Under the pieces are notes generated by a model, which saw only the letters and a program-made list of their open reading frames with translations, had not been told where the DNA came from and did no database searches. This document shows, in pieces, positions 1 to 43,345 of a stretch of DNA of 43,345 nucleotides (positions within the stretch are counted from its first letter, which is position 1; each line of letters begins with the position of its first letter). The stretch is from the IMG/VR virus record IMGVR_UViG_3300009678_000085, positions 1 through 43,345 of that record; one strand, 5' to 3'. The DNA comes from a virus (Duplodnaviria > Caudoviricetes). The position numbers and the translations under genes were made by a program.

Positions 1-14
1 AGCCCGGCCTAGGG
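1..14. repeat. Terminal direct repeat, left copy (AGCCCGGCCTAGGG)
   Basis: Identical to 43332..43345. Confidence 0.9.
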
Positions 15-22
15 GTGGGACA

Positions 23-51
23 TTGACTAATTTTATACTTGACGATAGCTT
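23..51 (+). promoter_or_regulatory. Putative sigma70-type promoter TTGACT-N17-TAGCTT
   Basis: -35 at 23..28, -10 at 46..51. The -10 is overlapped by the inverted repeat CGATAGCTT-N6-AAGCTATCG (43..66). Confidence 0.5.
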
Positions 52-163
52 GCTCGAAAGCTATCGCGAAAGCTTTCCCGCAAGGTACTTATGCTTGACA
101 GGTTACACCGAGTAACAGAGGAGAGCCGCGCCGCATATTTTGCAGTTGACGAGAGAGAGAGGC

Positions 164-177
164 GGGCAACCTTGCCC
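164..177. promoter_or_regulatory. Palindromic site 1 GGGCAACCTTGCCC
   Basis: Exact GGGCAA-NN-TTGCCC in the left non-coding end. Confidence 0.85.
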
Positions 178-220
178 ACTACAGGTAGCGCGCACAGGCA
201 TGCTCGACCACTACAGGTAG
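176..220 (+). repeat. 13-bp direct repeat CCACTACAGGTAG x2
   Basis: Copies at 176..188 and 208..220. Confidence 0.7.
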
Positions 221-479
221 TGTGTGAGAAAAAAGCGCTCTCCCAGCAAATAATGCTTGCACAGTACCGTGGTTCTGATAGAATGCCTATTGTGAGTTGA
301 AGTTGATTGAAGGAAATAGCGCGCGTGTCGCGCACAGGGATTGAAGCCCACGTAAAGACAACGCTACAGGCGTCTGGGCCAGTCTCGCTTGAAAACTGAA
401 TAGGTTCGAATCGGACGCATCTACGGTTGCGTCCGGAGTCAAGCTCGATAGTGGTTTGCGTGTCGCGGCCCCTACGTAC

Positions 480-493
480 GGGCAACCTTGCCC
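480..493. promoter_or_regulatory. Palindromic site 2 GGGCAACCTTGCCC
   Basis: Ends 22 nt upstream of the ParB-like gene ATG at 516. Confidence 0.85.
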
Positions 494-515
494 GTCAACC
501 TCAGAGGTTACGACA

Positions 516-1574
516 ATGGCAGACACAAATACAGCAAAAGGCACCATGATTGATCCGGCGTTCTCGAAGACGACCGACTTGGAAGGCGAGGCGGGCGGAA
601 TCGCGCGGGTCAAGGCGGCATATGAGGCAATCGAGCCCCTGTGTCACCCCATGACCTTGATCGTGCCGCGCGCGTCCTACATCGAACTGGACGCGATCGT
701 GGAGGGCATCAAGCTCCACGGGTACGACCCGTCGGAAGCGATCTTGGTGGACGGCCCTCAGATTCTGGATGGCCGGACCCGCTCCGTGGCGATGTACCTC
801 ATCCACGGAGACAAGTGGTGGACGTTGATTCCGCACCGTCAGGCTACCCGCGAAGAGCGGGCGGATGTCCTGACGGTGGTCCTGCGAAAGAACTTCGCTC
901 GCAGGAACCTTGATCCGGACGCGCGAGCACTGGTCGCGGCACGGATGCTGGTAGGCGAGATTCCGTGCGAAATTCCGGGCGATGCGCCGGAAGGCGGAAG
1001 GCTCCGCGAGAAGATCGCGAACCTCTGCTCTGTGAAGGAGCGATCGGTGGAGTCAGCGAAGAAAGGCCTGCAGCTCCTGCGATATCAGGAGGTCAACCGG
1101 CCGAAAGATCCGGCGTTGGCGAAGGAGGTCGACGACCTCCGGTACGCGGTGCTTCACTCGGAGGTTGCTCCGAATGCTCTGAAGATCCGGGCGGATTCGC
1201 TGAAGACGGGCAAGGTTCACCAGCCCGCTAGGCGTGTCCAGTCGAACACCGAGACGACAGTCGACGGTGCGAAGGCGAACCCGTACGCCGACATTCCGGG
1301 CATGACGCCGGAAGTCGCAGCGGACCGGATGCAAAAGATCAGTCAGGCAATGCGGAAGGCGCTCGAAGGCGTGGAGCCTGACAAGCGCAAAGGATTCCTG
1401 ACCTTGATCGCGAAATTCGCGATTCAGGACGCGATTCGGAACGCGGATCTTCTGGACGCGACTGCGAAGGCGACAAAGCTGGACGCGGATGCCGCGAAGG
1501 CGAAGGCAGCGGTTGAAGCGGCCGCGAAGGCAGCAGCAGCGCCTGCGAAGTCTCGGAAGGCGAAGGCAGCATAA
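516..1574 (+). CDS. ParB/Srx-like N-terminal domain + HTH protein with Ala/Lys-rich tail (ParB-like 1)
   Basis: IKLHGY..ILDGRTR..KNFARRNL motif set; HTH-like LREKIANLCSVKERSVESAKK; C-terminal AKAKAA..KSRKAKAA. Start placed at ATG 516 after GAGGT. Confidence 0.8.
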   Translation: MADTNTAKGTMIDPAFSKTTDLEGEAGGIARVKAAYEAIEPLCHPMTLIVPRASYIELDAIVEGIKLHGYDPSEAILVDGPQILDGRTRSVAMYLIHGDKWWTLIPHRQATREERADVLTVVLRKNFARRNLDPDARALVAARMLVGEIPCEIPGDAPEGGRLREKIANLCSVKERSVESAKKGLQLLRYQEVNRPKDPALAKEVDDLRYAVLHSEVAPNALKIRADSLKTGKVHQPARRVQSNTETTVDGAKANPYADIPGMTPEVAADRMQKISQAMRKALEGVEPDKRKGFLTLIAKFAIQDAIRNADLLDATAKATKLDADAAKAKAAVEAAAKAAAAPAKSRKAKAA

Positions 1575-1639
1575 AGCGATCTAGACCCGGCCACGACACG
1601 GCTAACCACTATCAAGCTTGACTCCCTGCTAACCCCGAC

Positions 1640-1653
1640 GGGCAACATTGCCC
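1640..1653. promoter_or_regulatory. Palindromic site 3 GGGCAACATTGCCC
   Basis: Extends to GACGGGCAA-CA-TTGCCCGTC; just upstream of GGAGG RBS. Confidence 0.85.
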
Positions 1654-1675
1654 GTCCCTAACCGGAGGATGAGAA

Positions 1676-1843
1676 ATGCGGGTTTGTAAATTCCACCCGA
1701 AGGCGACTCCTGCACCATGGTTTGGATCATGCCACGTCAGGATCGGACGCCGGTTCTACACGGCGATTCGACTAGTCGGCCCTTGGCACCTAGTGCGGCC
1801 CTTGCGCTACTCCCTGCAGGACGTGCGCTTCCGCGACGAGTAG
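1676..1843 (+). CDS. Small hypothetical protein (55 aa, MRVCKFHPK...)
   Basis: GGAGG 7 nt upstream; fills the gap; below the ORF-track cutoff. Confidence 0.55.
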   Translation: MRVCKFHPKATPAPWFGSCHVRIGRRFYTAIRLVGPWHLVRPLRYSLQDVRFRDE

Positions 1844-1849
1844 ACAACC

Positions 1850-1881
1850 CCGAAGGCCTGGAGGAGACTCCGGGCCTTCGG
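1850..1881 (+). terminator. 14-bp stem with GAGA tetraloop (terminator or processing hairpin)
   Basis: CCGAAGGCCTGGAG-GAGA-CTCCGGGCCTTCGG; weak U-tail. Confidence 0.5.
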
Positions 1882-1910
1882 TGCGTTCTATTTCGAGCGC
1901 GCGACCTCGC

Positions 1911-1924
1911 GGGCAAACTTGCCC
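1911..1924. promoter_or_regulatory. Palindromic site 4 GGGCAAACTTGCCC
   Basis: Directly before RBS GGAAGGAGG of the gene at 1942. Confidence 0.85.
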
Positions 1925-1941
1925 GTGGAAGGAGGAGAGAG

Positions 1942-2142
1942 ATGGACAGGGGCGGCCCGCTCCATGAGAGAGTGGGCGAACTAGAGGATGAGAGAGTGCT
2001 CCTGCTGGAGCGCATCAACGAGCTGGAGGGCTTCTGCCGCAAGCTCTACTCCTATCTGGAGGGGAGAGATGCGAGCTGGGTCGTTCATAACCACCTTGGT
2101 CAGGACAACCCCTTCGGCGACGAAGAGATGGAGATGATCTAG
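1942..2142 (+). CDS. Hypothetical coiled-coil protein
   Basis: Strong RBS; C-terminal part of ORF 1717..2142. Confidence 0.65.
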   Translation: MDRGGPLHERVGELEDERVLLLERINELEGFCRKLYSYLEGRDASWVVHNHLGQDNPFGDEEMEMI

Positions 2143-2161
2143 GTTGGAAGCCTATTCCTTC

Positions 2162-2305
2162 ATGCTCAACCTGCTACCCGTGTTCCACCTTGCTCGGAAT
2201 AGAGGGCTCCTGAAGGAGCTACTCGCCGAGCAAGGTGTGACCGGGTACAAAGAGGGACTCCTGAAGAGAAACAACTTCAGGTACACCCCAGAGGATTTAG
2301 ACTGA
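2162..2305 (+). CDS. Small hypothetical protein (47 aa)
   Basis: Open frame MLNLLPVFHL...; TGATG overlap with the next gene. Confidence 0.45.
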   Translation: MLNLLPVFHLARNRGLLKELLAEQGVTGYKEGLLKRNNFRYTPEDLD

Positions 2306-2505
2306 TGGCCAGTGGTCTAGTGATAGATGAGAAGCTCTTGGTCCGGTGTCTGAACCGAGCAAGGCGCGCAAAGGTGCTGCTCGAGACTGAGGGCTCACTG
2401 AGTAAGTGCCTGCTCGCGGTGGACAAGGCGGAAAGTCACGTCGTAGAGATCGTGAGAGAGCTGGAGACGGCACTAGGAATCCACCGCACCCCAAAGGACT
2501 GCTGA
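2305..2505 (+). CDS. Hypothetical protein
   Basis: GAGG upstream; operon packing. Confidence 0.6.
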   Translation: MASGLVIDEKLLVRCLNRARRAKVLLETEGSLSKCLLAVDKAESHVVEIVRELETALGIHRTPKDC

Positions 2506-2507
2506 GG

Positions 2508-2693
2508 ATGAGACAGCTATCCTTCGAAGAGTGGCTAGGCCAGGTCAACCGCGCACTGGGCGAGCTGACGAGCGGCATGGTCACGAGCATTGACGAACTG
2601 ATCGGTGACTTGCCCTACTACAACTTCTGGTGCAAGCACGCCAACCCCACAACGGTAGCGCGGAAGGCACTGAAGGAGGCACGGAGCATCTAG
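2508..2693 (+). CDS. Hypothetical phage protein (MRQLSFEEWLGQV...)
   Basis: ATG at 2508 right after the previous stop. Confidence 0.65.
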   Translation: MRQLSFEEWLGQVNRALGELTSGMVTSIDELIGDLPYYNFWCKHANPTTVARKALKEARSI

Positions 2694-2706
2694 CAACAAG
2701 GGGCGC

Positions 2707-2720
2707 GGGCAAGTTAGCCC
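2707..2720. promoter_or_regulatory. Palindromic site 5 (1 mismatch) GGGCAAGTTAGCCC
   Basis: Core of hairpin GGGGCGCGGGC..GCCCGCGCCCC (2700..2727), upstream of GGAGG. Confidence 0.75.
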
Positions 2721-2742
2721 GCGCCCCCTAACCATTCGGAGG

Positions 2743-2988
2743 ATGAGCATGGACAGGCTGCTGTCCTACCTGGGGGATGTCGGATTCGGCATCCTCCTCT
2801 TTCTTGCGCTCAGTGCAATAGGGATGGTGATGCTACTGGGCGTATACCTGCTGACCTTTGTCAGCACCGCGCGTGTTTCCGCCCCACATGACGAGGCACA
2901 AGAGAACCGCGCTTTACTTCAGACTGAGAGGAGAGAGAGTGGCCCCGAAGGAGAGAGAGCCGAGAGAGAGAGTCACCGACTTCATTAA
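2743..2988 (+). CDS. Putative membrane protein
   Basis: Hydrophobic segment GFGILLFLALSAIGMVMLLGVYLLTFV; GGAGG RBS. Confidence 0.55.
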   Translation: MSMDRLLSYLGDVGFGILLFLALSAIGMVMLLGVYLLTFVSTARVSAPHDEAQENRALLQTERRESGPEGERAERESHRLH

Positions 2989-3136
2989 CAAGGTGCCCGA
3001 GCTGGAAAAGATCCTCGATCGCCTGGCCGAACTCGAAGAAGAGTTCATGGAGTTTGATCGCAAGCTGAAGCAGTATATGAGGGATCTCGACATTACGTTC
3101 GACCGGCTCAAAAGAGAGAAGGAAGAGGACTGGTGA
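2888..3136 (+). CDS. Hypothetical coiled-coil protein
   Basis: Charged helical C-terminus; overlaps the next start; start uncertain. Confidence 0.55.
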   Translation: MTRHKRTALYFRLRGERVAPKEREPRERVTDFINKVPELEKILDRLAELEEEFMEFDRKLKQYMRDLDITFDRLKREKEEDW

Positions 3137-3342
3137 TGCCCTCTTTCGAGAACACCGACCCGAAGGTACGTGAGCTTGCGCGTCTGCTTGGTGAGGATTG
3201 CGAGCCGGGCAACTACTTCATCATGCTTGCCCTGAGAAGCACCGACGGTGGATCGCTAGTCTTCGTCCCCGACGCCTCGCCCAGAGAAGCTGTCCGTGTG
3301 CTACGTACGATGGCGGATAGCATCGAAGAGAGAGAGAACTAG
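3136..3342 (+). CDS. Hypothetical protein
   Basis: TGATG coupling. Confidence 0.65.
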   Translation: MPSFENTDPKVRELARLLGEDCEPGNYFIMLALRSTDGGSLVFVPDASPREAVRVLRTMADSIEEREN

Positions 3343-3364
3343 GCTGAAAGGAGGTGAGGAATAG

Positions 3365-3556
3365 ATGTCGCTAATCACCATCATCATCTACTTGATGCTG
3401 ATTGGCCTCCTGCTGTGGATCATCACCACATTCGTGCCGATGGAGCCTGTTATCCGCAATGTGATGATCGCAGTCGTGCTGGTAGTGATCGTTCTCTGGC
3501 TGCTGCAGATGGTAGGGGGGCCACTGGCCAATGTCCGCATCGGCAGTAGTCCATAA
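3365..3556 (+). CDS. Two-TM small membrane protein, Thivi_2564-family-like
   Basis: MSLITIII..IGLLLWII..VPM..VVIVLWLLQ..RIG pattern; strong RBS AAGGAGGTGA. Confidence 0.75.
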   Translation: MSLITIIIYLMLIGLLLWIITTFVPMEPVIRNVMIAVVLVVIVLWLLQMVGGPLANVRIGSSP

Positions 3557-3708
3557 CCTACTGTTCGTTCCTCTCTCAGCAATTAGAGATGACTTCACCC
3601 CCGAGATGGCGCTAGCACTAGACGCTCTTGCCTTGGAGCTAGCCATCGGGGGGTGTATAGGGGGTGGGCTATTTGGAACTAAACTTCTGACGTGGAAAGG
3701 AGAGAGAG

Positions 3709-3882
3709 ATGCCGAGGATTCCCACAACTCCGGGTAGCAACTACCCAGGCCGACAGTACCCTGGGCCACCGCCGACTGCTGTCGGTACTCGACCGAAGAC
3801 AGGGGCAAAGCGCCCTGCTCCTAAGGTGACAGGTGGCAAGCCGATGCGACCGAAGCCACCCTTTGCTGGCAGGGGGCGTTAG
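3709..3882 (+). CDS. Small basic Pro/Gly-rich protein (57 aa)
   Basis: AAGGAG RBS; MPRIPTTPG...FAGRGR. Confidence 0.65.
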   Translation: MPRIPTTPGSNYPGRQYPGPPPTAVGTRPKTGAKRPAPKVTGGKPMRPKPPFAGRGR

Positions 3883-4050
3883 ATGCCAAAGGGCAATCCA
3901 TTCAGCAAGGCAGCGAAGCGGGTATCGAGCGGGATCAAAGAAGGGCTCAAGCCCAATGTCTTCCAGGCTGCAGCAAAGAAGGCTGCGAGTGGAATGAAGG
4001 AAGGGTTCTCTAAGCCCAGCAGGACCAAGCTCGCCAAGAGGAAGTATTAG
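3883..4050 (+). CDS. Small Lys/Ala-rich protein (55 aa)
   Basis: Abuts the previous stop (TAG-ATG); MPKGNPFSKAAKR...KLAKRKY. Confidence 0.65.
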   Translation: MPKGNPFSKAAKRVSSGIKEGLKPNVFQAAAKKAASGMKEGFSKPSRTKLAKRKY

Positions 4051-4224
4051 ATGCCACGGGCACCAAAGGCAGGAGGTGGGGGGTACATCATCAAGAGTGC
4101 GCCTGTCCGAGGCGCTGGTGGTGGTGGGATCAAGAAGGTCCGGCGTCCGGGTGACCCTGGGATGCCGCCTCCAATGGGGAGAGGCAGGCCACGGCCTCCT
4201 ACTCCTGTAGGGAGGGGACGCTAG
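4051..4224 (+). CDS. Small Arg/Gly/Pro-rich protein (57 aa)
   Basis: TAG-ATG abutment; MPRAPKAGGGG...GRGRPRPPTPVGRGR. Confidence 0.6.
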   Translation: MPRAPKAGGGGYIIKSAPVRGAGGGGIKKVRRPGDPGMPPPMGRGRPRPPTPVGRGR

Positions 4225-4238
4225 GCAAACTCTAGGGG

Positions 4239-4371
4239 GCCGAACAGGCAGCGGTCGCTCGCTGCAGTGCGACGTTTACTTGTAGCTCTCGGTGACTCAT
4301 CCCACCGGGAGCTACTCGTATCCAGCGCGGGAGTAGTTCGGCATGGTCGGAGAAGGTGGGTACGCCGACCA
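4239..4371 (+). ncRNA. Candidate structured non-coding RNA
   Basis: Several nested complementary segments, one with a G-U pair (see findings). Confidence 0.3.
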
Positions 4372-4390
4372 CACTTCAACATGGATGAGC

Positions 4391-4404
4391 GGGCAAGTTT
4401 GCCC
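4391..4404. promoter_or_regulatory. Palindromic site 6 GGGCAAGTTTGCCC
   Basis: Immediately followed by AGGAGG RBS and ATG 4415. Confidence 0.85.
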
Positions 4405-4414
4405 AGGAGGTACG

Positions 4415-4909
4415 ATGTACATGGTGATTACTTCCAGCGGGATGGCTAGCTGGAAGGAGACAAAGGAAGAAGCAGAGGCCATGTACCAGAAGTGTGTGGC
4501 CTGGAGCATCGAGACGATCAGCAAGTGCAAGAATCCGAAACACACGCCAGAGAGTCACGGTGCTGTGATCGTGATGCTGGAGATCAGCAAGGGAACCATC
4601 ATCGACGGCCTGGAGGTCCACAACGCCAAGCCCTCGGAGATGGAGCGAGAGTGGCAAAAATATGTCGAGGCCAAGCCCGACCCCGACAGGGTGAATCGGG
4701 AGAGGATGAGGGCCTGCGACAATGCCAACCTGTTCACGGGCCAGCCGAGCGAGGATGTCGAGATCGAGACGAGAGTCCTCGATCTGGATGACGACACGGA
4801 CCCGGCTGTGAAGCTGCTCAAGATGCTGCTCTCAGAGAGCACCCACATCGGAGATGGCGTGTTCGTCATGCCCGTGCCCCGCAAGAGGAACACCGAAGAC
4901 ATGAACTGA
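4415..4909 (+). CDS. Hypothetical protein
   Basis: AGGAGG RBS; in frame with ORF 4343..4909. Confidence 0.75.
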   Translation: MYMVITSSGMASWKETKEEAEAMYQKCVAWSIETISKCKNPKHTPESHGAVIVMLEISKGTIIDGLEVHNAKPSEMEREWQKYVEAKPDPDRVNRERMRACDNANLFTGQPSEDVEIETRVLDLDDDTDPAVKLLKMLLSESTHIGDGVFVMPVPRKRNTEDMN

Positions 4910-4934
4910 CCCGTGATACATAGGGTATCACGGG
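4910..4934 (+). terminator. 10-bp perfect hairpin
   Basis: CCCGTGATAC-ATAGG-GTATCACGGG right after the stop codon. Confidence 0.45.
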
Positions 4935-4937
4935 CAG

Positions 4938-5009
4938 ACTAAGGCTCGTGGTCTACTGGATCGTGAGCGCCCCTTGCATCTGGTAGCACCACGGGCCTTA
5001 GTTCTTTTT
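4938..5009 (+). terminator. Long (~24 bp) G-U containing hairpin with U-tail
   Basis: ACTAAGGCTCGTGGT-CTACTGGAT...ATCTGGTAG-C-ACCACGGGCCTTAGT followed by TCTTTTT. Confidence 0.55.
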
Positions 5010-5027
5010 AGAGATTAGGAGAGAAGG

Positions 5028-5291
5028 ATGAGAGCGAAAGAGAAGAAGTATGTGAGTGAGCTGCCCTGCCACCCCATGTGTCAGCGCAGCGACCCGAGGC
5101 GGGAGATCCTGTGTCGCTGTCCCTGTGGTGGGCAGAGGCACGGAGAGAAGTGGATGGAGGACCACCAGGGAAAGGAGGCGAGAGACGTACTGTCCTACTA
5201 CTCCGACCAGCTCAAGCGGTGGGAGCAGTGGAACAACAGGAGCAAGATCCAGACGCGCAGGATGTTCAGCGTTCTTCGGGCTGTGAACTAG
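5028..5291 (+). CDS. Cys/His-rich putative Zn-binding protein
   Basis: CHPMC...CRCPCGGQRHG; AGGAG RBS. Confidence 0.7.
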   Translation: MRAKEKKYVSELPCHPMCQRSDPRREILCRCPCGGQRHGEKWMEDHQGKEARDVLSYYSDQLKRWEQWNNRSKIQTRRMFSVLRAVN

Positions 5292-5301
5292 GGGAGGAAC
5301 A

Positions 5302-5526
5302 ATGTCGGCGGCAGAGATCCTACCGGAACCTTGGGTGGGTGTGTGCAAGGTATGCGCGAAGACGAGGTACGGAGAGAAGGCAGTAGCAGGCTTCATCTTC
5401 TTCCGCCTCATCAACATGGAGTGCGTCTACTGCGGAGCTGATGGGCAGACCCTGGACAGGGGTGTGCTTCAGGTTCTGGACGAGACGGACAAACCCAAGA
5501 CCAAGAAGTCCACCAAGAAGAAGTGA
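5302..5526 (+). CDS. Small zinc-ribbon protein
   Basis: CKVC...CVYC; GGAGG RBS. Confidence 0.7.
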   Translation: MSAAEILPEPWVGVCKVCAKTRYGEKAVAGFIFFRLINMECVYCGADGQTLDRGVLQVLDETDKPKTKKSTKKK

Positions 5527-5540
5527 CAACCAGGGTAGCC

Positions 5541-5554
5541 GGGCAAGTTTGCCC
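5541..5554. promoter_or_regulatory. Palindromic site 7 GGGCAAGTTTGCCC
   Basis: Centre of inverted repeat GGTAGCCGGGCAA-GT-TTGCCCGGCTACC (5534..5561); intergenic. Confidence 0.85.
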
Positions 5555-5604
5555 GGCTACCACCTTAGACTAAGGAGGCGAATGAACGCATAGGAGGAAG
5601 GGGA

Positions 5605-5967
5605 ATGGTGCAAGGACAACACGATCGACTACAGCTGCGGATGGCAGAGAGTTACGCACGGCTACTGGACTGCTGGCTAGAAGGTGGATCTGATGCAGTG
5701 CTGCAGATCTTCCAGTGGACGAAGGAGAAGGTGATGTCTTCTCCTGTCGAGGACCACGGTCTGTACTGCCACACCATCGGCATCGCTATCGCGACCGATC
5801 ACATCAGTCGCTTCATAAAGGAGGCGGGTGAATACTCCTTCGTCGAGGGACACGAAGGGCTACATGAGGTTTGTGCTGGAATCACCAAGGCACTGGAGGG
5901 GTTGCCTCCTTACCTGCAAGAGACTGCACATGATCTGATGAAGGTGGTGGATGATGCCGAAGGGTAA
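5605..5967 (+). CDS. Hypothetical protein
   Basis: AGGAGG upstream; 120 aa ORF. Confidence 0.7.
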   Translation: MVQGQHDRLQLRMAESYARLLDCWLEGGSDAVLQIFQWTKEKVMSSPVEDHGLYCHTIGIAIATDHISRFIKEAGEYSFVEGHEGLHEVCAGITKALEGLPPYLQETAHDLMKVVDDAEG

Positions 5968-6120
5968 GAGCCGTAAGAAGTACGAACTTTACAGGATGAG
6001 AATTGGTAAACCTGCTGGTCCTGGCGTTAAGAATCGTAAGACATCCACAGGTAGGAGGTACGCCTCCTCACAAGTAAGGGGTGACGGTGGCCTATGGGTC
6101 GACGCACCTAGAGGGAGCAG

Positions 6121-7017
6121 ATGAAGGCAGCAGCAGTACATCATGCTCTGCAATCAGCAGGGTACTTCCCCCGCCGAGAGGAGACGCTAGCTATCTCGGG
6201 GGTGCTGGCTGCGCCTAAGAACACAGGCGCGAGAGCCATGCTCATCGAGGGACCGCCGGGATGCGGTAAGACCTACCTCGCTGAGTGCTGGGCTAAGGCA
6301 ACAGGAGCTACGTACATCTATGGACTACTCCATGCGTGGTCCGGGGAGGACGATCTATTCCAAGGAATTGACGTTGCGTCAGCGGTGGCTGGAGACGCAA
6401 GTGCAGTACGACAGCCGGGGCTTCTGCATCTTGCCGCGATGGCGGCACAAGATGGCCAGGCGATCGTATGCCTGGATGAGATCGACAAGACTGCAGAGAG
6501 GGCAGAGAACCTTCTACTCGACTGGCTCCAGACGGGTCGGGTTCCAATTGCACCCGGAGTCCACATCACGACCCGCCTCGAACGGATCATCGTCTTCGTC
6601 ACGTCGAACGGCGTACGTCCGCTAGGCGAGCCTCTCCTACGTAGGCTCCGCCGTGTGGTGATGGAGCCGCATGACGTAGAGACGGTTGCCAATCTGGTAC
6701 GTGCAGCCACCGACGTACCTCTCGGTGTGTGCAGGCAGGTAGTCAGTGTCTGCACGGCAGCAGCCAAAGCTTTCGAGGGCAACCAGGCTCTCTCTCCACA
6801 GGAGATGGCGAGGGCAGCAGCCGAGATCTACCACAACGCAGAGTCAATCGAAGACGTGCGTACCATGATCGCACGATGGGCACTGAGAGCGAAGGAGATC
6901 TCTCAGGGGTACAGCAAGAACAAGCCAGAAAGTTCAGACAAGAACGTCTGGACCGAAGTCTGTAGGCACAGGCAGCAGGAAGCACGGGCAAGTTTGCCCG
7001 CTTCCGAAGTAGCCTAG
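6121..7017 (+). CDS. MoxR-like AAA+ ATPase
   Basis: Walker A GPPGCGKT, Walker B VCLDEIDK, sensor VTSN, Arg finger LLRRL. Confidence 0.85.
   Translation: MKAAAVHHALQSAGYFPRREETLAISGVLAAPKNTGARAMLIEGPPGCGKTYLAECWAKATGATYIYGLLHAWSGEDDLFQGIDVASAVAGDASAVRQPGLLHLAAMAAQDGQAIVCLDEIDKTAERAENLLLDWLQTGRVPIAPGVHITTRLERIIVFVTSNGVRPLGEPLLRRLRRVVMEPHDVETVANLVRAATDVPLGVCRQVVSVCTAAAKAFEGNQALSPQEMARAAAEIYHNAESIEDVRTMIARWALRAKEISQGYSKNKPESSDKNVWTEVCRHRQQEARASLPASEVA
6986..6999. promoter_or_regulatory. Palindromic site 8 GGGCAAGTTTGCCC
   Basis: In the 3' end of the AAA gene (RASLP), upstream of the vWA RBS. Confidence 0.85.
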
Positions 7018-7032
7018 GAAGGAGGTGAGGAG

Positions 7033-8523
7033 ATGGACAACCTACCGAAACCATTACCCGAGAACATGACGCTCAGAGCGATCCGTCGAGCGATCAACGA
7101 CATAGCGAAAGGAAGAAGCAAAAGGATCATCGACGGCAGCCATCTCCTCACCGTAGCCTACGGCGAGTCAAAGGGATGCAACAACTATTGGGCAGCTAAG
7201 GATCAATACAACAAGCTGGTCAAATCACAGGGAACTACATGGCCCGATGCCATCCCTCTCGTGGATCAGCTTGTTAACAAGCTTGGGCCGAACTGGCCCC
7301 TCTCTTCTGGCCAGAAGGGGAGGGGATCACAGCGGACCCAAGGGTCGGCCCAGCATAGGAAGTGCGATCAGGGGTCTACCAGCAGTACCGGCGAGACTTT
7401 CTATCGCACGACCCCGCGCTCTGGAAACAGGGCATATGGGACGGCAAAGCCTAGTCGCAACCCTGCACTGGGGGAAGCAACGCTCCCAGATGGGAAGTCA
7501 CTGGGGATTGGCGCCAAGACGGGGGCGGTGTCTGGCAGCACAGAAGGGGGTGGGTCCACGGCCCGTGTGCCCTCGGGTGAATCGGACAAACCGTGCGCCC
7601 ACACTCACTGTGACTGTCACGCACCGCTGCCGCCACAACCTGAGATGTTCCGCGAGCTAGAGCACCGGAGTCAGAAGATACATGCTCCGATACCCAGGAA
7701 GAAGGGGAAAGAAGGCAAGCAAGAGGAACAGAAAGACCCTGGCTGGGGGCCACTCAAGTCACCGTACATTCCCAAGGCTGGGAACTACGGCAGAGTTGGT
7801 GACTACCACATCATGCAGCCCAGAGTGGTAGGGCTGACCAACTCTCACCGCAAGATGATGCATCTCCTGCGTAGGCTGTTCGACTTCGGGCTGGGTAGGC
7901 AGTCTGCCAGGTGGGACGGAGAGGCGATAGTCAAAGAGCTAGTCACTAAGCGCATGAGAATTCAGCAGTGCAGGAGGGAGGAGCTGGATCATCCGACCAT
8001 CATCCTCGCACCTGACATGTCGGGCTCATGCGCCCACATCAACGGGTTCCTGACCGAGGCATGCGAGGCACTCTCGGCTATGGACCCTCGCATCCTGACC
8101 ATCCAGCATGGGGGCGGGAACTCAGAGGGTTACCCCCATGTCCTGATCGGCAAGCTAGCCATCAAGGCAGCGCAGATTCTAGATAACACCGCTACTCCAA
8201 ACCTGCCGTGGGGGAGATTGATAGAGCTACTCGATGCCAAGTACATCCTCTTCATGGGCGATGACCACGGCCATGAAGGGATCATCAACTGTGGGAGTCA
8301 CAGTCCGAAGCAGGTTATCTGGGTCAACGCTACCGATGGCTGCGTACCATCCAAAGAGAGCGTCGAGAGGCTGGGCAAGCTCTACTTCGAGGACGTGGCT
8401 CGAAGCTTCCCCTGGCACAACTTCAGTATGCACGAGCTTGCCGATACCCAGAAGCTCGGCGAGGCAATCATTCAGGCTCTGGATCGGTGCCTTCAACGGG
8501 CTGTTCTAGAGCGTCCCTCTTAG
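7033..8523 (+). CDS. vWA (MIDAS) domain protein, MoxR partner
   Basis: IILAPDMSGSC (DxSxS), ILFMGDDHG, VIWVN; long low-complexity linker. Confidence 0.75.
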   Translation: MDNLPKPLPENMTLRAIRRAINDIAKGRSKRIIDGSHLLTVAYGESKGCNNYWAAKDQYNKLVKSQGTTWPDAIPLVDQLVNKLGPNWPLSSGQKGRGSQRTQGSAQHRKCDQGSTSSTGETFYRTTPRSGNRAYGTAKPSRNPALGEATLPDGKSLGIGAKTGAVSGSTEGGGSTARVPSGESDKPCAHTHCDCHAPLPPQPEMFRELEHRSQKIHAPIPRKKGKEGKQEEQKDPGWGPLKSPYIPKAGNYGRVGDYHIMQPRVVGLTNSHRKMMHLLRRLFDFGLGRQSARWDGEAIVKELVTKRMRIQQCRREELDHPTIILAPDMSGSCAHINGFLTEACEALSAMDPRILTIQHGGGNSEGYPHVLIGKLAIKAAQILDNTATPNLPWGRLIELLDAKYILFMGDDHGHEGIINCGSHSPKQVIWVNATDGCVPSKESVERLGKLYFEDVARSFPWHNFSMHELADTQKLGEAIIQALDRCLQRAVLERPS

Positions 8524-9055
8524 CCTTCAAGGCGTTCTGTAGTCGCTCACGCTTTACCTTGATGGCGAACTCTAACTGACGAAGCTCTTCTACTTCGTCG
8601 GTCGGTGAGAAGGTGCCGGGATCATGGTAGTCATTGGAGGCTTCTGCCCACAGTTTGGCCTTCTCTGCCATGACCCCGGCAATCACCGACAGATCACGCG
8701 CTCCAACCTCCACACGTATCACTTCCCCATCTCTGCTAATCCGCTGCTCGCCTGTTTCAATCCTACTCTTTAGTTCCTTAACAGCTATATCGAAGATCCG
8801 ACCAGCGCGGAGGCTTCGTCCTCTGGATAGGTCGCGCTTCACACGCGAGACTACATCCGATGCCTCGGGTCTACCGAGCCATGTACGGATGGTATCCTCT
8901 GGAATCCTCGTTAGCATTGCTGCTTCCCTGACATCGCCACAGGCAGCATATGCAGCGAGAGCAGCCTCTCTCGCCTCGGGGGACCATCGTGCCCCAGGCC
9001 GGTCGGTGATGATGGCAGCGGGTCGTCCGTTCTTCGTGACGATCTTGTCTTCCAT
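8468..9055 (-). CDS. HTH protein, putative terminase small subunit-like
   Basis: N-terminal HTH (WSPEAREAA..VREAAMLTRIPEDTIRTWL), then helices and ELKSRIETGE..VEVGARDL. Confidence 0.5.
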   Translation of the reverse strand: MEDKIVTKNGRPAAIITDRPGARWSPEAREAALAAYAACGDVREAAMLTRIPEDTIRTWLGRPEASDVVSRVKRDLSRGRSLRAGRIFDIAVKELKSRIETGEQRISRDGEVIRVEVGARDLSVIAGVMAEKAKLWAEASNDYHDPGTFSPTDEVEELRQLEFAIKVKRERLQNALKAKRDALEQPVEGTDPEPE

Positions 9056-9096
9056 AGGTCTTGACTACCGCGATGGAAAGGGAATAGCAACCTGGG

Positions 9097-9138
9097 AGAT
9101 GAAGCACGCTAGGGGTTCAACTGAAAGATGAAGCACGC
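9097..9138 (+). repeat. 13-bp direct repeat AGATGAAGCACGC x2
   Basis: Copies at 9097..9109 and 9126..9138; the second covers the RHH start codon. Confidence 0.7.
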
Positions 9139-9331
9139 ACTGCAAGTAAGAATCCAAGAGGAAACGTACCAGAGGCTGAAGGTGATTGCCTTCCGAGATG
9201 GTCACATGAGTGTAGCCCGTGTGGTCAATGAGATGATAGAGGAAAGGTTAGGCAACGAAGGCTACAGGAATCTGGATGCTGACCCAGAGCCGGGCGAATT
9301 TGCCCGCGACGAGGAGAAGGAGAAGCGATGA
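9128..9331 (+). CDS. Ribbon-helix-helix (Arc/CopG-like) DNA-binding protein
   Basis: ALQVRIQEETYQRLKVIA..HMSVARVVNEMIEERL. Confidence 0.7.
   Translation: MKHALQVRIQEETYQRLKVIAFRDGHMSVARVVNEMIEERLGNEGYRNLDADPEPGEFARDEEKEKR
9292..9305. promoter_or_regulatory. Palindromic site 9 (1 mismatch) GGGCGAATTTGCCC
   Basis: Upstream of the RBS of the SSB-like gene. Confidence 0.7.
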
Positions 9332-9906
9332 AGGACTACGGGCTCAAGGAGGCTGCTCAGTTCGAGGACATGACCAAGTACAATGGTGATGTCCCTGATG
9401 GGCAGCACATGGCTGTCATCGTAGATGTCATCATCAAGAAGAACGACCTCGTAGAGTTCGAGGGGGACTCTCGGTACACCGACACGGTGGACATCATCTT
9501 CCAGCTTGGGCTGCCCGATCCAGAGACGGGAGAGCGGTTCCTGCTCAAGCAGAACATGACCCTGCCGAAGAACAGCCCGAAGACCCTGCACAAGTCCAAC
9601 CTCTACAAGTTGGCCTGTGACATCTTCCTCGGTGGCAACTGGCAGAAGAAGGGCATGACCCTGCCAGAAGGGCTCTACGATTCCCTCGTGGCCAAGGTCA
9701 GGTCCACCTTCATCGGGGTGCCATGCTCGATCTACACCATGCAGCGCACGTCAGCGAAGGGCTATCGCTGGATCAAGATCACCGGCTACGACAAGTGCAT
9801 GGAGCTGACGCCCCTCACCCCAGAGAACTACGAGCCCGACGAGAACGGACTGGTCATCTGCCACTCTGATGAAGAGGTAGCGAGAGCAAAGGCGGCGAAG
9901 AAATAG
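9328..9906 (+). CDS. Putative single-stranded DNA-binding (OB-fold) protein
   Basis: VPDGQHMAVIVDV..IIFQL..KSNLYKL..IGVPCSI pattern; next to an exonuclease. Confidence 0.55.
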   Translation: MKDYGLKEAAQFEDMTKYNGDVPDGQHMAVIVDVIIKKNDLVEFEGDSRYTDTVDIIFQLGLPDPETGERFLLKQNMTLPKNSPKTLHKSNLYKLACDIFLGGNWQKKGMTLPEGLYDSLVAKVRSTFIGVPCSIYTMQRTSAKGYRWIKITGYDKCMELTPLTPENYEPDENGLVICHSDEEVARAKAAKK

Positions 9907-10689
9907 ATGGAATCTAAAACGAACGAACCGTACCTTCACGAGCCTAACGCTGACTACTACACCATGCCCGATAGCGACCGTAGGATGCCCAGAGCTACGG
10001 TCATTACGGGCGTGATAGCCAAGCCTGATCTCATCAGGTGGATCGGAAAGAACGAAAGGGACACAGTTACCGCTGCTGCCCTGAAGGTCTACGAGCGGGC
10101 CTACAGGCAAGACAGGACGCTCACACCAGGGGAGTTCGAGTCTAGGTTGGCAGACGAAGTTAACATCTTTGCCAAAGACTCCAAGATGAACCGGGCACGG
10201 GACATTGGCGTTGAAGCTCACGAGTACCTGCGTGCCTACCACATGGGAGAGTCCCTGCCTGTCCCATCCGCCACAGTCTCGGTCATGGTCGACCAGGCTA
10301 CTACGTGGTGCAAGGATACGAACCTTCTTCCTGCCCCAGATGGAGTGGAGAAGAGGGTCTGGAGTATCTTTGACTGGTGGGCTGGCACCCTAGATCTCCT
10401 CTGCCAGCTAGAGCTACCAGGGCTAGGTATGGTTAACGCCGTGGTAGACTGGAAGACAGGAGCAGGGATCTACTTAGAGTATAGGTTACAGATCGCTGCA
10501 TACGGTGCTGCGCTTAAGCACATGGGCGTAACCACAGGCTGGCCTCACGGCGTCATTGTTAGGATGCCAAAGCCAGAGCACCGTAGCCAGAAGCTGGACG
10601 TGGAGATCTTGCGTCCGCAGGAGATGCAAGGCTACTACACCACCTTCCTGGCGGCACGACAACTTTACAAGCAGAGAGAAGGATATTAG
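9907..10689 (+). CDS. PD-(D/E)xK family exonuclease
   Basis: IGVEAH, EKRV..AGTLDLL..VVDWKTG..LQIAAY. Confidence 0.85.
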   Translation: MESKTNEPYLHEPNADYYTMPDSDRRMPRATVITGVIAKPDLIRWIGKNERDTVTAAALKVYERAYRQDRTLTPGEFESRLADEVNIFAKDSKMNRARDIGVEAHEYLRAYHMGESLPVPSATVSVMVDQATTWCKDTNLLPAPDGVEKRVWSIFDWWAGTLDLLCQLELPGLGMVNAVVDWKTGAGIYLEYRLQIAAYGAALKHMGVTTGWPHGVIVRMPKPEHRSQKLDVEILRPQEMQGYYTTFLAARQLYKQREGY

Positions 10690-11448
10690 ATGGGACGTAC
10701 ATACGCCGAGGCTATCGAGGGACTAAAGACATTCAACATCCACCCGGCAGCAGAGCTGTTCCCGGTGCTGAACGAGAAGGAGATCGCCGAGCTAGCTGTG
10801 TCCATCTCGGAGCATGGACTACGAGACAAGGTAGTCATCATGCCTACTGGCGAGATCCTCGATGGGAGGAATCGCATCCTTGCCCACTACATCCTGGGCT
10901 GTGAGAGCGAGCTTACCTACGAGGAGTTCACCGGGGACGATCCGTACCAGTACGTCTACGACAAGAACATTCTGCGCCGCCACCTGAAGACGAACGTGAA
11001 GGCTGCCATCGCCGCCGAGATGCTGCCGATGATCCGGGCCGATCTGGAGGCGAAGAAGATAGCTGGAGAGGTCGACTCCCACGTTCGCGCACGAGACATT
11101 GCAGCGGACATCATGGGAGTTGGTGGACGTACCGTCGGTGTAGCCGAAGAGGTGATGCTCAAAGCACCCGACCTACACGAGGAGGTGAAGGCAGGGAATC
11201 TCTCTGTCAACGCAGCACTTGAGAAGACCAAGGAAAGAAGCGATCTAACCAATGGCATACGTATCTCCAAGGAGGAGAGAACAACAGAGGGGCTGGTGGC
11301 TAAGTTCAACAAGTTCTTCGAGCAGGCATTCGATCAGTGGCCAGACTCCGTACCCATGCTGATGCTGGCTACGCAGATGTCCGTTGCGGTGGCACGGTGC
11401 GATGACCGTGACAGGGTTCTAGAGGAGGCGAAGAGGGAAGAAGCGTGA
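10690..11448 (+). CDS. ParB/Srx-like N-terminal domain + HTH protein (ParB-like 2)
   Basis: IHPAAELFP..SISEHGLRDKV..EILDGRNR..KNILRRHL; HTH RARDIAADIMGVGGRTV. Confidence 0.85.
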   Translation: MGRTYAEAIEGLKTFNIHPAAELFPVLNEKEIAELAVSISEHGLRDKVVIMPTGEILDGRNRILAHYILGCESELTYEEFTGDDPYQYVYDKNILRRHLKTNVKAAIAAEMLPMIRADLEAKKIAGEVDSHVRARDIAADIMGVGGRTVGVAEEVMLKAPDLHEEVKAGNLSVNAALEKTKERSDLTNGIRISKEERTTEGLVAKFNKFFEQAFDQWPDSVPMLMLATQMSVAVARCDDRDRVLEEAKREEA

Positions 11449-11924
11449 CAGTCACTCAGGCTCTAGCGGAGATCAAGACGATTCCTAAGCGGATCGACAA
11501 AAAGCACACCGCTATTCTACGCCACCTGGCGTACGACGCACGCCTGAAAGACCCGATATCCCAGGCGGGTGGATCTGGGCTGTACGTTCAGCGAGAGCTT
11601 CAGTCGATTCGTGATCTGGAATTGAGGCTAATCGACCTACGATTGGCCGTTCAGAAATCCAATCTCACTAGCGTTATCAAGGTAGGGAGGCGTGAGCTGT
11701 CAGTGGCAGGCTGGCTAGCCTGGAAGAAGGACGTGTCGGAGTCGATGCGTCAGCGGTTACACTCCATGTCTTTACACATCGAGGGGGCACGGCGTAACAT
11801 GGATGCCACCGTCAACATGGACGAGACATTACTCACAGCAGAGATTGAGGAGTTGGAGCGGATCATGGGTGAGCTTGATGGTCTGCTTACCATGCACAAC
11901 TCCCGTGTAGATATCGGAATGTAA
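11445..11924 (+). CDS. Helical protein, DIP1984/septicolysin-like
   Basis: MTVTQALAEIK..RI..LRLAVQKSNL..LSVAGWL..LDGLL..N pattern. Confidence 0.5.
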   Translation: MTVTQALAEIKTIPKRIDKKHTAILRHLAYDARLKDPISQAGGSGLYVQRELQSIRDLELRLIDLRLAVQKSNLTSVIKVGRRELSVAGWLAWKKDVSESMRQRLHSMSLHIEGARRNMDATVNMDETLLTAEIEELERIMGELDGLLTMHNSRVDIGM

Positions 11925-11927
11925 CCC

Positions 11928-12024
11928 ACGGTGCCGCCGGGCGCAGCGCAGTTAACTCGGCCGCCGCCCAGTGCGCCGGGCAAACTTGCCCACGGATGGT
12001 CCGTGGACCCGGCGGCACCGTCCA
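11928..12024 (+). other. Multi-branched intergenic fold closed by a perfect 14-bp stem
   Basis: ACGGTGCCGCCGGG (11928..11941) is complementary to 12008..12021; internal hairpins. Confidence 0.6.
11978..11991. promoter_or_regulatory. Palindromic site 10 GGGCAAACTTGCCC
   Basis: Intergenic, inside the folded element. Confidence 0.85.
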
Positions 12025-12040
12025 ACCTAGGAGAAAAGGA

Positions 12041-12694
12041 GTGAACACAAAGGACATGTTAAGCATCGTCAAGCGTGTGGATGCTTGGCGACAGCGAGGG
12101 CAGACGTGCAGAGCGGCAGGAGCCCTAGTGGGTGTCACCGAATGGAACTACAGGAGATACAAGGATAAGCTACAAGCTTCAGGACAGTATCGTGGTCCCT
12201 ACATGGTAGGGAGCACGATACCTAGCAAGGCTGTCGCTCAGGGCTGGCCTAACCGTAGGCTCACAAGGGGGGAGAAGGCGAAGAAGGTCGTCGAGGTAAT
12301 GCGATACATACAGGATGGAGTGGCCCGCCAGGAAGCCCTGACCCAGGCAGGCATCTCCGCGCATGCCTACGCACGATGGTGCAAGACCTGCAAGGGCACG
12401 ATCCAGAAGCTACTGAACGGAGATCAGCCCTCGGTGGTGATCGGTCCACCAGAGCAGAGAGCCAGAGGCTCCCAGCTGGGAACCGAAGGTTCCCTGGAAG
12501 AGAAGCCACACCCTGTCGTCGGGATGCTGAAAGGGAAGAAGGTAGACCCGGTGGCCAGGGGACTGCGGTGTTTCGTTGCTATAGAGCTGCCGGGGAAGAA
12601 GCGGTGCCTCTTAGTAACGGATGGGATCGGCCTGCAAGAGTACGAGCTGACAGACCAGGCAGTGGACAACATCGTCGATGCTATCGCGGGATAA
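12041..12694 (+). CDS. Putative DNA-binding protein with two HTH-like repeats
   Basis: AAGALVGVTEWNYRRYK and EALTQAGISAHAYARWCK; start GTG 12041 or ATG 12056. Confidence 0.55.
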   Translation: MNTKDMLSIVKRVDAWRQRGQTCRAAGALVGVTEWNYRRYKDKLQASGQYRGPYMVGSTIPSKAVAQGWPNRRLTRGEKAKKVVEVMRYIQDGVARQEALTQAGISAHAYARWCKTCKGTIQKLLNGDQPSVVIGPPEQRARGSQLGTEGSLEEKPHPVVGMLKGKKVDPVARGLRCFVAIELPGKKRCLLVTDGIGLQEYELTDQAVDNIVDAIAG

Positions 12695-12866
12695 GATCAT
12701 AGACGCGGTAGGTCCAATCATCATCCTACTAATCGGAGTATGCATAGGCGTAGTAGTAAGCGCCCTTGCTCATGAAAAAGTGTATGCAGTCTACTGTCCT
12801 CCTGCCCCAGAGGTAGGAGCATTAACACCATCAGACATCAAGGGGTATGCGGATGGACGAATCTGA
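12678..12866 (+). CDS. Small single-TM protein
   Basis: IIILLIGVCIGVVVSALA. Confidence 0.55.
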   Translation: MLSRDKIIDAVGPIIILLIGVCIGVVVSALAHEKVYAVYCPPAPEVGALTPSDIKGYADGRI

Positions 12867-13293
12867 GGCTGAGCAAAGGCGGCTGGAGCGAAGAAAGAAG
12901 CGTGCAGCAAACCGGGCAACCAGGGCGTTATGGCTGAACAACCTGAAGACCATGAAGGAGCAGGGCTTGTACACGAGCCGGACCTCCTCTGAGGATCTTC
13001 TCAAAGATGCGCAGCGTTACGCCCTGGAGGGGGACTATCGTCTAGCTAACCTGCTGCGCGAGCTGATCCGCACCCGTCACCTACTCGGCAAGAGGTCGAT
13101 ATCCCACCGGGCTGCCGACCTCTTCTCCAAGGGCCAGCAGTTCGCTGGCCTGGCGGAGTTCCACAACGCTGCTCGTGCCCTCATCGTCATGAGGAACCGG
13201 GCGGAGGAAGAGAGGCGTAGGCGTAGAAAGGAGAGAATCAGACGGGAGGTAGCCCAGGCACTAGCTCCTGCTTTCGAGCAGAAAGGGGACTAG
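12847..13293 (+). CDS. Basic helical hypothetical protein
   Basis: 148 aa ORF, operon packing. Confidence 0.7.
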   Translation: MRMDESEAEQRRLERRKKRAANRATRALWLNNLKTMKEQGLYTSRTSSEDLLKDAQRYALEGDYRLANLLRELIRTRHLLGKRSISHRAADLFSKGQQFAGLAEFHNAARALIVMRNRAEEERRRRRKERIRREVAQALAPAFEQKGD

Positions 13294-13324
13294 ACTTCCA
13301 AGCTCTGAATAGGCATGGTAAGCC

Positions 13325-13657
13325 ATGCACTCCTTTAGGAGGGACCGCGTAGACAAGGACCAGAAGGCAGTCATCGACCTCCTGCGCAACTGCGGCGTCA
13401 GTGTCGTAGTGATTGGCCAACCCCTGGACCTGTTGATCGGTCTAAACGGAACGACCCTTCTCGCTGAGGTCAAGTCCCTCGGTGAGAAGGGTCGTGTTGG
13501 TAAGCTAAGACCAGTGCAGGAGGAGTTCATTCAGACTTGGGGTGGCTCCCCTGTGCTGGTCTTAACCCGCCAGAACTGCTTACAGCTCGTCTTTGAAGCC
13601 TGCGGTCTTAGGGCGCCTCTGATGTCGCTAGCCGACGTTTACGCGCCCACTCGGTAA
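13325..13657 (+). CDS. VRR-NUC-like endonuclease / junction resolvase
   Basis: RVDKDQKAVIDLL..PLDLLIG..LAEVK..KLRPVQEEF..W. Confidence 0.8.
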   Translation: MHSFRRDRVDKDQKAVIDLLRNCGVSVVVIGQPLDLLIGLNGTTLLAEVKSLGEKGRVGKLRPVQEEFIQTWGGSPVLVLTRQNCLQLVFEACGLRAPLMSLADVYAPTR

Positions 13658-16600
13658 GCATAGGCGTCACTGCGCTCGACGTTGGAAAGGCCAGAGCCGA
13701 CCCGCGTAGGAGCGCCTCCTCTGGATGATTGAAAGACGCCTCCTTCGCTGTTGCCATCAGCGGCGAGAACGGACTAGAAGTAAAGCTATTAGCGAACTCG
13801 CTCACCCCCGCCTTCGCTCCCTCCCATGCCCGTCCTGGGAACGTGGATTCATCAGGTGCATTCTTGAATCCACGCATCGCTTCAACCCCTGCCGACATAG
13901 GAGCAGCCGCTGCTCCGAACGTTCCCTCAAACGCCTGCTTGCTCAGATTCATCCCCATCTCTACCGGGCCTACCGTCTTCTGATCCGACTCCGGCCCAAA
14001 GATGTTCGTGTTGCGGAGAATCTTGCCCGACACGATCGAGCGGAGAATCGCTGCCTCGTACGAGGCAGTGGTCTGGTAGACCGTAGCCCTGGCCAGGAAG
14101 GTAGCTCCAAGCTTCTGGAGTTCCTTGTCTCCACTGGTCAGGAGGTTCTTGATGTTCGCGTCCCAGGTAGAGGGCTGGCGTAGAGCATACGTCTGCCACT
14201 GGAGGCCGAGCATCCTCGGAATAGTCATCTGCGTACCAGGCGATACCTCGCCCGGTGCGTTGAAATACTGCGTATTCCTGACGAAGGACTTGTGTGTCTT
14301 CGTCATGTCATTCTCGCTAAACACACCCCGCCTAGACGCTAGGTCGCTCGGGTCCCATCCGAGTAGCTTAGCCTGCCAAGCTGCTGCCGAGCTGTTAAGG
14401 AGATCGACGTTGTTCGCCATCTCCTTCGACAAGGAAATCGCAGCCGCCACGGACCCCCAGGAATCCCTGGAGCGGAGCCGTGAATTCTCCACCCATTCGA
14501 GCGCCCTGAATCCCCACGTCTCCCGGCCTGCGCCAGAGGCCAGGAACTCTCGCGTCATGCCTGTAGTCAAGGCCCCAGACCCCTCGATGACCTCTCGGGG
14601 GGTCTTTCCTATGTGGGGGATGACTTCGTTCCGATCGTACTCTAGCTGACCGAGCTTGGCCCAATCGTCTCCAAGGAAAATGTGGATCATCTTCCTCTGA
14701 CCGAAGTTAGAGAAAGCAGAGAGGCCAAGGGCTACATCGGAAGTTAGCCCCTGCACCACTCTCGCTAGCTGCATCAGAGTCTCAGGATCATTTCGGTCAA
14801 GAAGATGCTTGGTCGTCCCCTCAAACATGGAGTAGACAGCCTTCCCCTTGGCTCCCTCTTCCTTCCGACGCTCAAGCATGCGCTCTGCGTCATCAGCTAG
14901 CCCCTCGGGCAAATCTGGGTGCGCCTTGAACAACGGCGTATCGGATTTGAGCTGTGTCACCCGGCGACTATCCCACCCGAAGTGATGACCTAGGGAAGTC
15001 TCCTCTGCGAGGCGACGCCCGTGGATAGCCAGGATTCCTTCTGGGTCTACGCTGGCAGGAGAGCTACCGAGAATCTGCCCTACCTGCCTGGAACGTGGGA
15101 AGTCGGGAAGGAAGTCCAGCATCCCCTTCCGTGGACCGCCGTCGTACGGAGCCGGACCAACCCTGGGGAGGTACTTCTTGTACCCGGCCTCGGGGAGTCC
15201 GACCTCTAGCTCGTTCAGCTTACGCAGCTTCCCCGTGACTGCATCCGTCTTCAGTTGGACTAGCCGGTTCGGGCTGTCCAGCGGATCGCCGACCGAACGC
15301 TGGACCCTACCATCCAGAGACTGCAGATCCTCGATCTCATCCTGAATCGCCTCGAAAATCGTCTTCGTATCCTGATCTACGTCTCCTTCACGTATCTTGT
15401 CGCGGGCAAGTTTGCCCTCGGGGCTATCGTAGATCGCCTCGGCAATCAGGGGGCGATCTTGCGGATGCAGTCTCTGCATCAGAGCCTTCACCCGCGTAGA
15501 GAACCGTGCCTCGTTCTGGAAGACATCCCCGCTGTTGTCCATCAGCTTGGTGACCAGGCCCTCCTCTCCGAACCTGGCCATAGCCTGCGGATTACGCACC
15601 AGCCCACCGAAGATACGAGTAGCCGGATAACCAAACTTGCTGTCTATCGTCTCGAACAAGCCAGGGCGGGTACGCAGTGGGTACGATCCAGAGCTAGTGA
15701 CTGTATAGACAGGAGAGCCATCTGGATTCGTCAGCTTACCCTGGGCAACCAGGGGGATAGCCCCTGACCCAGGGCCTGGCGCTGTTACGCTAGCCGGTGC
15801 CTCTGCCACTGGTGCTTCGTTCTTCTGTGCCCAGGGAAAGAGAAGCTTTCCCGCTCTCTCTGTAGCCTCGGGCGTATCTACCGGCTCGTCATAGGGATTC
15901 GGCTTCCGATCGAATCGGAACCACTGCTTCTCGGATGGCGGAACTTCAGTGGAGGCGGCGGGAGGAGTTACCTCGGCAGGCGGAGGGGAAGAAGTGCCTC
16001 CGCTAGTAGCGCCAAGCGTACCCCCTCCCGCGTTTCCTCTGTCGTATCTGAAAGGATCAAGGATGTCAGAGAAACCCTGCTGCCCACCAGGGCCTGCTAG
16101 CCCTGTCTTCGGTGGCTGGCGCGGTGGCTCAGAGTCTGTCTTCGGCGGCTGACGTACATTTTCAGCAAAGGACTGCAGCTCGTCCCGGTCCTTCGGTACC
16201 CACGGGTTCGCGGTCTGTGTATCTGTCCGCCTGATCCCAGGAGGGGTATTGACCCTCTCCGGTGGGATGACCGGCAAGTTCCTAGACGGTACGTCTCCTG
16301 CCCTACCTTGGCTGACAGAATAGAGGGGCCTGCCGCGTCGGTTCCGTACGAACGCTTCTGCCTCACCGAACCGCTTGAAGGTACCGAGATTCAGTTCGCT
16401 GTCAGAATACTGCCCAGGCTCACCACCGGGTCGAGTAACGTAGTACCCATCCGATCCTTTGGTAATATTGTAGTCGTCCATGGAGAAGTCCCCATGGAGA
16501 CGCCTCCCCTTCGACTCGTCTGGTGCCCACGTCTCTTGGATGTTGCTGACCGGAGCGTCTGGATCTCCCTGGTACCGGTAGGGGTTGTCCGGGTCGATGG

Positions 16601-17585
16601 TTGAGTACGGTGCGTTCGGATCACCCTCGAATCGCTCGATCGCAGAGGGCCGCCCACGTAGCTCATCCGGGGGGCGGAACTCTGTCGTGACCGTAGGCTT
16701 GTACTCGATCCTGAGCTGGTTCTGGCGCTCTGGCTTCGGATAGTCCATCAGGACATCCTCGGCCAGGTTTACCACAGGAGGGGGAGGAGGAGGCTCAGGG
16801 GCAGCAGGGGGCGGAGGGGCTGCAGCCGCTGCGTCACGGGCAGCCTTCTGCCCTAGGATGTCCTGGGCTAGGGCTACGGCGTCTGCTTCCTTCTGCGCCT
16901 TGAACTGGGCTGCCTTCGTGTTGATGACGTTCGACGCTACCCCGCCAGGGGCAGAGAAGACTCCACCAAGCGCACCAGTTACGGCCGTTCCGTACGGATC
17001 GAATTCGTTCCCTCGGAGCCAGTCGGCAACAGTCTTGATACCGGCTGTAGCAGCAGCTCCTGCCCCAGAGTGACGGAGGATGTTCTTGGCTAGCCCTACA
17101 ACCGGACGCCTTGTGAGTGCGCTCTGGAGGATGGCCGGGAGGGAGCCGTAGGCTGCGTACTCGGTTCCGTGGCTGAGGTCCGTTTCTGGAGCATCGAATC
17201 CAGCATTACGCTGTGCCCAATCGGCCGTGAGTCCAGAAACCGCTCCAGCAATAGTTCCACCAATAATGCCTGATCCTGGGAGGACAAAATTAAGAGCTGC
17301 TGGCCCCGCCATAGCTGCAGCTTTTCCAAACGCTTCGCCTTCTCCGAAATCGTAGTAACCAGCGGCAGGCCCTTCGTGCTCATACTCGCTACCTTGTGGG
17401 TTATCCAACCTGTCGTAGGTCTTCTGATAGATCGGATCGCGCGTGGGCAAACTTGCCCCGCCCTCTCTCAGTCGAGCCCGCTGGCTCGGGGTCATGGCCG
17501 ATGTGTCGACAGCCCCTTCTGCTGGGGCTGTCTCTACTACCTGCTGCCCCTGGGCAGCCCTGTATCGCTCAGAAGGGGTGCTCAT
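13608..17585 (-). CDS. Large internal virion / DNA ejection protein (1325 aa)
   Basis: Last and largest gene of the structural arm; Gly/Ala-rich N-terminal segments, Pro-rich linker, helical C-terminus. Confidence 0.65.
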   Translation of the reverse strand: MSTPSERYRAAQGQQVVETAPAEGAVDTSAMTPSQRARLREGGASLPTRDPIYQKTYDRLDNPQGSEYEHEGPAAGYYDFGEGEAFGKAAAMAGPAALNFVLPGSGIIGGTIAGAVSGLTADWAQRNAGFDAPETDLSHGTEYAAYGSLPAILQSALTRRPVVGLAKNILRHSGAGAAATAGIKTVADWLRGNEFDPYGTAVTGALGGVFSAPGGVASNVINTKAAQFKAQKEADAVALAQDILGQKAARDAAAAAPPPPAAPEPPPPPPVVNLAEDVLMDYPKPERQNQLRIEYKPTVTTEFRPPDELRGRPSAIERFEGDPNAPYSTIDPDNPYRYQGDPDAPVSNIQETWAPDESKGRRLHGDFSMDDYNITKGSDGYYVTRPGGEPGQYSDSELNLGTFKRFGEAEAFVRNRRGRPLYSVSQGRAGDVPSRNLPVIPPERVNTPPGIRRTDTQTANPWVPKDRDELQSFAENVRQPPKTDSEPPRQPPKTGLAGPGGQQGFSDILDPFRYDRGNAGGGTLGATSGGTSSPPPAEVTPPAASTEVPPSEKQWFRFDRKPNPYDEPVDTPEATERAGKLLFPWAQKNEAPVAEAPASVTAPGPGSGAIPLVAQGKLTNPDGSPVYTVTSSGSYPLRTRPGLFETIDSKFGYPATRIFGGLVRNPQAMARFGEEGLVTKLMDNSGDVFQNEARFSTRVKALMQRLHPQDRPLIAEAIYDSPEGKLARDKIREGDVDQDTKTIFEAIQDEIEDLQSLDGRVQRSVGDPLDSPNRLVQLKTDAVTGKLRKLNELEVGLPEAGYKKYLPRVGPAPYDGGPRKGMLDFLPDFPRSRQVGQILGSSPASVDPEGILAIHGRRLAEETSLGHHFGWDSRRVTQLKSDTPLFKAHPDLPEGLADDAERMLERRKEEGAKGKAVYSMFEGTTKHLLDRNDPETLMQLARVVQGLTSDVALGLSAFSNFGQRKMIHIFLGDDWAKLGQLEYDRNEVIPHIGKTPREVIEGSGALTTGMTREFLASGAGRETWGFRALEWVENSRLRSRDSWGSVAAAISLSKEMANNVDLLNSSAAAWQAKLLGWDPSDLASRRGVFSENDMTKTHKSFVRNTQYFNAPGEVSPGTQMTIPRMLGLQWQTYALRQPSTWDANIKNLLTSGDKELQKLGATFLARATVYQTTASYEAAILRSIVSGKILRNTNIFGPESDQKTVGPVEMGMNLSKQAFEGTFGAAAAPMSAGVEAMRGFKNAPDESTFPGRAWEGAKAGVSEFANSFTSSPFSPLMATAKEASFNHPEEALLRGSALAFPTSSAVTPMLTEWARKRRLATSEAP
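15404..15417. promoter_or_regulatory. Palindromic site 11 GGGCAAGTTTGCCC
   Basis: Intragenic (EGKLAR). Confidence 0.8.
17445..17458. promoter_or_regulatory. Palindromic site 12 GGGCAAACTTGCCC
   Basis: Intragenic (GASLP). Confidence 0.8.
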
Positions 17586-19270
17586 CGAAGGTTCTGTTTA
17601 GTAAGCTGATACCCTCTCCACAGGGACATAATCCGTCTCACATGAGAGTTATAGATAGCGTCTGCCTCTGAGGGGTTCTTTTCGTTGATCTCTTCCAGCT
17701 TCTTGTCGAGGTAAAGATCTACCTCCTGTCGGAACAGATTTTCATCTGGTTGGTCAATCTGGACCGGGGGTCCGTTGACCCGCTCACCCCTCTTCGTCTT
17801 CCACCACAAGAAGTCCTCGGACTGGGCCATACGCTGGTCGGTAATCGGGTCGATCTGCTTCCCGCCCAGCCATGCGTAAGTGAGCGTCGGCGTTTCCATG
17901 ACCTTCGTGTAGGAGTCTGCAATCTTCCTGTAGTCTTCCCGCAGATACTCGTCGTCGGTACGGACGTTTAGCTCACGCGCCCTAACGGCCTCTTCCTCCT
18001 TCTTCGCTACCTCTGCTGCAATCTCTCTTCCTAGAGGCGAAGTCTCCCTTGGCGCGTACCTAGTAACAACATCCTCTGGGCCTTCGCCAGTAAGCCCAGA
18101 TCTGTATGCTTTCTCTCCTACGCCGAGAGCAGTATCTTCGTTACCTAGACGCCGCTCTATAACCTTGTCTGCGTAGGGTGAACCTGGGACAACAGGACGA
18201 GTACCTAGATCAGTTTGCCTAACGTTCCTCAGCTCAATGTTAGCCCCTGCGCTCGCGTCGGCACTTCTCGCCTGCGCGCCGCGTAGACGCTGCTGGCTGT
18301 GGAACTCGGGCATGCGGATATAGTTACCCTGTTGAAGAGCCTCGATATTTAGGGGATGCTCTTCTGCTGCTCGTGCGTCTGCCGTACCCTTGTAGTACAG
18401 GCTACCTTCCCTAGCTCCGATCTTGCTGGTGAGATCCTCGATACCGAGTCGCGTCTTCAGTGCCTTGGTGCGTGCAGACTCGTACATATACTGGCGCTGC
18501 GTCTTCCCTAGGAGCCACCGCGCTAGGCCAGGCCCATCGTCTGGAGGAGCACCCTCCATCCCCATCGAGGTGTTGACACCGCTCTTAAGGTCAGCCATCT
18601 CGTTGTAGGTAGGTACCCCCTTCAGGATCTTCCCTACCTCTGGAATGTAACCAATGAGCCTAGGAATAGCAGCGATAGCCGTGATGAGAGGATTCTCGTC
18701 CTTCTCTAGGTAGGATGCAGGGTAGGCAGAGTTTACGTCTGCCACTGCCCGGTTATAGACTCCTTTACCAGAGAAGTCCGGGGGCGCTGTCCGCTGCGAC
18801 GATACAGGGTATCTGGTCGAAGGCTCCGTCCCGGTTAGGCTACCAGTGAGGGCGTCAGGCTCATCACCCCCGACTAGCTCTCCAGTGATCGTGTCCTGCC
18901 CATCGACGTAACGGTTCGGATGGTCCGCAAACTTGTGCTTCGACGGCCAGTGGCCCGTATCGTCAGGCTCATCTCCTGCCAGGTAAGCCGCCCGATAGTC
19001 GTATTGCTGATCTGGAGCGTCGGGATCTGGATTCAGCTTCCACGGTTCGGCCTTGCTCCTGTACCAGTTCTGAAAGTCCTGCTCCATCCCTGGATCGTCA
19101 AAGCCAATGCCCTCGTGCGACTCCAGCGGATCAGTACCCTCGTAAAGATCCATCGCAGGATCTGGCTCTGGCTCAGGCTGTTCGTAGCCGTAGGGGTCGA
19201 TCTCTTCGATACCACCCAGGGAGCTGTAGTAGTCGTCGTAGAGATTCCCACCAATGCTGTAATCACGCAT
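17582..19270 (-). CDS. Putative internal virion protein
   Basis: Start ATG 19270 overlaps the upstream stop; acidic N-terminus and YDYR..GHWPS..HP mini-domain. Confidence 0.6.
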   Translation of the reverse strand: MRDYSIGGNLYDDYYSSLGGIEEIDPYGYEQPEPEPDPAMDLYEGTDPLESHEGIGFDDPGMEQDFQNWYRSKAEPWKLNPDPDAPDQQYDYRAAYLAGDEPDDTGHWPSKHKFADHPNRYVDGQDTITGELVGGDEPDALTGSLTGTEPSTRYPVSSQRTAPPDFSGKGVYNRAVADVNSAYPASYLEKDENPLITAIAAIPRLIGYIPEVGKILKGVPTYNEMADLKSGVNTSMGMEGAPPDDGPGLARWLLGKTQRQYMYESARTKALKTRLGIEDLTSKIGAREGSLYYKGTADARAAEEHPLNIEALQQGNYIRMPEFHSQQRLRGAQARSADASAGANIELRNVRQTDLGTRPVVPGSPYADKVIERRLGNEDTALGVGEKAYRSGLTGEGPEDVVTRYAPRETSPLGREIAAEVAKKEEEAVRARELNVRTDDEYLREDYRKIADSYTKVMETPTLTYAWLGGKQIDPITDQRMAQSEDFLWWKTKRGERVNGPPVQIDQPDENLFRQEVDLYLDKKLEEINEKNPSEADAIYNSHVRRIMSLWRGYQLTKQNLR

Positions 19271-20456
19271 ATTCGTAGGCGTACTTGTTGTAGTAGGGGT
19301 TCCGAGTGTACGGGAACACATCTGGCCTACGAAGGCCAGGAGTCATGGAGGTCTTGATGGCGTTTCTCGTGAACCCGCTGGCAGCCTTAGAAGCCAAAGG
19401 AGCCATACGCTCGCCGTAGGAAGGGATGTGCAGACCCTCGGGCTGTGTCCCAAATTCGCCCATCAGGGAATCAGTCTTCTCGGGTAGGAGGTAGTTCCCA
19501 GGGTCTGGACCCCCGATCTGCCGCGTGATGCCCCCAGCAACGTTGCCAGCAAGCGCACCAGCGCCTCCCATGAGCGCACCCCTACCTGGGTCATCCCTAT
19601 CACTGATCGCGCCCCGTGTAGCCCCTGCAGCAACGTTCTGCGCCGTCCTGCTCAGCAGGTTAGGAGCTGCCTCCTTGATGCTCTGAGTGAAAGACTCCCG
19701 GCCGATATTCTTGAAAGCATCGACATAGGCGTTTCCAGTCGTAGCTTTTGAAAGAAAAGAGCCAGGACTAGGAATTCCTTCCTGAATTGTACCAAAGAGA
19801 GACTGCGTCCCTAGACTCTTGATACCCTGCTCAAGGCTCTTATGCCCTGCCCCACCAATAGCCTTCTCGACACCAGCCGAGCCGATCTCCTTCATGCTCT
19901 CAGTGAAACTAGTTATAGCACCCTCGTTAAGGGTGGAACTAGTTACCGAGGGTGAAATACCTGTCGCAGAAGAAGAAGCTGTCTCTAGGCCAGTTAACCC
20001 GGCCGTACCTGCCTGCGTCGCTGTAACGCTAGCTGGAGTAGAAAGTGTTCCAGCGGCTGTCGAAGGAGCTATCGAAGCTACCGTGGGAATCGCCGTACCC
20101 GATACCGTCGCTCCAGTCGCAGCAGCAGAAGTCACAGGGATAGCTGTAGTCGCCGCCAATGTTCCCGTCGCTGCTCCTGTCGTCGCTCCTGCCGCTGCTC
20201 CTGTCGTCCCGCCTGCTGTTCCCCCTGCTGCCGCTCCACCAGCAGCCCCCGTACCTGCCCCAATCGCCGGGCCAACCGCCGCACCAATTGCCGCCCCTGC
20301 TCCCGCCGTAATTCCAGCACTGCCCATAGCGATAGTCTTGTCCCTGAAGTACGGCCCCCAGTTTTCTCCTGTCTGGAAAGGATGCTGTCCACGAATACCG
20401 TACGTAATGTCGTTGACGGCATCAGCTACCGCCATCGCTATAATCAGCGCATACAT
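19263..20456 (-). CDS. Gly/Ala/Thr-rich putative ejection (pilot) protein
   Basis: Long GA-rich hydrophobic tract; position in the tail/ejection block. Confidence 0.6.
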   Translation of the reverse strand: MYALIIAMAVADAVNDITYGIRGQHPFQTGENWGPYFRDKTIAMGSAGITAGAGAAIGAAVGPAIGAGTGAAGGAAAGGTAGGTTGAAAGATTGAATGTLAATTAIPVTSAAATGATVSGTAIPTVASIAPSTAAGTLSTPASVTATQAGTAGLTGLETASSSATGISPSVTSSTLNEGAITSFTESMKEIGSAGVEKAIGGAGHKSLEQGIKSLGTQSLFGTIQEGIPSPGSFLSKATTGNAYVDAFKNIGRESFTQSIKEAAPNLLSRTAQNVAAGATRGAISDRDDPGRGALMGGAGALAGNVAGGITRQIGGPDPGNYLLPEKTDSLMGEFGTQPEGLHIPSYGERMAPLASKAASGFTRNAIKTSMTPGLRRPDVFPYTRNPYYNKYAYEYA

Positions 20457-22396
20457 TAGTCTGGGTTCTCGTCTACGTTAAGCCTGTTGAAGTAGTCCGG
20501 CGCTCCACCGAGTGCGTTTCCTACCGTGTTAGCCGCCATCGCTTCCCACGGATTCGTCCGGCCTGCCGTCGGCATGGTCGGCGTCACACCTGTCGCAAGC
20601 TGCATCAGCATCGAGTACGGCATCTGGCCGAACTGGATCTGCTGGTTGTACCGCTCGTTCTCCTCGGCACGGTAGCGGTCATTCAGATCCATGAATTCGC
20701 CGTACCGCTGGGCACGCTGATTCTGCCCAAACCCGTAGAGATCCATGTAGTCTCGCATGCCACGAGACTGCTCTGCGCTCTGTGCCGTCTGCCGGTTCAA
20801 AGCAGCTTCGTCTGCCCCGAGCAGACTACGAAGCCCCATGTCTTGGTCGATACCGTACCGCTGCATGAAGTTGCCGGTGTCGGTGTTGTACTTGCCCATC
20901 GCACGGTCGCCGCCCTGACCATACGCCTGTGCTAGCCGGTTTCGCCCCTGCTCGGCCTCCTCGAACCCGAATCGGCCACCTTCTCTCCGAGCACCAGAGA
21001 GTTCCTGAAAGATCGCCTGGTCGGCAGCCAGGTCCGCACTGTACTTGCCAAATGCCCGGTCGGCCCCCTGCGCGTACGCCTGGCCAAGGCGATTCCGCTT
21101 CTGCTCCGACTCCTCAAAGCCGAAGCGCCCACCCTCCATGATGCCTGACGCTACCCGCTCCATCGCAGCCTGGTCGGCTTCCGAGAGGATGCCCTGCTTC
21201 ATCCGATTGGAGGAGTCCATGATGTTGCGGAAGCTCTTGTGCATACCGCTCTGGGACTGACCCGAGCGTCCCATACCGGAGGCTGCGGCTGCAGCAAGAG
21301 CTTCCGGTCCTGCAGAGTTCAGCGTCTCCTGCGTCTCCTCGTCAATTGCATCGTTCAGATTGCTGGTGAAGGCGTTGCGCAACCCCTTGAGCTGATCCAC
21401 CATGCCCGCGCCAATCGACGCACCGCCAGGACCAGACTGGGCTTCCCTGATGCGCTGTGCTTGCCAGCCAGAGCCGAACGAAGGATCGTTCTGTCTGAGC
21501 CCCCTGGCCATGGCACCATAGCCAGAGATGTCATTCACCATCCCCTGGCCGATGGCTTCTCCGACAGGTCTGCCCTGAGCGTTGGCTACGCGCCCTGCTT
21601 GCCAGTCTGCGTCGAGGGCGGGGTTCTGGGCACCAGCAAGCTGGGAATCGAGCCAACGCCCGCCGTAAGCAGCCTGCTGACGAAATGCTGTGTTAGTGTC
21701 ATAGGTACTCCCGGTATGTGGAGCCCACTGGTTCCCTCCGGCACCGAAACCTCCATAATTCTGGAAGGATCTTTCACCGGACGACCTTTGAACACTGGGC
21801 GCGATGACTTGGCCGGTTTTCGGGTCGACGAGGTCCGTCGCGAAGTTCCTGTTGAACGAGCCTTCCGCATCGGCATACCTGTTCATCGCTCCGCCCTGGC
21901 CATACATCGCCATGTTCAAAGGCAGAGAGACACTACTGCTGGGACCAAACCCAGCACCCCTGGACATCAGGTTGCCGCGTGCCCCCTGGTTCCAGAAACC
22001 TGGGAAACTCTGCATCCAGCCAGTGCCACCAGGCCCGGCAGGGTTAGGGCCAGTGGCGAATTGACCCGGAGGGAAGGCTCCACCACCACGCTGATCCTCA
22101 CCATAAGGGTAATCCCCACCTAGCTGGGGAGGCGCTGCGAATCCTGGCTGATCGAAAGGCCAGCCAGCAGAAGTGCTACCTAGCTGACCATTGCCACTGC
22201 CCTGACCAAACTGCCCACGCCAGTCACCAGCCTGCTTCCCCTCAAATTCCTGACGAGGATCGTACGGCCCAAACATCGCACCGATATTCGGTGCATTCTC
22301 GCCAGGATTCTCGACGTTGTAGTACGGCCCGAACAGCATGTTCAGGGCGTTCATCCCGGCGGGGGCTACTACATGCCTACCTACGCTGATCGCCAT
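20456..22396 (-). CDS. Gly/Gln/Ala-rich putative ejection protein with internal repeat
   Basis: AAASGMGRSG motif; duplicated EGGRFGFEE..RNRL.QAY.QG.DRA.GKY with 153-nt period. Confidence 0.6.
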   Translation of the reverse strand: MAISVGRHVVAPAGMNALNMLFGPYYNVENPGENAPNIGAMFGPYDPRQEFEGKQAGDWRGQFGQGSGNGQLGSTSAGWPFDQPGFAAPPQLGGDYPYGEDQRGGGAFPPGQFATGPNPAGPGGTGWMQSFPGFWNQGARGNLMSRGAGFGPSSSVSLPLNMAMYGQGGAMNRYADAEGSFNRNFATDLVDPKTGQVIAPSVQRSSGERSFQNYGGFGAGGNQWAPHTGSTYDTNTAFRQQAAYGGRWLDSQLAGAQNPALDADWQAGRVANAQGRPVGEAIGQGMVNDISGYGAMARGLRQNDPSFGSGWQAQRIREAQSGPGGASIGAGMVDQLKGLRNAFTSNLNDAIDEETQETLNSAGPEALAAAAASGMGRSGQSQSGMHKSFRNIMDSSNRMKQGILSEADQAAMERVASGIMEGGRFGFEESEQKRNRLGQAYAQGADRAFGKYSADLAADQAIFQELSGARREGGRFGFEEAEQGRNRLAQAYGQGGDRAMGKYNTDTGNFMQRYGIDQDMGLRSLLGADEAALNRQTAQSAEQSRGMRDYMDLYGFGQNQRAQRYGEFMDLNDRYRAEENERYNQQIQFGQMPYSMLMQLATGVTPTMPTAGRTNPWEAMAANTVGNALGGAPDYFNRLNVDENPD

Positions 22397-22408
22397 TTAG
22401 TGCTCCGT

Positions 22409-22422
22409 GGGCAAACTTGCCC
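22409..22422. promoter_or_regulatory. Palindromic site 13 GGGCAAACTTGCCC
   Basis: Fills the 29-nt intergenic gap, adjacent to the - strand GGAG RBS. Confidence 0.85.
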
Positions 22423-22425
22423 GCG

Positions 22426-23967
22426 TCAGACCGGAGGAACGTAAGCGCCAGGATCGCCCTGCATCGCGCTCGCGCGCATGTACCAGTCACGGATGCTCTG
22501 AGCCTGCGGACCACCCATCGTCATGATCGGGGCGTTTCTCAGCCAGTCCATCCCACGGGGTACCGGACCACCGGGCTGCTGCGCCTGCCGGGCTGCGTTC
22601 ATCAGGTAGCCAGGAGCGTACATCCGCCCTGTAGGATCTTGGCCCATGTCGTGAGCTGCAGCGGTGTAGCGCATCGGCCCAAACTCGTTAGGACCGTACC
22701 CGGCGTACTGCTGATCTCGCGCCCTACGAGCAATCACGTCATTCCGTGGTCCGTGCCGCTGATAATCCTGTGCCTGGTAGTTGCCACCAGGACCAAACAC
22801 ATCCTCGTCACGGAACGGATTGGCAGACGCCATCTCGAACGGAGCGTTCGATGCCATCTCCAGCGCGGAGGGAGCAGAGAGCGCCGAGGCACTCTCGGGC
22901 TGAAGATGCTGTGGTCCGGGAGGCGGGAAGCCAGGACCAACGGTATCCTCTTCCCACGTCTTCGTGGTTGGATTCCAGCGGTAGTTTCCATCACCCGTAG
23001 GCATGGTCCGGGCTCTCTTGCCGTGGCCTTGCTCCCGGTACTTGCGGTCTAGTCCACGGTTGTAGTCGAACCGTGCTCGCCTCGCCTGCTGAATCCAGTA
23101 GGGGTCGTCTGCTCCAGGGATACCAGGCGTAGAGACGGCCAGGCCACCCTGCGGCAGCGGCTGGCTACCTCCCTTGCCTGGAGTGTTCTGCTGCTTATTG
23201 ACCGCATCCCGCCAGAGCTTCTTGCCCTGCGCTGCAAGGAACTTGTTCTGCTCTTCTGGGGACAGCCGAGACAGATCCACGTCAAAGGCCATCGGAGTTT
23301 GGTTCGGATGCTGCTGAGCCATCGTCTTGACGTACCAGTCGTACATGGCCGGATCGGAGGTCCACGAAAGCTGCGGAGTCATGCTCCCACCCTGGTAGCT
23401 ACCAGGGTTGTCACGAGTGCCAGGCGTAGGAGGAGGACCAACCAGGGACTGGGTACTGCCCATAGGGCCAGTTAGAGAGCTAATGCCAGCAGGACCAAGA
23501 GAGCTAGTCTGACCCAATGCTCTAGGAGTTGCAGCATGGACAGGTAGAGTATTAGGATCTCCTGTGAAATTCCCAGGGTTGTAGCGTGTTCCTCGCGTAG
23601 GCCACTGCCCAGTCGGATCGCTCACCCCAAGGAATCCGTTACCTACGTTATCTGGAGGAACTCCACGCTGACGGTGATGTCCTAGGTCACTCAGGGGACG
23701 CCAGCCACCTGTAACTGGGTTCGGATTTGGAGGATTCCCTGGATTCTGCCCAGGTGGAGCGTAATACTGAAAGCCACCGCCACCCTGGCTCGGTCCGCTC
23801 CTCCCACTACCACGCTGAGCACCAGGCCCAACCTCCTGCCCACCCCGGAACTCCCGACGCTGAGTATCCACCGACATCGGACTCGCCAGATACTCGCCTA
23901 CACCCAGGTCGCCCTGGTTGATGAGCCGATTGGGCCGCGCTAGACCCTGCGCAAATGCTCTAGGCAT
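22426..23967 (-). CDS. Pro/Gly-rich putative virion protein
   Basis: 513 aa low-complexity ORF; AGGAG RBS. Confidence 0.65.
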   Translation of the reverse strand: MPRAFAQGLARPNRLINQGDLGVGEYLASPMSVDTQRREFRGGQEVGPGAQRGSGRSGPSQGGGGFQYYAPPGQNPGNPPNPNPVTGGWRPLSDLGHHRQRGVPPDNVGNGFLGVSDPTGQWPTRGTRYNPGNFTGDPNTLPVHAATPRALGQTSSLGPAGISSLTGPMGSTQSLVGPPPTPGTRDNPGSYQGGSMTPQLSWTSDPAMYDWYVKTMAQQHPNQTPMAFDVDLSRLSPEEQNKFLAAQGKKLWRDAVNKQQNTPGKGGSQPLPQGGLAVSTPGIPGADDPYWIQQARRARFDYNRGLDRKYREQGHGKRARTMPTGDGNYRWNPTTKTWEEDTVGPGFPPPGPQHLQPESASALSAPSALEMASNAPFEMASANPFRDEDVFGPGGNYQAQDYQRHGPRNDVIARRARDQQYAGYGPNEFGPMRYTAAAHDMGQDPTGRMYAPGYLMNAARQAQQPGGPVPRGMDWLRNAPIMTMGGPQAQSIRDWYMRASAMQGDPGAYVPPV

Positions 23968-23976
23968 CTCTCTCTC

Positions 23977-24339
23977 CTAAAGAATCCAAGCCTCAAAGTC
24001 CGTGCTGGTGCGGGTGCAACGTATCACTACGTCGTCCGAGTTCCAAAGGAGCTTGTCGGCGGGAATGAAGTAAAATGTCGTCGCGGTAGTACCTATGTTC
24101 TCTGCAGGTACGAAGAGGGCAAATCTCGGAGTCCATCCAAGTCCATGGTTGAACGTCTCTGGACTCCCTGCTGCCACAGAGTAAGTGCCAGCGATCACTT
24201 TCCCTGCATTCTCATCAGGCTGGATGCCACCATTCAGCGCATTCCGAATGGCACCATAGACTATATCCAGATCCTTGGTGCTCTGCCGCGTCTCATCCCT
24301 CGCGGTCACCGACCACCGTATCGAATCAGGCACCCTCAT
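23977..24339 (-). CDS. Putative tail-associated protein
   Basis: ETFNHGLGWTP motif typical of fibre/tail domains; follows the nozzle gene. Confidence 0.55.
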   Translation of the reverse strand: MRVPDSIRWSVTARDETRQSTKDLDIVYGAIRNALNGGIQPDENAGKVIAGTYSVAAGSPETFNHGLGWTPRFALFVPAENIGTTATTFYFIPADKLLWNSDDVVIRCTRTSTDFEAWIL

Positions 24340-26557
24340 CCGCAAGCATCCTTCTGATGTGACCCTCGTTCGCCATGTACCAGCAAGTGACCTGAGAGAC
24401 AATGAAAAGCATCTTGTTGTGATCGCCCGTAGGTGGTGCTGGGTTCGTGAACACGAACTTGAACACCTGACCCTGTACCCGCAGCTTCTTCCGAATCGTC
24501 TGCCTACCAGGCCCGTTGTGCCCCTCTTCTACCGGAGCGTACCGTATCCCCGGCCCGCCAATGCCCTGCTCGCTCAGCTTGATAGCTCTCGTTCTGGGCC
24601 ATTGGGTATGGTCTACGATAACCTCTAGAGAGGCCACAGGGGTTATCATATTGTAGTCTGCGTACACGTCTACCAGCAGGTACCCCTGGTATCCATCGTC
24701 TGCACCCGGATCGTAGTTCCAGCCCCTGCGAGGACGAATGGAGTTCCACCCATGCATCCGCGTATCCCGTACGTCGATCTCCAGCAAGAGCAGATCTTTC
24801 TGATACGGCGAGTCGAAGTCTTGCCATCCAGTCTCGACGCGCATCTCCATGATATGCGGGCTCATGGAGTACATAACGTTATCGTCGAAGATCGGACCTA
24901 CGTTGTGATAGCGAGGAATGGATCTACCTGGCTCGTATGCGTACTGAAGTATCGGACGCTCGAGTAGGACTGTTCCGTTTGCCAGGAATATGAACTGCGT
25001 TGCTTCGTATCCGTAGCTATTTACGCCAAGGACGCCTGAGCCACCGCCCCACACGGGAAGAAGAATATAATCGAGATCGACGCTACTTAGATTCTGAATC
25101 TCTATTGCGTCGATGCTCCATTCTTCCTTGTCCCAATTGTAGACATAGACCGAGAAGCATTTCTCTGTAGTCGGATACTGCTGCTCCCTCTCTGTGCCTA
25201 CCGCATAGTATACTTCCTGCCTCGACTCGTTCTTCCACGAGACGACCATCGAAGGAGCAATCTCCATCACTCCCTGCTGGGCAAGCTGGGGATTGTCCCA
25301 CGGCAACGTCGGTGATCCAGCTTCCCTTGCCAAGATGTCAGCGATCTCTCCACCCAACGGTGAAACATCGGTCCCATCAAACGACACTGGCCCTACCTGC
25401 GACCAGAAGTAATGCAACCTACCGACCGGCACGAGAGATCTAGGAGCTATCATCCCTAGCTGCTGATTGTTCTCCTCGATTATGAATGGTTCCGAATTGG
25501 AACCAGTAGAGGAAATCATCTCCTGGCGATCAGTATAGTGAATGATGGCCCTATCGCCTAGGGTTTTCATTCCACGTATCTGACTGGTGAACGCGAAATT
25601 CGTCCTGTAGTTAGGGAAATCTACACCCAGGACTACACGATGCCAGGAAAGGATATCTCCAATTTCACTCCACCAAAACGTCTGCTCTGAGCCCTCGTTC
25701 GTATCCGGCGGAGACACAAAGGCATAGAGTAGTCGTTGCTTAAATGTCTCACAGAACGCTGGAGGCGTAGGAAGCGGATCTGGTGGAGAAACGCTAGTAT
25801 CCCTAAAGATGTCCCGCTTGATAGGCTCTTCTAGGAAGATACTGATAGCAGTAGGCCCGTACAAATTGCTGGTGTAGATGATGTACAGCGTATCGGCGAG
25901 AAGGGCAGGTGAACCTGTCCATGCATCATCTGCTACGTGCGCTATGGCCTGACGAAAGACCGTGGCATCGCAGTTGGTCAGGCAAAGTGCTCCAGGCTTA
26001 ATGGTTGTTCCGAAGTTGAATAGACCACTAGCCACCGGAATGATCGGATCGTAGAAGTCCGCCGTAAAGGTAACCGTAGGCCCAACGTACGGACGAGTTA
26101 GATTAATACCAGAACCAATCGAATAGTATTCCGAGTACGCAGCAGGCTTGACGTTGTTAACGATAAACCACTGACCTATTACCGGAGCTGTCCCTGCTCC
26201 GATTGTCGGTACACGGCTACCCTGCGTCAGAGTAATGCTACAGGAAGTAGAAGGATCATACGTCGGCGAAAGCAGGATCTGGTAGGTAGAAGCGAAGTCT
26301 GCAATCTTCAGACACGCCATCGGCCCAATGAGCAACTGCAAGGTATAGGAACCCGGTATCGTTATGCAGTGCGTGAAGGGAAGCCGAAGACCCTCTGTCG
26401 CACCTAGCATATCCAGGGTATGCCTAGGCCAGACCTCTCCACCCATCACTCGATAATTAAAGCCACCCTTGAGTGGGTGGCTTTGATTAGAGCGATCGTC
26501 CTCTAGGGTCCCAGATAGGGCAGCAAAAGGCCCAAGTCTGAATGCGTCTACGGCCAC
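24326..26557 (-). CDS. Tail nozzle / DNA-stabilisation protein (tubular protein B-like)
   Basis: Beta-propeller-like motifs FKQRLLY..FWWSEIGD..W, LGMIAPRSLV, YVYNW..EWS, RVETGW.DF. Confidence 0.7.
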   Translation of the reverse strand: MAVDAFRLGPFAALSGTLEDDRSNQSHPLKGGFNYRVMGGEVWPRHTLDMLGATEGLRLPFTHCITIPGSYTLQLLIGPMACLKIADFASTYQILLSPTYDPSTSCSITLTQGSRVPTIGAGTAPVIGQWFIVNNVKPAAYSEYYSIGSGINLTRPYVGPTVTFTADFYDPIIPVASGLFNFGTTIKPGALCLTNCDATVFRQAIAHVADDAWTGSPALLADTLYIIYTSNLYGPTAISIFLEEPIKRDIFRDTSVSPPDPLPTPPAFCETFKQRLLYAFVSPPDTNEGSEQTFWWSEIGDILSWHRVVLGVDFPNYRTNFAFTSQIRGMKTLGDRAIIHYTDRQEMISSTGSNSEPFIIEENNQQLGMIAPRSLVPVGRLHYFWSQVGPVSFDGTDVSPLGGEIADILAREAGSPTLPWDNPQLAQQGVMEIAPSMVVSWKNESRQEVYYAVGTEREQQYPTTEKCFSVYVYNWDKEEWSIDAIEIQNLSSVDLDYILLPVWGGGSGVLGVNSYGYEATQFIFLANGTVLLERPILQYAYEPGRSIPRYHNVGPIFDDNVMYSMSPHIMEMRVETGWQDFDSPYQKDLLLLEIDVRDTRMHGWNSIRPRRGWNYDPGADDGYQGYLLVDVYADYNMITPVASLEVIVDHTQWPRTRAIKLSEQGIGGPGIRYAPVEEGHNGPGRQTIRKKLRVQGQVFKFVFTNPAPPTGDHNKMLFIVSQVTCWYMANEGHIRRMLADEGA

Positions 26558-26649
26558 GATACTTCCACTCTCGTGTAGGTGATGGCGGTTCCAGTCTGGA
26601 TTACGTACACCATCCCAGAGGCCAGACTAAGTAGAATAGGCGCAGTCAT
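26548..26649 (-). CDS. Possible 33-aa peptide (MTAPILLSLASG...)
   Basis: Fills the gap between two structural genes. Confidence 0.3.
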   Translation of the reverse strand: MTAPILLSLASGMVYVIQTGTAITYTRVEVSWP

Positions 26650-26650
26650 T

Positions 26651-27175
26651 CTAGTAGGTAGTCGAATGGTAGTACGCAATGGTGAAGTTCACTGTACAGC
26701 TCGTGCTAACATCCAGAGTCAGCGGATCACTTAGCGCCGACCGTAGCAAATACCACCCGGTAGGAGCCCCAAAGAACATGGTCGTATTGGCTAGCGATCG
26801 GAAGGTGAAAATCTTCGTGCTGCCAACAATCCCGGTATAGATGTTGACTACCGTCGTGGACGAGACAGATACCGAAAGCCATCCAACGATTAGGCGCTGC
26901 CCTGTGGCAGCAGTGCCTATCGTCGTACCTGATCCAGATGTTACCGCTACCTCATTTGCACTCTGAATAGCCTGCCCAGGAGGGGAAACACGAACGGAGA
27001 GGCCATAGGTTCCAGAGCCACCTTGGTTCACGCTGTAGACCGGCGCAATATCCGTAGCAGCCGCACCAGTAAGCTGAATCCGCTGCCGCTTTACCGTGTT
27101 TGAGCCTACTGTAAGGCTCTCTGCGTCGAGGTTGGTGTTAGTACCCTCGTTTACACCAATTGTACTGTCTGCCAT
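26651..27175 (-). CDS. Putative beta-rich virion structural protein
   Basis: Thr/Ser/Val-rich; position. Confidence 0.55.
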   Translation of the reverse strand: MADSTIGVNEGTNTNLDAESLTVGSNTVKRQRIQLTGAAATDIAPVYSVNQGGSGTYGLSVRVSPPGQAIQSANEVAVTSGSGTTIGTAATGQRLIVGWLSVSVSSTTVVNIYTGIVGSTKIFTFRSLANTTMFFGAPTGWYLLRSALSDPLTLDVSTSCTVNFTIAYYHSTTY

Positions 27176-27894
27176 TAGTATTGCCTGTACCCAAAGCCCA
27201 GGTCGCCCATCCGCCTACCCATCGTATTCGAGGCCGGGATGCCCGAATTACGACTCGGCACGATCACTTGATCCTCTGGTGCAACTCGGTTCTTGTCCTC
27301 TCGGATCTTCGTCTCCAGATTCTCGTTAGCCATCTGACCCATCGGGAGAGCCTTTTCGACATCACCGAGATACCTCAGCGCCCTGGCCGTCACCATGTCC
27401 TCTATGATCTGGGAGTAGTTGATGAGGAAGGTGTTGGTGCTGCTATCCGTGATGAGCGTAGCTGGGTACTCCCAGACGCGCACCTCGACTGGATAGTCCT
27501 CGTCCGGCGTTGGCAGCAGACGGTAGTTGTCGCCCGACGATCGAGCCCACACACGCGGGCGACCAGTCGAAGCGGAGACGGGAAAAGCGTACGTCCGCTG
27601 GAAGTCGCTTAGCTCTTCCAGCGGTACGTACTCGCTGTTCTCGTCGAGTCCTGCAATTAGGATTCTGGAATAGTCCTTGAAGAACTCCGAGTTCGGAGCC
27701 TGATAGACTGCTATGTCGGCTGTCAGCGTCGCCCGGTAGATGGCGAACATCTGCTGCCAGTTGTAGCGGTGGCAGATCTCTTCGCGGATGGCCTGGTTGA
27801 TCCAGCGATCAACGTGCGTCGACTCGACCGACGGCCCGCCCGTCCGGTCGACGTTCGAGATGATTGCCTCTCTGAGGGTTTGGAGGTCCGCCAC
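27175..27894 (-). CDS. Head-tail adaptor (tubular protein A-like)
   Basis: LQTLREAI..RWINQAIREE..TGRPRVW..LLPTPD..Y. Confidence 0.7.
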   Translation of the reverse strand: MADLQTLREAIISNVDRTGGPSVESTHVDRWINQAIREEICHRYNWQQMFAIYRATLTADIAVYQAPNSEFFKDYSRILIAGLDENSEYVPLEELSDFQRTYAFPVSASTGRPRVWARSSGDNYRLLPTPDEDYPVEVRVWEYPATLITDSSTNTFLINYSQIIEDMVTARALRYLGDVEKALPMGQMANENLETKIREDKNRVAPEDQVIVPSRNSGIPASNTMGRRMGDLGFGYRQY

Positions 27895-28012
27895 TCATTC
27901 CACCCGTGGGCAAGTTTGCCCGTGATCTACCTCTGCCCTGGTAGTACGAGCGCATGAAGCGATCTGCTAGCAGCCGACGCTTCCGCTCCGCAGCTTCAGC
28001 ATCGAGATCCAC
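27809..28012 (-). CDS. Possible small hypothetical protein
   Basis: GTG abuts the upstream stop, but the ORF overlaps the adaptor start by 86 nt. Confidence 0.35.
   Translation of the reverse strand: MDLDAEAAERKRRLLADRFMRSYYQGRGRSRANLPTGGMSGGPPNPQRGNHLERRPDGRAVGRVDAR
27908..27921. promoter_or_regulatory. Palindromic site 14 GGGCAAGTTTGCCC
   Basis: 13 nt upstream of the adaptor start. Confidence 0.85.
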
Positions 28013-28318
28013 TTACTGCTTCGTCCCCCAGCCACGCATGATCTTGCGGATGCCCTCACGCCCGACGCCGTAGTTGTCCTGATTGGACGCGCCATGCTTC
28101 GGCGTGGTGGCTTCCACTTCCTTGGTCAGCGAAACCTCACGAGGCTTCGGCATGTCCATCGGCTTCAGCCCACCGTAGACGCAGTCCTGCTTGCGGGGGG
28201 ACGAGACAAGCCCGGCCCCCCGCGCACGCTGACGCGACTCGATGAAGTTGGTGGTACCGAAGTTCCCGGTCTTGCCGTCCCCGTGGGTCGGAGAAACCAG
28301 TCGGCTCTTGTAGGCCAT
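28013..28318 (-). CDS. Small basic hypothetical virion-module protein
   Basis: Abuts its neighbours exactly. Confidence 0.65.
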   Translation of the reverse strand: MAYKSRLVSPTHGDGKTGNFGTTNFIESRQRARGAGLVSSPRKQDCVYGGLKPMDMPKPREVSLTKEVEATTPKHGASNQDNYGVGREGIRKIMRGWGTKQ

Positions 28319-28897
28319 TTAGCTCGTGACCACCTGAACCCGACCGACCGTGTTCGGCCCCATGACCTTCGCCCAGGCCGTACCCGACGTAGCCGGATTC
28401 TGATTGGCAAAATAGTCGAACGTAAAGCAAGAGAAGAAGAATCCGCCTCCTGCACCCGAAGCTGTAGTCGTGCCAACCACGAGCTGCTCGCCGGGATTGA
28501 AGACGAGATCGTTGCCAGCAGCAGGAACGTTGACACCGAAGTAACGGTACGTCACGTCACCAATGGCAGACGCTACAGCCGTTCCACCTTCTGCAGGTGT
28601 CGTGGTGAAGTTAATGGTCATCGTACCGAGGGTCACCGCGTTGGTGTTCACCCCTCTCCGACGCCACTTGTACGCCGTGACCACCGCCGCAGGAGTGGTA
28701 ACTGCCGTGGTCGTCAGGAAGCCGATATATCGCAGCGTTCCCTGCATCAGCACCGTGCGCGAATACGGAAACGCCGTGATCGACTGCAGAGACGCAACGA
28801 CAGGAACCGACCCCGGAACCGTAGTACCGGCATTGGTGGTCGTAGTTCCAGCTTCCCAGTTCTCGATGCTGGTTACGCCGTGTAGTTGGTCAAACAT
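28319..28897 (-). CDS. Putative capsid decoration/cement protein
   Basis: Directly after the MCP; Thr/Val/Gly beta-rich. Confidence 0.55.
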   Translation of the reverse strand: MFDQLHGVTSIENWEAGTTTTNAGTTVPGSVPVVASLQSITAFPYSRTVLMQGTLRYIGFLTTTAVTTPAAVVTAYKWRRRGVNTNAVTLGTMTINFTTTPAEGGTAVASAIGDVTYRYFGVNVPAAGNDLVFNPGEQLVVGTTTASGAGGGFFFSCFTFDYFANQNPATSGTAWAKVMGPNTVGRVQVVTS

Positions 28898-29920
28898 TCA
28901 GGTGCTCCAGACGCGCACTGCGCGGTTCTCAGGCTCGTAGTTGCTCACGTCGCCTACAGTCCCGTTGAAGGACCAGATCAGCCCGAACCCTACGATACCG
29001 TACCAGTAAAACGCCTTGTCTCGGCCACCGTCGAGAGGAACACCTCGCCGGATCTCTTCAGGGAGAATCACGATCTCCTTCACAACCTCGGTACCAAAGG
29101 CATACATCTCTGCCTTGAACTCGGTGGTACCTAGGAAGTTGGAGAGGATGTGGTTCTCTTCCACGATGCGGAAGCCGTGGAATCGGCCGATCTCACCCGC
29201 GAACAGCCGCTCGGGATCGCCGTACAGAGCCGCGTTGATGAAGTCGGAGTCACGTCTCAGGGCAGAGGCACCGCCCACCGACGTGAGGATCATGTAGTTC
29301 CCGTCGTCGTCGTACGGGGGAACAGGCGATGCGGTCGCCGTGGTGGCAACCGCAGAGAAGGTCGTGATGTAGACGCCCGATGCGAGCGCCTCACGAAGTG
29401 CGATCAGGTCGGTAACGCCGATGCTTCGCGTCGCTGCCTGATCTGTGACGTTGCCGGTCTGGACCTTCCAGTAGAAGGAAGGAGTCGTGGTGCCCTTGGG
29501 GGTGTAGTAGATCTTGGTGTTGGGCCACGGAGCATGGGCCGCACGATTCATGGTCTTCGCCATGTCGTTGATGATCGCGCGGTGAGTGTTGTCGCTTAGA
29601 TTGAACTTGCTAAGCCGCTCCAGCTTCTCCGTGTACGGGATAGAGTTTCCGTACTCCGTCGCGACAACAGAGCCCTGCTTGGTCCGATAACCAGTCTTCG
29701 GGAACGGCTGGTTCTCGTTAAGAGGACCACCTTCCGTATCCACATTGAAGTTCTTGTCGAACAGCAACGTGTTACCACGGTTGGCCCCGAAGTTTTCATC
29801 ACGCTCCGTAAACTGCCGGAAACGCATGATGGGCTGAGCCTGGACATACATATCCATGCTCAACTCTTGGTTAGACCAATAGCCTCCGTACTCGTTGGAG
29901 TACCAAACCTGTCCTGCCAA
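28898..29920 (-). CDS. Major capsid protein (N4-gp56-like family)
   Basis: AQPIMRFRQF, EYGNSI, LFAGEIGRFHGFRIVEEN, EEIR..D.GR...WY..GFG. Confidence 0.85.
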   Translation of the reverse strand: MAGQVWYSNEYGGYWSNQELSMDMYVQAQPIMRFRQFTERDENFGANRGNTLLFDKNFNVDTEGGPLNENQPFPKTGYRTKQGSVVATEYGNSIPYTEKLERLSKFNLSDNTHRAIINDMAKTMNRAAHAPWPNTKIYYTPKGTTTPSFYWKVQTGNVTDQAATRSIGVTDLIALREALASGVYITTFSAVATTATASPVPPYDDDGNYMILTSVGGASALRRDSDFINAALYGDPERLFAGEIGRFHGFRIVEENHILSNFLGTTEFKAEMYAFGTEVVKEIVILPEEIRRGVPLDGGRDKAFYWYGIVGFGLIWSFNGTVGDVSNYEPENRAVRVWST

Positions 29921-29985
29921 GTTACATTACCAACCCCAGAGGCAGCATCGACATCCCTGAACCAGCCCGGTTCCCTATTGGCACA

Positions 29986-30687
29986 TTACGCCGCGTTGTA
30001 CAAGCTGCCGCGACGCTTCGCCACGTTTCCTTGCATCAGCTCATACCGCTCTCTCCGCATCTCTTCGTCCGTCTTGAACTGGGCAGCACTCTGTGGACCG
30101 TCCCGGTACGCCCCCGGCACTGGAGACGCCTGCCCACGCATCTGACGCTCAACGTACTTCTTCTCTTCCTCGACCCGCCGCGCCGTCTCCCACTTCCAGT
30201 CCCGCGTCCACTGGACCGCCTGGTTGATGCGCTGCTCGTTCGTCCAGTGCCGCGCCTCTGGATGCTGGTTTAGGTGATCCATGTAGCCAGAGAGCTTGTC
30301 CTCGAAACCCTGGAGATCAGGGTTCTGGTTCATCACCGTTCGAGCGTAGTTCCGAGCTTCGAGGTCTTGCGCTGTCTGCTTCAGCCGAACGTCGAACTCC
30401 TGCCTCAGCTCCTCGGCGGCTTCCTTCTTCGCAAGCTCCTTGGTCTTCCTAAACGCCTCGATAGGGTCTTCGGCGAAGTCAGCGAAAAAACGCTCTCGGA
30501 CTCGTTCCTTATCTCCGGGGTCGGGGGACTTGGGGGCGGGCGTGGGCAAACTTGCCCGTGCCTTTTCAGCCTCTGCAATACGCTGTTCCAGAATCTGCTG
30601 ATTGCGGACGATGACTTGGTTCCCACGGAGGATTTCCTGAATCATCTCCTCTGCGGAAGGCGTCGGATTAGACTGCTGCGCGGACAT
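29986..30687 (-). CDS. Putative scaffolding protein
   Basis: Charged helical protein just upstream of the MCP; FFADFAEDP. Confidence 0.65.
   Translation of the reverse strand: MSAQQSNPTPSAEEMIQEILRGNQVIVRNQQILEQRIAEAEKARASLPTPAPKSPDPGDKERVRERFFADFAEDPIEAFRKTKELAKKEAAEELRQEFDVRLKQTAQDLEARNYARTVMNQNPDLQGFEDKLSGYMDHLNQHPEARHWTNEQRINQAVQWTRDWKWETARRVEEEKKYVERQMRGQASPVPGAYRDGPQSAAQFKTDEEMRRERYELMQGNVAKRRGSLYNAA
30544..30557. promoter_or_regulatory. Palindromic site 15 GGGCAAACTTGCCC
   Basis: Intragenic (RASLP). Confidence 0.8.
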
Positions 30688-31189
30688 TTCCACTCCTTAG
30701 TGCGCGACGCAGCCGCTCTTGTCGAGCGCCTTCTCCCTGCATCGCAATGCCCTGCAAGCGTGTGATGAGACGCGAAATCTCTTGGTAGATCGCGTGGTTG
30801 AGGTCTTCCTCCTCGCTCATCATGAACTTGCCAAAGGCAACGTCACCAATTGCTTTAATCTGCGGAAGGTACTTCTCTTCCCACCCTGCCGGTGTCAGAA
30901 GGTCTGCGGCGTCGATGAACGACTCCTGCGGATCTGCCTTAACCGTGCGTTCTTTCTTCGCTGCTTCAACACTGCCAAGCGCCTTGCCAATCTCAGCAAG
31001 TGCTTGGATATGCGTTCTAGCCGTCCGCGCGTGGAACGCGCTTTCTGCCCCAGCAATTGTGTTACGGTGTTCCTCGGACTGGCTGGAGAGCTGTTGGGCA
31101 ATAGCGACATGCCAATCATCCGTGGTGCTGTTAGCAGCAAGCTGAATAGCTCCACCCTGGCGAAGCTTCTCTTCTAGGCCACCCATCAA
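30668..31189 (-). CDS. Hypothetical protein
   Basis: 173 aa ORF coupled to its neighbours. Confidence 0.65.
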   Translation of the reverse strand: MMGGLEEKLRQGGAIQLAANSTTDDWHVAIAQQLSSQSEEHRNTIAGAESAFHARTARTHIQALAEIGKALGSVEAAKKERTVKADPQESFIDAADLLTPAGWEEKYLPQIKAIGDVAFGKFMMSEEEDLNHAIYQEISRLITRLQGIAMQGEGARQERLRRALRSGNVRAAV

Positions 31190-31461
31190 TAGTGCCCCTT
31201 TCGCGGGCGCTGGGTGATTCCACGAACACCACCGCCGTACTGCTCGATAGGTGCTCGCAGGTTCTGCTCGTACTGCGAGCTACCCGCAGGACCCATCCCT
31301 GGGTTTCCCCGGAGATGCACGGGCTGCTCGGGAATCACCCGGCCCTTGCGATCGTGGCCACCACGGTAGCCGCCGCTACTCTTCTCTCTGGTAATGTCAT
31401 CCGGTGGAGGCTTCGCTTGCATTCCCAGATTATCGACGCCGTAAACGAGTCCGCGTGGCAT
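31186..31461 (-). CDS. Small Gly/Arg-rich hypothetical protein
   Basis: AGGAG RBS. Confidence 0.6.
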   Translation of the reverse strand: MPRGLVYGVDNLGMQAKPPPDDITREKSSGGYRGGHDRKGRVIPEQPVHLRGNPGMGPAGSSQYEQNLRAPIEQYGGGVRGITQRPRKGHY

Positions 31462-31474
31462 AGCTTCTCCTAGT

Positions 31475-31708
31475 CTACCTGTCGGTTCCTGTCAAATCTT
31501 TAAGGTGTTCGATGTCTTTGGCGGTTTCGATTGCCTGCTTAGCGAGAATCCTAAGATCCTGCTTAATTGCTCTTTGCTCCTGCCTGAACTCTGAGAGGCT
31601 GATTTCCACCCTAGCGGTAAGAAACACAGCAACCGCAGCTAGAACCGCTATGAGTATCCGGTTCAGCCGAACCTTGTTAGAGATATCAAGTTTCTCTTCG
31701 TCGCTCAT
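31475..31708 (-). CDS. Single-TM + coiled-coil protein (possible holin-like)
   Basis: ILIAVLAAVAVFLTA followed by a coiled coil. Confidence 0.45.
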   Translation of the reverse strand: MSDEEKLDISNKVRLNRILIAVLAAVAVFLTARVEISLSEFRQEQRAIKQDLRILAKQAIETAKDIEHLKDLTGTDR

Positions 31709-32106
31709 TTCTTCTTTATCAAAACCGGACTCTCGCCAGGACTCGGACCTACCGTGGGTACCGGGCTCGGCGTCGGAGTCGGCGAAGGCGTAGGCTGTGG
31801 CGTCGGCGTCGGGATGTTCGCCTCGTTGTGGAGCTTGCTGTACACCCCGTTGATTACCTGTTTGACCTGGGTCTGCTGTGCCGGGGTGATGTCATTCCAC
31901 ATATCCTGAGCGCCCACTTCTCGCATGAGCCCCTGCTCGTCGTAGGTACGGTAGCTCGCCAGGAAGCTCGGATCGCCCGTTTGCTTCCTAATGCAAACTT
32001 GCACATCCTCCATCCTGTTCTCGGTGCGTGTGACGGTTATAGCGAGAGCTGGACCTACGACGAGTAATCCGCTCAAAGTAACGACTAGCTTCTTAACAAA
32101 GGGCAT
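31705..32106 (-). CDS. Signal-peptide protein with PT-rich tail
   Basis: MPFVKKLVVTLSGLLVVGPALA; PTPTPQPTPSPTPTPSP. Confidence 0.65.
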   Translation of the reverse strand: MPFVKKLVVTLSGLLVVGPALAITVTRTENRMEDVQVCIRKQTGDPSFLASYRTYDEQGLMREVGAQDMWNDITPAQQTQVKQVINGVYSKLHNEANIPTPTPQPTPSPTPTPSPVPTVGPSPGESPVLIKKK

Positions 32107-34081
32107 TGACATTCCCCACCTGAATCCAGTCACCAATAGACGCCATAAAGAGCAGAGTGATCGAATCACAACGATCAAGATCAATCGTTGCTGCACTGAG
32201 CTGGGTATTGGAATCATCAGCAAACGTGATGGTCTGTGCTGCTGTCTCGTCGATGTTCACAATATACAGCAGTTGCCCGTCCGCACCATCGGTGATGGCT
32301 GTAGCACCACTATCAATAGGATCAGTAGTCGCGGTAACCTGCACGATCGTAGCACTAGGCGTTATCGTAAATTCATCTGCGAGAGCCTGTGTAATAGGTG
32401 GGTAGGCTTCAGAACCAGCATTACGAACACCCACCGTCGTAGCCGGTGTAGATCCCCTAGTCGGACGCTGAACATCAACACCAAACTGATTCGTAATCTG
32501 TGGAGTACCATTGATCGCCGGGTCCATGGCAAAAAATCCACGAAATGAAGTTATGTTCAGTTGTCCTGCTGTCTCAGTAAATATCGGATTGGCCACAAAG
32601 CTAGATGGAGCGGTTATGGCAAAGATGCCGCCAGCATCCGTATTGCGGTATATGGTATTATCCTCGAACGGCTTAGACAGGGACATTGTTCCTGTCCCTG
32701 ATGTCGCCGAATAATCGACGGTAATACCAGATCGAAAAACAGCCGGAGTCGGGGGTACCTTGGCGGCCGCCGTTGCAGTCAGCAACGCCGTGGCGTTGAA
32801 CAGTGACCAAGAGGACGCCTGGGTGCCAGCACCTGATACCGTGAACGTTCCGCCGCCTTCAACACCTGTGTAGGTGTTGATGATGACGCCCGAAGCATCG
32901 TCGTAATTGTAAGTGGGAGCGATACTGAGCCCACGCACGATGGAGGTTCCACCAGCTATCCCGGTGACAGATATGGTCGGGTCCCACTTCCCACCGACCG
33001 CCACGCTGCTGTCTACTGGATCAACGATCCCATCTGACCATTCCCACTCTGTCGCGAGCCCGAAGTAAATGGTGCCCTTCGTAGGGTTGGATGTACTCTC
33101 CAGTACGAGAAGCTCACCTGACGCCGTTCCACCATAAAGGATCTGTCCACCCGCACCTGTACGACCCGCAAGGAGCGCGTACTGGGTATGGTCGTCAGCA
33201 GTTAGGCCCGTCAGGCTTGCATGTGGACGAGTGCCTATCTGGGTGATGTCGGTAAGCGTAAGAGTGTCTGGAATTTGCGCATCCGTAGCCGACCCCGAAA
33301 TATCCGTAAACGCTGGCTGCGAACAATCGAGCACGAAGTCAGCATCAATTCCCTTCGCCCATCTACTGGCCGTGCAATCTGACGCAACTGCAGGCATCAG
33401 CGTCGCTTCAAGCTCGCCTGTCCCAAAGAAGCCAGTCGCAGAGTCGCCTGTCATAGCAACGACAGCCGAGCCTGCCGTGGTGACGGTGATGCTGTTTGGC
33501 ACGTCGGCATCGGTAAGCAGCACGTCGACCCAGTTGGTGCCGTTGAACTGCAAGAAGTCGCCGCTCGCTGCCGTGGCGGTCGAGACATCGGTTAGATCGT
33601 CGAGCGCACCGCCACCACCTCCAGTAAGATCGGTGTCGTCGATCCAGTTGGTGCCGTTGTACTTCAACACCGCTCCGGTTGCTGGAGAAGTGATAATAAC
33701 GTCGCTCAGGTCATCCAGTAGATTTGGGATGACCATACCACCACTGTCGCACTGCATCTGATTGAACGAATCAATCACCAGTCTGTCGTCAGGGTCTATA
33801 CAGGAGCCAACGGTGGGGTAGACAGCGGTCGCGTCGTCGAAGAAGAACTCCACCCGGTCTGGAACGGTGAGCAGGGTTCCTACCCCACCACCGTTCTGCA
33901 GGTCGACGATCAGCCCTGTCGTCGGGCTACCGACATCAACCGTGAACGTGTTGATCTCGTTCGTGCTGGACGGATCTCCCCCTCCGCCTCCACCGCCCCC
34001 TCCACCCTGGTAGCCAGAGGCGTGGGCAAAATTGCCCGCGAAGATGAGCAGGAGAAAGAGAGCTAGACTTCCTGGCCCCAC
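32093..34081 (-). CDS. Tail fibre/spike-like protein with signal-peptide-like N-terminus
   Basis: Two LDDL.DV...L.(Y/F)NGTNW repeats, HASLTGLTADDHTQY motif, Gly10 run. Confidence 0.7.
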   Translation of the reverse strand: MGPGSLALFLLLIFAGNFAHASGYQGGGGGGGGGGDPSSTNEINTFTVDVGSPTTGLIVDLQNGGGVGTLLTVPDRVEFFFDDATAVYPTVGSCIDPDDRLVIDSFNQMQCDSGGMVIPNLLDDLSDVIITSPATGAVLKYNGTNWIDDTDLTGGGGGALDDLTDVSTATAASGDFLQFNGTNWVDVLLTDADVPNSITVTTAGSAVVAMTGDSATGFFGTGELEATLMPAVASDCTASRWAKGIDADFVLDCSQPAFTDISGSATDAQIPDTLTLTDITQIGTRPHASLTGLTADDHTQYALLAGRTGAGGQILYGGTASGELLVLESTSNPTKGTIYFGLATEWEWSDGIVDPVDSSVAVGGKWDPTISVTGIAGGTSIVRGLSIAPTYNYDDASGVIINTYTGVEGGGTFTVSGAGTQASSWSLFNATALLTATAAAKVPPTPAVFRSGITVDYSATSGTGTMSLSKPFEDNTIYRNTDAGGIFAITAPSSFVANPIFTETAGQLNITSFRGFFAMDPAINGTPQITNQFGVDVQRPTRGSTPATTVGVRNAGSEAYPPITQALADEFTITPSATIVQVTATTDPIDSGATAITDGADGQLLYIVNIDETAAQTITFADDSNTQLSAATIDLDRCDSITLLFMASIGDWIQVGNVNALC
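34024..34037. promoter_or_regulatory. Palindromic site 16 GGGCAAAATTGCCC
   Basis: Intragenic (AGNFAH). Confidence 0.8.
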
Positions 34082-34500
34082 ACCGTACCCCTGATGGCAG
34101 TGATGCCGCTGGTAGCCGTTGCAGAGAAGATGACTCTTAAGGTGTTGTCATTTGCCGCCGAGATGATGCCTTCTCTAAAGTCTTCTTGAAATACGCCGTA
34201 GTCTTTGCCTACAGCCTCTGCTGCGTTACCTACTACGCCTATACAGGCAATGACCCTGGTCGCAATGGTGTTGTCGCACAGCAGCGCCATCGCCCCGACC
34301 GTAGCCCCAGCGTAAACCGTCGTGACCACCATCCGTAGGTTGCAGCCCTTCAGGATGAACTTCTTACCTACGGCTGGAGTCCAGAGGTTTACCGTCACGT
34401 TGGATGCAGCAAAAGAAAGATCAGTCTCAACCTCCTTGAATACGTCACTGTAGAGGCTGAGGCTGTAAAACGAGTCTGAGCTACCGGCAAAGGTCGGCAT
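34063..34500 (-). CDS. Putative virion structural protein
   Basis: LWTPAVGKKFIL..AANDNTL beta-rich pattern. Confidence 0.55.
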   Translation of the reverse strand: MPTFAGSSDSFYSLSLYSDVFKEVETDLSFAASNVTVNLWTPAVGKKFILKGCNLRMVVTTVYAGATVGAMALLCDNTIATRVIACIGVVGNAAEAVGKDYGVFQEDFREGIISAANDNTLRVIFSATATSGITAIRGTVWGQEV

Positions 34501-34932
34501 CTACTTCTCCTCGTGGATCACGATGTCCGTGCTTGAAGACGCTATGCAGGTAAACCCTACCCTATACAGCGCCCTGTCGGCAGTATAGGCAGGGAGTGAT
34601 GCGTCCAGCATGGCAAAGGCGGCTGAAGCCGAACAGGTCGACGGGTTTTGGCCCTCGCCGAGGTACCGGGTTAAGCAGACGTAGACCGTGTTTGTCGTGT
34701 TTTTGCTTCGGAAAGTGATGCTGTTCCAACTGTTTCCGGTCGAGATCAGCGTACTTCCGGTTCCGCACGTAACCGTCCTTCCAGCCGGATACTGCCCCTG
34801 GAACTCCTGTACCTCGTCTGGATAGCCCCTGCTGTTGTCAGGAGACTGAGCATTAGCGAGTTTAGCCCAAAGGGCTAAACCTGCTAAACTCGCTATAATC
34901 CTAGTAGCCGCCAGAGCCTTCAACTTGTCCAA
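34501..34932 (-). CDS. Signal-peptide-like, Cys-containing beta protein
   Basis: Likely TTG start after GGAG; IIASLAGLALWAKLANA-QS; four Cys. Confidence 0.55.
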   Translation of the reverse strand: MDKLKALAATRIIASLAGLALWAKLANAQSPDNSRGYPDEVQEFQGQYPAGRTVTCGTGSTLISTGNSWNSITFRSKNTTNTVYVCLTRYLGEGQNPSTCSASAAFAMLDASLPAYTADRALYRVGFTCIASSSTDIVIHEEK

Positions 34933-36925
34933 TGTTCTGCTCCGCCGAAGGGGGCTGCGAGGGGGCACCGTTGGGCTGTGGGCCTCCCGAGTTAGCCGCC
35001 TCTGGCTTACCACCCGGACCGGCCCCGGCTCCCCCCGCAGCCTGTTGTGCCTGCATCTGCATCAGCATCATCTGTAGCTCTTGCTGCGTCTCTGGGTAGC
35101 CTAGCTCTCTCGGGTCTACACCCATGCTCTGTGCCGTCTTGTAGAAGATCTGGAGCATGTTCGCCGGAGGTAGGCCGATGCTCATGCCCATCTGGCTAAG
35201 CTCCATCAGCTTCTGGCTCTGCTCCTCGCGGGTAAGGACCATGCTGATGCCACGCGCTCTCACCTTGAACGTGGCGTCCAGCATCGAGTATCGCGTCATC
35301 GGGTCCATCAGAGCCTGTGGACCCATCTCCTGCTGCACGATCGCCTGAAGCTCAGGATCAGAGAAGTCGGACAGGAACTGCAGCGTCAGGTCGTACACCA
35401 ACTGTACCGCTGGTTCCAAGTCTCGCCGTTCGAGATCCTTGGCTAGGTTGTTGATCTGCTCCTGCCCGACTCCTGTCTTCGCTCGAATCTCGTAAGCGGT
35501 AGGTCGCCCTTTTGTGGTGGGCGTCCCCTCCATGAACTCGTTGATGCCAGTGCTGTCGTCGATCTTGCTCTCTAGCCACTGGATCATCGGCCAGGCGTCG
35601 TTCGGGGCGCTGGTGATCTTCAGGGGAATCAGCATCCCCTCCCGCCCGTTGTACACCGTTCCAGGGGTAATCGTAGTGATGTTGACAGGAGAGTCCGACT
35701 TGTCCGCATCCTTGATAGCAGCAGGCAAGACAGAGTACGCTGTACTGTCTATCATCAGGTTGCATAGATTGTTCAGCTCGTACTGGATGGGGGCCGCCGC
35801 ATATACCAGCGACCGGCCGAGGCTTGTCCCTCGCACCGGAATAGGCGTGCAAGAGATATATGGCCATTTTCCAGTGTAAATTGTATTGGGACCAAAGGCG
35901 AGGAGTGCTCTGTTGTTGCAGACAATCGCTCGCCAGTTCTGCAGAGCAAGCTTACCATCGTGAGAGTAGAAGTTCCCGTGATAGATACGGAGTAGATCTC
36001 GCTTCCGTGTGGTACGTGAAGCGTTTCGGTCCATACGTGTGTCACGCTGCCCGTACTCGATTTCGAGTTCCCAAGAGACAGGGGGTCCGATATCCTCTGC
36101 GGAATCGAACATACCCGTGCGTACACCCTCCTCGATGTAGTCCCGATCCACCGCACACTCTTCCACAACATAGCGCCCCTCATAGAAGTTGGACGCGAAG
36201 GGGTCGGGAAACATCGCCCAGGCAGGGGTATGCTTAACCCTAAGCCCTGAAGTCTTCTTGGGCTGGGACGAGACTACCGGCTGCATCATGGGCATGCCCG
36301 TCATCGGGTCCATGAATGGCATCCCAGTCATGGGGTCCATACCCACGGGCACTTGCGTTACCTGGGGCTTCCGCTCAATCCACTCGTCCCACCAGATCTT
36401 CAGGTAGGACGTGCCGAGAATGAAAGCCTCCTCCAGGCACTTGGTATACTCGTCGATGAACTTGGCCTTTTCGAGTTCGTATCTCAGTACCTTCTCGATA
36501 AAGGTTACGTTCTGGGTGTTAGGATCGAACTTAGGGAGCTGCTCTAGCGTAAACCACTCCGGCGCACTTAAGAGCGCCCCTTCAATCATGTTCTTGGCCC
36601 GCTCGACCTTGTTGAAGATCTCAGGAATGAAGATCTTAGCTTGCCAGTCAGCCTTCTGGGAGAAGTCCTGTACGTTGTTGTACAGGTCTATGTAGAGCTT
36701 CCACTCGTCTTCTTTGGTCTGCCTGGCGTTATACGCTTCGTCCCTGGCCTCGTTGATCTGCCTGATGATGTCGTCCTTGGAGAGGGCGCTGCCTGCTTCG
36801 TAGTCGACTACCCCCGCCAGCTCCGGCGACATCTGGTTCTGCATCCACGTAGGCTGCGGAAACGGGTTCGTGATGGATGCGTCCAGACCCGGCATCCCGG
36901 TGATGTCGTCGGCAAACGGGATCAT
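34901..36925 (-). CDS. Portal protein
   Basis: 674 aa downstream of the terminase; AFILGTSYLKIWW, MFPDP, GRSLV..QYELNN, TGINEFMEG..TAYE. Confidence 0.85.
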   Translation of the reverse strand: MIPFADDITGMPGLDASITNPFPQPTWMQNQMSPELAGVVDYEAGSALSKDDIIRQINEARDEAYNARQTKEDEWKLYIDLYNNVQDFSQKADWQAKIFIPEIFNKVERAKNMIEGALLSAPEWFTLEQLPKFDPNTQNVTFIEKVLRYELEKAKFIDEYTKCLEEAFILGTSYLKIWWDEWIERKPQVTQVPVGMDPMTGMPFMDPMTGMPMMQPVVSSQPKKTSGLRVKHTPAWAMFPDPFASNFYEGRYVVEECAVDRDYIEEGVRTGMFDSAEDIGPPVSWELEIEYGQRDTRMDRNASRTTRKRDLLRIYHGNFYSHDGKLALQNWRAIVCNNRALLAFGPNTIYTGKWPYISCTPIPVRGTSLGRSLVYAAAPIQYELNNLCNLMIDSTAYSVLPAAIKDADKSDSPVNITTITPGTVYNGREGMLIPLKITSAPNDAWPMIQWLESKIDDSTGINEFMEGTPTTKGRPTAYEIRAKTGVGQEQINNLAKDLERRDLEPAVQLVYDLTLQFLSDFSDPELQAIVQQEMGPQALMDPMTRYSMLDATFKVRARGISMVLTREEQSQKLMELSQMGMSIGLPPANMLQIFYKTAQSMGVDPRELGYPETQQELQMMLMQMQAQQAAGGAGAGPGGKPEAANSGGPQPNGAPSQPPSAEQNIGQVEGSGGY

Positions 36926-37263
36926 CCGGTATAACCTCTACGCAAGGCTGCCTCTAGCGGTCCGAGGTTGCCAGGGGGCGGGGCTCGGAGGGGCTGGTGC
37001 TCCTCTGGAGCGATCCTAGACCCTGCGGGCAAACTTGCCCGTGGTTGCTCTGCAACTGGGGTAGGCTGAATCATCGGTACTGTGTTTCCTAGTACCTTGG
37101 CTACTGCTAAGCCTATCTCAACAGCCTGATCCAAATTAAAGGTTTGCTGGTGAACCTTGAATAAGCCGTGCCGCTCGGCCAGATCCCTGACCTTCTCCGG
37201 GTTATTCACGATGTCGCGGAGAAACGCAACCTCGGCCTGTAGGTTCTCGAAAGCCTGAATCAC
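36922..37263 (-). CDS. Hypothetical protein
   Basis: GTG start overlaps the nuclease TGA (GTGA). Confidence 0.55.
   Translation of the reverse strand: MIQAFENLQAEVAFLRDIVNNPEKVRDLAERHGLFKVHQQTFNLDQAVEIGLAVAKVLGNTVPMIQPTPVAEQPRASLPAGSRIAPEEHQPLRAPPPGNLGPLEAALRRGYTG
37027..37040. promoter_or_regulatory. Palindromic site 17 GGGCAAACTTGCCC
   Basis: Intragenic (RASLP), about 100 nt upstream of the portal start. Confidence 0.8.
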
Positions 37264-37991
37264 CTCGGGCGGTATTTCTGGCCGTACGGGTGGAATGGCT
37301 GCCTGCGGCCCACCATCCTGTCGCTGAAATGGTGCTGATGCATGTTGATCTGAGGCCGCGCGTAGCTGCTCGCTATCGACTGCGGGCTCATCATCAGCTC
37401 CTCGGGCTGGCGGAACCGATCGTACTTGAGGCCCGGATATCCGGCCAGGTAGCGCATTACGTCGATCCAGTCCTTCCCTGCTTGCTCGTACTGCTTCGTC
37501 CGGCTGTCCAACGGGTTCCACGTAAACCTCTTGATGGCCCATACTGGCCCTTTTTCCATATTGGCGACGCTTCGACATATTCTCAGCTTCGGTAGGGCTT
37601 TATCGTGCCTCGGGTCGTAGACCGGCTTCAGCCAGTCGTGGAGCTTCTTTAGGTCCGTCTCCACCGAGGGCTGATAGTGAAGCCCATAGTCTCTAAATCT
37701 ATCAAACCAATCCTGCTCAAGGTCCTTGTTGACAGTAAGTCGTCCTCCCCGCGCATCCATGATAGCAAGTTCGGGCTCATGGCCGAGGGATCGACGTTCC
37801 AACTGTATGTCTCGGCACATGGTAGAGAAGGGTCCGTCCTCGATGTTTCGGGCTCGGACGATGTAGAAGTAGTCTTGAGGGTCAATTTTCGCCCAGATAA
37901 CATGGAGTCCTCGCTTATAACTCGGGTCGATGACCTCGACATAGGGCCATTCCTTGGCCTGGCCGTTAGGAATCACTAGTTTTCCATCCAT
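37260..37991 (-). CDS. terL: Terminase large subunit, C-terminal RNase H-like nuclease domain (separate ORF)
   Basis: W.YVEVIDP..HVIWAKID, AIMD, PKLRICRS, DWIDVMRYL. Confidence 0.75.
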   Translation of the reverse strand: MDGKLVIPNGQAKEWPYVEVIDPSYKRGLHVIWAKIDPQDYFYIVRARNIEDGPFSTMCRDIQLERRSLGHEPELAIMDARGGRLTVNKDLEQDWFDRFRDYGLHYQPSVETDLKKLHDWLKPVYDPRHDKALPKLRICRSVANMEKGPVWAIKRFTWNPLDSRTKQYEQAGKDWIDVMRYLAGYPGLKYDRFRQPEELMMSPQSIASSYARPQINMHQHHFSDRMVGRRQPFHPYGQKYRPR

Positions 37992-38311
37992 GTGATGACG
38001 TTTCTCATCACCTCGTCTACCATCTCTTGGAGCTTTCGGGGCTCACCCACCGCCGAAAACGTCCGATCTGCCCCTGTTATCTTCTTTTTCAGGCGCATGT
38101 AGACGACAGCTCGCTCTCCATCAGGACGCATCGCAATTTGCCCTGTAATGACCTCTATATCCTGCTTTTGGATGATGTGGCAGAAGTTTTCGAACAGTTT
38201 CCAGGGCTCATTTGGGAGAAGTGTGCGTTTTCTGATGGATGCTGGCTCTGCTTCTCGTACTCCTGCTAGCTCTTGGCGGGTAAATCCCTCCTTTTTGCCG
38301 TTTTTGCTCAT
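37976..38311 (-). CDS. 111-aa hypothetical protein inserted between the terminase domains
   Basis: ATG overlaps the ATPase TGA; its stop overlaps the nuclease start. Confidence 0.65.
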   Translation of the reverse strand: MSKNGKKEGFTRQELAGVREAEPASIRKRTLLPNEPWKLFENFCHIIQKQDIEVITGQIAMRPDGERAVVYMRLKKKITGADRTFSAVGEPRKLQEMVDEVMRNVITWMEN

Positions 38312-39204
38312 ATGAAGTCGTCCACGACGTGAATTACCTCGTTGTACTCCGTGAATTCGAGTCCTGAGAGGTCGGAGAACTCCCCTTTCTCTCTGGCTGC
38401 ACGTTCCTTGGGGGAGAGCGTCTCCAGATATGCCATAATCTCCCTATGAGGAAGAGCGCCGTTATTGCACTCCATGCAATTGTCGTGAATGTTACACCGT
38501 TCGATGTCTGCAGTTCCGTATAGAGCACTTCTAGGATCGAGCGCGGGTATACAGAGGTTGTCATACATCCACGGCTCCTTCAGAGGCGTTGCCGTGATAA
38601 CGATGTTTCCGTTGGTTGCGAGCGTTCCTCTGCGTATCGCGTTGAATACCGACTCTGGAGGAGGTTCGTCTAGCCATACGTGGTTCCACAGGGAGCCCTC
38701 GTAGGCGTCTGAGCCCTGCTCGTAGCTCATTACGTGCAACTCTGCCCCAGTGACGAACTTGAACACCGACTCCATGCCAGTAGAGCCATGCTTCTTTGGA
38801 GGCCCGAGCAGCATCTCTGCGCTGATAAACTCTTTCAGCTTCGGCAGGATGGCGCTTGGAATCGAGGTCGAGTAGGACTCCCCAGCGACTAGGCACCTTA
38901 TCCCTCGGAGATCCTGAAACTCTGGCTTCGCTTCGCCTCCAATCGAGAAAGGCCAGTACCCTACGCATGCTTTGATCGTTCTGATCGCTCCGCATGTCGT
39001 CTTCCCTGTCTGGTTCCCAGCCAGGAGAATCAGCATCTTCTTCGTGCTGGCAAACCACCGCTCCTGATAGCCCATCGGAGCGAAGGCCATGTAAGCATTC
39101 CGCTTCTTCGTGGCCTGCTGCTTCTCCATGCCCTTTCGGATGAGCTGGTCTAGCTCCTCATCCTTGAGCTGGGTTATCGCGGAGATGTCCTTTTTCCTAG
39201 CCAT
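38308..39204 (-). CDS. terL: Terminase large subunit, N-terminal ATPase domain (separate ORF)
   Basis: PMGYQ, AGNQTGKTT, SYEQG..EG, VWLDEPPP, ITATPL, GEF. Confidence 0.9.
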   Translation of the reverse strand: MARKKDISAITQLKDEELDQLIRKGMEKQQATKKRNAYMAFAPMGYQERWFASTKKMLILLAGNQTGKTTCGAIRTIKACVGYWPFSIGGEAKPEFQDLRGIRCLVAGESYSTSIPSAILPKLKEFISAEMLLGPPKKHGSTGMESVFKFVTGAELHVMSYEQGSDAYEGSLWNHVWLDEPPPESVFNAIRRGTLATNGNIVITATPLKEPWMYDNLCIPALDPRSALYGTADIERCNIHDNCMECNNGALPHREIMAYLETLSPKERAAREKGEFSDLSGLEFTEYNEVIHVVDDFI

Positions 39205-39432
39205 TTACCTGTTCGCTAGGGCAATTCTTGTAGGAGGAAGCACTACTGACTCCTCTTTGAAGTTGAGCCCCAGGTCTGCCATCAGCTTGATTAGGTCAAC
39301 GCTAATGCTCTTGCCGGTAAGAACGAGGATTAGCACACCTAGAGCCGTTTTGATAGCCAGGATGTCCTTCTCTGGAATCTGGGCAAGTTTGCCCGGTGTC
39401 TCCTCAAGTTTTTCTGGTGTCTCAGAAGACAT
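39205..39432 (-). CDS. Small hypothetical protein, first gene of the late arm
   Basis: AAGGAGGT RBS; abuts terL. Confidence 0.6.
   Translation of the reverse strand: MSSETPEKLEETPGKLAQIPEKDILAIKTALGVLILVLTGKSISVDLIKLMADLGLNFKEESVVLPPTRIALANR
39381..39394. promoter_or_regulatory. Palindromic site 18 GGGCAAGTTTGCCC
   Basis: Intragenic (PGKLAQ), beside the early/late divergence. Confidence 0.8.
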
Positions 39433-39470
39433 TTCTTGACCTCCTTGTTGATATGGAGTAGGATGCAACA

Positions 39471-40034
39471 ATGAATGGGAAAAAGGTTACATTAACGCAT
39501 CGTAGTCGCATTCCAGGCATGAAACACATTCACTTGCCTCCTGCTGCCTGGAAGAAGGGGCTTAGCACTAAGCTTACAGATCCTAACTTCTTCGTTGTGT
39601 GTCCGATGGGGTGGATAACCTGCCCCGAAGTACGAATGTTGCCCCGGTACATGCGTGGAGCGTTGATTGACCTGCTGTGCGTCATCTGGAGTAGGGGGGT
39701 TGTCTCTGGTTCCTATGACCTTCCTGACGATGACTCTTACCTCATGGCTGTTCTTAGTTGCAACCTTGACGAGCTTATCGTCATCAAGAAGTGGCTGTTT
39801 GGGTACGGGAAGTTTTTCGTGCCTAGACACGGCGTATGGGTGTCCAAAGCCTTCGGACGCCTGATGCAGGAAACCATCGTAGCGATGGCAAGGATGCGAT
39901 ATGAACGCGAGAAAGCACGTAAAGAACATCGAAAGCGACTTACTGCCGCACGAGTTCGCCATTACGAGAAGAAACGGATCGAACCTGATAACCCACCTGT
40001 TCCCGAACAAAGCGGAAGCGGAGAAGGCAGCTAA
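39471..40034 (+). CDS. DUF1376/YdaU-like replication protein
   Basis: RGALIDLLCVIW..LPDDDSYL..KFF...GVWVSK pattern; upstream of the helicase; start could be 39519. Confidence 0.6.
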   Translation: MNGKKVTLTHRSRIPGMKHIHLPPAAWKKGLSTKLTDPNFFVVCPMGWITCPEVRMLPRYMRGALIDLLCVIWSRGVVSGSYDLPDDDSYLMAVLSCNLDELIVIKKWLFGYGKFFVPRHGVWVSKAFGRLMQETIVAMARMRYEREKARKEHRKRLTAARVRHYEKKRIEPDNPPVPEQSGSGEGS

Positions 40035-40095
40035 GACCTACTACAACATGAGCCTGCGTTACGGAGACTCGATCACCGTACGGAGAGCCAATTGA
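39901..40095 (+). CDS. Possible overlapping small protein
   Basis: Stop coupled to the helicase TTG (TTGA); AAGGA upstream. Confidence 0.4.
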   Translation: MNARKHVKNIESDLLPHEFAITRRNGSNLITHLFPNKAEAEKAAKTYYNMSLRYGDSITVRRAN

Positions 40096-41363
40096 CCCCC
40101 GATTGGAAGAAGCTTGCTTCTTACTTCGGTGTCGATGACTTCGCTCAGCCCCCAGAAGTAGTAGCAGGCTACCGTCAGAAGTGGTTTCAGCTCAAGTCTC
40201 GGGAGCCAGATATGGCCGCCTACTACTCGGCCCTTCTGGACGCCGTAGACGCCTGGGAATGGTCGAAAGACCCTCGCTCCAAGCCCGAACTGGTTACGAT
40301 TCTGGAGTCGGACTTCGTGATCGCAGCTAAGGCTCCAGATAGCCGGTTTACTCGGATTACCGGCTCGGGACTCTTCGGGGCAGATCCGCCCCCGGTGAAG
40401 TGGCTAGTCAGGCATTGCCTTCCAGCGGAAGAGGTCACCCTTCTCATAGGAGAGGGCGGCGTGGGTAAGGGTCACCTGTCGATGAGCCTTTGTGTATCCC
40501 TGGCCTTGGGGGAACCATTCGGTCCCTGGGACGTTCCTGCCCCAGCCCGCATACTTATATCCAACTGCGAGGATGCTGAAAATGAAATGCGGCGCAGAGT
40601 AAAAGCCGCAGTCTACGCCAGGTGGCCGCAGGGTCCAGGCAAAGAACGCCTCGAACTGCTGGAAAAGAATTTCACCTACGTCGATCTCTCTACAGATACG
40701 GATTTCTTCGTGGAAGAAGAGCAACTCTCCAACCTCTGTTTGAATCAGGATCTTGTGATTATCGACCCTTTCTTCAAGGTCATGCCGAAGGGTACAGACG
40801 TAAACAAGCAGGTAGATGCTGCTAAGGTCATGTCTGTTCTATCCAAGGTAGCTCACCTATCGGCGTGTTCTCTTCTGATAGGGCACCATACCAGAAAGCC
40901 CCATCAGGACGAGAAGATGACGGTACACTCTGGCTCTGGTTCTCACGTACTGAAAGACCTTGCCCGTCAGGCTATGGGGCTCGAGGGGGTATCGAGGGTC
41001 GAAGCTGAGAAGATGATGCTAGACCCTACTCAGAAGTACGTGCGGCTGAAGATCCTCAAGTCGAACTACGGCCCTACCACAGATGTAGGTTACGTCCTAC
41101 GAAGGGTCGAAGGAGGCGCTCTTACCTTCGTAGAGGTAGGAAACGTCGATGAAGAGGTAAGGAACCTTATCCTCCTCAAGCTGGCAGAAGGCCCCTGTAT
41201 CTATGAAGCTGTGGTAGACAATTTCGTAATCTACCAAGGTTTGAGCAAGAAGAGGATACAAGACATCATCAAGGAGCTTCTGAACGACAACAAGGTCTTC
41301 CTCTCAACTAGGGTAGAAGGTGTTAACCGTAGGAACTATCTATACGTTCCTTCTGCTGCTTAG
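40092..41363 (+). CDS. RecA-fold replicative helicase (AAA_25 / RSF1010 RepA-like)
   Basis: PPPVKWLV, GEGGVGKG, NCED, LVIIDP, GHHTRK, GSGS, KSNYGP. Confidence 0.85.
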   Translation: MTPDWKKLASYFGVDDFAQPPEVVAGYRQKWFQLKSREPDMAAYYSALLDAVDAWEWSKDPRSKPELVTILESDFVIAAKAPDSRFTRITGSGLFGADPPPVKWLVRHCLPAEEVTLLIGEGGVGKGHLSMSLCVSLALGEPFGPWDVPAPARILISNCEDAENEMRRRVKAAVYARWPQGPGKERLELLEKNFTYVDLSTDTDFFVEEEQLSNLCLNQDLVIIDPFFKVMPKGTDVNKQVDAAKVMSVLSKVAHLSACSLLIGHHTRKPHQDEKMTVHSGSGSHVLKDLARQAMGLEGVSRVEAEKMMLDPTQKYVRLKILKSNYGPTTDVGYVLRRVEGGALTFVEVGNVDEEVRNLILLKLAEGPCIYEAVVDNFVIYQGLSKKRIQDIIKELLNDNKVFLSTRVEGVNRRNYLYVPSAA

Positions 41364-41753
41364 AAAATAAATATATTACAGGTTTTACAAGTCCTTGTTT
41401 TTACTGGCTTTCCCAAACCTAAGAAAAGTTGACAGTTTTTTTTAAGGGGTATAAGACTTAGGAGTCGGTCGCCTCCGAGCGAGCGCGATTTAGCGCTCGC
41501 GTGCGGCACAGCCGCGCGACGGGAGACGACGATACCTTGGTAAACGCGCTCTTTCGCGACATTGCCATTTTTTCTTTTTTTCCGGTTTTTTCTTTTTTAA
41601 GGGCTCCCATAAGATACCTATAGGTACTCTGGTATACACTGATACCCTGGTTACCAGTTGATGGAAGAGGAGTCTGAGATAGGTCTTGTTAGCGGCGTGT
41701 AGATCTGTAGATGTCTCTTGACCTCTCAGACGTTTAGATGTAGGAACTAGGGT
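41364..41753. other. Putative replication origin / control region
   Basis: Non-coding, AT-rich tracts, GC hairpins, GATACC repeats, directly after the helicase. Confidence 0.5.
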
Positions 41754-41981
41754 ATGGCAGAGACAAAGAGGTGTTTGAGCGTTAATGACCTAGCAGAAGC
41801 TGCAGGCGTTAGTAGGGCATTGGTCTATCAGATGGCTAGAAGTGGCCAACTGAAGACTGTGAGATTCGGGAGCCAGAAGAGGGGTAGAGTCCTTATTCCC
41901 TCTTCAGAGGTAGATCGGATTCTGAGCCCTACAGTTCCTGAGCTTCCTAGGCCCGATCTCCCTGAAACCCCTGGGTCCTAA
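41754..41981 (+). CDS. Excisionase-like (HTH_17) DNA-binding protein
   Basis: LSVNDLAEAAGVSRALVYQMARSGQLKTVRFG..RVLIP. Confidence 0.8.
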   Translation: MAETKRCLSVNDLAEAAGVSRALVYQMARSGQLKTVRFGSQKRGRVLIPSSEVDRILSPTVPELPRPDLPETPGS

Positions 41982-42000
41982 AGACCTACGGCGAAACTGT

Positions 42001-42036
42001 AAAACCCCCTTACTTCTTATGAGGTAAGGGGGTTTT
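42001..42036. terminator. Intrinsic terminator, probably bidirectional
   Basis: AAAACCCCCTTACTTC-TTAT-GAGGTAAGGGGGTTTT. Confidence 0.75.
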
Positions 42037-42052
42037 CTGCTATGAGTAGGTA

Positions 42053-42310
42053 ATGGGTGATCTAGTCTTTCTGCCTACGGCAAAAAAAAGTAAAGACAAA
42101 GTAGTAGTGCTGAAGAACGATAGATGGGTCTTCCTATGCAACGAAGGTCATGAGCATCTCCTAAACACTGATACTCTGTTGCAGATGATCGAGACGGGCA
42201 AATTTGCCCTCGTTCCTTCCTGTGTGATACGTCGTATACTTACCGAATGGGGTTGCTGTAAGTCCGTTGGTTGCGTAGAACACGCCATAGAAGAGGTGTT
42301 GGAGAAGTGA
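42053..42310 (+). CDS. Cys-containing hypothetical protein
   Basis: 85 aa ORF; coupled to the next gene. Confidence 0.6.
   Translation: MGDLVFLPTAKKSKDKVVVLKNDRWVFLCNEGHEHLLNTDTLLQMIETGKFALVPSCVIRRILTEWGCCKSVGCVEHAIEEVLEK
42196..42209. promoter_or_regulatory. Palindromic site 19 GGGCAAATTTGCCC
   Basis: Perfect palindrome, intragenic (TGKFAL). Confidence 0.8.
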
Positions 42311-42549
42311 AGTGCGAGACTTGCTTGCAAGAAAACGCCGTCCTTTACCAGATCCTATGGATTCCAGATCAGACAAACATGGGAGGGATATCTCTGATGC
42401 CTCTCTGCCCAGAGTGCCGTCAGACTACGAGTACGAATCCTTCTGTGAGCACGGTGAAGCCTTTCGAGCCCGACTTACGAATGCCCCACGAGCGAAAGAC
42501 ACCCGAGACGGAGGACCGTCACGAAAAGGGAGAACTAAATGAAACCTAA
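42307..42549 (+). CDS. Small zinc-finger protein
   Basis: GTG start overlapping the previous stop; CETC...CPEC. Confidence 0.55.
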   Translation: MKCETCLQENAVLYQILWIPDQTNMGGISLMPLCPECRQTTSTNPSVSTVKPFEPDLRMPHERKTPETEDRHEKGELNET

Positions 42550-43222
42550 AACCTTCCTTGTCCTTGGCCTTCTTGCCTTCTCTGCAGGAGGTCTGATTGC
42601 CCTCCTCTCTGGCTGTTCCCAGTGGCCTCGAACAAAGAGTACCAAGAGCGTATCGACCTACTCCTCGATCCCCTACCAACTGAATGTCTCCGGTTACCAG
42701 AATGCCTCCGGTTACCTTGTGGCTACTGGTGGTGCTCCACAACCTACCCCTCCTCCTCTCCCTCAACCTACTCCCCCTCCTGGCCCTCAACCTACCCCTC
42801 CTTCCCCTCCCGTCGCTAACTGCTCCTCCCATACAGAACTAATCTCGTCCTCTTTCTACGTAGGCCCTGGTGTGTGGCAGACCAAAACCCTCAAAGTAGA
42901 AGGAGGGAAACGTAGCAATCCCTGCTACAAAGCTACTACCACCTCTCCTGCCTCCCGTGTGCGTATCGAGATGGCTTCCAAATGCACGGGTAACAACACC
43001 CTCCTCTCTGTCTGGCCTCCCTCTGGTTCTGCCTTCTCTAACGGTACCCTCATGCCTACCTTCGCTAACGTTCCTCGCTCTGCTGACTACGGTGACGCTG
43101 GGAAACCTACCAATTACGTCCCGCCCACTCGCTTCAATATCGCTGTCGATGGACTAGACCCTGGAACTGACTGTAACAACATCAACAGCTACGACTTGAT
43201 AGTCAAGGTTGATCCACATTGA
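42539..43222 (+). CDS. Putative lipoprotein with Pro/Thr linker
   Basis: MKPK + hydrophobic core + lipobox LSGC; QPTPPP x3; four further Cys. Confidence 0.75.
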   Translation: MKPKTFLVLGLLAFSAGGLIALLSGCSQWPRTKSTKSVSTYSSIPYQLNVSGYQNASGYLVATGGAPQPTPPPLPQPTPPPGPQPTPPSPPVANCSSHTELISSSFYVGPGVWQTKTLKVEGGKRSNPCYKATTTSPASRVRIEMASKCTGNNTLLSVWPPSGSAFSNGTLMPTFANVPRSADYGDAGKPTNYVPPTRFNIAVDGLDPGTDCNNINSYDLIVKVDPH

Positions 43223-43230
43223 CTGTACGG

Positions 43231-43266
43231 AGGACTGGGGGCAAACTTGCCCCTGGTCCTTTTTTA
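43231..43266 (+). terminator. Intrinsic terminator whose stem is palindromic site 20 (43239..43252)
   Basis: AGGACTGGGGGCAA-AC-TTGCCCCTGGTCCT-TTTTT. Confidence 0.8.
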
Positions 43267-43331
43267 TTGCCACGTCGTCAAGCATAAGTGAGAGTTTTTG
43301 GAGGGGGGGTAAAATAGGCAGAGTGCTTCGC

Positions 43332-43345
43332 AGCCCGGCCTAGGG
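43332..43345. repeat. Terminal direct repeat, right copy
   Basis: Identical to 1..14. Confidence 0.9.

Follow-up and report, generated by a model that had tools for sequence, protein, structure and literature searches.

Twenty copies of a palindrome along the genome of an uncultured phage, with two ParB-like proteins as candidate readers

The window, the whole 43,345-nucleotide stretch that was analysed, is the podovirus-like genome of an uncultured phage of soil and groundwater and carries twenty copies of one short palindrome along its whole length. It also encodes two paralogues with a ParB fold and a helix-turn-helix (HTH), at 516-1574 and 10690-11448. The sequences make it likely that these two ParB-like proteins bind the twenty palindromes. 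The fuller reading is favoured with somewhat less confidence: ParB-fold/HTH proteins encoded by the phage itself would load as a dimer at the palindromes, coat the genome and repress early genes. Given binding, the chance that coating and repression are its purpose was put at about even. Genome-wide palindrome arrays in phages have been published without an explanation; this genome offers a testable candidate reader for such a repeat.

Number, sequence and layout of the sites

The motif GGGCAA-NN-TTGCCC is present as 18 exact copies and two one-mismatch copies (2707 and 9292), all at the positions listed in the sequence-only reading. No exact match occurred in 100 dinucleotide shuffles (chance expectation 0.00), in agreement with the earlier estimate of far below one. 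Thirteen of the sites are GGGCAAACTTGCCC in either orientation, as had been claimed, with seven AC and six GT centres on the plus strand. On the coding strand the asymmetric centre is AC in six and GT in seven, and is thus unoriented relative to transcription. The proposed RY bias of the flanks, giving a site of about 18 bp, was borne out by the 40 symmetrised half-sites: Y is found at -1 in 35 and R at -2 in 32, while 35 of 40 have R-Y at the centre. These biases give the consensus RYGGGCAARYTTGCCCRY, an 18-bp site with about 25 bits of information. The arms are invariant with no compensatory changes, and no bases are conserved at -7 to -4. The next-best match outside the twenty sites (1208..1221, two mismatches) lies in the ParB-like 1 gene past the HTH and scores 10.1, compared to 21.9-27.7 for the true sites. 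The motif sequence was not found in a text search of the literature.

The first 7 kb holds eight of the twenty sites and the largest gap is 5,499 nt, so the left end is indeed the densest part and no gap exceeds the roughly 5.5 kb stated previously. Spacing of the 13 sites beyond 6 kb is more even than random (CV 0.39, p ~0.0008, with the 6-kb boundary picked after looking at the data); over the whole genome the p value for evenness is 0.036. Twelve sites lie between ORFs. The leader at the left end contains 164..177 (centre CC), and 480..493 (centre CC) ends 22 nt upstream of the ATG of ParB-like 1, with 1640..1653 (centre CA) directly past this gene and 1911..1924 (centre AC) following. The one-mismatch site 2707..2720 is within a longer hairpin, with an ATG 22 nt downstream; the other, 9292..9305, is likewise 22 nt upstream of the ATG at 9328. 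A ribosome-binding site follows 4391..4404 (centre GT), and seven further perfect pairs extend the arms of 5541..5554 (centre GT). Site 11978..11991 (centre AC) is upstream of a predicted tandem-HTH gene, 22409..22422 is between two late genes, 27908..27921 is upstream of the adaptor gene, and 43239..43252 (centre AC) forms the middle of a predicted intrinsic terminator of 15 pairs and a U-tail.

The eight intragenic sites fall in two reading frames. Site 6986..6999 (centre GT) falls within the part of the AAA ATPase gene that encodes the C-terminal tail. The 1325-aa gene contains 15404..15417 (codons G-K-L-A) and, close to its start, 17445..17458 (A-S-L-P). The same A-S-L-P codons are used at 30544..30557, in the gene preceding the major capsid gene, and at 37027..37040, in the 218-aa gene preceding the portal gene. 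Site 34024..34037 (centre AA, G-N-F-A) is close to the start of the 662-aa gene, 39381..39394 (G-K-L-A) is in the 88-aa gene preceding the terminase ATPase gene, and 42196..42209 (centre AT, G-K-F-A) is within an 85-aa gene. Only 0.021 sites in ORFs are expected after synonymous recoding; codon choice keeps the coding copies of the palindrome. Invariant arms, an unoriented centre and retention at the codon level leave binding by a dimeric protein, as first proposed from the letters of the sequence, as the best reading. The sites may mark the whole phage genome.

The ParB-like proteins and their family

ParB-like 1 (516..1574, plus strand) is encoded by the genome's first gene and comprises a ParB-fold N-domain (G86-R87-T88-R89), an HTH whose recognition helix is V173-KERSVESA and a Lys/Ala-rich tail. 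ParB-like 2 (10690..11448, plus strand) is encoded in the replication block and has a ParB-fold N-domain (G59-R60-N61-R62) and the HTH helix V144-GGRTVGVA. Both are candidate readers and share 32% identity over 113 aa. The canonical ParB motif is GxRRxxA. Both window proteins have a GxxR nucleotide-binding motif (G86-RTR and G59-RNR), with G and R invariant in alignments A1 and A4; the A1 profile was built with both window proteins included. In Foldseek searches the model of paralogue 2 matched pNOB8-like ParB, ParB, Noc, Spo0J and KorB (E 6e-5 to 8e-4). The paralogue 1 model matched the same top targets more weakly, KorB structures included (E 0.014-0.07). Pfam ParB_N (PF02195) had no match in the phage genome at E 0.1 and is carried by three other family members among the homologues of paralogue 2. 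There were 175 homologues of paralogue 2 and 55 representatives for paralogue 1. Residues 131-176 of paralogue 2 are invariant across relatives of 85-100% identity. Fusion to an MT-A70 or N6/N4 methyltransferase is common among paralogue 2 homologues; the window proteins have no fused enzyme. No AAA_31 match indicative of ParA was found in the genome, the AAA protein at 6121-7017 being AAA_5/MoxR-like.

Family genes carry palindromes of their own. Of 81 phage family genes, 61 have a palindrome in the linker between N-domain and HTH, whereas two control stretches yielded 5 of 81 each; in an independent set the counts were 33 of 36 genes and 4 of 36 controls. Most frequent among these is the class GCAA-AT-TTGC, which forms the core of the window motif; GCAA is present on both arms in 36 of the 81 dereplicated genes. 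Similarity of the recognition helix followed similarity of the site with N-domain identity removed (partial Mantel r 0.35, 0 of 3000 permutations); for the preceding helix r was 0.08 (p 0.09). Helix likeness to paralogue 1 correlated with likeness to the motif (rho 0.34 and 0.41; pooled 0.38, p 0.00025). For paralogue 2 the correlation was weak: 0.14 and 0.19, both without significance, and 0.20 when pooled (p 0.04). The family helices closest to paralogue 1 carry GGCAAATTTGCC, one having the 12 fixed bases of the phage, and its top helix neighbour carries GGGGCAAATTTGCCCC. Tree-aware tests had little power, with at most four independent pairs, in the same direction (p at least 0.125), and in the tree the window proteins both sit on long branches.

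Both window proteins have Arg at +3 and lack Arg at +7, as the two strongest residue-base rules require. The family helix rules predict the core GCAA-TTGC for both and best for paralogue 1; the outer GG is not predicted by single-residue rules. Where position +6 is Glu, as in paralogue 1, the outer base is C in 12 of 16 cases. A G at base 7 accompanies Arg at +2, a residue missing from both window proteins. Paralogue 1 fits as the reader by its helix and paralogue 2 by its conservation, and both may bind. The linker palindrome is absent from both window genes (scores 5.5 and 5.75, equal to background). Copies of GCAANNTTGC number 0-5 in each of 30 family records compared to 20 in the window, so the family does not usually have arrays. 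A spaced-palindrome scan of 80 family loci found no comparable array, with weak signals of 3-5 copies at six loci.

Linker palindromes of the same class in other phages, covarying with the recognition helix, argue that the window sites are likely ParB-type dimer loading sites. The dimer would load on double-stranded DNA at each palindrome. Nucleotide-gated closure of the clamp would follow, by analogy with ParB, KorB and BisD, and the clamps would spread from the sites to coat the genome. Sites in early-gene leaders could then act in KorB-like repression of early genes.

The motif in relatives and in other DNA

Relative X15 keeps site 11978 exactly in spite of a rearranged spacer and has GGGCGAATTTGCCC at 1911, a variant also seen at 9292; these are two site-level observations among variants listed for 1-13600. 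At 80% X15 gave no cover over paralogue 1 (455-1816), yet it keeps sites. The circular relative G071, with the virion genes alone in common, lacks both the motif and the ParB-like family. An excess of CGGC-N6-GCCG in G071 (24 copies) had no conserved centre and resembled codon periodicity, and was rejected. Capsid relatives at 24-59% identity also lack the motif. Searches with the capsid protein, the exonuclease and a ParB-like 2 relative returned a 100% identical fragment or nothing. Among the other independent IMG/VR records none exceeded one motif match, and therefore no second phage with a motif array was seen there.

Pattern scans gave 120 loci in genome contigs (47 of 64 parts) and 121 in metagenome contigs (37 of 64 parts), mostly single chance-level matches. 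The host-wide repeat that would have spoken against the earlier proposal was not found in the genome scans, which may not include the genome of the host. An Acidobacteriota genome, G006, holds 14 exact copies, and for some of them the match to phage sites extends over 20-21 nt. They have a GTAG, GTAA or GTAC foot and variable loops, and the genome has eight Y1 transposase matches. Gut conjugative-element contigs have 3-6 copies between leading-region genes. The same 14-mer is thus repeated in unrelated DNA (G006 and gut contigs L280 and L308), where the ParB-like family was not found. A search of 401 genomes sampled from one clostridial class did not find the gut element; its best plasmid match lacks its sites, and no ParB-like family member lies within 8 kb of them.

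These copies raise the possibility, considered very unlikely, that the motif is a host signal, a REP-like repeat or host protein site copied by the phage. GTAG-type REP elements have a tetranucleotide foot 5' of the hairpin. The G006 copies have such a foot while the phage sites do not; copy density in G006 is about 150-fold below that of the phage, copies number 0-2 in 60 relatives of this genome, and the IMG/VR result above also counts against a shared signal. No spacer-length match of window 1-20000 was found in G006 or G007 (best E 0.045). An even smaller probability was given to hairpins of RNA or single-stranded DNA as the working form of the sites, be it as terminators, processing sites or hairpin promoters. 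The strong predicted terminator at 43239 and the 2707, 5541 and 11978 regions, whose folding is much stronger than that of shuffles (z -4 to -6), are in its favour, as is the base directly 3' on the coding strand, which is A in nine sites while the mirror T never occurs, so that template-strand pairing is favoured. Against this are arms invariant in sequence, the 6:7 centre orientation, folding no better than shuffles at 22409, 27908 and 9292, and just 0-3 extra Watson-Crick pairs at most sites. Recombination junctions that shuffle early-gene cassettes are hardly probable. Homology to X15 and X9 resumes at 2693, 14 nt upstream of site 2707, that to X15 at most 50 nt before 4391 and 5541, and repeat-repeat recombination has been reported for Cluster O (PMC4351075). 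However, eight sites are intragenic, some in virion genes, no recombinase was found in the genome, and selection keeping the sites would also yield junctions near conserved sites.

Two further alternatives keep a DNA-binding protein as the reader. The ParB-like proteins may read the sites for positioning or maintenance of the DNA, rather than for coating or repression, through host ParA, SMC, a membrane tether or a plasmid-like carrier state, which is unlikely. No integrase was matched in the genome, so any carrier state would be extrachromosomal, and dispersed palindromes with a ParB fold are the layout of RK2. The N15 layout is likewise a ParB fold plus dispersed palindromes. However, there is no ParA match, the ParA-binding motif described in PMC12704722 is absent from both N-termini, and a centromere would presumably need fewer than twenty evenly spaced sites. 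It is quite improbable that the reader is instead the tandem-HTH protein (11996-12694) or the HTH_17 protein (41754-41981; match E 1e-8) acting as a genome-wide repressor. Site 11978 is directly upstream of the tandem-HTH gene, whose HTH likeness is no more than a lead (Atlas scores at most 0.83), and three candidate binders were named in Cluster O phages too (PMC4351075). Such a reader gives no reason for the motif to belong to the site class seen most often in a ParB-like family of which the phage encodes two members.

Known systems and meaning

The sequence-only reading matched the motif to no known system and missed the closest published case. Cluster O mycobacteriophages such as Corndog have a 17-bp repeat at 34 sites in about 70 kb (PMC4351075). 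The orphan ParB-domain protein gp90 is one of the three candidates; the paper gives the function of the repeat as unknown and no evidence on which protein binds. In both, a palindrome recurs along the whole genome with arms that do not vary and a favoured asymmetric centre unoriented to transcription. The sites lie in and between genes (about one third in genes in Cluster O) and are denser at one end, and both have an orphan ParB-domain gene and no integrase or parAB. The Cluster O sequence is different and its spacing is 7-3-7 compared to 6-2-6. Protein gp90 matches Pfam ParB_N and is weakly like the window family in the HTH region (E ~1e-3 to 1e-4). Stoperators of Cluster A mycobacteriophages are also many, in and between genes, but are asymmetric and oriented with transcription (PMC4351075), while the window sites are palindromic and unoriented.

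KorB of RK2 is a CTP clamp that slides and represses at long range from OB operators (PMC11790492), and the mechanism proposed for the window is modelled on it. It shares with the window a ParB-family HTH protein and dispersed palindromic sites (20 in the window). It differs in site, in belonging to a plasmid, in also serving partition and in being locked by KorA; no KorA-like partner was identified in the window. A few residues in and after the recognition helix switch specificity between ParB-parS and Noc-NBS (PMC7383237). There too a dimeric HTH reads a palindrome (16 bp), and the family covariation suggests a similar switch; the window has no ParA match, its site is unrelated to parS or NBS, and its proteins are outside Pfam ParB_N. 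BisD of ICEclc, with two bisS sites, an activator domain and the partner BisC, slides about 50 kb (PMC12409273). It is a ParB-like protein of a mobile element with intragenic sites, sliding for gene control and not partition, whereas the window has twenty sites and no activator domain was seen in its proteins. Orphan ParB-CTPase folds are common on phages (PMC12704722); the word stem "palindrom" is nowhere in the main text of that paper, so target sites are not described there. Within the literature searched, no phage ParB was shown bound to genome-wide sites.

The literature searched assigns no DNA targets to phage orphan ParB-fold proteins, and genome-wide phage palindrome arrays, as in Cluster O, have been without an assigned reader in it since 2015. 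This phage genome links the two in a concrete prediction, which names the site and two proteins that may bind it and includes a helix-to-base code from 81 family genes. A more speculative extension, given a fairly low probability, is a ParA-free phage chromatin in which two diverged ParB clamps coat the genome, label it as self and set the timing of early versus late expression, an ancestral single in-gene site having moved out into twenty evenly spaced loading sites. If true, this logic would also account for the Cluster O repeats. If clamps do spread from the sites, phage CTP-type sliding clamps would have uses beyond partition, for example in timing genes or shielding DNA.

The palindrome array and its genome

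The palindrome array, with the site sequence RYGGGCAAACTTGCCCRY, is real. The sequence-only reading had reported 18 exact GGGCAA-NN-TTGCCC copies and every one was found in its place, while 100 shuffles gave 0 exact matches. The one-mismatch copies claimed at 2707 and 9292 were also present. The symmetrised consensus over the array sites was RYGGGCAARYTTGCCCRY. By weight matrix the 20 sites scored 21.9-27.7 bits, clear of everything else in the window. The best-scoring non-site, at 1208 (10.1 bits), was within the gene of paralogue 1, one of two ParB-like proteins. Twelve of the 20 sites were intergenic and many in the left arm were directly 5' of ribosome-binding sites. The eight sites inside ORFs encoded the peptide A-S-L-P or G-K/N-L/F-A. 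Random synonymous recoding left an average of 0.021 coding sites (maximum of 1 in 2000 runs), compared to 8 observed. The asymmetric centre had no orientation to transcription (6:7). Past 6 kb the sites were spaced more regularly than expected by chance, with p about 0.0008 for a boundary picked post hoc. An ATG was located exactly 22 nt downstream of the site in four early-gene leaders (480, 2707, 9292 and also 1640). A few sites were also strong predicted hairpins, and one hairpin-forming site is likely a terminator. On the coding strand the 3'-adjacent base was A in 9 of all 20 sites with the mirror T on the 5' side in 0, perhaps reflecting strand purine skew. Site 11978 was embedded in a longer inverted repeat (11930-12020), directly 5' of a predicted tandem-HTH gene at 11996-12694.

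X15, a relative from a sequencing run, differed from the window in about 5-9% of letters on long pieces. Site 11978 was exact in X15, rebuilt across a 79-to-19 base replacement, and site 1911 had become the variant also present at 9292. Homology to X15 restarted just before 2707, 4391 and 5541. Of the variant table 40 rows were covered, with 847 more beyond them, and the evidence for site conservation is thin.

The window is the whole virus record and encodes portal, adaptor, capsid, terminase ATPase, helicase, exonuclease and AAA proteins. The two ends share a 14-bp repeat (1-14 and 43332-43345), which could be read as a short terminal repeat, as an attachment core or as an overlap left by assembly. 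Some contigs from the runs continued beyond base 1. No match to ParA or to a tyrosine integrase was found in the window, the absence of either being unproven because CheckV puts the record at 49% complete. Near-identical DNA was present in groundwater, sediment and soil runs. The large terminase looks split on the minus strand into an ATPase ORF (38308-39204) and a 243-aa ORF without a family match (37260-37991), likely the nuclease part, with a 111-aa ORF (37976-38311) between them. The two parts were adjacent in the relatives G071-G073. On the plus strand a MoxR-like AAA ATPase was followed by a 496-aa gene without a family match, possibly its partner (6121-8523).

The ParB-like proteins and their family

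The genes at 516-1574 (paralogue 1) and 10690-11448 (paralogue 2) are paralogues with 32% identity over 113 aa. The predicted model of paralogue 2 matched the structures of ParB, Noc, Spo0J and KorB; that of paralogue 1 matched the same targets more weakly. Neither protein matched Pfam ParB_N.

A first family set was built from the best 80 of 533 confirmed IMG/VR loci, giving 81 genes. A palindrome was present in the DNA coding for the linker between the N-domain and the HTH in 61/81 genes, compared to 5/81 for either of two control stretches. From a second scan, covering the best 80 of 119 loci, came 79 genes. Of these, 45 shared <60% identity with the first set, and dereplication reduced them to 36; 33/36 had a linker palindrome compared to 4/36 for controls. 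Pooling gave 160 rows, 136 of them palindrome-bearing and 81 after dereplication. Among these 81 palindromes GCAA on both arms was commonest (36), placing the window motif in the main site class of the family; GGCAA was found in 14 and GGGCAA in 1. Neither window gene has kept a linker palindrome.

In the first family set helix similarity tracked site similarity with N-domain identity removed (r 0.35, 0/3000 permutations), compared to r 0.08 (p 0.09) for the preceding helix. A residue-to-base code was derived from palindromes within the family genes' own linkers (loci L053-L132 and L394-L471). In the pooled set Arg at recognition-helix position +7 went with C at half-site base 3 (18/19 with Arg, 2/62 without), and Arg at +3 accompanied C at base 4 and G at base 5. 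Further pairs were Ala at +6 with T at base 6 and Arg at +2 with G at base 7. In each of the window proteins +3 is Arg and +7 is another residue, a combination for which the code predicts GCAA, as observed. On the N-domain tree the pairing of like helices with like sites reappeared in separate clades, with at most four well-supported independent pairs, below the number needed for significance. Core copies numbered 0-5 in 30 family records compared to 20 in the window, and the 20-site array is a lineage-specific expansion. The circular relative G071, whose common genes are virion genes only, had neither family gene nor motif. Weak spaced-palindrome signals (3-5 copies) were seen in family-bearing phage loci L065, L100, L114, L117, L122, L128 and L461.

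Candidate readers and the motif elsewhere

Either paralogue could read the array. The family helices closest to that of paralogue 1 (VKERSVESA) carry GGCAAATTTGCC (rho 0.34, 0.41, pooled 0.38), and its nearest helix neighbour, L086, has the 12 fixed bases of the window motif. Sites 480 and 1640 are on either side of the gene and the copy at 1208 within it is a remnant. Against paralogue 1, Glu at +6 paired with C at base 6 in 12/16, and X15 had no cover at 80% over 455-1816, though its contig continues 1,355 letters and retains sites. The first gene in X15, about 91-95% alike elsewhere, was either replaced or strongly diverged there. For paralogue 2, residues 131-176 were invariant among relatives of 85-100% identity and some near helices (L111, L065, L057) had GGCAA arms; against it, the helix-motif correlation was weak (pooled 0.20).

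A host repeat was also considered as the source of the motif. The 18-bp pattern was found in 41 IMG/VR loci. Four of these belonged to a single record that matches the window at 100% identity, and the remaining 37 were single matches. Among at least 120 genome loci (47/64 parts scanned) the Acidobacteriota genome G006 was an outlier, with 14 exact copies in 4.6 Mb (L253-L264). These combine a GTAG/GTAA/GTAC foot with a hairpin containing the motif core and variable loops, resembling REP elements. The G006 genome had eight Y1 transposase matches and 60 relatives had 0-2 copies each; the G006 repeat is a species-restricted REP-like family. The GTAG-type foot was absent from the phage sites. Six gut metagenome contigs (L280, L281, L308, L309, L310 and L334) had 3-6 motif-core copies each at gene junctions, with AAAGT/RCTTT-type flanks, located after a stop codon and ahead of the next ribosome-binding site. 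They resemble the leading region of conjugative elements (YodL, DUF3846, LPD25, primase zinc finger). The 14-mer therefore recurs elsewhere, yet no host-wide signal was found in the genome loci examined (47/64 parts scanned).

Proposed mechanism and published comparisons

On the favoured reading a ParB-type dimer of the phage would load at these sites. If it behaves like KorB (PMC11790492), ParB/Noc (PMC7383237) and BisD (PMC12409273), the dimer would close upon nucleotide binding and then slide. With one site per 2-3 kb, sliding dimers could cover the whole genome, and sites within early leaders may cause repression. Among published cases the Cluster O mycobacteriophage repeat (PMC4351075) comes closest: its array anatomy is the same, and integrase and parAB are likewise absent. 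One of three candidate binders there is an orphan protein with a ParB domain, and the paper assigns the repeat no function. Phage ParB folds are described without target sites in the accessible parts of PMC12704722 and PMC13229309. No phage ParB bound to genome-wide sites was found in the open-access main texts searched. The window phage is set apart by its two paralogues, by the loss of the palindrome within the gene and by the even spacing of its 20 sites. Corndog gp90 (L478, 8425-9933) has ParB_N and an HTH weakly like that of the window family, and its gene has no internal copy of the 17-bp Corndog repeat. Corndog, a Cluster O phage available in culture, has an array of 34 palindromic sites alongside this orphan ParB_N/HTH protein and is a ready test system.

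Follow-up and report, generated by a model that had tools for sequence, protein, structure and literature searches.

The virus DNA analysed here, a window of 43,345 nucleotides comprising one whole contig, carries 20 copies of a short palindrome. With moderate confidence we regard these palindromes as candidate binding sites of gp1, a ParB-like protein encoded in their midst, which would act as a genome-wide regulator of the KorB or stoperator type and not as a partition protein. The initial annotation had already proposed gp1 as the reader of the palindromes. Its ParB fold, its helix-turn-helix (HTH) and its predicted dimer support gp1 as the likeliest reader, as judged from sequence, and the proposal is retained at this strength.

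The contig belongs to a tailed phage and encodes a portal, a major capsid protein of the N4-gp56 type, a terminase, a primase/helicase and an exonuclease, along with large proteins that are possibly ejected. Since its ends share an overlap of 14 bp, the assembly is probably circular, and the left end, behind which gp1 had been described as the first gene, is probably an arbitrary assembly cut. The record is classed as 'linear' with a CheckV value of 49%; for comparison, a relative of 41.6 kb with direct terminal repeats has a value of 44%. Sequencing runs containing the phage are labelled groundwater, freshwater sediment and soil. In agreement with the initial annotation neither ParA nor an integrase was recognised: PF13614 gave no match in the genome (control 14/14), no deviant Walker box is present in the 60 ORFs, PF00589 (tyrosine integrase) gave no match in the genome, and a PHROGs scan of the 60 ORFs lists no serine recombinase.

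Table 1. Palindromes, genes and signals in the window (positions refer to the 43,345-nt stretch; a dot marks features without strand).
Position	Strand	Feature	Context
164–177	.	Palindrome, exact	Centre CC; lies in the non-coding control region, with a TTGACG hexamer 11 nt upstream
257–284	+	Promoter-like TTGCAC-16-TAGAAT with upstream TG	Between palindromes 164 and 480; found by eye, absent from the consensus-scan list
480–493	.	Palindrome, exact	Centre CC; 22 nt before gp1 ATG (516), directly 5' of the gp1 RBS
516–1574	+	gp1, 352 aa	ParB-type N-domain (~38–132), HTH, linker, predicted C-terminal dimer domain (256–314), Ala/Lys helical tail
1640–1653	.	Palindrome, exact	Centre CA; 65 nt after gp1 stop (1574), 22 nt before ATG 1676
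1911–1924	.	Palindrome, exact	17 nt before ATG 1942
2707–2720	.	Palindrome, one mismatch	Part of a hairpin extended by 7 pairs; RBS and ATG 2749 follow
4391–4404	.	Palindrome	10 nt before in-frame ATG 4415 with AGGAGG, the likely true start of ORF 4343–4909
5541–5554	.	Palindrome	Intergenic, extended by 7 pairs; RBS and 3-codon ORF follow, then the next long ORF (5605)
6986–6999	.	Palindrome	Within the final AAA_5 codons; RBS of 7033–8523 follows
9292–9305	.	Palindrome, one mismatch (GGGCGAATTTGCCC)	Arc-like gene, 3' end; ATG 9328 follows after 22 nt
10690–11448	+	Second ParB-like gene	Member of the gp1 clade (113 aa aligned with gp1 at 32% identity); replication module; no palindrome within 500 bp
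11978–11991	.	Palindrome	4 nt before ORF 11996–12694
15404–15417	.	Palindrome	Inside the 1325-aa gene
17445–17458	.	Palindrome	127 nt into the 1325-aa gene
22409–22422	.	Palindrome	Intergenic; 12 nt before the start of 20456–22396 (−)
27908–27921	.	Palindrome	Intergenic; 13 nt before the start of 27175–27894 (−)
30544–30557	.	Palindrome	Inside 29986–30693
34024–34037	.	Palindrome	44 nt into 32093–34081
37027–37040	.	Palindrome	Inside 36922–37578
39381–39394	.	Palindrome	Inside 39205–39471
42196–42209	.	Palindrome	Inside 42053–42310
43239–43252	.	Palindrome	Forms the apex of a hairpin (−26.1 kcal/mol) that resembles a terminator and has a T-run; 256 bp before 164 across the contig junction

The word GGGCAA-NN-TTGCCC is found genome-wide in 18 exact copies and two copies with one mismatch, which bears out the initial count of about 20, and 100 shuffled genomes held 0.10 copies on average and two at most. 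The four copies first reported at and around gp1 are all exact, and the distances given for the two that flank the gene are correct (Table 1). Flanking letters lengthen the 14-letter word to RY-GGGCAA-NN-TTGCCC-RY, a site of 18 bp. The arms are invariant and the 2-bp centre is free; read with transcription, it is GT in eight copies, AC in six and another dinucleotide in the remaining six, so that the palindrome has no direction. Centres CC and CA are restricted to the three palindromes nearest gp1. Half of the copies are intergenic, although non-coding DNA makes up only 6.4% of the genome (93.6% coding). The other ten lie in ORFs, and nine fall in two different reading frames after ORF 4343 is restarted at 4415. 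Invariant arms in combination with a free, unoriented centre and with copies in two frames point to a dimeric protein that reads double-stranded DNA.

The palindromes are spaced by 2.2 kb on average, with a largest gap of 5.5 kb, and are distributed more evenly than random (CV 0.66, P 0.035). In the rightward early arm (1–13600), seven of the ten copies are followed within about 35 nt by a ribosome-binding site (RBS) and by the start codon of an ORF at least 50 aa long, as are 6.4% of all positions (P 5e-7). This placement favours gene regulation over parS-like positioning. A consensus scan for sigma-70 promoters returned a single one in 1–13600, below the number in shuffles, so that promoter overlap is not indicated for most sites; the one RNA run matched only 37 bases, at low identity.

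A symmetric word before RBSs could also act as an RNA or single-strand hairpin, either in processing, stabilisation or termination of transcripts or as a hairpin promoter. Three palindromes (2707, 5541 and 43239) do top longer hairpins, whose energies on the + strand are −26 to −29 kcal/mol; a T-run accompanies one of them, and these hairpins are situated at gene junctions before RBSs. Moreover, in G077 the same GGCAA-NN-TTGCC core occurs in long hairpins at gene boundaries, alongside a T7-like RNA polymerase. However, no compensatory change is found among the 40 palindrome arms, the loop displays no strand preference, about half of the palindromes lie within coding sequence and no polymerase of the PF00940 family is present in the 43,345-nt genome. 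A hairpin function is therefore very improbable.

Across strains, the palindromes persist while their flanks vary, and the gene behind one of them is swapped. In X11 and X13, which are strain runs of one study, palindrome 1640 is intact beside indels, and in X11 a different ORF stands 22 nt behind it. Among the 40 of 225 differences listed for X11 none changes palindrome 164, and positions 160 and 187 differ. The allele GGGCGAATTTGCCC is encountered at three places, namely at 9292 in the reference genome, at 1911 in X18 and, as the reverse complement, at 30544 in L126, a strain of 94% identity. Decay of the site at 30544 was considered for L126 and dropped, given the identical allele at 9292 and in X18. 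At 27908, the same strain keeps the arms and has an altered centre. The strain evidence indicates that the palindrome travels together with the RBS. From strain retention and symmetry we infer that the palindromes resemble sequence-read, two-fold symmetric protein sites.

Pfam alone detects no ParB domain in gp1. A profile built from gp1, the second ParB-like protein and 47 of the 54 distant gp1 homologues matches Spo0J, Noc and ParB with E-values of 1e-11 to 6e-5 over the N-domain and the HTH, the latter being formed by helices 161–170 and 175–194, which align with the HTH of Spo0J. Both motifs named initially, ILDGRTR (residues 83–89) and KNFARRNL (residues 125–132), are present. For the AlphaFold2 model of gp1 (mean pLDDT 77.7), Foldseek ranks Noc, ParB, Spo0J and KorB at the top, none of them at E<=0.001. 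In VIA the model superimposes on Myxococcus ParB (7bnr) with a middling Z of 8.6 and an r.m.s.d. of 2.4 over 81 residues, and residues 38–242 superimpose on KorB (8qa9) with a Z of 8.2 and an r.m.s.d. of 4.5 over 152 residues. The N-domain fold and the GxxR phosphate motif (G86-R87-T88-R89) place gp1 in the ParB/Srx-fold superfamily, and the assignment of a ParB-type domain with an HTH to this gene is upheld. The Ala/Lys tail, which had been likened to histone H1, is present as well, with 19 Ala and 8 Lys in the last 37 residues of gp1, but most of it is predicted to be helical and not disordered as in an H1-like tail.

Modelled in two copies, gp1 yields a predicted homodimer with an ipSAE of 0.56, compared with 0.00 for the best of three controls; contacts agree by at least 64% between runs, and the pLDDT is at least 71. 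Of 30 solved homodimers, 20 attain the mark set for ipSAE, as does one of 23 single chains. The predicted interface (residues 256–314) occupies the place of the ParB C-terminal dimer domain, where the alignment is poorly conserved and resemblance to solved ParB dimers may have helped the prediction. The model supports a putative homodimer through this region in the layout of a ParB clamp.

A word-index search revealed no close homologue of gp1. There are 54 distant homologues (E 2e-6 to 9e-4), covering mainly residues 40–185, and the only one from a cultured phage is that of Leptospira phage LE1. The clade, with the consensus HP..FP, DGRNR and N..RRHL, is widespread in phages and often fused to methyltransferases; in several homologues the additional domain is a methylase of the MT-A70, Dam or N6_N4 type, while gp1 stands alone. 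gp1 sits on a long branch and its tree position shifts between methods, so we make no claim that the two ParB-like genes are sisters.

Within the nucleotide site, the catalytic residues of Myxococcus ParB are Q52 and E93 (10.1101/2021.05.05.442810). According to the alignment, gp1 is without equivalents of both, the Q of the QPR box and the E of GERR: in place of the QPR box it has HPMTLIVP, and R87 occupies the position of E93, the general-base glutamate of Box II and a residue of greater weight than the ENxxR glutamate. Residues G86, R89 and N126 correspond to G92, R95 and N127 of Myxococcus ParB and are kept, which makes nucleotide binding by gp1 plausible. The nucleotide need not be CTP, as was first assumed, because orphan ParB folds are described to bind CTP, ATP or GTP with a preference that is not predictable from sequence or models (PMC12704722). 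The initial annotation also pointed to a lysine in place of the ENxxR glutamate. This lysine is present (K125-N126-F-A-R129), but it is not special to gp1, since K is the commonest residue at this position among 48 homologues (K 22, E 4); the 159 locus proteins have L in 74, K in 24 and E in four cases, with no match in 22. Arginine at Box II is found in 45 of the 48 homologues and 151 of the 159 locus proteins. The clade also has no QPR box. Together with the usual loss of the ENxxR glutamate, this implies that the changes belong to the clade and are not specific to gp1.

Among the 60 genes, gp1 is the only one with four palindromes within 500 bp, at P 0.013 when a single gene is chosen, a cluster that is not significant as a genome scan (P 0.07–0.41). 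Many early genes carry an upstream palindrome, so that those near gp1 are partly expected. The palindromes might instead be operators or stoperators of another phage protein, with gp1 as one of the early genes under its control. Four such candidates are encoded in the genome: the second ParB-like protein (10690–11448), an Arc-like protein (9128–9331), an HTH-like protein (11996–12694, for which the atlas gives sub-threshold HTH leads only) and an HTH_17 protein (41754–41981). One palindrome lies 4 nt before the HTH-like ORF and another inside the Arc-like gene, and L261 displays a local, operator-like cluster of GGGCA-N4-TGCCC without a gp1-clade gene. However, none of the four has more than one palindrome within 500 bp, and the second ParB-like gene sits in a replication module like its counterparts in G077–G079, with no dyad near those. 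HTH_17 proteins of the excisionase type and proteins of the Arc type usually have a single locus of action, which counts against them here. We consider another reader unlikely, though the likeliest of the alternatives.

Relatives were compared for the joint occurrence of gene and sites. Capsid relatives of 50–67% identity with the same late order contain neither the palindrome nor another dispersed dyad nor a clade gene in the fetched stretches (9 viral and 18 metagenome loci, many of them short). G002, a capsid relative available as a whole record, is 60% identical in the capsid protein and has its late genes in the same order; it likewise has no gp1-clade gene and no dispersed dyad. Since G002 matches none of the early genes of the gp1 phage, the lack of sites among capsid relatives does not point to gp1 in particular. 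In 16 of the 64 IMG/VR parts, many copies of the 14-mer are found only in another record of the same phage (L044/L051, 100% identical). A scan with a 16-mer in 62 stretches added only the local cluster of L261. L263 was rejected as a parallel, its single site falling in codons of its own ParB-clade gene.

Co-occurrence of the gp1 clade with dispersed palindromes, a check suggested initially, was not observed as a clade-wide trend. A dyad finder, which scores the gp1 phage at 1e-46 and mycobacteriophage Corndog at 1e-69, gave P<1e-8 in one of 80 and one of 77 clade loci and in three of 107 control loci, that is, no enrichment; the clade loci were the best 80 of 543 and the best 80 of 477 candidates in windows of up to 21 kb, and the controls had been chosen by one chance copy of the motif. 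In total, strong dispersed palindromes thus occur in two of 157 other gp1-clade loci, no more than in controls. Conversely, one of these controls, G007, carries a stand-alone clade gene, whereas the clade is present in one of 167 control loci. In G006 one of nine dyads lies directly before the ParB-clade gene. G007 has a second dyad family of six identical dyads, one inside its ParB-clade gene and one about 220 bp upstream. Its main family, of eight long dyads, was set aside as support: in G007 and its relative G077 such dyads accompany a T7-like RNA polymerase rather than ParB, since two further relatives, G078 and G079 (fragments, 44–46% complete), possess the ParB orthologue and neither dyads nor polymerase. 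Around the gp1 homologue of Leptospira phage LE1 no dispersed dyad is present in 12.4 kb. For Corndog, 30 sites were found in the 47.8 kb fetched, along with a ParB gene of another type. Dyad matches were also seen in AT-rich control loci resembling large eukaryotic DNA viruses. Homologous phages that carry the gene without a dispersed palindrome had been named as evidence against gp1 as reader. This came out in part, as most clade phages are of this kind but none has a close gp1 orthologue.

The word might further be a host element, either an Acidobacteriota repeat or the site of a host protein, by which the phage would attract or titrate a host factor. Of the 28 matches of the 18-mer consensus in 185,579 species genomes, eight lie in the Acidobacteriota genome G011. 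This genome has 14 copies of the 14-mer (none of the reversed control) and also the variant allele GGGCGAATTTGCCC, and G012, likewise of the Acidobacteriota, has three copies. In a comparison within its family, however, G011 has 12 copies and each of the 60 other members 0–1, unlike the situation for parS, NBS or SOS boxes. Moreover, the word in G011 and G012 is the core of a longer, oriented and terminator-like repeat with GTA(C/A)CGC on its 5' side and a T-rich run on its 3' side, whereas TTTT stands beside the palindrome at only three of the 20 phage sites. With as many as 185,579 genomes, one repeat family could by estimate plausibly match by chance. The oriented repeat and the near-absence from the family argue against a host protein site conserved in this family, and a host origin of the word appears improbable.

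The least probable of the explanations considered is that the palindromes are parS-like loading sites for a plasmid-style maintenance or positioning via host ParA or SMC. The ParB layout with a predicted C-terminal dimer, the lack of a tyrosine integrase match and the Ala/Lys tail, which might bind DNA non-specifically, would suit such a role, and phage N15 is described to use four separate centromere sites, IR1–4 (PMC7205306). On the other hand, besides the missing ParA, gp1 does not contain the ParA-binding motif (L/F/I)G(K/R)G(L/F/I), neither catalytic residue is present, no plasmid replication gene was recognised among the 60 ORFs, and the palindromes go with translation starts, a placement not required for partition. 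The plasmid-like maintenance contemplated in the initial annotation thus finds neither a ParA nor a motif to bind one, and on ParA and catalytic residues gp1 falls outside both parABS and the canonical ParB CTPase clamps.

Read as a regulator, gp1 would by analogy work most like KorB with its OB operators in the IncP-1 plasmid RK2. As described for KorB (PMC11790492), the protein combines a ParB-fold N-domain, an HTH, a linker and a C-terminal dimer domain, and its palindromic site occurs at many places near and far from genes, 12 according to the title of a reference. Many palindromes across the replicon, some of them at gene starts, are likewise found in the gp1 phage, with 20 sites and seven of the ten early ones before an RBS. 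KorB differs in an OB-stimulated CTPase activity, a Box II of the GERR type, IncC (ParA) as partner and KorA as clamp lock (PMC11790492), whereas gp1 has DGRTR, no QPR box and no ParA and belongs to a phage without a recognised integrase. As possible counterparts of a clamp-locking co-repressor (KorA/TrbA), small candidate DNA-binding proteins are encoded in the gp1 phage.

The nearest published phage case is that of the Cluster O mycobacteriophages (PMC4351075), in which more than 30 invariant 17-bp dyads with a preferred but unoriented centre are reported between and inside genes; ParB-like Corndog gp90 is one of three candidate binders there, and an AAA ATPase is encoded in the same arm. 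In Corndog, however, the word is different, and gp90 is a canonical-looking ParB (RAGQRR, ENDQR) with a weak match to the gp1 clade (E 0.004). The authors of that account thought a transcriptional role unlikely (PMC4351075). Many copies of one short word per phage genome are also known from the stoperators of Cluster A (PMC9283540) and the SAS/ESAS elements of Cluster K (PMC3203893), the ESAS inverted repeats being located just before translation starts of non-structural genes (PMC3203893). Stoperators are described as asymmetric, oriented sites whose reader is the monomeric immunity repressor of a phage that integrates (PMC9283540), and ESAS as longer imperfect repeats tied to an oriented 13-mer (PMC3203893), in contrast to the short, perfect and unoriented dyad with a ParB-fold candidate reader in the gp1 phage.

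With chromosomal ParB-parS, Noc-NBS and N15 SopB-IR1-4 (10.1101/2021.05.05.442810; PMC7205306), gp1 shares the fold of N-domain and HTH, but it differs from them by having no equivalent of Q52 or E93, no ParA and 20 sites tied to gene starts. It belongs to a clade of the orphan phage ParB-CTPase folds, which are described as often fused to methyltransferases (PMC12704722), and differs from these in standing alone, on a long branch and with a candidate cognate site. A further likeness exists to HerB (YfjB) of plasmid leading regions, an early-expressed orphan ParB-like protein reported to combine a CTP-binding domain, an HTH and a new dimerisation module (PMC13370423). HerB is stated to bind host chromosomal sites and to reprogram the host (PMC13370423), whereas the candidate sites of gp1 are located on its own genome. 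Our literature search, which included few subscription papers, returned no report of an orphan phage ParB that binds genome-wide palindromes.

In the proposed regulatory mechanism, gp1 would be made first, from the early control region, and its pair of HTHs would read the dyad. Binding at 164 and 480 could limit its own synthesis, and binding 10–33 nt before early starts could shut down or time genes by blocking initiation or elongation, while the palindromes in late genes might let gp1 coat the remaining genome from about one site per 2 kb. In a weaker step of the scheme, the N-domain would bind a nucleotide, CTP or other, and close on the DNA. As hydrolysis-dead ParB mutants are reported to spread further on DNA (10.1101/2021.05.05.442810), a clamp without both catalytic equivalents would be long-lived. 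A more far-reaching version, which we hold to be doubtful, sees gp1 as a hydrolysis-dead clamp that split from a methylase-associated clade, is made first by a non-integrating phage and is loaded at 20 private palindromes before swappable early cassettes and through late genes. As a long-lived sliding coat it would time expression and shield the genome, in the manner of a KorB-like chromatin switch without ParA.

Orphan ParB folds are described as common in phages with almost no assigned DNA targets (PMC12704722), and the dyads of Cluster O were presented in 2015 without an assigned reader (PMC4351075). The gp1 phage offers a small and clean test pair, consisting of a 352-aa protein and an 18-bp site with natural strong and variant alleles. 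If gp1 were confirmed as the reader, a ParB clamp without catalytic residues or ParA would act as a phage-wide regulator.

Long perfect dyads occupy gene boundaries in two comparison phages with a T7-like RNA polymerase (G007 and G077), where they stand in place of asymmetric promoters of the T7 type and represent candidate hairpin promoters. The dyad core of G077, GGCAA-NN-TTGCC, is that of the window's palindrome, and the centres of both are likewise identical.

A second repeat family is found in G007; one TTGCGTTTGACGCAA copy is located within its gene of the ParB clade, the phage ParB-like proteins related to gp1 of the window, and another upstream of it. In the comparison record G006 (L229), most of the nine TCTGTT-NN-AACAGA sites are positioned immediately 5' of an RBS, and one precedes the gene for a ParB-clade/MT-A70 fusion. 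The four GTAAAT-N5-ATTTAC copies of G008 (L036/L057), another such record, are each situated 5' of a gene and are promoter-like. G008 also has a ParB_N gene near its terminase, which belongs to a different clade. In two Acidobacteriota genomes (G011 and G012), the window's dyad is embedded in a species-confined intergenic repeat, preceded by GTA(C/A)CGC and followed by a T-rich run. This repeat, frequently located directly 3' of a stop codon, resembles a REP element or a terminator.

Feature coordinates
Feature	Position	Remarks
Window, AAA_5 and vWA-like pair	6121-8523	AAA_5 (MoxR-type) ATPase, then 496-aa gene with vWA-like DxSxS motif (spotted by eye)
Window, terminase	37260-39204	ATPase part 38308-39204; 111-aa ORF; nuclease-like part 37260-37991
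Window, AT-rich non-coding stretch	41364-41750	short inverted repeats; 3' of primase/helicase-like gene
Window, small ORFs	3709-4050, 28013-28318	strongly basic, Arg/Lys/Pro-rich
Window, skipped or exchanged in X11	1676-1869, 3129-3342, 3810-3880, 5267-5501	
G007, identical 15-mers TTGCGTTTGACGCAA	4422, 11161, 11925, 13236, 14381, 35385	n=6; single shared orientation
G007, long perfect dyads	3003-39422 (L226-L228)	n=8; gene boundaries
G077, long perfect dyads	2972, 12232, 17793, 31022 (L403-L404)	n=4; gene boundaries
Acidobacteriota repeat		G011: L299, L303, L304, L311, L314-L316; G012: L322

Within the window, the AAA_5 gene and its neighbour, which is without a Pfam match, are comparable to an AAA_5 and vWA pair of G007, and the ATPase also to an AAA ATPase of the Cluster O mycobacteriophage Corndog. 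The terminase appears to be split, and its ATPase and nuclease-like parts are separate in relatives as well. The AT-rich stretch is a candidate replication origin. The basic ORFs, both without family matches, possibly encode DNA-condensing proteins.

Four stretches of the window are skipped or exchanged in the strain of sequencing run X11. Here the first exchanged stretch begins directly 3' of the ATG behind palindrome site 1640, so that site and RBS form a constant leader in front of exchangeable genes.
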